Source: Carpediemonas membranifera BICM (Eukaryota > Protista > Fornicata). From it: DNA of 64,000 nt. The stretch covers positions 434,001 to 498,000 of the forward strand of contig JAHDYR010000001.1 of NCBI GenBank assembly GCA_019828565.1, read 5' to 3'. How positions within the stretch are numbered: position 1 is the stretch's first letter; each line of letters starts with the position of its first letter. A model generated the notes under the pieces. It ran no database searches and had not been told where the DNA came from. It was given only the letters and a program-made list of their open reading frames with translations. This document shows positions 1-64,000 of the stretch, piece by piece. A program made the position numbers and the translations under genes.

Positions 1-171
1 AACTTCCCGGCGTACGGTATTCCCGGCCAGATGCCATACCAGGGTCAGCTGATGCCCGCGCAGTACCAACCCCAGCAGTACCAACCCCAGCAGTACCCGC
101 CCCAGATGCAGCAGATGCCGTACGCCCCGCAGATGCAGTTCGTCCAGCCCCCGGCCAACTCTGCCATGTAG
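1..171 (+). CDS. 3' end of an upstream gene with a Pro/Gln/Tyr-rich low-complexity tail (partial)
   Basis: Frame 1 is open from base 1: NFPAYGIPGQMPYQGQLMPAQYQPQQYQPQQYPPQMQQMPYAPQMQFVQPPANSAM*, TAG at 169-171. Codons mostly end in G/C. Confidence 0.65.
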   Translation, partial: NFPAYGIPGQMPYQGQLMPAQYQPQQYQPQQYPPQMQQMPYAPQMQFVQPPANSAM

Positions 172-214
172 ATAAAAGCTTTTCATTGTTTACGGTATGT
201 CGAAAGAGTGTTTA

Positions 215-1750
215 TCACTGTGCAAGGGAGTTCCGTCGGGACGCCCGGCTCTGGCTCCTCTGTTCCAGGAGCGCCATGATCCGGGTGACGCGAGCGTCGA
301 CCAGGTCGCCCAGTGGGAGTCGCGCCGGGGCGAGGAACAGCTCGTTCGCCGGCAACTGGATCTCGCCCACGACGGGCCAGCCGCCCTTCTCCTCAGGCTC
401 TTCACACGGCTCGGCGGGGTCGGCTACGGGTGGCTCCTCGGTGGGCTGCGCGTCCTCGGGCTCGTCGACTTCCCCATCAGACTCGGCCACCGATCCCTCC
501 ATCTGAGACTCGAGGTCGGAGTCGGGAATCTCGGACCCGACTTCCGACTCAGTGTGGTGGACGTCCTCATCGTCCAGGGTTGGCTCACCTGTAGTCTCTT
601 CCATGTCGCCCTCTTCGGTGACCTCCTCCAGGTCAACCGGGCTCTCTCCGAAGGGTGTGAGTTCGATCGTCGCAGGGTGCCGCTGGAGATATAGGGTGCG
701 TACCGTCTGGTTATTGCCGAGCATCTCCTCGATCGATGCCAGCAGTTCGGCGGACTTAAGAGCGCCAGTCTCGGCGATATTCAAGCCGACGAGCGTGCGA
801 TTCAGCTCTCTGACAAAGCAGCCACGCACCTCATGGACGGCAGACACAGGGAACGGCAGGGCAGGGCTGTCATCACCGTCTCTCGTGTGCGTCTCTCGGC
901 TGGCGGAGCGACGCCGGGACCTAGGCCTGGGCGACTTGCTCCGCTTCTGCTTGGAGGAGGGTCGACTGGTCGGTGGGGCATCAGGCTCCATCATTCCCTT
1001 ATAAATGACAACCTCCTCGTCGAGCAACGGAGCGACATCGAGGGCCGTGACAAGATCCCGAAGGCTTTCGGGCGGAATTCGGTTTTGTGAAATGTCAAGA
1101 TACTGCAACTCACTGGTAGTCAGGGTCTTGATGAGGGGGGCCATGGCCTCTGTGCTGTCGAGCCCGGTGTGGGGCAAGTGGAGTGTCTTCAGAGGGAGGC
1201 CGGGCTCGAGCATCGAAGCGATGATGTCATGGCCATCGCAGTCGATGCGGGTGTCACTGATCGTCAGGCTTTGCAGTGAACCGAACTTGGGGACAGCGGC
1301 GACGATGGCGGCGATGCATTCGTTGTCAACGCTGTCCTCGAAGGAGAAGACCAGGTCCTCGAGATGGGTTAGGAACCCGAGCCCTTTGAGCACAGTCGTC
1401 AGAATAGGAAGGTCATTCAGCAGGCCCAAGTCGTTGAAGCGGACGCTGGTGATGGACTCGCACCGCATGCTGAGCATGAGGGCTTGTGCGTCAAATTCGT
1501 TCAAGGGATGCATCCATAGGCTGATATTCCGGACTGAATCGACGGAAATCGGAGGCTTTCCCTTCTTTTGCGCAGATTCTGGAACACATCTGGCCAATTC
1601 CGCCCGTAGAGAAGGGTGGGGCCGAATATTCATGGCGGTTGTCGCGTTAATGTAATCAACGGCGAAAGATCCGGTAGTATTAAGCTTTTCTATGAGTACA
1701 GGTTCATCTGTGGTTGTAGCCGGCGCTGGTTCCTTCGGTGCCACCGCCAT
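215..1750 (-). CDS. Leucine-rich repeat (RNI-like) protein with acidic C-terminal region
   Basis: 511-aa ORF with LxxLxLxxN/T-type repeats (LQSLTISDTRI, LKTLHLPHTGL, LQYLDISQNRI, LVGLNIAETG). Confidence 0.8.
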   Translation of the reverse strand: MAVAPKEPAPATTTDEPVLIEKLNTTGSFAVDYINATTAMNIRPHPSLRAELARCVPESAQKKGKPPISVDSVRNISLWMHPLNEFDAQALMLSMRCESITSVRFNDLGLLNDLPILTTVLKGLGFLTHLEDLVFSFEDSVDNECIAAIVAAVPKFGSLQSLTISDTRIDCDGHDIIASMLEPGLPLKTLHLPHTGLDSTEAMAPLIKTLTTSELQYLDISQNRIPPESLRDLVTALDVAPLLDEEVVIYKGMMEPDAPPTSRPSSKQKRSKSPRPRSRRRSASRETHTRDGDDSPALPFPVSAVHEVRGCFVRELNRTLVGLNIAETGALKSAELLASIEEMLGNNQTVRTLYLQRHPATIELTPFGESPVDLEEVTEEGDMEETTGEPTLDDEDVHHTESEVGSEIPDSDLESQMEGSVAESDGEVDEPEDAQPTEEPPVADPAEPCEEPEEKGGWPVVGEIQLPANELFLAPARLPLGDLVDARVTRIMALLEQRSQSRASRRNSLAQ

Positions 1751-1914
1751 GTTTGTCTTCCTTGAACGTTGTGGACAAATTTTTCTGACGATAAAATGTG
1801 GATAACTGGGCGGGGCGGTTTGTGTCTATGCTTACGCAGCCCTTATAGACCCATACCATTCTTTCAGGCGGCACCAAAAAAACGAGGTGCTCTAATCTGC
1901 ACTGCTTGAACGAA

Positions 1915-3912
1915 ATGGAGCTTGAAGAGGAGAATTGGTTCGAGTGGATTGCTAACGAGTCTGCTGATGAGCAGATGGACAATGAAGAGGAACCTATGCT
2001 CCAGAAGAAGGCTAAGAAGCAGGATAAGGTGAGAGATCGCCTTTTCGGCTCTAAGCAGGACAAGCAAAGACAGAAGGAGGCTGCTACGAAGGCATCGACC
2101 AAGGAAGAGGAAGAGCAGGATGTTGAGGTGAATGAAGATAACTTCTTTGAGGCCGAGCATCAGATTGACGAGACCAACTCATGGAGAGAGCTTGGGCTGC
2201 ACACCCTGCTTGTACGGACCCTCATGTCCGACCCCCTCAACTTCTATGAGCCCACGCCTGTCCAGGCGCGCACAATCCCTGTTGCAATGAAGGGTCGTGA
2301 TGTCTGCGTCTCTGCTGAAACCGGGTCGGGTAAGACGGCTGCGTTCGGCCTCCCCATCCTCCACAGGCTGATGGTGAGCGACAGATCCAGGCCTGCTATC
2401 CGCGCTGTCATCATTTCCCCCACACGAGAGCTCGCCGTGCAAACCGTGGACATGCTCACAGCTCTGGCCACGAAGATCGTCCCCGTCGCCCGCATATGCC
2501 TCATTGTTGGTGGCAGGAACGACCATGACAAGCAGAGAGCCGAGCTCAACACGCTCCCGGACGTCATCGTGGCCACCCCGGCCAGACTCATCGACCACGT
2601 TACCAACCAGCGCGGTGGCGCCCTTGATCTTGGCACAGTCGAGGTCCTCGTGCTCGATGAGGCCGACCGTGTGCTGAAGATCGACTTCCTCGACCAGATT
2701 CTGGAGATCACCCGTGCCCTGCCCCGTGTCCATCAGACGATGCTCTTCTCGGCCACGATGACCGAGCAGGTATCGGCCCTCATGGAGGTCATGCGGAAGC
2801 CCGTCCGTATCCGTGCTGAGTGGGACTCCCGCCTTGTCGTGGCAAAGCGGCTACAGCAGGAGTTTATCCGGATCAGAGTTGAGACGCCCCAGTACCGCCA
2901 GGCCGTCGTCCACGCCCTGCTGACCCACTCATTTGCCTCCAACACGGCCATCGTATTCCTCCCCACGAAGAAGGAGGTCCACGAGACAAAGGTCCTGCTG
3001 GAGGTCCTCGGCCACGACTGTGTAGAGCTTCAGGGCGATCTGAACCAGACGGACCGGCTCCACAACCTCAGCAAGTTCAGAGAGGGTCACACCCGTCTGA
3101 TCCTGTGCACCGACGTCGCCGCCAGAGGCCTCGACATCCCCAGCGTGGATGTCGTCATCAACTACTCCGTCCCCCAGTCGATCGAGACGTACGTCCACCG
3201 TGTCGGCCGCACTGCCAGGGCTAAGCGTACTGGACGGTCCGTCACTCTGTTCGGTGAGAGCGATCCCCGGACTGTTATTAAGAAGCTAATGGGGCTCGGC
3301 AGCAAGGACATTCCGGCCAAGCAACGGAAGATCGCCACTGACGCCATGCAGTCCTCGATTGAAGCCGTCAAGGGAGCCGCTGATGCCGTTAAGGAGGCTC
3401 TTCTGTCTGAAGAAATCGACAAGGAGATCGGCGTCGCCGATAAGATGGCGGAGAAGGCTACCCGCGTGGCTAAGAAGGGTGTAGACCTCGGCGAGTCGAA
3501 GTCGTGGTTCATGAGCAAGGCCAAGCGCCAGCAGCTTAACGAACTTCAACGCAAGATCAGAAAGGGCGACCTGACCGAAAGAGAGGCGTTCAAGCTGATG
3601 AAGGCGGGTCCCACTGCAAAGATTCCCATGACGGAGGAGGACAAGGAGAAGGCTGACACCAAGCGGGCCGTGCGGTCAGCGAAGAAGGTCGCCCGGGAGG
3701 CCAAGCTGGCCAGTCTGAATGACCCTGACCGGGAAACTCGGGGCCGCATGGTTGGAGGGACGCGGTATTCGAGCGGGGCTAAGCAGATGAAGCGAATTGG
3801 CGATATTGCAATGCCGACGGCCCAGGACATCGATCATCTGGCCAAGAAGATGGCAGGCAGAGAGAAAATCAAGCGGAAGAAGGGTCTGCGCCGTCATACC
3901 AAGCGCCATTAA
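1915..3912 (+). CDS. DDX27: DEAD-box RNA helicase, DDX27/Drs1-like (60S biogenesis)
   Basis: Motifs: Q (PTPVQ), I (AETGSGKTAAFGLPILHRL), Ia (PTRELA), II (DEAD), III (SAT), V (ARGLD), VI (HRVGRTARA). The KTAAF.LP.L.RL segment, QEFIRIR and a basic tail fit the Drs1 subfamily. First ATG at 1915. Confidence 0.85.
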   Translation: MELEEENWFEWIANESADEQMDNEEEPMLQKKAKKQDKVRDRLFGSKQDKQRQKEAATKASTKEEEEQDVEVNEDNFFEAEHQIDETNSWRELGLHTLLVRTLMSDPLNFYEPTPVQARTIPVAMKGRDVCVSAETGSGKTAAFGLPILHRLMVSDRSRPAIRAVIISPTRELAVQTVDMLTALATKIVPVARICLIVGGRNDHDKQRAELNTLPDVIVATPARLIDHVTNQRGGALDLGTVEVLVLDEADRVLKIDFLDQILEITRALPRVHQTMLFSATMTEQVSALMEVMRKPVRIRAEWDSRLVVAKRLQQEFIRIRVETPQYRQAVVHALLTHSFASNTAIVFLPTKKEVHETKVLLEVLGHDCVELQGDLNQTDRLHNLSKFREGHTRLILCTDVAARGLDIPSVDVVINYSVPQSIETYVHRVGRTARAKRTGRSVTLFGESDPRTVIKKLMGLGSKDIPAKQRKIATDAMQSSIEAVKGAADAVKEALLSEEIDKEIGVADKMAEKATRVAKKGVDLGESKSWFMSKAKRQQLNELQRKIRKGDLTEREAFKLMKAGPTAKIPMTEEDKEKADTKRAVRSAKKVAREAKLASLNDPDRETRGRMVGGTRYSSGAKQMKRIGDIAMPTAQDIDHLAKKMAGREKIKRKKGLRRHTKRH

Positions 3913-4030
3913 TAAACATGCGGATTTATATGTGCAATCATACCATGCCAGATGACCTGACACGGAAAACAACTCGATCGACTCCTGCTTCCAGGATGAT
4001 GTCACCAACGGAAGCTCGGGGACAGAGCTA

Positions 4031-4202
4031 CCAGCGCGGACAGAGTCCATGGTGGCCGGGCTCGATGTCAACGAGGAGGACGTTGCGGCCGCCGGTAGCC
4101 TCGTTGTAGTAGACGTTGCTGCGCTCGTCGGAGATAACCTCCCAGGACTTGGCACCAATCTGGTTACCGCACTGACCAGCCTGAATGTGGACGATCTCTC
4201 AT
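4031..4202 (-). pseudogene. TUBB: Beta-tubulin 5' fragment with internal deletions and a frameshift
   Basis: Translates [50 protein letters not shown], then after a frameshift TMDSVRAG. No recognisable tubulin sequence follows. Confidence 0.9.
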
Positions 4203-4617
4203 TCTCTGCGGGTGGAAACTGACAGTGATGAAAAGATGTGCATGAGAATGATGTGTTCATCGTCAATACAGAGCCATGGCGATAGAAGATGGATTTGGAT
4301 ATTCATATGCCTCTGTTCATCACTGGATAAGAACAAGCAATTGAAATGCGGTGGATGAATTCGGCCACAGTTAGGAATTCTTGGCGAGTCTCTCCTGCGC
4401 GATCCCGGGAGACACAGGCGGACGTCAGTTGCTATGTAGAGTCCAAGGAATATGTACAATGAGTCTCAAGCAGGAATGAACTGTAACTTTTCTTGAATCG
4501 TGCACGGGTGCTAGCTCATCTTGTCTTGTACACGCACTAGAGATGGTCTGAATGCTCGAATCACGGTTGAATCTGATTCAAATTCGAATCGATCGCAACG
4601 ACAAGACAACTCGGAAA

Positions 4618-5635
4618 ATGCGTGCTCTTCTACTTAACAAGATTGGAAAGCCTTATGACTACACTGTGGGCGAGATTGATACGCCTAAGCCCGGCGAGAA
4701 CGAGGTTAGGATCAAAGTCGCCGCCGCCGCGCTGAACCCTGTTGTTCGTGTCATTTGCAGCAATCATACAGGACTGGAAGCTTGCACAATATGGTGCTGA
4801 AGCTTGGACTGAGTTTCCACGTGTTCTCGGGCTTGACAGCGCCGGCGTTGTTGATGCTGTCGGCCGGCAAGTCACCACCTTTGCTGTAGGCGACCGTGTT
4901 GTCCAGCATGGAAGTCTCATCAGCCGCACAGGCGGGTTTGCCGAGTATACTCTCAGCGATACTCGTCACCTCGCACACATTCCAGACACTGTCTCCTTCG
5001 AGGAAGCTGCTGCTGCAATGTGCGCCGGGGTTACCGCCCATCAGGCCATCACGCGAAAGCTGCACGTGGCTGCGGATGATGTCGTCTTGATCCACGGGGG
5101 CGCGGGTGGAGTTGGTTCCTTTGCAATTCAGATCTGCAAGAGCATCGGCGCCACGGTAATCTCGACTTGCTCTAGCTCAAAGATGGAGATTGTGCGGTCT
5201 ATTGGCGCGGATGAGGTGATCGACTACACAAGCGAAGACGTTACAGCTCGAGTCATGGAGATCACAGCCGGGCTGGGGGCCGATCGCATTCTCAACACAC
5301 TGGACGGAGCAAGCGGTGTCGATGACCTCAAGAGACTGGCATTCAACGGCAATCTCTGCATGATCGTGGGTGAACTGCCATCATGCCCCGAGGGAACCGG
5401 TATGTTTGTCAAGGGCCAGTCGCTGGCTTACTGCTTCCTCGGCGGCGCACATGTCACTGGGCACTCGAAGAGTTTGATTGACATCGGCCGTATGTCTAAC
5501 GAGCTTTTGCATCTTATGGCTGAGGGAACAGTTAAGGCTGTTGTTGGCAAGACCATTTCCCTCGAGGAAGTTCCTGTGTGCCTTGCAGAGCTCGAAGAAG
5601 GACACGCAAAGGGAAAGACTGTCATGACGCTGTAA
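4618..5635 (+). CDS. Medium-chain dehydrogenase/reductase (NADPH:quinone oxidoreductase / zinc-binding ADH-like), 2 exons: 4618-4743 and 4772-5635
   Basis: Splicing restores the family motif AAALNPV|DWK. Also GLDSAGVV, VGDRV, the Rossmann motif HGGAGGVG, IDYTSED and GHAKGKTV. Confidence 0.9.
4744..4771 (+). other. 28-nt spliceosomal intron
   Basis: GTTCGTGTCATTTGCAGCAATCATACAG. Removing it joins two ORFs in frame at the conserved NPVDWK motif. Confidence 0.85.
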
Positions 5636-6393
5636 ATGATTGATGCTGGCCGTGTCGCTGATGAAGGCGACCATGGTGGAGCTTAACTACCGTCGGATGC
5701 GCGAGGCCTCCTGGGTCATGCAAGATACCCCTCTAAATGTCGGAGCAACAGGGCATACTTGAAGAGACGAGCGCTGGTTGCCGCGCGAGTCAAACAGCGA
5801 AATAAACAACTGTCTGGGACTTGTTACGACTAGAGAGATCCACCAGATCTGTTTCGATCAATCAAATGCAGCAGTTTATCGGGCTATAAATCAATCAAAT
5901 GGCCCCAAAAAAGGTCGTCACGGGTTGGCATCGTACTTGGCTGCGAGGTCTCCTTCCCCCGGAAGATAGGCTCTGTCCCTGTCATACAGTCATCATCATA
6001 CAGTCATCATCATACTGGACTGAGCACGGCATGTGCGAAGAAGAAGTGGTTCTTCCCGGGCCGGCTCGACTGCGTATGACCCAGTAAGAGTCAGAAGCTC
6101 CTCGGTCAGCTCGAAATGTTCGTTTTGTGCGTTTTGAGAGCTTCTGGCCTCGTTTTCGCAGTAATAGTGCTGACCTCTGAGGCACTCTTCATCACGCTTC
6201 TTCATCCTTGCATGTCTCAGCGATCACATGAGAAAACTCGTCATTCGAATGAGTGGCTGTCCTTGAGCATGCCTGGCCTGGCCGCCAGTTGGCGGGTGAC
6301 CGTTGATTCGGTGACTTGTGCCCTCTTTCCAACCATGGGGTCACCTGAAATGGGCTGAGTGAAATAAGGTACTTTATGAAAGATGCCACCCGG

Positions 6394-7379
6394 CTACTCC
6401 AATCTAGCGTACTTGACCTTGACCCGCTTCCTCATCCCGTCCTGGGCCCGGTGCTGATGGATCGCCCCAAAGACAACGACCGCAGCTATCATGCCCACGG
6501 CGGAAATGAACACAGCAACGAATGCCCCGATGAGGAGGAACCCACCGACGATGACGGCCATGCCTGGGCTGGAGCCGGCGTCGGGGCTTGAGGCAGGGTC
6601 ATAGTTGTCCATGACGACCCTGATGAAGCTGCGGCCGTCGAGACTGACGTAAACGTAGTTGTCGCCGTCCTCCTTCGCGTCAGTTCCCTCCTTCACGGCT
6701 ACATGGGCCGCCCCGGTACTGGCGCAGAGCCGGCCGAACTCGTCAAGATAGGGCGCGAGCTCCACGCCTGCAGCGAGCATGCCGATCTGCTCAGTCGAGT
6801 TGAACGTCACGTCGTGCAGCTGGGCACACACGTTCGTCGGCGACTGCTCCATCTCGGGGATCAGCTTGGCCGTGAGGATGGCTGCGTCGATCTCGTGCTG
6901 GGCAATACAGACCGCGGTGCCGTCGTCGGCCACCTCCGCGGCCGTCAACCCAGTCGGCCCGAGCAGGCTGGCGGTCATGGAGGCGGGGCAGATGGTGCTG
7001 TTGACTCTGGTCTGCATGACGACGCCCTTGAGCGACGTCCGGGCCTCGGGGATGGTGTAATCCGTCGGGACGTTGATGTTGATCGTGGCGGCAGTGCCGT
7101 CGGAGTAGGCCAGCTTCATCGGGTAAGTACCGGCCTTGACCGTCGGCTCCGTGACAACTGGGATGATCGTAGTGTTGCCGTCGGCCGTCTGCACCAGCTG
7201 GCAGGGGTTGGTCTCCTTGCCGAACGCCACCGTCGCCACAGTCTCGTTCATGACGGACGAGTCGATCACCATGCGGTCCTTGGCGTCGATCTTGGGCGCC
7301 ACGGGGACCCAGCGCACGCACGACTTGTGCGGCTGGTCGTCGTCGGGCGTGCTGGACTCGGCGGGGCAGAACTCACAGC
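6394..7379 (-). pseudogene. C-terminal part of the FG-GAP/Cys-rich surface protein (last Cys repeat, juxtamembrane domain, TM segment, cytoplasmic tail), cut off by element A
   Basis: Removing element A plus one TSD copy restores ...ISHASSCEFCPAESSTPDDDQPHKSCVRWVPVAPK... in frame. Long hydrophobic stretch (MAVIVGGFLLIGAFVAVFISAVGMIAAVVVFGAI). Tail ends KYARLE. Confidence 0.85.
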
Positions 7380-7454
7380 TGTGTCGGAACTATTTAATAA
7401 GGTAAACCTGCTTGGTGGTAATAATGGCCACAACTATTCTGGAGCCCCACGACA
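7380..7454 (-). repeat. 3' LTR of element A (75 bp)
   Basis: Exact direct repeat of 24200-24274. Confidence 0.95.
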
Positions 7455-7456
7455 CA

Positions 7457-10246
7457 CTACCTCTCCCCCGGGATAGTGGCCCACCGCAGTCTATGGTCTC
7501 GGGCGTACTGCTGCGCGAGCTCTACGTAGCGCAGGTTCAGCCAGGGCTCCCAGGTTGGGGTGGCGTAGTCCAGCCACTTGACCTGGAGGGTCTTCTTCTT
7601 GCTGTCGTGGTCGAGAATCGCTTCAACGACGTACTCCTCTTCGTCTGTCGCCTGTAACTGGCGAGCCCTATCGAGCTCTAGCTCGTGCGGAATAACCATG
7701 AGCCTGTCCTCGTGGACGACCTTGACCTGGTCGCTAATCAGCGAGGCGATCTCCACCGCCTTGTGCCTCAAGATCTTGACGACCTTATACGGGCCTAGGA
7801 GGCCGTGGAGCTTTGACTTCCGGACTGGATTAAGCAGCACCAGGTCTCCGGCTTTCAAACCCGACTCCCGGGCTGTCGGCAGTTCTGTTTCGCTGATCAG
7901 TTGGACTAGCTCACGCTGCATCCGGGTCAGGTTGTCTCTGTGCTGTTTCGCTCTGTCGGCTGGAGTGAGGAGCTCGTCGTCATTCGTCTCACTCTCCTCC
8001 CATCTCCCCCCGATCTCAACCCTGTGACCGAAGATGATCTCGTTCGGGGGTCAGTAGAGTGTCCGAGTTCGTCGTAGAGTTGAGTATGTGCTGCACGTAG
8101 GGTAGTATGTCCGACCAGCTGTCGTACTGCTGTGTCGTAAGCGTGAGCCAGCGTAGGTGTCTCGCCACCTCACCATTTCGACGCTCCACGACGCCATTCG
8201 ACTCGGGATGATAGGGTAGCGTCCTCTGGTGGTATGTGTTCAGCTGTTCGAGGAACTTCTTGACAGTGCGGTTGATGTACTCACTGCCGTTGTCTGACCT
8301 TATCGTTCGCGGGACCCCATGACGGGCTGCTGCGAGCCACAGCGCTCTAGCTGCCTCGTCTGAGTTGTTCGCTGGCGCGGGATAGAGCTCAGTATACTTC
8401 GAGAACGTGTCGGTTATCACGAAGATAAACTTGTTGCCCTCACCGTCCTGCGTGATGGGCCCGACTGTGTCGATGGCCACCGTCTGCCAGGGCTTGCCGG
8501 CCTTAGTAGACAGTCGTTGCGTAGAGACGAAGTTCTTCAGCCTCGTCTTCAGGCACTCTGGGCAGTGGCTTGTGAAGTCTGCCACGTCGGACGTACGTCC
8601 GATCCAGAATCCTATGGGTCGTAGAGCCTCGAGTGTCTTTTCGCGCCCTTCGTGTCGCCTGTGGGCGTGCAACAAGAGGGACTGTCTGAGGTCGTGGTCG
8701 TTTGGCACCCACGGCACTCCATCGTAGCGGTACAAACCGTCCGGGTCCCGGCTTGTCTTGGCTGAACTGGTCCAGTCGGCCACCTCATCTGCCGAGGTCC
8801 TCCCCTGCGCCGAGAGTATGGTCTTAGTGAAGTCCTCGACCTCACCCAGTATAGCCGAGCATGCGGTGGCCCGAGACAGCATGTCCGCCGCGCAGTTGTC
8901 CTTGCCGGGGATATGCTCTATGGCAAAGTCATAGTCCTGTAGGATGAGGGACCAACGAAGCAGCTTGGCGTTGACGTCACGCTTTCTACTGAGGAACGTC
9001 AAGTTCCTGTGGTCCGTTTGAACCAGGAAGGGCGCTCCTTTCAACTTGAAGAGGGAGCTGAAGTCTCGGCGTGTTAGACAGGCCAGAATGGCGAATAGCT
9101 CTTGCTCGTATGTGCTCCAGTTCTTTTGTGTGTCGTTGAACGAGCCAGAGAAGAATGAAACGACCTCCCAGTTGTCGCCGTGTTGTTGGAGCAGTATGCC
9201 GCCCCATCCGTCATCGCTCGCGTCCGTTTGTAGTCTCCACGGTGCGTTGAGGTCGGGATAATGTAGAGCGAGATTCTTCTTCACCTCACTCTTGAAGTCC
9301 TTGAAGGCTTGTTCTTGCTTATCTCCCCAAATCCGCTCACTGCTAGTTTGTTTCATCTGTGATATAGGCTTGAGAAGGCGCGATGAGTCTTGAACGAACT
9401 TCGAAACGTAGTTGAACGAACCGAGGAGGCGCTCCAGCTCCTTAACGGTATGTGGGCGCGGTAACTCTATAATGGACTTGATCCTGTCCTCTGAGAGCTT
9501 CATTCCCTCGCTGTTCAAGACATAGCCGACGACCTCAGTTTCTGGCGTCCCTAAACTGCACTTTGGAGCTTTGAGCCGCAGGTTGTACTCCCTACAGATC
9601 TGTAGCGTGTGTCTAACAACATCAATGAAGGAATCGCCATCTCTTGCATACAGCATGATGTCATCTAAGTATATTGCGGCCCCTTTGTGTAGAATCGGGG
9701 CGAAAGCTGTGTCCATGGCCCTCTGGAATCTCGATGGAGCATTTCGAAGGCCGAATGGGCACCGTAGAAACTCTGCATATGCGTCTGGTGTTACAAAGGC
9801 TGTCTTCGGGATGTCTTGTTCCGCCATCTTCATCTGGTAATAGCCTTGGCGCAAGTCTAAGCTGCCATAGAACTGTGCGCCCGCCGCCTCCCGCACATAG
9901 GTTCTGATGTCAGGCAACGGGTAGTGGTCAGGCTCTGTGATCTCGTTCAAAGCCTTGAAGTCGACACATAGACGTATCTTCTGCGAGCCTTTGTGCCCGC
10001 CGGTCACGACGACCACTGGGGATGAGTGGGGGCCTCTGCTGTCTCGTATGAAGCCTTGTTCTCTCAGTCGGGCTACCTCGTCTGCCACAAGGTCCCTCTT
10101 CGTGTTGCCCAGCGGGCGTGCCTTAATCTGCACCAGTTTGCTTTCAACGAGCTCGATTGTCATCGGTTCCAGTTTCGAGCCTTCTGGCGGAAGATTCTCG
10201 TCAAAAACATCTTCGTAGTCCTTGACCAGTGCTCTGAGTTTCCCTT
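7457..10246 (-). CDS. Element A pol: RT, RNase H, integrase, chromodomain (frameshift near 8020)
   Basis: LDLRQGYYQ, PFGLRNAP, YLDD, TDAS, TDHRNL, ADMLSR, H..H..C..C zinc site, DTVGP, SDNGSEY, SNGVVER. Chromodomain EYVVEAILDH...VKWLDY...TWEP. Confidence 0.92.
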
Positions 10247-10811
10247 CAGGGTCCACCAATGTTTTCAGCTAAGTGTTCTCACTTACAACAGGGGTGGATG
10301 AAGACCAACAGGCCTGTACTAGAATAGATAGAACAGTGCCCCATCGAGCTCAAAAGGAGCGACTATGGCCCCTGTCCAACGAACCAGAAGGTTACATTCA
10401 GGGTGCACCGCCGGTTATGAGTGGGAGCTCCATAGCCACAGGGACTAGAGAACGAACAATATGGAGCTTAGATTTACAGGGAAAGAGACGGAGAGCGCAG
10501 GGAAGGACGTCGGAGCATCGATGGAATGGAATTTTCGCCAGCTCAGAGGGAAGGAAGGATCACCGGCGAACAACAGCAGGGGCCCAGATAGAGGCCGCGA
10601 ACACACTACGAATGGCGTAACAACGGCCAAAATCCAGGGACGGTGTGGCATGAAAATGGCGATGCATTTTTAGAACCGCGCCATTTCGCCGCGAGCCCCA
10701 AAACAAACGATCAGGGAAAAATGAGAAAACAGGGAGGTCCGTGCGGGGACAGTACCTGCGCAGGGCCATGCTGACCGATTTTTGCGTCGATGCATTTGCC
10801 AAGCTTTTTTC

Positions 10812-13800
10812 ATGCAGGGAAAAGAGAACAACCAGATGAGAGTGGAGATACCAGATAGGATCAGGGAATCCGCTCAAAAAGAGTGGGACACGATTAGAGA
10901 GCTACTAACGGACTACTTGATGGAAGAGAAGGTGTTGCAGCAGGAAACACAGAGAGTGATTTAATTGATCCGGGGTAAATCAGTCATCAATTGATTACAC
11001 TTCCCCCAAGATCCGGAAATAAAAATTCGGATCTTCCAAAATCTCCAGAACCCCGAAATAAAATTCCTTGGTCCAAATCTTCAGCAGAATCTATTCCCGC
11101 AGGTTATGTCTCATTGAAGGTCCCCATGCTGAGGACGCATCAAAAACAAACCATCAACGTCGTATGCCGTGAATAACAACTAATCAACATCAAAACCAAT
11201 GGAATCCAGCTTATTGTAGCTGAACACTGCTCCTTCCCCCATGGGTCCGAAGTTTCCAGCCTTTTCAGCGACTACCGCCTTAGTTCGCTTTGAACCGCAG
11301 CATCTTCCGCTGTGCAGGCAACTTCTTCGCCAAATGAGGTACTTTCTCCAAGTATCTGTCAAGTGCTTCGAGTTTGTCTAGCTCCAATGTGAATGGCTCC
11401 CACGTGGCTTCCTCAGGAAGGTACCCTTCCCAAATAACATGCAGTAGCAGCTTCCGTCCCTCGAACTTGTGCTCGTTGATCTCCTCCACCACGTATTCGT
11501 CGTCTCGCTCCGCAGCAACCTGCTTCAGCTGATCGAGCGTCAAGCTTGTCTCGAACACCCTGAGCCTGTCAGCGTGGATGCTGTGGGTCTTCCCGGACGT
11601 CAGGTTACGGACACGATAAACGTTCGGGGACTTGTCTGGGCCTATGCACCACATCGGCCCGAGCAGAGTAGATCTCCTACCGGAGTTCGACGCCACCAGG
11701 ACTGCGGTGTCTTGTAGCTCGATGTGATCGCGACTTGGCGACTCTCCATCACACAGTTGTTGCTGAACCACACGATTAACTTCAATCCTACGCCTAAAGA
11801 GCTCCAACGAGACTGTATCGTCACTCAACTCGTCAAGAGTCGAGTCTTGCTCCTGGTCGTACAGTACCGTCCACGGGGACATGCCCGTGGTACTATTCTT
11901 CGTCGAGTTAAGGATGAACTGAGCGTGTGGAATCAGTTTCGTCCAGTCACGTGTCTTGCACTCCGTCATCAGGCACTTCAGATGCTTCTTCAGCTCCGCG
12001 TTCTGACGTTCGACGACGCCTTGCGATGCCGGTCGGTACGGCGTACCGATATGATGTTTCATCGATAGCTTCTCCACCATGGTGTCGACGAGCTGATTTC
12101 GGTATTGGGACCCACCGTCTGAATGGATTAAACGGGGTATACCGTAGTGGGCGACCCATTGTAATAGGGCCTCAGCTGCCTCTGCCGCAGTCGTGGAGTG
12201 AGTGGGGTATAACATCGTAAGCTTGGAGAACGTGTCGATGGCCACCACGATGTGGCGGTAACCGCCGTCAGATTCAGGTAGGGGTCCAACAGTGTCTACT
12301 TGTACTACGTCAAATGGAAGGCGTCCCATCGTCGAATGCCGGTCCTGCGGCACTCGCTCAGCTGTCTGCCGATGGACTTGGCAGACCGGGCAGGCCTTGA
12401 CGAACTGTTTCACCTCGTTGTACATCCCCTTCCACGTCTCTCCTCTTTCAATCAGGCGTTGTAGGGTAGCCCGAATGCCCAGATGTCCTTGTAAACCCCC
12501 ATGTATGCTTTCGATCAGGTCAGTATGGCTCGTATCGGCACTTTGTAGGTGTACTAGACGGGACAAGCCGTCTGCACCGCCGTTGGCCACTCCTGGTACG
12601 TGTTCCACGGAATAGTTGAACCGTGCCATGGCCAGATGCCACCTAACCACCTTAGCGTTGGCAGAGGTGGCCAGGTAGAGCAGATTTTTGTGGTCAGTGC
12701 GCACAACGAACTCTCGTCCGATCAGTAGTCGCTCTGCCTTCTGCATTGCGAAATAAATCGCGAACGCCTCCTTCTCATACGTCGACCATCGGCGTTGGGT
12801 AGCGTCGAATGTCTTCGAGTAAAAGGCGATCGGACTAGGACCTGACGCGGATTCTTGCATCAGTACGGCACCTGCTGCGACATCACTTGCGTCGGTCTGC
12901 AATATCAGCTTCGACCCAGGCTTGGGGTGTACGAGCATTCTGTTGTCCAGCAGGCAGGTCTTGACGCGCTCAAATGCGTCTTGTTGGTCTGGTCCCCACT
13001 CAAACTTCCTGTTGGCCCGGGTGAGGGCCGCAAGGGGCTCAGTTATGTCCGCGTAGCGCTCAATCATGGGGCGGAAGTAGTTAACAGTCCCCAAGAGCGT
13101 ACGAAGCGTCGACAGGTCACGGGGGGTGCAAGATCGTGAATTCCTTGCAGGCGATCCTCTGCGATCCTCTTGCCGTCGGCGCTAACGGTCCATCCTAGAT
13201 AATCGATCTCGGACGCAGCGAAGATGCACTTCTTCGCATTGAGACGGAGTCCTCGAGTGTGGAGTTTTCCGAGAACGGTCTCCAGGCGACGTAGAAATTC
13301 GGTTTTGTCCCGGCCGTAGACCACTACGTCGTCCACGTACACCAAACAGTCGGTGTACACGCTGCTTCCTAGCGCTGCCTCCAGGGCCCGTTGGCAGTAC
13401 GCTGCAGCATTTTTTAGCCCAAAGGGCATCCTCGTATAACAGTATTTGACACCGTCAACGATAAAGGCCGTCATATCCTGGCATTCGTGTTTCAAGGGGA
13501 TTTGAAGAAACGCCTTGCTCAAATCAAGGGCTGCAAAGTATGAGTTGCCCTGCAGCCTCTCTACGAGGTCGTCTATTAGAGGCAAGGGGTGGGTCAGGTC
13601 AGTCGTGATCTCGTTCAGACGTCTAAAGTCAAGGCACATGCGACGTGTACGGTCCCGCTTCCAAGCTAACACAACCGGGTTGTTGTACTGGCTCTCGGAA
13701 CGTCTTATAACCGCCATGTTGCAAAGCTCCTCGACCTGTCGCTTCATCTCTTCCACTTCACCCTCGCCGTAGCGGTAGGGCGGTACGTTGACCACTCTGT

Positions 13801-16800
13801 CATGTCGAAGGTCCAACCCGAATGGCTCCACATCGGCCGGCTCATCAATACCTCCGAACAACCCCCCTAGCTTCGCTAACACCTCTTCGACCTCCACGGT
13901 CAGGTCCATTATCACCGGCTTGGCATCATTGGTCTTCTGCGCGCTCGACAGGTAGACTTCTTCGTCAAACTCATCGCCCTCCAGCTCCAGGAACGTCTTG
14001 GTCCCTTCTCCAGCTGTTGGTAGATGGATTTCCACCAAGCCCAAGGCCGTTAGCGTCGGGAATCCGAACACTATCTGCGGCTTAAGCCTCGGTAGGATGT
14101 AGAGTACTAGCTTCGCCGTAGTACGGCGTCCTGTCTTCGGAATAACTCCTAGATCGATGTTGACTTCGATCTTCTCATGCACGTTGTAAACCGTCCCGCC
14201 TTGCAATCGAACCTTCACATTTGTGGGGATAATTTCATCCGCGAACCCCAACTCGTCGATCAACGTCTTGTCGACAAAATCTGCGTCGGCCCCGGTGTCT
14301 AGCAATGTGTTAACGTCGCGACCGTCTACACACACCACGGCTTCAGGACGCTTCGCGGTCCCCTGGGCGACCAAAGAGGAAGAAGACAGAGAGAAACAAG
14401 CCTGAGTTTTTACACCCTTCTTGCGTTCGTCCCTCTGCTTCTTCCAGCACTTTGTGGCATCGTGGCCCACCTTGTTGCAGTAGGGGCACTTGGTAGACGC
14501 CTTGTCTTCATGCTTCTTCTTGGTCTTCTCGCCCTTCGACTCAACTGACTGACGCTGCGCCTCACGTCTACCCTTCTCAGCCTCCAGGGCTAGCTCAAAA
14601 GCCACCTTCATGGTCTCCTCCAGATCCTTGCTCTTCTTCTTGGCGCCGATTCGCTCTCTCAGGACTTGATAGCGGACTCCCGCGACGAACGCCTCCACGA
14701 GTTGCTTGGCTTGAGGCTGCAGCTCGCCGAAGTAGGAACACGTCTCCTTGAATTTCAGCACGTAATCGGCCATGTTCTCGACGAGATTGCCCGACTCGGG
14801 GCAATTCAGCTTCTTCAGCCATTCGATGGCCTCTAGCTCGTCGAGAGGTTGGAACATCTTGTTAATTAGGTCGATAAACTCCTCGTTCCACTCCGTCTCA
14901 CGATCGGGGTCATGCTCATCCATCGGTTCATCCACCACCTGGAGAAAAGAGCCCAGCATGGGAGAACGGCACTTAAACGTTTCGAGCACTTCGTTTGACA
15001 CCAGGTCGAAAATAGCAATCGGATCACGGCACATAGCGGCATAAGCACGCCAGGACTTAACCATATGGCGCCACTCCGCCACAGAGACCTTATTAAGGTA
15101 GGGTGCGTAGTTCAGTACTGTTTCCGGTACTACCATGGCAATATATATTGTTGCAGCAGGAAACACAGAGAGTGATTTAATTGATCCGGGGTAAATCAGT
15201 CATCAATTGATTACAGAAGGGCACCAGAACGCTACTACTGCGTCGCGCAGAAGATTTTTCAGGGAGATCGTTCGGAGCTAGCTCCAGAGCACGAAAAGAG
15301 GTGATACTGAATGCGAGGAGAGTGCTACGTGCCGCAGGGATCACCAACAACAGAGACGAGATCCTCCGTAACCCCAACGGAATCCTAGGGCTTCGAGACA
15401 TCTTCTACGCAATGACAGAGGCCTTAGACCCGAGAGAGGACGAAGAACGGCGCCTAGCAGAGGCCAAGGAGAACGTCACCATCCAACCAGGGCACAGGGA
15501 CATGAGCAAGTGGCCTTCCGACCACAAGATCGAAGAGGCCATCCTCCAACCGAGAGAACAGAGCAACATCGAGTGGGACAGTGAGAGAGACAGCATTGAG
15601 GGCAGAGAGACGGGCACATTCACGCTCACATCAGGGTATGGAGATGAGAAAGCCGTCGAGGCCATCGCAGGAGAGGAGGTGTGGGACCCCACTAACCAGG
15701 GCCTGGTCACCAGGATCGCTATGGAGCAGGACGATGGCACCTACAAGGTCCTCATCGACATCAGAGATTGCAAAGCATGGCAGATCACCAGATTCATGGA
15801 GGAAGGCAGGGACATCCTCAGGTTGCAGGCCCCGGAGGCGCCGGCGGTCTGGCAGGCAGCTTGGTGCAAGACAGGAGTCAACACGGAGGGCAGAGGCGCA
15901 ATAAGGGCACAAGGACAGGAGACGCCGCTCAGCAACAAGCTCGTCTTCTCTGACGTCAGGGCCAGGGTGATCAATGCCACCAGCCGCCGCCAAAAGAGGG
16001 ACAGGGAAGAAGAGTCAGACAACGAGAGCGGCGCACAGACCAGCCAAGAGGAAGACCCCAAACCCAAGGTCGTGTTGACACAAGCGGAAGGAGTGAGCGC
16101 CAGAAGGGGCCTTGGAGCCGAGCTTGATCAGCAGGAAGAAGAGAGCATACCCCGAGCATCAGAGGGAAGTGCATCAGCAGGGAGCCTACCGGAGGCATTG
16201 CAGAGTCAGGGTCAGAAGAAGCTCATCCTCGGTTCTATCGACTTCGAGTGTGGAGATCCTGGGAGTGAGAGGGCAGGGATCAGTGCGGTGCCGACAGAGG
16301 GGGGCTCGTGCTAGTGGACGTCGAGACGGGGGAGGTCGTTGGCCATGGCCACGGCCTCTTCTATGAGCCCAACCTGCCGGCCAACAAGGTGGACCAGAGC
16401 AGATACGCGACGTGGGCAGTGACGGGGATTCCCCCAGCGACGTTCGTGGAAGTGGACACAGGGGAGGTGCCGATGGACTATCAGCAGCACTTCAGCAGAT
16501 TTAGAGAGTGGGCCACGCGGCTCGCAGCCAAGCTGAGAGACAGAGAGACCAGGGAGAACTGGAAGCTAGTCCTTCATGCCAAGGGCGTCCACATGGAGAA
16601 GTTCCTCCTGACGAACGAGGTCAACGGGCTCAACAGGGACACCAGGGACTTCTTTAGAATGAGGCTGGTGGACGATAGCGAGCTGGCCGACGCCATCGAG
16701 GAGCTCGCCCCGGATAAGGCAAGAGAGTACAGGGCAAACTACGAGATCAAGAACTACAGGGAGATGGCAGATATATGGGCCAGCCAATGGCAGCGCAGGG

Positions 16801-18440
16801 AGCTCCCGAAGGGGGCCTGTCCGTACCACAGGCACACTGCAGGGTGCTACCATTGTGCGCTGGCAGATGCAACGTTGTTCGCGGCGAAGGTATGGGGCAT
16901 GATGCTGAAGAAGATGAGCACGCCGGATCTGGAGAGTGCGATGGGTAACGCTTTCAACAGCATGTATGACACGGTCAGGGACGCAGGGATCAGAGACGAC
17001 CTCTGCGGAGGCAACGGAGTAGCGTACAGGCGTGAGACCTTCAACATCTTCGGAGGGCACCCGTACGGCAACAGCAGGGACCTAAGCAGGGAAGAGGGCG
17101 ACCGCATCCTAGTGGTCCCGGACAACGATCACTGCTATGGGATCGGCTTCGGATTCAGCGAGGTCATTAAGGGTATGAAGGGCATTCTATTGGCCCCAAC
17201 CACGGTCATGGAGAGAGGAGTCACCACGAGAGTCCCCATATGGTCGATCCATGAGAACACGACCCACATTCAGAGACTGATGCTGCAGGGAAGAGCTGGC
17301 AGGGCAGTTACTAGGGACGAGGACATCGTCACCATCGCGATGGTCTACAGCTGGTGGCCCTCAAGGGAGGATACTGCTCATCAGGGTCAGCCGGGAGTCC
17401 ACGACCTGGCAGAGAGCGTCAGACGCGAGGAGAAAGCCATAGCGAACGTCAGGGCACCCCCAGGGTATAGCGCAACCATCAGAGCGGCCTTCATCCCGAG
17501 AGACTGGGGCTGTATCAGGGTCAGAGAGGCAGGGACGACACTGGGACGGATGAAGAAGGTGGGGACCCGTATGGTGTCCACGACCATCCCGCCAGAGGAT
17601 AACTGCAAGATCACCCAGAGGCCGACGGTTAAGTACATCCCGTCAAGAGATGGAAAGGAGGAGAGACCCTACACGGTCGATTACTCGGACATGGGCATAG
17701 AGGGATCTATCAGACGGCTCACCGAGATGATTGGCACGCCGGTCGGGCCAGTAGGCCGAGATGACCTCTATACCAACAACCGCCGAGCCGACGGAACCCT
17801 CAGAGACGAGAGAGAGCCCAGAAACAACGGCGTCCATCGGTGCGACAGAGAGCGCAGGGACGTCAGGCCTCACCATGAGGACAGGGAGCGCATAGAGGTC
17901 AGGCCTCACCATGAGGACAGAGAGCGCAGGGACGATCAGGGCAGAGACTCCGGAGAGAGCAGACGCCGCTCACCCCCTCATGGGACCGGCAAGAGGAGTG
18001 GCAAGGACAGGGCGGTGAGCTACACAGGGGCTGGAAAGAGGGGCAAGCTCGACGGCGACGCCCGTTACGAGGCTGGAAGCAGACAGTCGAGTGACAGCGA
18101 CGCGGAGAGGGACGAACTCAGGAAGGAACTTGATGAAGCCAAGAAGCTGATTCTCGCACTCAGGGCCAGGGACAGCAGGGAGGAGGAGCAGGCGACGCCA
18201 ACCCCAGCACCGGCTGACACCCAGGGAAACCAGGGTACCGGCAAGGAGCACAGGGTAGTCCGCCACAAGAAGAGGACTCGGACAAAGAGGTCTCGCAAGC
18301 CGAGACAGCTAAACCAGATGGAGCTAGTGGCCCAGATCGTGTCAACGGTGATGAAGACCATGCAGCAACAACAGGGGATGGCAACCGAGAACCAGAGCGA
18401 TGATGGCAGTGACAGTGGCAACTCAACGGAGACCGATTAA
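10812..18440 (+). CDS. LINE ORF1-position protein (~1100 aa, function unknown), interrupted by Gypsy B and a frameshift near 16300
   Basis: Removing element B restores ...DYLMEEK|GTRTLLLRRAEDF...EVILNARR in frame with ORF 15301-16314. ORF 16308-18440 continues after a G-run. Contains CPYHRHTAGCYHC, an R/D/E-rich region and a short predicted coiled coil. The true start may lie further upstream. Confidence 0.7.
10933..15215 (-). mobile_element. Ty3/Gypsy chromodomain LTR retrotransposon B
   Basis: Identical 67-bp LTRs at 10933-10999 and 15149-15215 (TGTT...TACA). 5-bp TSD GAAGG at 10928-10932 and 15216-15220. PPT (plus strand CTTCCCCCAAG) at 11000-11010. Confidence 0.95.
11280..15136 (-). CDS. 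Element B gag-pol polyprotein (one frameshift near 13100)
   Basis: CPYCNKVGHDATKC knuckle, LLDTGA protease, YVDD RT, TDAS/ADGLSR RNase H, DTVGP/SDGG/VVER integrase, chromodomain EYVVEEINEH...VIWEGY...TWEP. Confidence 0.92.
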
Positions 18441-18758
18441 GCAGGGTAAAGTGGTATTCTTTGAGAGTGATAGTGACAGTTGTCAGTTCTTTTCTTTTAA
18501 TCCAACCCTGGCTCCCACCCAGGGTCCGGCATTAGCTGAAATGCACTGCCGGTGGGCTGTGGCGGCAGCCAAAGGGGGGTCACGCCAATGCGCCCCCTCC
18601 TAAGTATCCCCTGCCCGAAGGTAAGGATGGTCACCAGGGTAACCCATAGTTGGCCCGCCATGGGTAACCGGAGCCGGCACGAAGGCCCCGTGACGGGACA
18701 AGGGCAGATTGCAGGGAATTTCCGAAAATTCGCAGGATAGGAAAGACGGAGTACAAGA

Positions 18759-21700
18759 ATGGAAACGATCAAGATAGCGAGCCTGAACACTGAGGGACAC
18801 ATCGGGAAGGGAAAGGACTTCACGGCCTCAATGGCAACGGCTATAAGGATGAAACTGAGCGACACAGATGCAGTATGCATCCAAGAAACGTGGAGGACGG
18901 CGAATACGAGGGTACACAACTTCATAGACTTCGACTACGCAATGGCAGGGAAGGAAACAGAGGAGGAGCTAGCTATGGACAACGAGAGGAGGAAGAAAGA
19001 AGCCCAAAGCCAGCGCCGAATAGATGCCCAGCTGGGCATAGCAGGGAGCAGTAGCCGGACGCCCAGGACGAGGGGTACTAGAGAAGGAGTGGGCACAATC
19101 ATCAACCCAAGAGCAAGAGGGAGCTGGGACGTAGGCATCACAGATAGCTTATCAGGGAGGATACAGGTGAGCATACTCAGAACCCATAGGGACATCCTGG
19201 TGATCAACGTGTATGGCCCACCGGTCGGCCACGGAAGGGAGGAGAAGGACGAGTTCAGGGACGATAAGGAGCATTCTGGAGATGAAAGGAGAGATGGAAA
19301 CAATCATCATAGGGGACTGGAACCTCGACCCCAAAAGGATAGCCACAATGGCAAGATGGAAGGACCTGATCAGGGACTATAAGCTGGGAGCAGTGATCCC
19401 CATGGAAGGTACCCTCACCAAGGGAACTACCACTCCGGACTTCGCGCTGGTATCATCAGGGATCAGAGGAGCAAGGATAGAAGTACTGGATGCTAGTCGA
19501 CTCGGAGTCTGGGGGTCAGCCCACAACATGATAAGACTGGAATGGAGGGAACAACGGATCCAACGGACTACAAAGAGAGAGGAAGTCCTAGACATACCGG
19601 GCGTCAGAGTGTGGAACATGAGGAAGAAGGCTGAACGCACATCAGTCAGAAGACTGCACCGTTTTAAGAGCCTGGATGAGTGGGAGGAGGATATCAGGAA
19701 GGATATGGGCGAGCCGTCAGGTCACCCAGGCAGTGGAGACAGGGAAGAGGTCATCAAAGAAAAGGTGTGGTCGGAACTCCGGCACACACCATGGACAGAA
19801 GAGGGAAACAAGACCAGAAGTGAGATCATGAAGCGTGTGCTACAGGCCTTCTGGGGAAAACGCAGGGAAGAGTGGATCCAGGACCTCAGCCGGAGCGCGA
19901 AGGAAGGATACAAAGCATCCAGGTCCATGGTGGAAGCAGCGGTAAGAAGATGGTGGTGTGAAAACCAGTTCAAGGGCATGCCAGAGAGCATACTGAAGGA
20001 CGGGAAGATTACCACCAACAAGGAAGAAATAGGTAAGATCCTCCTACAACAGTATGCAGGAGTGAGCAGGGGCAGGGAACCGGAGTGGAAGGATAGAGGC
20101 AATGGAAAGAGGGAGGACGAATTTAAGGAGAGAGAAATACGAGAAGCGATCAGAAGGATAAAGAGGGACACTGCACCGGGACCGGACCACACTACAGGGG
20201 ACATGCTCAGGGACACAGATGACCAGGGGATCGCTCAGATAACTAGGCTCATGAACAGGGTATACAGGGAGGGCAAGATCCCGACAACATGGAAGTATGC
20301 TACAGTCTCGGCCATCCACAAGACAGGGAAGCCCAGAGTGAAGCCGGAGTCGTACAGACCCATCTCGCTAACACCACTACTGTATAGGGTGTATGGTAGG
20401 CTCCTGAAGAGAAGATTAGAAGCAGCCACATGGCACCTCATCCCAAGAGAGCAAGCAGGGTTCCAATCGGATAAGGACGTAATACAACAGATACAATACA
20501 TCGTGCAGAGACACCAGGAAGGGGGGGAGACCACGTCGATCTTCCTAGACATAGAGAAAGCCTATGACACCGTCCCGAGGGACATCCTCATGGATAAGCT
20601 GCAGGGAATGGGGGTCGAAGACCACCTCATCAGGGCAATACAGAGTACATTAGAAGAGACATGGATCTCGGTGAAGGGGCAGGGTCATGGGAGAGAACAA
20701 ACAGGGGAGTGAAGCAAGGATGTGTCCTAGCGCCGACCCTGTTCGTTTTGTTCATGGCAAACTGGCCTCACCTGGTCAGGAAGAAGCATCAGGGACAAGA
20801 GTACGATATCAGGGAACCACCAACGGAGTTACCAAGAGTCCGGGACACGCTGCCGGCCACCCTAACCATGTTCGTGGACGATACAGCGGTCACAGGGGAG
20901 ACACCGGAAAAGAGCAAGATAGTGGCGAACCTAGTCATAGAAGTTATCAAGGAGCACCTCATGAGGGCAAATGCACAAAAGAGTGAGATGATCAGTGTAG
21001 ACAGGGCAGCAGTGGCGAGAGTGGGGGAGTTACCCTAATGGCAAAAGAGGAAGCTAAGTACCTAGGTCTCTGGATAGCCAGCGGAAAAGACCCACTGGCA
21101 GCCTGTATCAGAAAGAAGCGGGAGCAGAGCGAAAGGTACAAGAAGCTAGTGAGAAGAGTGGGATGGACCAGAGGCAACATGCCGGCACTAGCCAGCAGGC
21201 TCCTCCTCGAAGTTTACATATGGCCGAGGATAATGTTTGGAGTGGAGGTGTGGGGCTACGCAGCAGGGGGGAACAAGATATGGACGGATTGGCAGGGCAT
21301 CATGGCCGGAACAGGCCCAGGTGGGGGCTCGGTCATGCGCATCTTGAACGGATGGATGGACCTGCAAGCCCACCTGGAGATGCTAGCAGTCAAGAGGATC
21401 GTGACAAGCAGGGGCCAGGATATACCAATCAGAGACAGGGTCTGGAAGGAGGGATCGATTATGTGGAAAGCCAGGGACTCAGTGAACGCACTCCTCAGAG
21501 GAACAAGAGAGGGAGCAACGAATGCAGGGAAGATAGACTTTGGTAGGGAGATGGTAAGAATGAACTGGACCAGGAGGTGCAAGAGCAAGACAGCGGTGGG
21601 GCTCATGGAAGTCCTAGGACCCAAACGTATGGGAAAGTGCATGGCGGGGAAACCGGCCATAAGTAGGAAGACAGGGAAGTGGCAGTCAAGGGCAGAGTGG

Positions 21701-22204
21701 AAAAGGATAGTGTCGGTGGCAGCGAATGTCAGCCCGTCTCCATCATCAGCGGAAAGGGGAGAAGGCCCAGAGCGAGCGCTGGCGGACCTGGCGATGGGTG
21801 AGGAACTCAAACACAAGATACAAAGGAGGTGCCCCCTGTGCACAAAGGAGAGCGAGATAGAGTTACTGTGGCAAATAGCGAGAGAGCAGCCAAACCAAGC
21901 CAGGAAGCAGGCACTAATCAGGGAGTGGGTAAGGGGTCAGCCGCTGGGATCGGCGGCCCACATTATGTGTGAGTGCCCAGAAGTTGAAAGAGGAGATGAC
22001 TGGGAAAAGATATGGAAGACAGCTAAGGAGAGGACCAGGGAATTGCAAGTCAGAAGAGGCCCGAATGGGAGGTGGTATGAGAAGAGGCCAATCTTAGAGG
22101 TGCAACAACTAGTGTTAACAGGGTCGGAAGAGATATGGGAAGGACTGCGAGCTGGGCTGAGAGCCCTGGCAAAGGTCTATGATAGCTATAGAATAGATGG
22201 ATAG
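18759..22204 (+). CDS. LINE ORF2: APE endonuclease, reverse transcriptase, C-terminal Cys/His motif (three frameshifts)
   Basis: APE: SLNTEG, CIQETW, GVG, NVYGP, IIGDWN, PDFALV, SAH. RT: APGPD, YRPISLT, QAGF, DIEKAYDTV, GVKQGCVLAPTLF, FVDD, KYLG. C-terminal CPLC...HIMCEC. Confidence 0.92.
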
Positions 22205-22974
22205 ATAAGGAACACCACATCCAGAAAGGGGGCAGGGAAGCATAGACTCTGGGATCAAGGGGAGACCCCCATGTTTCCCAGGGAGAGGGCAGGGCCAGGG
22301 ACAGAGGAAATCCATCAATTGGATGGTTGCACCACTCGCGGTGAACCTAAGGAAACTGCAGGGACTGAGCATGGGATACGGGGGACATGACGTCCCCGCC
22401 GCCCTTGTGAACGATAGAGGGACGCTGGGAAGTGTAGCACAAGAGAACTATCATAAGGGGTACTAGGCCTTGCAGATCTAGAGTCTGTGTTAGCCCTAGC
22501 CCACGCCGCCTAACAGGGGTAGATGAGAGGGACTTAGTTGCTTTCCCCGCCCACGGGTAGGCCACTTAACAGGGTCGTGGGGGCACTGAACAGGGAATCT
22601 GGAAAGAGGAGAGGGTGCCATGCTTGAACGACCCCGTAGGGACTGCAGGGAATCAGGGAGTGCTATAGAGAAGGTCTTGCAGGACAAACCTGCCTGTGGA
22701 AGCACCGAGGACAGACCCCCAGGCTCCCTGGAAGCTGCCGGGTTTACAGGGAGACAGGAAAGCGCTCAGCGCACGGAGATGGCGAAGGCCTATGAGGGGA
22801 AGTGAAATCGGGAGTGAGCGGAAGCAGTAGCACCGAATCGCTCGTTGGACGCAGCTGACAAGTCCAATCGCAGGGAGGAGGCAGCGCCCCGGGGAACTCG
22901 GCTCCAGTAATAAGGGAGATCAGCCTAAGTAACCGGGGCCCGATACCAGGCACCATAAATTTTCTTTCTTTCTT

Positions 22975-24172
22975 TCTGAGTTTCCCTTGGATCTCGCTCT
23001 TCGGGATATGGATTGAGGATATTCCTTCCTCGGCGACTGTGCTATTTCTAGCGGCAATGGCGTTGAGTTCTTCTTCAATAACGCATAGGTATTCGTTGTT
23101 GGCAAGGAATTCGTCGTTTGCTTCCTCCTTGTTGGCCCTCTTCTCGGAACGGAAAGACATGTGGAACCCCTCGTTCGAGAGGAATCCCAGTGATCTGAGG
23201 TCCTTGGTACCCATAATAAGCTTCTCCTGCGTACCATCCAGCACGTAGAACCTGATCTTACAGACGATGTCCATCTTCTCGAGATGGGTAAATCGCACCG
23301 TCAACCGTTCTCGCGGGATCGACGTTGAGGGCAGTCGTTGTCGTAATGCTGCCCTTGGCAGAAGCGGCAGGGTCGAAAGGGCTTCTTGGTGGCCTTGGAG
23401 CTGGTCTCGCCCGGTGGGCGGGAGCCGACGGTCGTCGTCTTGTTGATCGTGGAGCTAGTGGGGGCGCTGTCAGGGGAGTCCGTGGTGGGCGTGTTCTCGT
23501 CTTCCACCGAAGCTACTATCTTAGCTAGTTTCATGAGCTCGTTGATGTTCTTCGGCTTGATGAGCGTTCTTTCGAGTTCGAGCTTCTTGTAGAACACCTT
23601 GGGTTTGAGGCGGTACATAAAGGCCTTACAGAGGACCTTGTCGAAGTGTTCCGCTCTCAGGGCGGCTAGCTCGCTGTCGGAGGCTGGTCTTTCTTGCTCC
23701 TTCTTGACAGCATTTCCTTCGTCGTCGAGGACGGCGACAGTCTCTTCACGCGCCTCTGTAGCGGCGAGAGGGCGTGGTTAAGGGCCGTTTCACGGCAGGC
23801 AACCTCTTTCACGAGGTCGGTGTACTCAGAAAAGTCGGCGCAGTAGTTTCTCATGGCCGCTGAGCGATTGAGTCCCTTGCTAGTTAAAGGACAGTCAATT
23901 GCATCAACGGCGTCCTTCAAGGCTCCCAAGGACTTCGGGATAGCCTCACTGCGTAGGTAAGTAATCGTCTGCTCGAGGGAAAGCTCTTCAATGCTCTTCC
24001 CTTGATTAAACTCTTCAGCGGCGCGTTGGAGCGATTCAGGCAGAAGCACCCCAGGCGGGAAATCAGCGTTTTGTGCCACCCAAATGCGCGCGGCCCGTTT
24101 GAAGTCACGAATGGCCGGGAGAGTTATCTTTTTGGGATCAAGGCTCGGCACATCTACAGTAATGTTAACCAT
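22975..24172 (-). CDS. Element A gag and partial protease (frameshifted; protease active-site segment apparently missing)
   Basis: ORFs 24172-23666, 23618-23301 (knuckle CRFCQGQHYDNDC) and 23304 onward (..LIMGTKDLRSLG). KSEIQGKLR rejoins GKLRALVKDY at 10246. No D(T/S)G seen. Confidence 0.85.
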
Positions 24173-24199
24173 GCCCAGTCGTCCAGAAAGTGATCACTT

Positions 24200-36386: not shown

Positions 36387-39300
36387 TATGTTTATTGACG
36401 AATCGGTCAGCGCTACGGAGAAGCACACGGAGGGCTCGTTCGACGTCGTGGTCGCTCGTGGGCACGCTCGGGGTGGTGTGGGGGCGATACGAGGCGTTGG
36501 GCCTAAAAGTGCGCGTTGCAGATTTTCGGCACTTCGACACCGAATGCGGGAATTTCGCTGAGAAAGCAACGAATACGGAAAGTAGCGCTGAAAAAGAAAT
36601 CAATATCAATTAGTCATCGCAAAAGGCGTTGTAGCCATGCGATGCAAGCACAGCGACCGCGTGCCGTGCTTCTTCAGTCCAATCACGGGCAACGAGGCAG
36701 TTTCCTCTCCAAATTGCTGCGAAAACACGTTCATGAACACGTGTTGCGTTCTTGCCGCTCATCAAAGCGGTGAACTCCTTCATCCAACCGTTTGCCGTCA
36801 CCACGTGGCCGCCCATCTCTGAGCGCCTACCGCAGCGCCCATCGAGGGACACTACGGCCGGGATCACATCAACATTCCACGGGGCGTACCGCTCACGCTT
36901 CTTCCGAGCCGTGTCGTGGTACTCGTTCGAGACCACAACATCGATGGCCGTAGGGTTCGTGCCGCGGTCGTTGAACGCGAAGACGTCAACTCGGGCGTCT
37001 CTGTGCGTTGTGTCGGGGTCTTTCGTGTAACGGGAGGAGTGGCGGAGCCAGAACTCCTTCCTGGCAGGGACACCGTTGTTTGAGAGCTCCGAGAAGAGAC
37101 TCTCGACGATCGTGTCGTGCCTGGCGGTGGTCTTGGCTCCTCCGTGAAGGCATTTGCATGTCACCATATGCTCTGGGGTGGCCAACACGTGTCGGGGGTC
37201 AGCTCCGACGTTCAACTGGCCTGATGCCGCATTGGTTACTGACTTCAGGGCACAGATTGGACAGAACTTAGTCGCGGACACGAAGGCAGCAAGCCCGAGG
37301 TGCTTTCTGAGGGCCGCCTGCAGCGGGACACCTGTAAGGCTCGTTGTGTGATCGTGACTGCGAAGGGGGTCGGCAGTCAGCGCGCGGCTTAGCACACTGG
37401 GCTGCGCTGTGTCGACACGAGCTTCCTTGGTCATGTTGGTAGTTATCTTGTCAACCAAGTGTGCCTGTGTCTTCTCAGGCAGGGCCAGCAGCTGGGCTTC
37501 GGTGACTGGCCAACCAGTTGTGAGGTGCTGGAAACCTTCGCTGATTGTGGAAAGGGTGGCAGGAAGGCCATGCTTCTCCCCGTACCGTGCAAGTTGGCGC
37601 AGGGCACCAATCCTGGCACACGGCCAGACGATAGTGGGCATCGCGAAGCCCAGGCCACCATGCTTTGCCGGCAGCCCCAAGGCCTGACTGATGTCTGGCG
37701 ACAGGGTGCGGCCAAGCACCTTCCCAACGACGTCGGATAGGGTGGACTGGCAGAAGGTCTCTGCGGGAGTGAGCACCTCGGGGGTGGGATCGACATTACG
37801 CATCAAGTGTGCAATCTTGGGGAGGACACAGAACTTGATCATCGACAGGGCTGGGCCAACACCCTCCGCACCGACATCCTCGCTGAAGTCGGCGATGGCC
37901 TTGAGGGTCAGGGCAGCCTTGTCAACAACTCTCTGCACTTCTCCCCGGACGAACGACTCCCGGACCGACGGGAACACCGGTGATCACATGGGCCCCCACT
38001 CTACGGACATGGTCGGGGCGATCCAGGTTGGTGTCATGCCCGGCACCTTGGATGAGCGCGACGCACTTGGACAGGTTGAGGCTCATCCCCACTTGGGAGA
38101 AGAGCTGCTTAGCGGTTTTCGCGATCTCATCAGCCGATGCCCGGTCGGTCAGGATGTACGTGTCGTCCTGGTACGCGACTACACGGACGTTGTAGATGCT
38201 GCGTAGACGATCCAAGACGGGCTTCATCCCAAGGGAGAATAGAAGCGGAGACAGCGGGTCACCCTGCTGAACCCCTTCCTCTGAACGAAGGACGACTCCC
38301 GACGTGGAGAGGAGCAGCGACGAAGAGTACTGCCCCTTCACGTAGTCAACCAGGGCGGGACAGTAGGTGCTGACACATCTCAGCAGGAAGTCCCGGCTCA
38401 GGGTATTGTACGCGTTCGACAGGTCCAGGGATAGGACCGTACCACCGTCGTCGAAGTGACGCCTGGTGATGGCGACCATGCGCTCCAGACCACAACTCTC
38501 TCCCAACCCGAACTGGTCAACGAAGACCTCCTCGCGGAGCTTCGGCAGGACCGTTTCGGCAGCAGCCTTGGCCGCGATGCGGCGCAGGGCTTCTCCCATT
38601 GCTACCGGACGGAGCTTGCCGTTCTTCTTCGGGATGGGTACTAAGATGCTGTGGCTGAAGATTGCGTAGTTATTGTCACCATCGATGATCGCCTGCACGA
38701 TCGGCAAGAGAGCTGCGACGAGCTCCTTGCGCATGATCTTGTAGGCTACCCTCAGGTGGAGGAAGCTCAGGCCGGTGGGTCCGGGAGCCTTGTCGGCGGG
38801 GAGGGACCCAAGAGCTTTCTTGAGAATCTTTCGGGGAGATGGTGATAGACGATAACGGGGCCGCTGGCACGTCTGACCAAGAGAAAGCCTCGAGGCCATC
38901 AGGGGAGGGGTGTGCTTGCAGCTCCGCCAACTCGCGGTCGACCTCCTCGTCCGACTTGGACTGCTCAGGGCACATGAGCGTATTGACTGCTCTTGCCAAG
39001 TAGCCACTCTTGGCTTGAAGTAGTGCACGCTTGCTCCTGCGGGTGCGGGCCCGGTTGGGGGCGGACCTAGGGGGACGGCGAGAGGAGGCGACAAAGGTGT
39101 CCAGCGTTGCTGGGTACCTCGCGAGCTGGAGTAGACGTTCCGTCTTCGTGGCAGGCTGGGCCGAAGCGACATCTGTCAACCGGTCGACAAGACCGCGTGA
39201 CCAGGCGGTCGCCTTCCGGGTTGAGGGCTTCATGCGACCCAGTGATAGGGCTACTTTCGGAGACGGGAGCCACTCCGGCCGCCTGTTCGCACCGTCGTGA

Positions 39301-40183
39301 CGGCACGTGAACATGATGGCGGGGGGAGGAGGGAGTGGAGTGGCGAGGGATGACTCGAGCTGTGAGCCCAGGTCGGCGGCTGGCGAGACATGAGTCTGGG
39401 AGCCACCCTGCGCGACAAGAGGGGCGCACCAGGCATGTGGGTGGCGGAGAGAGGGCTCTGCGGCTGTGTGCCCTCGGGCTGAGACTCGGTCTCTGGGGTT
39501 GGGTTGCTCCGCGTCAGATCCGACACTGAAGCAGTCTATCACCGATACTGCCTGTGGCTCCGGAGCTGGCTCGGCTTGCGTTACTCGAGCCGCGTCGACG
39601 ATGGAGGCAGAATGATGGCGATGCTGAGGCAGGGGCGAGAGGGATGGCGTGCCAATGTTGCCCTCGTGGAGAGGCGAGGGAAGCGGGCCAGTAGTCCCTA
39701 CATCAGTTAGAGAGGGGGTGGGGGACGCCAACGGATGCTGCGGCCTTGGCAAGGCGCCCTCTGGATCCCTGACGAAGACGAACTCGTGGTCAGTAAGCGA
39801 GATCAGCCTCTTCGCGTAGCGCTGAACTCTATCGATCGTCTTGACACTTTGGATCTTCGGCCAACGAGCTGGTAGCTGCCCTAGAGCAGCCGTCGCCAAC
39901 CTGCAGAGAATCGCATAGAAGTCAGATGTCTTGATCTTCTTCTTGGGCGTCTGAAGGATCTTACGTAGCAGTTCATTGTCTCTAAGGACGTGTAAAACGC
40001 CCTCTTCGGCAAACCAGGTCTGTAGGAAGGTTGTTGGAATCATTCCGTGGTATTCTCTCTGAATCGTGTTGGCCTCTGCGAGGAAAGCCAAATAACGACG
40101 ATGAACGGATCTAGAATCGTCTGGAGGCGGATTGGGAAGCTCATTGCCGCCCGAATTGCCTTCCATCGTGATGTTCCGTTAAT
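36387..40183 (-). mobile_element. CRE-like RT-RLE non-LTR retrotransposon, full-length copy 1, at the tRNA-Leu 3' end
   Basis: Flanked by CCACTTCGCACA at 36375-36386 and 40184-40195. One long frameshifted ORF 40166->36610. AATAAA just before the 3' end, no poly(A). Confidence 0.92.
36610..40166 (-). CDS. Copy 1 ORF: RT, CCHC-like knuckle, restriction-like endonuclease (frameshifted)
   Basis: APGPTG, LRPVAMGEALRRI, DQFG, DLSNAYNT, GVQQGDPLSPLLF, YQDD, LNLSKC, GGLG. Then CPIC...HMVTC, RHD, E, RVD, IDV and KKRERY (RLE motifs). Confidence 0.9.
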
Positions 40184-40195
40184 CCACTTCGCACA

Positions 40196-43100
40196 TATGT
40201 TTATTGACGAATCGGTCAGCGCTACGGAGAAGCACACGGAGGGCTCGTTCGACGTCGTGGTCGCTCGTGGGCACGCTCGGGGGTGGTGTGGGGGCGATAC
40301 GAGGCGTTGGGCCTAAAAGTGCGCGTTGCAGATTTTCGGCACTTCGACACCGAATGCGGGAATTTCGCTGAGAAAGCAACGAATACGGAAAGTAGCGCTG
40401 AAAAAGAAATCAATATCAATTAGTCATCGCAAAAGGCGTTGTAGCCATGCGATGCAAGCACAGCGACCGCGTGCCGTGCTTCTTCAGTCCAATCACGGGC
40501 AACGAGGCAGTTTCCTCTCCAAATTGCTGCGAAAACACGTTCATGAACACGTGTTGCGTTCTTGCCGCTCATCAAAGCGGTGAACTCCTTCATCCAACCG
40601 TTTGCCGTCACCACGTGGCCGCCCATCTCTGAGCGCCTACCGCAGCGCCCATCGAGGGACACTACGGCCGGGATCACATCAACATTCCACGGGGCGTACC
40701 GCTCACGCTTCTTCCGAGCCGTGTCGTGGTACTCGTTCGAGACCACAACATCGATGGCCGTAGGGTTCGTGCCGCGGTCGTTGAACGCGAAGACGTCAAC
40801 TCGGGCGTCTCTGTGCGTTGTGTCGGGGTCTTTCGTGTAACGGGAGGAGTGGCGGAGCCAGAACTCCTTCCTGGCAGGGACACCGTTGTTTGAGAGCTCC
40901 GAGAAGAGACTCTCGACGATCGTGTCGTGCCTGGCGGTGGTCTTGGCTCCTCCGTGAAGGCATTTGCATGTCACCATATGCTCTGGGGTGGCCAACACGT
41001 GTCGGGGGTCAGCTCCGACGTTCAACTGGCCTGATGCCGCATTGGTTACTGACTTCAGGGCACAGATTGGACAGAACTTAGTCGCGGACACGAAGGCAGC
41101 AAGCCCGAGGTGCTTTCTGAGGGCCGCCTGCAGCGGGACACCTGTAAGGCTCGTTGTGTGATCGTGACTGCGAAGGGGGTCGGCAGTCAGCGCGCGGCTT
41201 AGCACACTGGGCTGCGCTGTGTCGACACGAGCTTCCTTGGTCATGTTGGTAGTTATCTTGTCAACCAAGTGTGCCTGTGTCTTCTCAGGCAGGGCCAGCA
41301 GCTGGGCTTCGGTGACTGGCCAACCAGTTGTGAGGTGCTGGAAACCTTCGCTGATTGTGGAAAGGGTGGCAGGAAGGCCATGCTTCTCCCCGTACCGTGC
41401 AAGTTGGCGCAGGGCACCAATCCTGGCACACGGCCAGACGATAGTGGGCATCGCGAAGCCCAGGCCACCATGCTTTGCCGGCAGCCCCAAGGCCTGACTG
41501 ATGTCTGGCGACAGGGTGCGGCCAAGCACCTTCCCAACGACGTCGGATAGGGTGGACTGGCAGAAGGTCTCTGCGGGAGTGAGCACCTCGGGGGTGGGAT
41601 CGACATTACGCATCAAGTGTGCAATCTTGGGGAGGACACAGAACTTGATCATCGACAGGGCTGGGCCAACACCCTCCGCACCGACATCCTCGCTGAAGTC
41701 GGCGATGGCCTTGAGGGTCAGGGCAGCCTTGTCAACAACTCTCTGCACTTCTCCCCGGACGAACGACTCCCGGACCGACGGGAACACCGGTGATCACATG
41801 GGCCCCCACTCTACGGACATGGTCGGGGCGATCCAGGTTGGTGTCATGCCCGGCACCTTGGATGAGCGCGACGCACTTGGACAGGTTGAGGCTCATCCCC
41901 ACTTGGGAGAAGAGCTGCTTAGCGGTTTTCGCGATCTCATCAGCCGATGCCCGGTCGGTCAGGATGTACGTGTCGTCCTGGTACGCGACTACACGGACGT
42001 TGTAGATGCTGCGTAGACGATCCAAGACGGGCTTCATCCCAAGGGAGAATAGAAGCGGAGACAGCGGGTCACCCTGCTGAACCCCTTCCTCTGAACGAAG
42101 GACGACTCCCGACGTGGAGAGGAGCAGCGACGAAGAGTACTGCCCCTTCACGTAGTCAACCAGGGCGGGACAGTAGGTGCTGACACATCTCAGCAGGAAG
42201 TCCCGGCTCAGGGTATTGTACGCGTTCGACAGGTCCAGGGATAGGACCGTACCACCGTCGTCGAAGTGACGCCTGGTGATGGCGACCATGCGCTCCAGAC
42301 CACAACTCTCTCCCAACCCGAACTGGTCAACGAAGACCTCCTCGCGGAGCTTCGGCAGGACCGTTTCGGCAGCAGCCTTGGCCGCGATGCGGCGCAGGGC
42401 TTCTCCCATTGCTACCGGACGGAGCTTGCCGTTCTTCTTCGGGATGGGTACTAAGATGCTGTGGCTGAAGATTGCGTAGTTATTGTCACCATCGATGATC
42501 GCCTGCACGATCGGCAAGAGAGCTGCGACGAGCTCCTTGCGCATGATCTTGTAGGCTACCCTCAGGTGGAGGAAGCTCAGGCCGGTGGGTCCGGGAGCCT
42601 TGTCGGCGGGGAGGGACCCAAGAGCTTTCTTGAGAATCTTTCGGGAGATGGTGATAGACGATAACGGGGCCGCTGGCACGTCTGACCAAGAGAAAGCCTC
42701 GAGGCCATCAGGGGGAGGGGTGTGCTTGCAGCTCCGCCAACTCGCGGTCGACCTCCTCGTCCGACTTGGACTGCTCAGGGCACATGAGCGTATTGACTGC
42801 TCTTGCCAAGTAGCCACTCTTGGCTTGAAGTAGTGCACGCTTGCTCCTGCGGGTGCGGGCCCGGTTGGGGGCGGACCTAGGGGGACGGCGAGAGGAGGCG
42901 ACAAAGGTGTCCAGCGTTGCTGGGTACCTCGCGAGCTGGAGTAGACGTTCCGTCTTCGTGGCAGGCTGGGCCGAAGCGACATCTGTCAACCGGTCGACAA
43001 GACCGCGTGACCAGGCGGTCGCCTTCCGGGTTGAGGGCTTCATGCGACCCAGTGATAGGGCTACTTTCGGAGACGGGAGCCACTCCGGCCGCCTGTTCGC

Positions 43101-43990
43101 ACCGTCGTGACGGCACGTGAACATGATGGCGGGGGGAGGAGGGAGTGGAGTGGCGAGGGATGACTCGAGCTGTGAGCCCAGGTCGGCGGCTGGCGAGACA
43201 TGAGTCTGGGAGCCACCCTGCGCGACAAGAGGGGCGCACCAGGCATGTGGGTGGCGGAGAGAGGGCTCTGCGGCTGTGTGCCCTCAATGAGACTCGGTCT
43301 CTGGGGTTGGGTTGCTCCGCGTCAGATCCGACACTGAAGCAGTCTATCACCGATACTGCCTGTGGCTCCGGAGCTGGCTCGGCTTGCGTTACTCGAGCCG
43401 CGTCGACGATGGAGGCAGAATGATGGCGATGCTGAGGCAGGGGCGAGAGGGATGGCGTGCCAATGTTGCCCTCGTGGAGAGGCGAGGGAAGCGGGCCAGT
43501 AGTCCCTACATCAGTTAGAGAGGGGTGGGGGACGCCAACGGATGCTGCGGCCTTGGCAAGGCGCCCTCTGGATCCCTGACGAAGACGAACTCGTGGTCAG
43601 TAAGCGAGATCAGCCTCTTCGCGTAGCGCTGAACTCTATCGATCGTCTTGACACTTTGGATCTTCGGCCAACGAGCTGGTAGCTGCCCTAGAGCAGCCGT
43701 CGCCAACCTGCAGAGAATCGCATAGAAGTCAGATGTCTTGATCTTCTTCTTGGGCGTCTGAAGGATCTTACGTAGCAGTTCATTGTCTCTAAGGACGTGT
43801 AAAACGCCCTCTTCGGCAAACCAGGTCTGTAGGAAGGTTGTTGGAATCATTCCGTGGTATTCTCTCTGAATCGTGTTGGCCTCTGCGAGGAAAGCCAAAT
43901 AACGACGATGAACGGATCTAGAATCGTCTGGAGGCGGATTGGGAAGCTCATTGCCGCCCGAATTGCCTTCCATCGTGATGTTCCGTTAAT
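40196..43990 (-). mobile_element. CRE-like RT-RLE element, full-length copy 2
   Basis: Near-identical to copy 1 (offset ~3810 bp). Bounded by CCACTTCGCACA at 40184-40195 and 43991-44002. Confidence 0.92.
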
Positions 43991-44002
43991 CCACTTCGCA
44001 CA

Positions 44003-44877
44003 TATGTTTATTGACGAATCGGTCAGCGCTACGGAGAAGCACACGGAGGGCTCGTTCGACGTCGTGGTCGCTCGTGGGCACGCTCGGGGTGGTGTGGGGG
44101 CGATACGAGGCGTTGGGCCTAAAAGTGCGCGTTGCAGATTTTCGGCACTTCGACACCGAATGCGGGAATTTCGCTGAGAAAGCAACGAATACGGAAAGTA
44201 GCGCTGAAAAAGAAATCAATATCAATTAGTCATCGCAAAAGGCGTTGTAGCCATGCGATGCAAGCACAGCGACCGCGTGCCGTGCTTCTTCAGTCCAATC
44301 ACGGGCAACGAGGCAGTTTCCTCTCCAAATTGCTGCGAAAACACGTTCATGAACACGTGTTGCGTTCTTGCCGCTCATCAAAGCGGTGAACTCCTTCATC
44401 CAACCGTTTGCCGTCACCACGTGGCCGCCCATCTCTGAGCGCCTACCGCAGCGCCCATCGAGGGACACTACGGCCGGGATCACATCAACATTCCACGGGG
44501 CGTACCGCTCACGCTTCTTCCGAGCCGTGTCGTGGTACTCGTTCGAGACCACAACATCGATGGCCGTAGGGTTCGTGCCGCGGTCGTTGAACGCGAAGAC
44601 GTCAACTCGGGCGTCTCTGTGCGTTGTGTCGGGGTCTTTCGTGTAACGGGAGGAGTGGCGGAGCCAGAACTCCTTCCTGGCAGGGACACCGTTGTTTGAG
44701 AGCTCCGAGAAGAGACTCTCGACGATCGTGTCGTGCCTGGCGGTGGTCTTGGCTCCTCCGTGAAGGCATTTGCATGTCACCATATGCTCTGGGGTGGCCA
44801 ACACGTGGCGGGGGTCAGCTCCGACGTTCAACTGGCCTGATGCCGCATTGGTTACTGACTTCAGGGCACAGATTGGA
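44003..44877 (-). mobile_element. CRE-like RT-RLE element, 5'-truncated copy 3
   Basis: Only the RLE region and 3' UTR are present. Followed by CCACTTCGCACA (44878-44889) and unique flank. Confidence 0.92.
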
Positions 44878-44892
44878 CCACTTCGCACAAAC

Positions 44893-44896
44893 TTTT
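44893..44896 (+). terminator. Probable original Pol III terminator of tRNA-Leu, displaced ~8.5 kb by the array
   Basis: TTTT 3 nt after the last copy of the tRNA 3' end (CGCACA-AAC-TTTT). Confidence 0.6.
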
Positions 44897-44930
44897 ACTC
44901 AAAGCAACATTCACCGCTAGCTAGACTAGG

Positions 44931-45125
44931 CTAGCCACCTAACTCATACTCCCAAAGGGGGGGTAAAGGATTTATTCTTCTCGGGCTCCTTTAGGCCCGA
45001 TGTGCCTTCGGGCATTCGAAATTCTGATGCCATAAACTGCACGTTTCCGTGCGCCCTCTCGGGCGTCTCAGCACCCCGGGTGCCAATGGGCTCGAGTGGT
45101 ACTCGAGTATCCTAGCATCCTAACT
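44931..45125 (-). mobile_element. Terminal remnant (B-A-B repeat region) of a third DIRS/PAT-like family Z
   Basis: Diverged homolog of element X termini: CCTAACTCATA..CCAAA.GGGGGG, TTCGGGCAT, CTCAGCACCCCGGGTGCC, and junction GAGTATCCTAGCATCCTAACT. Confidence 0.7.
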
Positions 45126-45127
45126 AA

Positions 45128-46881
45128 CGGGCGCCAGAGAGGTCCCACTTTTGCTGAATACGGTTGGCAAGTGAGACCGGGCGAAGGGCGGCGATAAAAG
45201 CTTTGGCGATGATCTTATCGAGTCCGCGGGTGGGGCTGGCTTTTCTCGGGGTGTCCTGCTCACTCGGCGTGCTGTCTGGCTTCTGGGTGATGACCTTGCT
45301 GAGGGCGGCCTCGTCTTCATCCACCTCGGCGGGCTCGGGCTCTGGCTTGGCGCCGAGCTCGGCGTTGAGAAGGGCATGGGCGTGGGAGCGCAGCTCCTCG
45401 GTCTCAGCCATGAGACGAGATACGGCCTCGATCGTGGACTTGGTTCGGTCCTGCGTGAGGGCCCGGATTTCTTGGATGGTTTTCTCAAGGGTTCTCGGGA
45501 AAGAAAGAGCGGTGATTTCGGCGAGAAGTTCTGCGTCGTTGAGTGCTTCGACGTCGACGTTGCGGACAAATCGGACATGACTGACTTGATCCTCGGTGAG
45601 GCACTCGTAAGCCGTTATGACGGTTGTGGTAGGAGCATGCTTCTGCGCGAACGTGAGGGCGCGTTTGAACGCGCGAACGGACTCTCTAGAGAAGTCCGAT
45701 AGTGATGGCGGAATCCAATTATTCATTTCGGAAAGTGATCACTGTGCCGGGGCGAAGAGATTGGAACATTTACATAAACTGCGGACGTGGATGCCTTATG
45801 ACACGTCTGAAACACGAACGGCGATGCGCGCCAGCCGAAGCCTAGCACTCTGTACTGAAACGCTCGTCCGTCTGGAAGATAGACTCCTAGCAGCTTGCGG
45901 TCCTCCTTCCGTACTGGTACTTGATGGTACCCGGACTTGAGGTCGAACTTGACCATCCAGTCGCCCCTCTGGAGAAGGGAGAGAGCTCTGCGCAGACCGT
46001 AGAGCCGGAAGGATGAGCGCTCTGCCGAGCAGTCGTTCAGTATCGTGAGGTTGTGAATGATCCTCTTCGACTCGCCCTTCGGCACAGTAAACAGCGAGGC
46101 GGTGTGTCGCAGGGAAGAGGGATTCACTTGCTCTATGACGCCTGTCTCTATCAAGGAAGGAATCTGCTGGACAATGAATGGGTCGACTGTCGGCTGTTGC
46201 CTTGGTGCTGGTGGTTGACTTCTCAGACGGATCTCGACCCCGTATCGTAACCAGTTGATCACCCGTTGTGATGCTCCCAACCTCTGCCACTCCCTCCACG
46301 CCGCGTTCATGCATGGAAAGAGGGTTAGGTGTGGGCTCTCTTGCCGGAGGATCCTGTCTGAGTGCGACCTCGGTCCTGAGCGCGGCCACCGCGGCGAAAA
46401 TTAGCGTCGCGCTTATCGCCCTTAGACTTGGCGCGGGCCGCCAGTTCCAGGACCTCGTCGCGATCAGGCACGCCCTTCGCCTTGCAATAGTTCTCGAACC
46501 GCTCTGCAGTAGCGTCAGTGTACACGTCCTTGATTAGAAGGTACTGGATTCTTGCAAAGAGAATGTTCTCGATCTCCTTCATCTTTGCGCCGTTCTCGAT
46601 CCTATTCATGGTCTTGTATACGAATCTGGCCTCATCTTCGAGGCCGAACCTCTTTGGCATCTCCAGGAACAGTGGACGGCGAGCTGCTTGCTGCTCCAAA
46701 ATTGCTTCCGATTGTATCTTAACCAAGCGCTCCAGCTTCTCGATACGCTTGTTAAGCTCATCGGGACTGTCTTGCGGCGGCAGGTCTTCGTTATCAGACA
46801 TCCTGCCGATGCGTTTCGAAGTGTGACCTAAAGTGCACATTGATCGGCGCGCGCAGGTGCCAGTGATGGTCCTGTGACAGG
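45128..46881 (-). mobile_element. Duplicated segment: DIRS Y gag and 5' RT, plus 5' LTR (45743-45803) and truncated gag of Gypsy D
   Basis: 45128-~46370 is near-identical to 62757-64000. Y gag-like ORF from ATG 46801 to 46325 (KRFGLEDEARF, homologous to X QRFGPRDEARF). Confidence 0.88.
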
Positions 46882-47271
46882 ATCCTAGCATCCTAACTCA
46901 TATCCAAATGGGGGGAATAATATTTACTCGGATTTCCTGTCTCTCCGCGTAAATATTCAGCGTCTTCTTTCGTTTCCCGCGTTCCTCGCGAGACGAGGCA
47001 GGTCCGTCGTTCGTGACCCTCTGCCTTGGGCGTGCCCGTGTCTTCTTCGGGCATCTTTCGAATTCTGCCATATCCTGCACATCTGGTCGAATCAATCCAA
47101 CGATCAATAGTCTCCGGCCCGCGCTCCCCGCGGGACCCTCCGACCCTCAGCACCCTGGGTGCCCTGGTCGAGTGCTGCTCGCTAGAGTATCCTAGCATCC
47201 TAACTCATATCCAAATGGGAAACCGACCAATCCCGTCCTCCTCAGGGAGTTAGCTGCACTATGCAAGCTTC

Positions 47272-50200
47272 TGTGCCAGCGGCGACAGGCGCACAGCGGG
47301 TCCTGCAGCAGGACACGGGCGGACATCTTGGCCGGGCACACCTTCCCTCAAGGCTCTGACGGGTGGGAGAGTAGAGACAACTTGTACTAGCACGGATCGT
47401 TTATTTGTTTGTGCAGGACGCTGAACCAATGTCCTGCCTTGACAGTAGCTTAGAGTTGCCAGCCATTGCGGCGGCAGGCGGCCTCGACTGGCTGTCTCCA
47501 TGAAGGGCTGACGTTGAGAAAGTCGTCGAGAGCGGCCATCTGGGCTGTCTCAGCGTTGAGCGTGACCTCCGAATCCTCTGCTGACTCGCACCCGGCCCAG
47601 TGGACTAGGAGGTATATGGTCTTCGATCTGGCTGGACGACGGGCCGAGACGATGTGGTCTACGGCGTACTCCCCCTCTTGCTCGGCGACTAGGGTCTTGA
47701 GCTCGTCGAGGTCCGTGGAGCCAGTCCAGGCCTTGATTCGGCGGTCGGAAACTTCCATGGTCTTATCGGTCGTGATGTGTTGGATGATCGACGACGACGT
47801 GTGGTCACCGCGGCGTAGATATCTGAACGGACCGCGCCAGTTTGCCTCGATCTTGGCGGACTTCGGACGAAGGAGGAGTACGAGAGAGCCGGGCTCGTGC
47901 GTGGGGGGCACATTGGTGGGAATTGCAGCCTTCTTGGCGGCGTAGCGAGCGAGGGCTTCGCGGGCGGCCTTTAGGCGCGAAGGATCGGCCTTCCCTTCGG
48001 TGAATGGGAAGAGGATGTCCAGAGGAGAGGCCTTGGTGGACGAAACCTGCTTGGAATTGAGGATAAGCTCGACAGAGGGCAGATGTTCGTCCCAGGGTTG
48101 CATCGTAGCGGGCTTGATGATCTTTTCGATCTCGAAGTTGTACCTTTCCACAATGCCGTTGGACTGTGGGCTGTAAGGGGCGGAAAAGCGGTGATTCAAC
48201 GAGAGTGCGCATGTAAGCTCATCTATTAGCTTCGCTGTGAACTGCGAGCCGTTGTCGGACTGGATCTCGCGAGGTACGCCGTAGGCACCGCAGTAAGCAT
48301 AAAGTGCGCGAGCGGCCGCGAGGGCGTCAGTGGACGTGGCTGGGAACAGTCTGATGTACCTGGAGAAGGTGTCCACGATCGAGATGATGTAGGAGTTTCC
48401 CGACGACGTGGTGGGTAGGGGTCCAAGAGTGTCGACCTGAACTCTGTGGAAAGGAGCGTCCGAGGAGGATGGGTGATACGCGATGGGGCACTCTCTGGCA
48501 GGGGCATGCAGCTGGCAGTGGGGGCAGGCCTTGATCCAGCGTCTGATGTCTTTGTACATGCCAGGCCACGTGGTCTTGGCGGCTTTGACACGGCGAATGC
48601 ACTCGTCGACGCCGAAGTGTCCGACCGCGTCATTGTGGACGGCGGAGAACTTGTCGAAGTGAGGCTCTTGGACGACAGCGTTGACTACAGGCGCGTCGGG
48701 GAGGATCCGGGAGAGGACGTCTGCAATGACGTTGTCGACGCCACGGACGTGCTGAATGGTGAAGCGAAACTCGGATAGTCGTAGGGCCCAGCGGAGAAGC
48801 TTTTTGACAGTCGGGGCCTTCCGTCTGAGTTGGACGAGGTTGCTATGGTCGGTGTGGACATGTAGGTCAGACTTGATCTGGAAGAGGGGTTCGAAGACCT
48901 TGTTGGTGAGGACAGAGATCACGGCATGCAACTCTTGTTCGTATGTTGACCAATTCGACATGGTCTTGTCGTAGGTCTTCTGGAAACAGGCCAGAATTGA
49001 GCGAGTACCGTCCTCCTCATCTTGTATTAGCACGCCTCCTTCGCCAAGTGATGAAGCGTCGGTGTAAATGTGCCAGGGTCTATCGAGGTCTGGGTATGTT
49101 AGGCTGATGTGAAGCGCCAACTGGGACTTGATGTCGTCAAAAGCAGTCAGTTGTTCCTCGCCGAAGACGAACTCGCCGGCTCTGAGTGACCGGTTGAGTG
49201 TGGCGAGTGACTTGGTGGCGTCAGGCAGGAACTGTGCGATGTAGTTGATCTTTCCGAGGATTGACTTCAACTCAGACTGGTCCCGGGGGGGCCTGAGGCT
49301 GACGATGGCCTGGATGCGGTCGGGGTCGACATGTATGCCATTTCGGTCGACGATAAAGCCGACCGATCTGACCTCGGAGGCGCCGATGACGCATTTTGCG
49401 GGCGAGAGCTTGAGGTTATGCTCCCGCAAGGCCATGAATATGGTGCGCAGGTCGTCGATGAACGTGTCATCTGAGGGGGCGGCCTCGAGGATGTCGTCGA
49501 GGTACGCCTTGCAGCGGCCGGTGGCAATGGCGGGTGCCATGACGGCCTGGATGGTACGCTGGAAGTACGAGGGCGCCGAGGCAAGGCCGAACGGGACGCG
49601 GGTGTACTGTAGGTAGTCGTCTGGCGTGACAAAGGCGGAGAGGGCTTGTGAATCATCGTGGAGGGGAAGCTGGTGATATCCCTTGACGAGGTCAAGAGCA
49701 GCGAACCACTTCGCGCCGCGCATGGACATCAGAAACTCTCTGATGTTAGGTAGCGGGAAGTGATCCTCCACGAGGTGCTTGTTCAGCTCCGAGTAGTCGA
49801 CGCACATGCGTGTCTTGTCTTTCTGCTTGACGAGGACGATAGGTGAGGCGAAAGGGCCTTTGGAGGGAGTGACGATGCCATTCTGGGCGAGCTCCGCTAC
49901 GATCTCCTTCGTCTTCTTCCTGTTATCAGGCGAGAGGCGGCGCGGCTTAATTTGCACGAGGGTATCGTCCTTGACGTGCAAGACCATGGGGGAACGTTGG
50001 CCGGTTCAGGACCGAGCGGCTCGAAGATGTCTGAGAACTCTCGCAGAAGTGGCACGACGCGAGAGCGGAGCTCGTCCGAGGGTATTTGGACTGACTGCCA
50101 GCCCGAGCGGTAGTCTGCAAGGGCTGACTGTAGCCTTGATCCGGACACCGAGAACACTGGGAGGACGACGTCGTCAGCCGCTGGCGTAGAGTGTGTGAGC

Positions 50201-51546
50201 CCAAGCGATAGGCCGTCTGAAGTGAGAACGCCGAGGTCTCTGAGAGTGTCGCACCCGATTAGAGGACACTGGCGGCCAGGGAGGATGATGAAACGGACGG
50301 AGACAGCGACAGGGAATCCGGCGAGGCCCGTGAAGAGGATGGGCGCATCTACGGCCTGATTGACGGTGATTGAGCTGCCGTCGGCGAGAATGACCGACAC
50401 GGGGTCGATGCTGGTGCGGGGGAGCTGCCATATCTTTGCGTAACGATCACTCGTGCATGAGATTGCTGCGCCCGTGTCAATGATGGCTTGGAAGTGGGAC
50501 GTGCCGCATGAGGCGGGCACCTTAAGGGCGTCGGCTCCGCGGCTTTTCGCGAAGTTGACCTGTGTCTGGGGACCACGTGACTGACGAGAGGGGCAATCTC
50601 GGTCGAAGTGGTTGCCCTGACAGTGGCGACAGGGGCGTGCCGGCTGCCGGGTGTTGTCGCCCGAGGGCCCGGTGTTGCCGTTATTGTTGGCTGGAGTGGA
50701 GCTCTGGGCGTAGTAGCCGTATCGGAGAGCCTCCTCGCGGGCGTTGTCGTCGCGTTTGGCAACGCGGAGGGCAAGGCGCTGGAGATCATCCATGGCGGTG
50801 GGCTTGCGTTCAGCCTTCTTGAACTTCATGACCTCCTTGAAGGGCTTCGGACGTAGGTTGTCGATGAAGATCCTCATACAGTCTTTCAGAAAGCCTGAGG
50901 GGGATTGAGGATCGGGATCGTCGTCATCAGGGGCATCACCGTCGACGTGCCTTGCAGGGACGATGGCTGCTTCTTCGTAGTCGCTGTCGGAGCTGCTGTC
51001 GGATTTGGAGTCGGAGTCGTTGTCGTCATCACGTTGTAGTACGGTGTGCAGGTTAAAAACCTCGTTGAAGCGGTGGATATAGTCTCGGACTAGAACGATT
51101 CTAGACTTCTTGTGCGTTGCGTCTACGGCACAGACAATCTTGTCGAGACGTTCCTTGAGTGAGAGTAGGTCTCTTGGAGCGATCAGACGCTCGATGAGGT
51201 GACCCACCTCTTCGTCAGTAAGCGTGTCCAGATCGGCATCGAACTGGAGCTCGAGGGCGTTGTAGAGGTCGTCGTCTAAAAACAGGGAGATCTTGGCCTC
51301 GGGGTAGTATACCTGGAACTTTCTGAATGAGCGCTTGGCGGCCCGCCAAGAGTCGGCGGAAAGACCGGCCAAGGGGATACTGGGCTGCTCTATGGGAGTA
51401 GGCAACACCATGATGGAGAGTATTAATACTGTGCTCGAGAGGACGGAAAAACAACTTGGTGCTTTAGTCAAAGAGAAGTCGACACAACAGTGTCGACCGG
51501 AATGGCGGATCGAATCGCCAATCAAATATTTTATTTGATTGGCACA
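47272..51546 (-). mobile_element. Ty3/Gypsy chromodomain element C, with non-matching terminal segments (boundaries uncertain)
   Basis: gag-PR 51411->49897 (CRHCQGNHFDRDC, IIDTGA). pol 49987->47450 (YLDD, TDAS, DTLGP, SDNG, chromodomain EYAVDHIV...VHWAG). Candidate termini 47272-47340 and 51430-51546 are each bounded by TGTGC...GGCACA but are otherwise different. Confidence 0.85.
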
Positions 51547-51615
51547 CTGCCACAGCGGCTCCTTGCCGCCTCGGCTCACCGGACGTCGCCATGACGATCC
51601 TCGGTGCGATGGTGT

Positions 51616-52481
51616 TTAATGGGATGAGAACAGTGTCTCAGCAGTTTTTCTTAACTGCGACGGATGATTTCTGATGGCCTCGCCGATGTAGGGGCGGAGT
51701 GAGTTGCCATTGTCCCATGTGCCCAGCTGTAGCAGGGTCTCGAGGGGTGTCCCGGCGAGGGCTAACTCGGAGGCGGCCCCCTTGCGGAAGCTGTGGAGGC
51801 CAACGCGGTCGTCGTTGAACGTCCTCCGGAGCTCATCTCGCATGTACCGCATGGAGGCCGCCTTCCGTCGGCTGATTGTACGGTCGGAGGTGATGACTCT
51901 CCAGATGCCGACATCTGGCGGCAAGCGGAGGCCGAGAACCCATCTCTTCAGCGCGAATGCGGGGTTGAAGGGACCCAGTAAGACGTTCGGCAGGGATTTT
52001 GACACCTTAGTCTGAGTCTTGGTCTGGCCGATGAGGAGTTGGACGTCTCCGTTGGCTTTGAAGACGATGTCGTGAGGAGTGAGGCGGAATATCTCTGCCC
52101 CACGGCTGACTGTTAGGTATGCGATCGCGGCGAACAGGGTCGCCTGGTAAGCCGAGACGCTGTCGTTCCGACGAGTGATTGCGCGCAGCATGTCCTCCTT
52201 GAGTATGGGCGCCGAGCCACCTGTCATGCCGTCCGTCGAGGCGTGGGCGGCGATGCCGCGTCGAATCTGAGAGCAGTAAGGACTGGGAAGCCAGTCGGAG
52301 AACAGGGGCGCGGCTCGCTCTATCCAGTAGCCCTTGCGCTCTACGGTGGCTGGGGCGTTATGCTCTGCCTCCTCCTCGAGGAAGGCTCAGTATACTTCGG
52401 TGTCGTCTAAGTCCTGGCCTCGAAACTCTATAAAAGCGGTGATCCAGCCGGCTACTGCTCGGCGCGTCTCGTGTCTGCGCA
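51616..52481 (-). CDS. DIRS X tyrosine recombinase (in-frame TGA at 52387-52389)
   Basis: SRGAE (R), TKT (K), HSFRKG (HxxR), GTW, RPY (Y). Confidence 0.9.
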
Positions 52482-54353
52482 TGTGAGCGAGTATTGGGTG
52501 GTTGACGATGCTGGTGAACAGGTCTGGAAGGCGAGGGCCATGAAGCGGATATTCCCGTTCGGCTTGGCCAGGCGCTCTACGAGAGGGAGGTTGTCGGACG
52601 CGAAGTCGCTCCTGGGGATGGAGAAGGCGATCTTGCAAGTTGCCTGTGATTTGAGGAGTCGGAGCTCGGGCGATGTGATGTCTGGGACGACGAGGAAGAC
52701 GGCTGAGGTCCAGGTTGACGGAGGGGATGTAGTCCGGGTCGCGAGGATCGAATTCAGGACTCGACAGACCCGACCCAGTATCATCGGCGACGGGGGTGGT
52801 GCCGCATAGATCCGGTGTCCGCGCCAGTCCCGGTCCATCCCGTCTTGCCAGGAGGTGGAAGCGAACCCTGGGAGGAGTAGACTGTGGTCTGGGTATGGAG
52901 TTACGTCTACGTCCACCGGACCCCAGCTGGACAGGATCTGCTCGAGGACGTGGGGTGGTGTGAGCAACCCCCGAGATAGGCGGTCTGCAGCTAGATTGAG
53001 ATGACCTGGAGTGTGATGGGCGCTGATGAGCAGTCTCTTCGCGCTCATCTCGCGGTAAAGGGAGTGGAGGATCTGCAGGGCCATTGGCGGAGCCTTCGAG
53101 CTGCCCTCCTTGTTGATCCAAGCGACACACGTGGTGTTGTCGGAATACACGGTCAGGCGTCTCGTCTGAGGCTGTGTTGGCACCAGGCGCGAGCCGAAGA
53201 GTACGGCTGCCAACTCCTTCACATTGATTGACTGATTGGCTAGCGCGCCATTGAAGGAGCCGTGGCTGCTCTGCGTGGTGGCTGCCCACTGGGCGCCCCA
53301 GCCCGAGCCTGAGGCGTCGGTTGATATGACCAGCTCGAGGGTCTGGTCGTTCTGCCACATGTTCTTCAGCTCCACGAAGGGGCGGCTTGGACGGCTGGAC
53401 AACAGCTCTTGCCATTCTCGAAGTTCTGAGGCGTAGGGTGTGATGTCGATCCAGTCCGAGGGAGCCCTTGGCAGTGACCGGAGCTTTAGTGTGGCTCTGT
53501 GGGCGGATGTTGCGAAAAAGGACAGCTTGCCGACCAGCTTCGCCCAGTCCTCCGCCTTCATGCGGCGTTGAGCGAGGGCGTCGGTAATGCACGCTTGGTA
53601 TTTCTCCGCCTTGTCGACTGGAAGGCGAAGGGTCTGGTCTGCCGAGTTCAGAAGCAGACCAAGGAACTCGATGCACTGGCAAGGAACCAGAATGCACTTC
53701 TCTAGAGATGGTATTAGTCCGAGGGCGTCCAGAGTTTGCATGGCCCGTGGTAGCTCTGCTTTGAGGTGGGCCTGGCTCTCGGCGGAAAGAAGAAAGTCGT
53801 CTAGGTATACGTTGACTGTCACGTGGTGCCGCAGGGCGATTATCTTCGCTGCCTGGATCATGGTGGACTGGAAAAAGAAGGGTGCCGCCGTCCACCCGAA
53901 TCCGAGGGTGCGGTAGCGAAATGCTCGCCCGTCTGGAAGTACGATCCCCAGGAGAGGCTTGTCGCTGTCCTTGATGCCGAGCTGAGAATATCCAGACCGG
54001 AGGTCTATCTTGGCCATCCAGGCATTCTTGCTGAGCGTGTTGATGGCCCGTCTGATGCCGAAGAGTCGGAAGGAGCGACGTTCTTTCGAGACGCGGTTGA
54101 GACGCGTGAGGTTGTGTATTACACGAATGTCCTGCCCCTTGGCCACGGCGAACAGAGGGGCGCTGTGGCGAAGTTCTGAAAGTCGTGTCGGCTCGATGAT
54201 ACCATCTTCCTGCATCTTGGAGAGTTTGGGTAAGATACGCGGGTCGATCGAGTTTTGTGGACGCGCCGGAGGGGGAGGATGCGTGAGCTCGACCGGGATC
54301 CCTTCTCTGATCCAGCCCACGACTTGCTGAGAGGCCTTGAATCTTTCCCACAC
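52452..54353 (-). CDS. DIRS X RT, RNase H and methyltransferase-like domain
   Basis: KIDLRSGYSQL, LGFGWTAAP, YLDDFLL, FLGL, STDASG.GWG, INVKEL, SDNTT, ADRLSR. Then W..VDV...DGMDRDW...IYAAPP...LVVP, matching the DIRS MT-like pattern. Confidence 0.9.
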   Translation of the reverse strand: MWERFKASQQVVGWIREGIPVELTHPPPPARPQNSIDPRILPKLSKMQEDGIIEPTRLSELRHSAPLFAVAKGQDIRVIHNLTRLNRVSKERRSFRLFGIRRAINTLSKNAWMAKIDLRSGYSQLGIKDSDKPLLGIVLPDGRAFRYRTLGFGWTAAPFFFQSTMIQAAKIIALRHHVTVNVYLDDFLLSAESQAHLKAELPRAMQTLDALGLIPSLEKCILVPCQCIEFLGLLLNSADQTLRLPVDKAEKYQACITDALAQRRMKAEDWAKLVGKLSFFATSAHRATLKLRSLPRAPSDWIDITPYASELREWQELLSSRPSRPFVELKNMWQNDQTLELVISTDASGSGWGAQWAATTQSSHGSFNGALANQSINVKELAAVLFGSRLVPTQPQTRRLTVYSDNTTCVAWINKEGSSKAPPMALQILHSLYREMSAKRLLISAHHTPGHLNLAADRLSRGLLTPPHVLEQILSSWGPVDVDVTPYPDHSLLLPGFASTSWQDGMDRDWRGHRIYAAPPPSPMILGRVCRVLNSILATRTTSPPSTWTSAVFLVVPDITSPELRLLKSQATCKIAFSIPRSDFASDNLPLVERLAKPNGNIRFMALAFQTCSPASSTTQYSLTCADTRRAEQ

Positions 54354-54383
54354 CCACCATCGCTTTTGGAGTGGAGGGAAAGG

Positions 54384-54869
54384 CTAGGACCTCGAGCGGC
54401 GGCCGTTGTGGCCGCCCTCCGGTTGAAAATTACGCCTCTTGCGCTTACCTTTCATCTTGGCGCGGGCTATGATGGCGTCGATGTCTAGCTCTGACTCAAT
54501 GACGGATGCCTTGAGGGCAGCAGCTGCATAGTCGGTTGCCGCGTCATCGTAATCGTCCTTGAGGAGCAGTAGCTTATAGCGGCCGAGGAGTCGGAGGCGA
54601 AGTGTGTTGGCATCGAGCATGTCGGTGGCGATGTCCCTTAGAAGCTCTTTGATGAATCTGGCTTCATCGCGGGGACCAAAGCGTTGCGGAAGTTCTAAAT
54701 CGGCGAGCGTGTTGAGGAATGAGCGGTTTCTTGCATTGACTGGCTCGTCGTAATCGGGCCCCTGCGCGATGTTCGCTTCAACCGAAGCTAAACGGCCAGA
54801 AAGCTCGCCTAGAACCCTTAGTATCTCCTCTTGTTGCGGATTGGGCGTGCCCGTGTCTTCTTCGGGCAT
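54384..54869 (-). CDS. DIRS X gag-like ORF
   Basis: First ORF of the element; ATG lies inside repeat A. Homologous to the Y ORF at 46325-46801. Confidence 0.7.
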   Translation of the reverse strand: MPEEDTGTPNPQQEEILRVLGELSGRLASVEANIAQGPDYDEPVNARNRSFLNTLADLELPQRFGPRDEARFIKELLRDIATDMLDANTLRLRLLGRYKLLLLKDDYDDAATDYAAAALKASVIESELDIDAIIARAKMKGKRKRRNFQPEGGHNGRRSRS

Positions 54870-55165
54870 CTTTCGAATTCTGCCATATCCTGCACATCTG
54901 GTCGAATCAATCCAACGATCAATAGTCTCCGGCCCGCGCTCCCCGCGGGACCCTCCGACCCTCAGCACCCCGGGTGCCCTGGTCGAGTGCTGCTCGTGCT
55001 AGAGTATCCACAAAGTGTGGCTCTATAACAGAGAGCCCTCCTCTTAAATCCAACCAAAATGGGACAATCCCGCAAGACGTCCCTGTGGGACTAAAGCTTT
55101 GGGCCGGCGAGTCCGTCTCGCCTCGGCCGTTCCCCTCGAACGCGGATGTTTAATGGAGGGGGTGG

Positions 55166-56060
55166 TTAAAAGTGGGGCCCGAGAAGGTTGAGGTTCATCC
55201 TCCTGGTGAGGTCCTCGTTTGTTCTGATGGCGTCAGCGACATAGCTGCGGAGGGAGGTGACGTCCTTCCATGTGCCCATTGAGAGGATCACCTCCAGCGG
55301 GACTCCTGATAGAGCCATCTCCGACGCTGCCCCCTTACGGAAGCTGTGGAGACCCGTCCGTGGACCGAACAACGCCTTCACGACTCGTCGGAGGTGTGCG
55401 GCTGTGAGCGGTTTGTCTCTGCTCAGGCGCCCGTTGACTATGACTCGCCAGATGGGGGTGTCATCAGCCAGGTAGTGTGTGCCCTCGACCCAGCGTCTAA
55501 GTGCCAAGGCCGGGTTGAAGGCGGCTGATAGCCATACGTATGGTACGCGCTTCTTAACTCCCGTTAGGATGGTCTTGGTCCGCTGAATGTGTAGGAGAAT
55601 GTCGCCGTTCTTGAGTAGCTCCAGGTCGGCCGGGCATAGGGAGAGTATCTCGATGCCTCTGGACACCGTCAGATAGGCGACTGCCCCAAAGAGACATGCC
55701 TGATATGACTCAAAGTCGTCACTCCGGCGCCCCAGTGCCTCGATCATCTCAGCCTTGGTGATGGCGCGCGAGCCGCCGGTAGTTCCCGCCGTGCTGGCGC
55801 CCTTAGCCGCCTGCTTAACGATGTACTTGGAGTTGGCGGGCGGATGCCAGTCTTTGAGGAACTCCTGTAGCCCTTCCTCGCCACGTTCGATGGCCCGCAG
55901 AAGGAGCCTTCGTCCTTGAGGAAGGCTACAAGCTGGTCTCGATCCGACAGGCTGCGATCGCGAGAGCCTTCGAACCTGGCCACCCAGCCGGCCACCGTCC
56001 GAGCAGACGCGTGATTAAGGTGAATCACTCTGTCCGACCTGAGGACTCTGTGGAAAACGT
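55166..56060 (-). CDS. DIRS Y tyrosine recombinase (frameshifted N-terminal part; start approximate)
   Basis: YLTVSRGIE, RTKT, HSFRKGAASE, GTW, RSY. Clearly homologous to the X recombinase. Confidence 0.88.
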
Positions 56061-56770
56061 CCTGAACGCCATCACATTGAACCGTAGGCGTCCTCTGTCC
56101 TGTAGGTGAAGTAGGTGGGCCAGATCTGAGCTCGAAGCCGGGACGGAGAGACGGAGTTTCCAGGACGTCCAACTCTTGAGGAGTCTCATCTCCGGCGCTT
56201 GAACCTCTGGGTAGAGGAGAAAGACTGCTGAGGTCCAAGACCTCGGGTGTCCAGTCTGAGTCTGAACTCTCGCTGTCGCTATCTTCTGGACTATGGCTGC
56301 CATAGACGAATTGGGGGCCCAGAGGACGCGACATCCAAGCCTTACGTCTACGTCCGTTGAGACTGTCTGGACTGGACCCCACTCCGCGAGGACAGATTCC
56401 ATGCTGGACTCCAGAGAGGAAGGGAGTCGTGAGAAGTCTCTGGACAGCCGATATGCTGCCAGGTTGATGATGCCCGGAGTGTGTAGTCCACGGAGTGTCA
56501 GGTTCCGGTCCTCCGCCTCCTTCTGGATCTGGGCTAGAATGTGCAGGGCCTGAGGTGGAGCCTTCGTAGACCCCGCCTTGTTGAGCCAGGCCAGAGCTGA
56601 TGTGTTGTCTGAGAAGATCGATAGCTCGCGTTGGGAACTCTGTCTGCCGATCAGACGGATGCCCTGTAGGATTCCCGCGAGCTCCTTCACGTTGATAGAT
56701 TCTGCTCTTAGTTCTGGAGTGAACGTGCCCGAGGCTGAGGTCCCGTACTCGCCGTGCACGGCTGCTCCCC

Positions 56771-58322
56771 TGTGGTTTGACTATACCTGTTTTACTGGGA
56801 GAATAGACTTCGACACAGGGGTGTCGAAGTCAATCCATAAATGTTCTTAAATTGTACTGACTGACACTGCCCCTCCATGCTCAACTGACTTGAGTATGAA
56901 TAACTTGTGCCGGTAGGCCTCACAGGGGAAAGCCTGTGCTAACCTACTTCACCGTTGGCGGCTGGGGAATAGCCCAGTGCCCGGGAAGGGTACTCTGCCT
57001 TAGCTCGGTAACCCTTGCTTCACCGTCGCTAACTGTGGGTAGCACAGCAGCCGGAACACCGTTGACACACTCTTACTGCCACGTAAGGGTGTCCGGTACA
57101 ACCGTAGTTGTTCTGTGGTGACTTATCTCCAAATTGATTGACTCAGAATTTCGTGGTACCACTGTGTAAGTATTGCGTCATACGCTCAAGGGTTAGTCTT
57201 ACCCTGGCTTACCGCCCTCCCACGGGCCATTACTGGGCCGTATGGTCGTCGATTAGTTCATTCGGATCCTTAAAATGCACAAATGGCTTCAGTTCGAAAC
57301 CACCATGGTATGCGGCCTTGAAAGCCCTCATTCTTACATAGCGTTCGAATAACGCCTCTAGACACACTTTGCGCACTTGATCTTATCTCTCTTACAGTCC
57401 CGGGCGAAGTGACCTTGCTTGCCGCAGTTCTGACACTGCTTACTGGCTCTGTCGGGCCGTCTCGTATCAGGCTGGGAACTGGAGTGGTTGTACGCGTGCG
57501 GTGGCTCAGGAGCTTGGCGTTGGAGGGGAGGCTGGTCAGGTCTTGCCTGTTGACGTTCTTGGCGGCCCGGACGGGCTCTGCTAGACTTGACGCGGCTTCC
57601 AGGATGTGTTGACGACACTGGATGGAGGGATGCGTATGATTCAGAGATGAGACGAGCTTCCTCGAGCTTCTTGCAGATCATAAGAGAGGTAATGAAGGTC
57701 TCATCGAGCGACATTCCTACTACGGCGTCTTTGACCTCCTCGCGGAGGAACTCGTCCAGGATTCCGTTCAGGAACATCTGGCGGATCGTAGCAGGCGCCA
57801 GATCAGGCTTGATGATGCGGTACCTTGTACGGAACTTGTCCAAGTACTGTGTGAAGCGCCCCGAATGGACGCCCTTCACAGAGAGCTGGAATAGTTGGCG
57901 CTGTAGGATAGCTGATTGAGGTTTGATGGCGTCAACGACGGCCTGGAAAGCTAGGTCTTCCGCTCCGGACTTTTTCATACGGACTTGCGGTGCGCGAAAA
58001 ATAAGGGAGGATGATGTCTTCTGTCTCCTCGCGCGGCGGTACACCTGCTTAACATCAACACCCGATGAACTGCAGAATGTTAGAACTGCAGGGCCTAAGC
58101 GCTTAATGAGGCGGCGCTTTCCACCGGCCTGAACATGTCTCGTTAGCTTTTCGTGAAATGCCAGAATGGCACTAATGCTTGGCTCGTTCACTGACGGGCC
58201 GTTTTCAGTCATTTGAAGTAATATTACTGTGGTTTGACTATACTGTTTTACTGGGAGAATAGACTTCGACACAGGGGTGTCGAAGTCAATCCATAAATGT
58301 TCTTAAATTGTACTGACTGACA
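56771..58322 (-). mobile_element. Non-autonomous gag-only LTR element E (1.55 kb)
   Basis: LTRs 56771-56866 and 58228-58322 (96/95 bp, one indel; TGTG...GACA). 4-bp TSD CCCC. PPT GGAGGGGCAG. No pol recognised. Confidence 0.9.
57358..58212 (-). CDS. Element E Gag-like protein
   Basis: MHR-like FTQYLDKF...MFLNGI. Knuckle CQNCGKQGHFARDC. ATG 15 nt after the 5' LTR. Confidence 0.85.
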   Translation of the reverse strand: MTENGPSVNEPSISAILAFHEKLTRHVQAGGKRRLIKRLGPAVLTFCSSSGVDVKQVYRRARRQKTSSSLIFRAPQVRMKKSGAEDLAFQAVVDAIKPQSAILQRQLFQLSVKGVHSGRFTQYLDKFRTRYRIIKPDLAPATIRQMFLNGILDEFLREEVKDAVVGMSLDETFITSLMICKKLEEARLISESYASLHPVSSTHPGSRVKSSRARPGRQERQQARPDQPPLQRQAPEPPHAYNHSSSQPDTRRPDRASKQCQNCGKQGHFARDCKRDKIKCAKCV

Positions 58323-58874
58323 CCCCACTTGACTCCAGATGCGTCTGTCGATACGACGAGGTCTAAGGAGGGGTGAGCGCCCCAAAGCGACTGAAGCTCT
58401 CTGATGTCTCGGACTGGGCGCTCTCTTAGCAGTAGCAGCCACTCTTGCAGTAGCTCCTTGGAGAGTGGGTCCTGTTGAAGGTGTCTCAGCCGGAGGAAAG
58501 CCCCGTGGGCGGTTGTAGCGAAGTAAGTCAGTCTCCCGAGGATCTTGGCCCAAGTCTCCTGATCGATGGTCTTGCCTGCCAGAGCCTGATGAATGTGAGA
58601 GGAGTAACGTTTGGCCTTGTCCGCCGGGAGGCGTATTGTAAAACTCGCGGAGTCTATCACGAGCCCCAGATAGACCAATGACTGAGTCGGTGCCCATTCT
58701 GACTTCTCCTCTGAGGTGAGGACACAGAGGTCGGCTAGAGTCCGCCTGATGCGCGGCACCGCCCTCCTCAGGATTTCTCGGTCGCGGTGAAATAAGAGGA
58801 AGTCGTCGAGGTAGACAACGATGGTAAGACCCGTCCGAAGGGCTAGTATCTTGGCGAGTTGGTTGGTGATCGTC

Positions 58875-61800
58875 TGTGCCGGGGCGAAGAGATTGGAACA
58901 TTTACATAAACTGCGGACGTGGATGCCTTATGACATCCTACCCCCCTTAAGCTTGAGCTTGTGGGACTTGAGGTAGTCACGTGCCGCAGTGACGTGGCGG
59001 AGCCCGTCAGCGGGTTCCCATGTGGGATCGTAGTCGCCCTCCCAGCAGACGAGGAGCTGCAGTGTGCCGTTGCGGCGACGGTGCTTCTCGATGCCTTGCA
59101 CGACGTACGTCTGCTCGTCGGAGGCGGCGAGGTTCTTCAGGCGGCTGAGCCCCGACTTGGTGTTGAAAGGAAGGACCTGGTCTACGTGAGCCATGAAGGG
59201 GGCGCTCTCGAAAAGGTCGACCAGCTGAAGGGTGTTGTTGTCCTTGATGGCGAGAATCTTGAACGGGCCGGCGAAGCCATGCAGCTTTGGGGTCTTCGTC
59301 CGGTTGAGCAGGACGAGGTCGCCTTCCTTGAAGCTAGTCGGCTGGCGGTCGGCGTTGGCCTTGGCGAGGCGCTTGTCTACAGTCTCGCGCTGCTTCTCGG
59401 CCGCCCTAGAGGTCAACTTGGAGAGGTGGGCTCGAAGTAAAGTGATGTAGGCTGAGGCTGAGGCAAGGGGCGAGTCATTGTCGCTCGGTCGGAGGATTCT
59501 AGCGACTGTGGAGCTGGGGTCGAGTTGGTCTCCATACAGCATGGCGTGGGGTGTGACCCCAGTGGCGCTGCAGGTGGTTGTGTTCAGCAGCAGCTGAACT
59601 ACCGGAAGGAGGTCGCTCCAACGGGAGAACTTGTCGAATTGGAGGATCAAACAGCGAAGATGCTTCATGACCTCCGCGTTACGACGCTCTACCAGCCCAT
59701 TCGACTGAGGGTGGTAGGGGAGGGTGAATTGCTGGGTGATGTCCGCGCTTTCGAGCAGGGCCTTGACGACGTTGCCGGTGAACTCAGGCCCGTTGTCGGA
59801 CTTGATGAACAGGGGAGTCCCATGACGGGTAATCACCTGGCGCCAGAGGGCCTCTGACGCTGCATCAGCTGTGTTCTCGTCCGTCGCGGCCAACTCAGTG
59901 TAGCGAGTAAACATATCGACCATAACTGTGATGTATCTGGAGCCGACTGCGTCTGCCGGGATTGGACCAATAGTATCCACTGCGACAGTGTGGAACGGTT
60001 TGTACACTGCTGTTGTGCGGAGCTCTGCCTCGGCGAAGTTGCGTAGGCGAGCTTTCTGGCACTCGTCACATGAGGCGATGAACTCCTCGACATCTGTTGT
60101 GCAGCCTGTCCAGGTATAGCCGTCTGCTCTCAGGCGTTCGATGGTAGCCTTGGCGCCGTGGTGTCCTCTGTGGGCGATCTGTATCAGCTCCTTTCGGAGG
60201 GGTCTGCACACGGTTGAAGTAGGGATGACGACGAGGCCGTCATTGCGGCGAAGACCGTCGCTGTCTACGGTCAGCTTGGAGACGGTAGAGTCGTCTGTCT
60301 GGTGTTTGATGAGTGTGTCATGGTAGCGGGAGTCAGTCGTGATGGCTGCGACAGTGGGCGAGGTCAAGTGACCGCAGCGGCTCAGCGCGTCTGCGACTGC
60401 GTTCTGTAGGCCGGGAACGTGCTCGACATCGAACTTGTAGTCTGCTAATGTCAGTCTCCACCGGTTGATCTTGTCGTTCTCGGATGACTTGGCGATCATG
60501 TAAATAAGATTACGGTGGTCGGTCCGTAGGAGGAACCTCTTCAGGCGTAGGAGGGGTGACAGGGTCGGGTGTGTAAGGCAAAAGACAATGGCAAATAGCT
60601 CCTGCTCACACGTGGCCCAGCGCGACTGGGTTGACGTGAATGTGTGAGAGAAGTAGGCGAGGACCTGTGTCTTGTCGTCCTTTGTCTGCCATAGTACGCC
60701 GCCTGCTCCGATGTTGCTAGCGTCTGTCTCGAGCGTCCAGTCGGCGTCGGCGTCCGGATGTGCGATAAAGAGATCGTCAGTGAACAGGGTCTTCAGGCCG
60801 TCGAAAGCGGCGTCGTGCTCCGCTGTCCATTCCCACAGACGGTCCTTTTGCAGAAGATCGTTGAGAGGTCTCATGTACTCGTGTCGTGTATGGGGAACGA
60901 ATGATGCGAGGTACTGGAACTGTCCGAGGACTACGCGAAGCTCGTGGACGTTGGTGGGTGCAGGTAGATCGCGTAGGGCTTGGGTCCTGGCTGGGTCGAC
61001 GTGTACTCCGGCCTGGTCGACCGTAAAGCCGACAATCTTGGCGCTGGTGGTGCCGAAGACTCCCTTCTTGGCGCTGAACTGAACGCCTGCAGCGTCCGCG
61101 CGTGTGAGCAGGTCGCGGAGAATGCGTAGGAAGGAGTCATCGTCACGGGCGTAGATGAATATGTCGTCGATGTAGGGGTTGGCGCCCTTGTACAACAGTG
61201 GGGCGAGCATGCCTTCGATCTCCCGCTGGAAGTGAGAAGGCGCGTTGCAAAGGCCGAACGGCATCCTGAGGAATTCCTCGTAGACGCCCGGGGCGGTGAA
61301 GGCCGTCTTAGGCACGTCGTCTGGGTGCATGGCCACCTGCCAGTAGCCCGACGTCAGGTCTAGCGTCGCAAAGCGTGTGCAGCCCGACGCGAGGTTGAGG
61401 AGTTCTCGCATGTTGGGGATCGGGTGCCGGTCGGGTACTGTCCAAGAGTTGAGGCGGCCGTAGTCGATACAGAGACGGTAGGCGTCGCCCTTTGCGACCA
61501 GGACGATGGGGCTTGCGTAAGGCCCCTCAGAGGGCTGTGTGATCTCGTCCTGGCGCAGGCGCTCGACGTATGGCAACAGCCACTCCAGCTTCTTCGGGTG
61601 TAGGTTGCGCGGGCGAAGACGGATCGGAGGGGCGTTGTCGTAAAGCGGGATGCGCATAGGGGCAAACGAGCACGGCTGTTTGCTTATGACGGGGTCGAAT
61701 AGGTGATCGAACCGACGGAGGATCGAATGTAGCTCGTCGGTCTGGGCCTTGGTGGAGAGCTCGTGTATCTCACACGCGTCGGTGTGAAACTCGCTTGAGG

Positions 61801-63431
61801 AGACGGCCTCGACGAGGGCGTCGAGGTACTTGTGGAGTGGGAGGCCATCGGTGGCGTCCTCCGGGCGTGAATCCGGAAGAAGTGGGATGTGGAGGCCACT
61901 CTCGGAGAGATAACCGAGCGCGCGAAGCACGTCGCATCCAATGAGCACACGTTCAGTGGCGCGCGTCATGATGTAGAGGATGAGATCGACGATGACGTTT
62001 CCAGATGTGCTGGGCAACGTGATCCGCGCTTGGACGTAGTGAGTGATGAGGATGGGCTCATTGGTAACGGACTGAACAGTAAATGGCTTTTCAAGCTCAT
62101 GTGTGACGAGTTGGAGCGTCTTAACGGAGGTTGTGGAGATGATCGTGATTGCGGAGCCGCTATCGATCAATATCACCTGTTCTTGGTCATTCACAGCTCC
62201 CTTAACTGAGAATGCAGTTGAAGCGGCAACTTCTTCGATAAAGGCATCATCACAAGCATTGTGTGCGACTTCGACTTCGTGGACTCCTGGACGAGAGTTG
62301 ATCAGCTTGGATCTGTCCCGGAGCACCATGTTCCCAGCGCGTCTCTCGTCGGGGCGAGGTTGTGGCTGCTGGGATGACTGTTGCTGCTGCTTCTGAGCAG
62401 CTGGTGCCGGCTGTGGCTGAGCCGGTTTGTTGGCCGCTTGGGGCTGGCGTTGCGGGCCGCGGCGGGGTGGCCTTTGGTAGCCTGGGGCTGTCCGGGCGTG
62501 CTGCCGCGGTGCGGGCAATCAGCCTTCCAGTGCATGCCTCCACAGGAGCACGCGTATGGAGGAGGGCGCCGGCGCTCGCGGCTGGATCTGGTGTTGGCGT
62601 TCTGGCTATGTTTCGGGCCAGTGCTGGAGCTCGTGATGGAGCTCGTGCTGGAGGATGTGATGGATATGTCTTGAATCACGCTTCCGAGGACTTCACGGGC
62701 GTCAATGGCGTGCAGTATGAGCTCGCGCGTGTGCACAAATAAGCTATCGATGTCCCGGGCGCCAGAGAGGTCCCACTTTTGCTGAATACGGTTGGCAAGT
62801 GAGACCGGGCGAAGGGCGGCGATAAAAGCTTTGGCGATGATCTTATCGAGTCCGCGGGTGGGGCTGGCTTTTCTCGGGGTGTCCTGCTCACTCGGCGTGC
62901 TGTCTGGCTTCTGGGTGATGACCTTGCTGAGGGCGGCCTCGTCTTCATCCACCTCGGCGGCCTCGGGCTCTGGCTTGGCGCCGAGCTCGGCGTTGAGAAG
63001 GGCATGGGCGTGGGAGCGCAGCTCCTCGGTCTCAGCCATGAGACGAGATACGGCCTCGATCGTGGACTTGGTTCGGTCCTGCGTGAGGGCCCGGATTTCT
63101 TGGATGGTTTTCTCAAGGGTTCTCGGGAAAGAAAGAGCGGTGATTTCGGCGAGAAGTTCTGCGTCGTTGAGTGCTTCGACGTCGACGTTGCGGACAAATC
63201 GGACATGACTGACTTGATCCTCGGTGAGGCACTCGTAAGCCGTTATGACGGTTGTGGTAGGAGCATGCTTCTGCGCGAACGTGAGGGCGCGTTTGAACGC
63301 GCGAACGGACTCTCTAGAGAAGTCCGATAGTGATGGCGGAATCCAATTATTCATTTCGGAAAGTGATCACTGTGCCGGGGCGAAGAGATTGGAACATTTA
63401 CATAAACTGCGGACGTGGATGCCTTATGACA
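58875..63431 (-). mobile_element. Ty3/Gypsy chromodomain LTR retrotransposon D
   Basis: Identical 61-bp LTRs at 58875-58935 and 63371-63431 (TGTG...GACA). 4-bp TSD CGTC at 58871-58874 and 63432-63435. PPT AAGGGGGGTAGGA. Confidence 0.95.
58928..63354 (-). CDS. Element D gag (63354-62302) and pol (62518-58928)
   Basis: CSCGGMHWKADC, LIDSGS, YIDD, TDAS, ADALSR, HHG...CDEC, DTIGP, SDNGPEF, chromodomain TYVVQGIEKH...VCWEGDYDPTWEP. The stop codon lies inside the 3' LTR. Confidence 0.93.
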
Positions 63432-64000
63432 CGTCTGAAACACGAACGGCGATGCGCGCCAGCCGAAGCCTAGCACTCTGTACTGAAACGCTCGTCCGTC
63501 TGGAAGATAGACTCCTAGCAGCTTGCGGTCCTCCCTTCCGTACTGGTACTTGATGGTACCCGGACTTGAGGTCGAACTTGACCATCCAGTCGCCCCTCTG
63601 GAGAAGGGAGAGAGCTCTGCGCAGACCGTAGAGCCGGAAGGATGAGCGCTCTGCCGAGCAGTCGTTCAGTATCGTGAGGTTGTGAATGATCCTCTTCGAC
63701 TCGCCCTTCGGCACAGTAAACAGCGAGGCGGTGTGTCGCAGGGAAGAGGGATTCACTTGCTCTATGACGCCTGTCTCTATCAAGGAAGGAATCTGCTGGA
63801 CAATGAATGGGTCGACTGTCGGCTGTTGCCTTGGTGCTGGTGGTTGACTTCTCAGACGGATCTCGACCCCGTATCGTAACCAGTTGATCACCCGTTGTGA
63901 TGCTCCCAACCTCTGCCACTCCCCTCCACGCCGCGTTCATGCATGGAAAGAGGGTTAGGTGTGGGCTCTCTTGCCGGAGGATCCTGTCTGAGTGCGACCT

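Follow-up and report, generated by a model that had tools for sequence, protein, structure and literature searches.

How do LTR retrotransposons start reverse transcription when the site that normally binds a tRNA primer is missing? This question is raised by a window of 64,000 nucleotides from Carpediemonas membranifera BICM (GCA_019828565.1, contig JAHDYR010000001.1, positions 434,001 to 498,000; coordinates below are those of the window), in which an earlier note had described five LTR families with a different perfect palindrome directly after each 5' LTR. We re-examined these elements together with 200 kb more of the genome, a related assembly and metagenome contigs. The observation was confirmed at every coordinate, for all six palindromes, whereas the proposed interpretation, priming between two element RNAs that pair through the palindrome, is only partly supported and remains an inference from sequence alone.

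Structure of the elements

All five elements (A–E) are Ty3/gypsy elements on the minus strand with very short LTRs of 61–117 bp. A Pfam search showed the domain order PR-RT-RNaseH-IN in D and RT-RNaseH-IN in A and C, while in B the domains were split over two ORFs and accompanied by a chromodomain. A, B, D and E have an LTR pair with TG..CA ends and a polypurine tract before the 3' LTR, whereas clear target site duplications (TSDs) of 4–5 bp were read for B, D and E only. In each element, a perfect palindrome starts on the last one or two LTR bases, overlapping the terminal A or, in B, the terminal CA. The distances of 27, 12, 18, 16 and 15 nt from the LTR to the gag ATG given for A to E in the earlier note are correct.

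In element A, the palindrome AAAGTGATCACTTT (24187–24200) overlaps the terminal A at position 24200 of the 5' LTR (24200–24276, 77 bp, TGTG..ACA), and the gag ATG is at 24170–24172. The 3' LTR (7380–7456) is preceded by the polypurine tract GGGGGAGAGGTAG (7457–7469), but the TSD of A could not be read clearly. Element B, a chromodomain element nested inside A, carries the palindrome CAATATATATTG (15139–15150) at the end of its 5' LTR (15149–15215, 67 bp), with the gag ATG at 15134–15136, the 3' LTR at 10933–10999, the polypurine tract at 11000–11009 and the TSD CCTTC. In element C, the palindrome AGTATTAATACT (51419–51430) follows a 5' LTR of 117 bp (51430–51546), and the gag ATG is at 51409–51411. 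The 3' LTR of C is cut off after its first six bases, TGTGCC (47335–47340), next to the intact polypurine tract GAGGGAAGG (47341–47349), and the start of the 5' LTR was inferred from this stub and from resemblance to the LTR of L032/L036, two further loci.

Element D has the palindrome AGTGATCACT (63362–63371), LTRs of 61 bp (63371–63431 and 58875–58935), the gag ATG at 63352–63354, a polypurine tract at 58936–58948 and the TSD GACG. At least 27 other loci in the genome match its LTR-palindrome-gag stretch with 98–100% identity. A second copy of the D palindrome (45734–45743) and 5' LTR (45743–45803) does not represent an independent insertion, because it lies inside a segmental duplication of 1245 bp (45128–46370 = 62756–64000). 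Element E has the palindrome AGTAATATTACT (58217–58228), LTRs of 95 and 96 bp (58228–58322 and 56771–56866), the gag ATG at 58210–58212, a polypurine tract at 56867–56876 and the TSD GGGG. The possibility that E is a small, non-autonomous gag-only family, sharing just 17 nt (LTR end plus palindrome) with the family of locus L042 and thereby pointing to the use of heterodimers, was rejected because E proved to be an internally deleted copy of its own family of roughly 6.4 kb.

Position and symmetry of the palindrome

Palindromes of 10 nt or more occur about once per kb (304 in 264 kb, against about 258 expected), so that abundance alone means nothing and only the position counts. In the LTR pairs from the window and the additional 200 kb, 13 of 13 5' LTR ends carry such a palindrome, starting on the last 1–4 LTR bases, compared to 1 of 13 3' LTR ends. 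With a chance of about 0.006–0.007 per junction, 13 of 13 would be expected with a probability of roughly 1e-28. Nine of the 20 additional loci, each a stretch of 10 kb, contained truncated or nested copies without an LTR pair and were uninformative. No primer site starting with TGG was seen in any element of the window or of loci L031–L053, and the ATG follows the palindrome by 1–14 nt in the G000 elements examined, leaving no other candidate site between the LTR and the ATG. By the standard scheme of reverse transcription, the right LTR boundary is set by the position at which the 3' end of the primer anneals, and the palindrome, which always includes the terminal A, thus sits where the minus-strand primer must anneal.

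The sequence of the palindrome varies, while symmetry and position are kept. Sister families differ by symmetric double changes, as between A (GTGATCAC) and the element of locus L049 (GTAATTAC), L034a (GTGATCAC) and L046 (GTTATAAC), or L039 (ATGTCGACAT) and L045 (ATATCGATAT), and no one-sided change appears among elements whose LTR ends were defined independently of the palindrome. The palindromes are AT-rich (12–43% GC), and greater length offsets AT-richness, keeping the predicted duplex energy mostly between -10 and -18 kcal/mol (overall -10 to -22 kcal/mol). These properties also bear on the possibility that the palindrome functions at the DNA level, as binding site of a dimeric host or element protein such as a promoter or initiator element, or as a methylation or nuclease site. 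Palindromic protein-binding sites are common, and the palindrome is AT-rich and lies shortly upstream of the gag ATG. However, at least 12 different core sequences share only their symmetry and position, and one protein would not read them all, whereas family-specific proteins would not explain why stability is held roughly constant by trading length for GC. As this reading additionally leaves the elements without any primer site, we consider it unlikely.

The same architecture was found in the related assembly GCA_002919055.1 and in about 27 metagenome contigs, although for the latter we searched for perfect palindromes, so that their perfection is partly circular. In trees calculated from trimmed RT-RNaseH-IN segments, all 45 palindromic rows that we identified fall on one side of a split with 100% support. 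The two checked relatives on the other side, L054 and L056, have LTRs of 194–254 bp and ordinary TGG sites. The wording of the earlier note, that five families replace the tRNA site, suggests independent events, but a single old origin followed by diversification is more parsimonious.

Candidate primers

Priming by a host tRNA, a tRNA fragment or another small host RNA is the default for LTR elements, and priming by internal tRNA regions exists in copia elements. In the present case, none of the sites starts with TGG, and a primer fully complementary to a palindrome must contain that same palindrome. Cloverleaf stems have loops of 7 nt or more, from which we infer that tRNAs should not contain perfect palindromes of 10–20 nt, and more than 12 different primers would be needed. 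Although 63 tRNA places are listed in the genome, this argument rests on tRNA architecture and not on computed complementarity; an Rfam scan of the window found only a tRNA-Leu. On this basis, host RNA primers appear very unlikely.

Two types of pairing within the element, one of which the earlier note had named as a test of its own proposal, were searched for directly. The best matches to the palindromes within the LTRs covered 5–8 of 10–14 positions, which is chance level, and in 12 complete elements nothing else matched the palindrome with two or fewer mismatches. Tf1-type priming from the LTR, which requires a complement of the site in the LTR, is therefore not supported, in agreement with the earlier note. 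A cis hairpin with a second copy 12–41 nt downstream, as in the fungal GalEa elements, is very doubtful as well, since no downstream match better than chance was found in 19 of 20 sites tested, and the nominal p of about 0.03 for the remaining site, that of element A, is unremarkable among 20 tests.

Because the site is its own reverse complement, the only RNA in each element able to pair with it is the same site on a second copy of the element's RNA. In the mechanism that we consider the best explanation, with moderate confidence only, the palindrome is the minus-strand primer-binding site of a large clade of Ty3/gypsy elements, some of which carry a chromodomain, that appear to have given up tRNA priming. 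Two co-packaged genomic RNAs would pair antiparallel through the 10–20 nt palindrome, and an RNase H-type cut just 3' of the palindrome on one strand would leave a 3'-OH opposite the LTR-terminal A, which reverse transcriptase would extend across the very short U5-R to make strong-stop DNA. The same duplex would also serve as the dimer linkage. As precedent, the RNase H of Tf1 is reported to cut an RNA duplex to free a self-primer of 11 nt (Levin 1996), and Tf1 priming reportedly can occur between different mRNA molecules (Haag, Lin and Levin 2000). Our analyses establish the position, the symmetry, the uniqueness within the element, the symmetric double changes between sister families and the clade-wide distribution of the palindrome, whereas pairing in RNA and in trans, the existence and position of the cut and the enzyme making it are inferred. 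No RNA run was listed in a search for sequencing runs and the gag protein of D is not on record in the contig collection, so that transcript ends, cut and primer all remain unobserved. A cut 3' of the palindrome also separates the 5' leader from the body of that RNA, and if both partners were cut, no template would keep the site needed for the second strand transfer. The model therefore needs asymmetric or partial cleavage.

Alternatively, the palindrome may be only a dimerization and packaging signal, like a retroviral dimer initiation site (DIS) or the Ty1 PAL sequences, with priming done by something else at or near the same place. Retroviral DIS are short palindromes in the 5' leader (PMC5445492), and the predicted dimer energies are adequate for this role. 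However, the palindrome abuts and overlaps the LTR end, exactly where the 3' end of the primer has to sit. The isolated palindromes barely fold on themselves (0 to -2.8 kcal/mol), which gives no indication of presentation in a hairpin loop as in a DIS, although a flanking stem is not formally excluded because the surrounding leader was not included in the folding. The two roles are not exclusive, but we regard dimerization alone as unlikely. Equally unlikely in our view is a Tf1-like self-priming in which primer and binding site have merged, such that some transcripts would start at the LTR-terminal A and carry the palindrome as their first 10–14 nt, pair with the site on full-length RNAs and be cut off as primers. 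The LTRs end in CA followed by the palindrome, which resembles an initiator dinucleotide, and an AT-rich NNTAAA motif lies 13–41 nt before the LTR end in most families (distances counted by hand). This possibility rests purely on motif reading in an organism whose promoter rules are unknown to us, and the AT-rich motif could equally be the initiator or the poly(A) signal.

Comparison with known systems and implications

Phrase searches of the literature for a palindromic primer site returned nothing, and the only paper found that mentions Carpediemonas together with transposable elements does not discuss primer sites. However, a broader search showed that the observation is not wholly new, since a similar site, the Conserved Hairpin Site, was described without explanation in fungal GalEa elements of the Ty1/copia type (Donnart et al. 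2017, BMC Genomics 18:410, PMC5445492). Both sites comprise roughly 10 nt directly after the 5' LTR, are palindromic only when the final A of the LTR is counted and occur without a tRNA site, and the mechanism is unknown in both. Even the centres match, with ACTGATCAGT and ACTAATTAGT in GalEa and AGTGATCACT and AGTAATTACT in the elements described here. GalEa is a copia lineage in Pezizomycotina with LTRs of 138–311 bp and a second conserved 9-mer downstream that forms a hairpin with an A/A mismatch. The elements described here are of the gypsy type, with IN following RT-RNaseH and not preceding RT as in copia elements, have LTRs of 53–134 bp, lack the second copy and show many more palindrome variants.

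The self-priming of Tf1, Tf2, Maggy, Skippy and others in the Tf1/sushi group (listed in PMC6934838) is likewise independent of tRNA, uses a primer taken from the element's own RNA, as would be the case here, and involves in Tf1 a duplex of about 11 bp. In Tf1, the primer is the 5' end of the transcript, complementary to a non-palindromic site, whereas here no LTR sequence is complementary to the site. The Skipper elements of dictyostelids (PMC5006619) are chromodomain gypsy elements that lost the TGG site and have no LTR complement, but they contain a polypyrimidine stretch instead of a palindrome. Retroviral DIS and the Ty1 PAL sequences are short self-complementary RNA sequences in the 5' leader that join two genomes, but they lie apart from a separate tRNA site and, for DIS, in a hairpin loop, while here the palindrome occupies the primer site itself.

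The LTRs of 53–134 bp are among the shortest we are aware of and show how little sequence can carry U3, R and U5. LTR annotation pipelines that require a tRNA primer site may miss or down-rank this whole clade, which the simple rule of a palindrome starting on the LTR-terminal A would flag. Minus-strand priming is one of the most conserved steps of retroelement replication, and only a few exceptions to tRNA priming are known, namely Tf1-type self-priming and the unexplained Skipper and GalEa sites. It is possible, although slightly less likely than not on present evidence, that a widespread clade of gypsy-type retrotransposons, found in Carpediemonas and in many uncultured eukaryotes in lake and marine metagenomes, primes reverse transcription without any host RNA, one genomic RNA being cut to prime the other, and that the same solution may have arisen convergently in GalEa elements, for whose site, unexplained since 2017, it would offer a mechanism to test. 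A palindromic site that is clade-wide and kept symmetric through compensatory change would give a third, mechanistically distinct solution to minus-strand priming and would tie together dimerization and priming, two steps that are separate in retroviruses.

Organization of the LTR elements

The six palindromes described in the earlier note were all confirmed at their positions, and a self-comparison of the window together with an alignment of the repeat pairs and their flanks showed that they belong to minus-strand LTR elements with very short LTRs. Element A has its 5' LTR at 24200-24276 and its 3' LTR at 7380-7456 (77 bp), with an unclear TSD, whereas the LTRs of element B, which is nested inside A, lie at 15149-15215 and 10933-10999 (67 bp, TSD CCTTC). 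Those of element D were found at 63371-63431 and 58875-58935 (61 bp, TSD GACG), and those of element E at 58228-58322 and 56771-56866 (95/96 bp, TSD GGGG). Element C has a 5' LTR of 117 bp (51430-51546), but its intact polypurine tract is followed by only the first six bases (TGTGCC) of the 3' LTR. All LTRs begin with TGT and end with ACA, and a G-rich polypurine tract precedes each 3' LTR. Pfam gives the gypsy domain order PR-RT-RNaseH-IN, and B carries a chromodomain. The distances from the LTR to the ATG stated in the note (27, 12, 18, 16 and 15 nt for A to E) are correct. E is an internally deleted copy of a family of roughly 6.4 kb. The second D palindrome (45734-45743) is not an independent insertion, because it lies in a 1245-bp segmental duplication (45128-46370 and 62756-64000, 99.8% identical) that carries the 5' end of a D element together with its upstream flank. 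The LTRs are extremely short in D (63371-63431) and even shorter, with 53 bp, in the family at locus L034 (3965-4017 and 7733-7785), and still both families have TG..CA ends, a TSD and an AT-rich NNTAAA motif, which places them among the shortest functional-looking LTRs that we are aware of.

Further repeats were observed in the vicinity of these elements. A 169-bp direct repeat (47026-47192 and 54841-55009, 98% identical) brackets element C and about 3.3 kb of further sequence, and may be the LTR pair of an outer element into which C inserted. Right next to the 5' LTR of element A, an 858-bp tandem array of 9 copies, nearly all 98-100% identical, lies inside long minus-strand ORFs with Ephrin_rec_like repeats (24700-32500). 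At 36305-44878, a 3.8-kb unit encoding a reverse transcriptase (RVT_1 only) stands in 2.2 head-to-tail copies and directly abuts a tRNA-Leu(AAG) gene (36305-36386), and each unit begins with the last 14-16 bases of that tRNA. ORFs run across the 892-bp repeated part, so that it is not an LTR, and no hammerhead or other Rfam match was found.

Position and diversity of the palindromes

Palindromes of 10 nt or more are not rare, with 304 in the 264 kb analyzed against about 258 expected, and the signal lies in their position. We retrieved 20 further stretches of 10 kb around integrase hits of different score classes, of which eleven contained an LTR pair. Pooled with the window, 13 of 13 5' LTR ends have a perfect palindrome of 10-14 nt starting on the last 1-4 LTR bases, compared to only 1 of 13 3' LTR ends. 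With a chance of about 0.006-0.007 per junction, this is far beyond coincidence. An unbiased list of palindromes followed by a long ORF recovered the same sites and additionally identified elements whose second LTR lay outside the retrieved stretch. No element had a site beginning with TGG. The genome holds at least 12 different cores, namely GTGATCAC, GTTATAAC and GTAATTAC; GTATTAATAC, GTAATATTAC, GTATCGATAC, GTACTAGTAC and GTAGATCTAC; ATGTCGACAT, ATATCGATAT and AATATATATT; and an 18-mer, ACAGTAATTAATTACTGT. Several palindromes reach further into the LTR, for example ACAGTGATCACTGT and CAGTAATTACTG.

In two of 13 elements, the host flank after the 3' LTR resembles the element's own palindrome: D has GACGATCAC (58866-58875) against GTGATCAC, and at the 3' LTR junction of locus L050 there is GTATC against GTATCGATAC. 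The 3' junction of A, whose TSD is unclear, forms the palindrome CACAGCTGTG (7374-7383). This may be chance, but it may also be microhomology-guided insertion of the kind described for integrase-independent Tf1 events (PMC11042837).

Possible pairing partners

In 12 complete elements, nothing else matches the palindrome within two mismatches, including in the LTRs and the 3' region. The best partial matches in the LTR are at chance level. Downstream, 19 of 20 sites are at chance level, and the nominal p of about 0.03 reached by element A is unremarkable among 20 tests. Thus, a Tf1-type primer from the LTR is not supported, and the second-copy hairpin of fungal GalEa elements is ruled out. The isolated palindrome is predicted to barely fold on itself (0 to -2.8 kcal/mol), whereas as a homodimer it gives -10 to -22 kcal/mol, mostly -10 to -18. 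Length compensates for base composition, as a 10-mer with 40% GC gives -13.6 and a 16-mer with 12% GC gives -13.8 kcal/mol.

Distribution and evolution

The only close relative of the host, Carpediemonas membranifera, among the hits listed is the assembly GCA_002919055.1 (PPCM01), with a helicase that is 65% identical; this assembly may be the Carpediemonas frisia enrichment. The contigs examined from this assembly carry about seven 5' junctions, and each has a palindrome at the same place, for example AAGTGATCACTT, AATATCGATATT, AGTTTCGAAACT, CAATAATTAATTATTG, CAGTAATATTACTG and AGTATTAATACT. A metagenome scan with a clade profile returned 80 loci. About 27 of those with enough upstream sequence show an AT-rich perfect palindrome of 10-20 nt, preceded by ..CA and followed by the polyprotein ORF, and in three contigs with genuine LTR pairs (L103, L131 and L132) the palindrome sits at the LTR end. 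However, the metagenome loci were searched for perfect palindromes, so that perfection is an unbiased observation only for the LTR-defined elements.

In trees of the RT-RNaseH-IN region (IQ-TREE quick search; FastTree on 118 rows), all 45 palindromic rows fall on one side of a split with 100% local support. The other side has 33 rows, including animal and plant elements, and none that we scored as palindromic. Two rows that were checked on that side, L054 and L056, have LTRs of 194-254 bp and TGG sites, while two others, L137 and L138, have an unresolved candidate 10-nt palindrome upstream of the ORF. Most rows on the palindromic side without a palindrome are 5'-incomplete contigs. In L095/L096, a metagenome contig inside the palindromic clade, a 268-bp repeat ending with ..GGCA is followed by GTTGGGCGA..(11 nt)..TCGCCCA, which is a 7-bp stem with a loop rather than a palindrome and contains a TGG. 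It could be a reversion to tRNA priming or a GalEa-like hairpin variant. Both Carpediemonas assemblies contribute to at least two old subclades, indicating that the trait predates their split. The note had described five LTR families in which the tRNA site is replaced, but a single origin followed by diversification is more parsimonious than five independent replacements. Three sister pairs differ by one symmetric double change each: element A and locus L049, loci L034a and L046, and loci L039 and L045.

Implications for priming

In the standard scheme of reverse transcription, the right edge of the LTR is fixed by where the 3' end of the primer anneals, and judged by its position the palindrome is therefore the primer site. 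A primer complementary to a palindrome must carry the same palindrome, and the only such sequence in each element is the site itself. The simplest reading is therefore the one proposed in the note, in which two element RNAs pair through the site and a cut after it on one of them provides the 3'-OH. This would be a symmetric, intermolecular relative of Tf1 self-priming; the RNase H of Tf1 reportedly cuts an RNA duplex, and trans priming between Tf1 mRNAs has reportedly been observed. One difficulty is that, if both partners are cut, no template keeps the site needed for the second strand transfer, so that cleavage would have to be one-sided or partial. In most families, an AT-rich NNTAAA motif lies 13-41 nt before the LTR end (distances counted by hand). 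By analogy with the AT-rich initiators and AGTRAAY poly(A) signals of Giardia, it could be both the start signal and the poly(A) signal, which would leave an R-U5 of a few tens of bases at most, but this is inference only.

The closest published case is the 'Conserved Hairpin Site' of fungal GalEa copia elements. Its centres (GATC and AATT) are the same as in AGTGATCACT and AGTAATTACT here, and in the metagenome contig L082 (149-160) the palindrome TACTAATTAGTA lies directly before the ATG and has a core, ACTAATTAGT, that is identical to one of the two main fungal GalEa sites. GalEa, however, has a second downstream copy that the elements analyzed here lack. The Skipper elements of dictyostelids also lost the TGG site, but carry a polypyrimidine stretch instead (PMC5006619). 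We found no paper describing a palindromic site in gypsy elements or in Carpediemonas, although the literature that was searched omits most subscription journals.

Taken together, the feature reported in the note is real, strong and clade-wide. The accompanying interpretation is supported in part: position and pattern of change, which the analysis establishes from sequence, speak well for a tRNA-independent, self-complementary primer site, whereas pairing of two RNAs and a cut that frees the 3'-OH are inferred, and this specific mechanism is plausible and testable but unobserved. As an observation, the palindromic site has a partial precedent in GalEa, but as a mechanism, priming by such a dimer and cut would be new.
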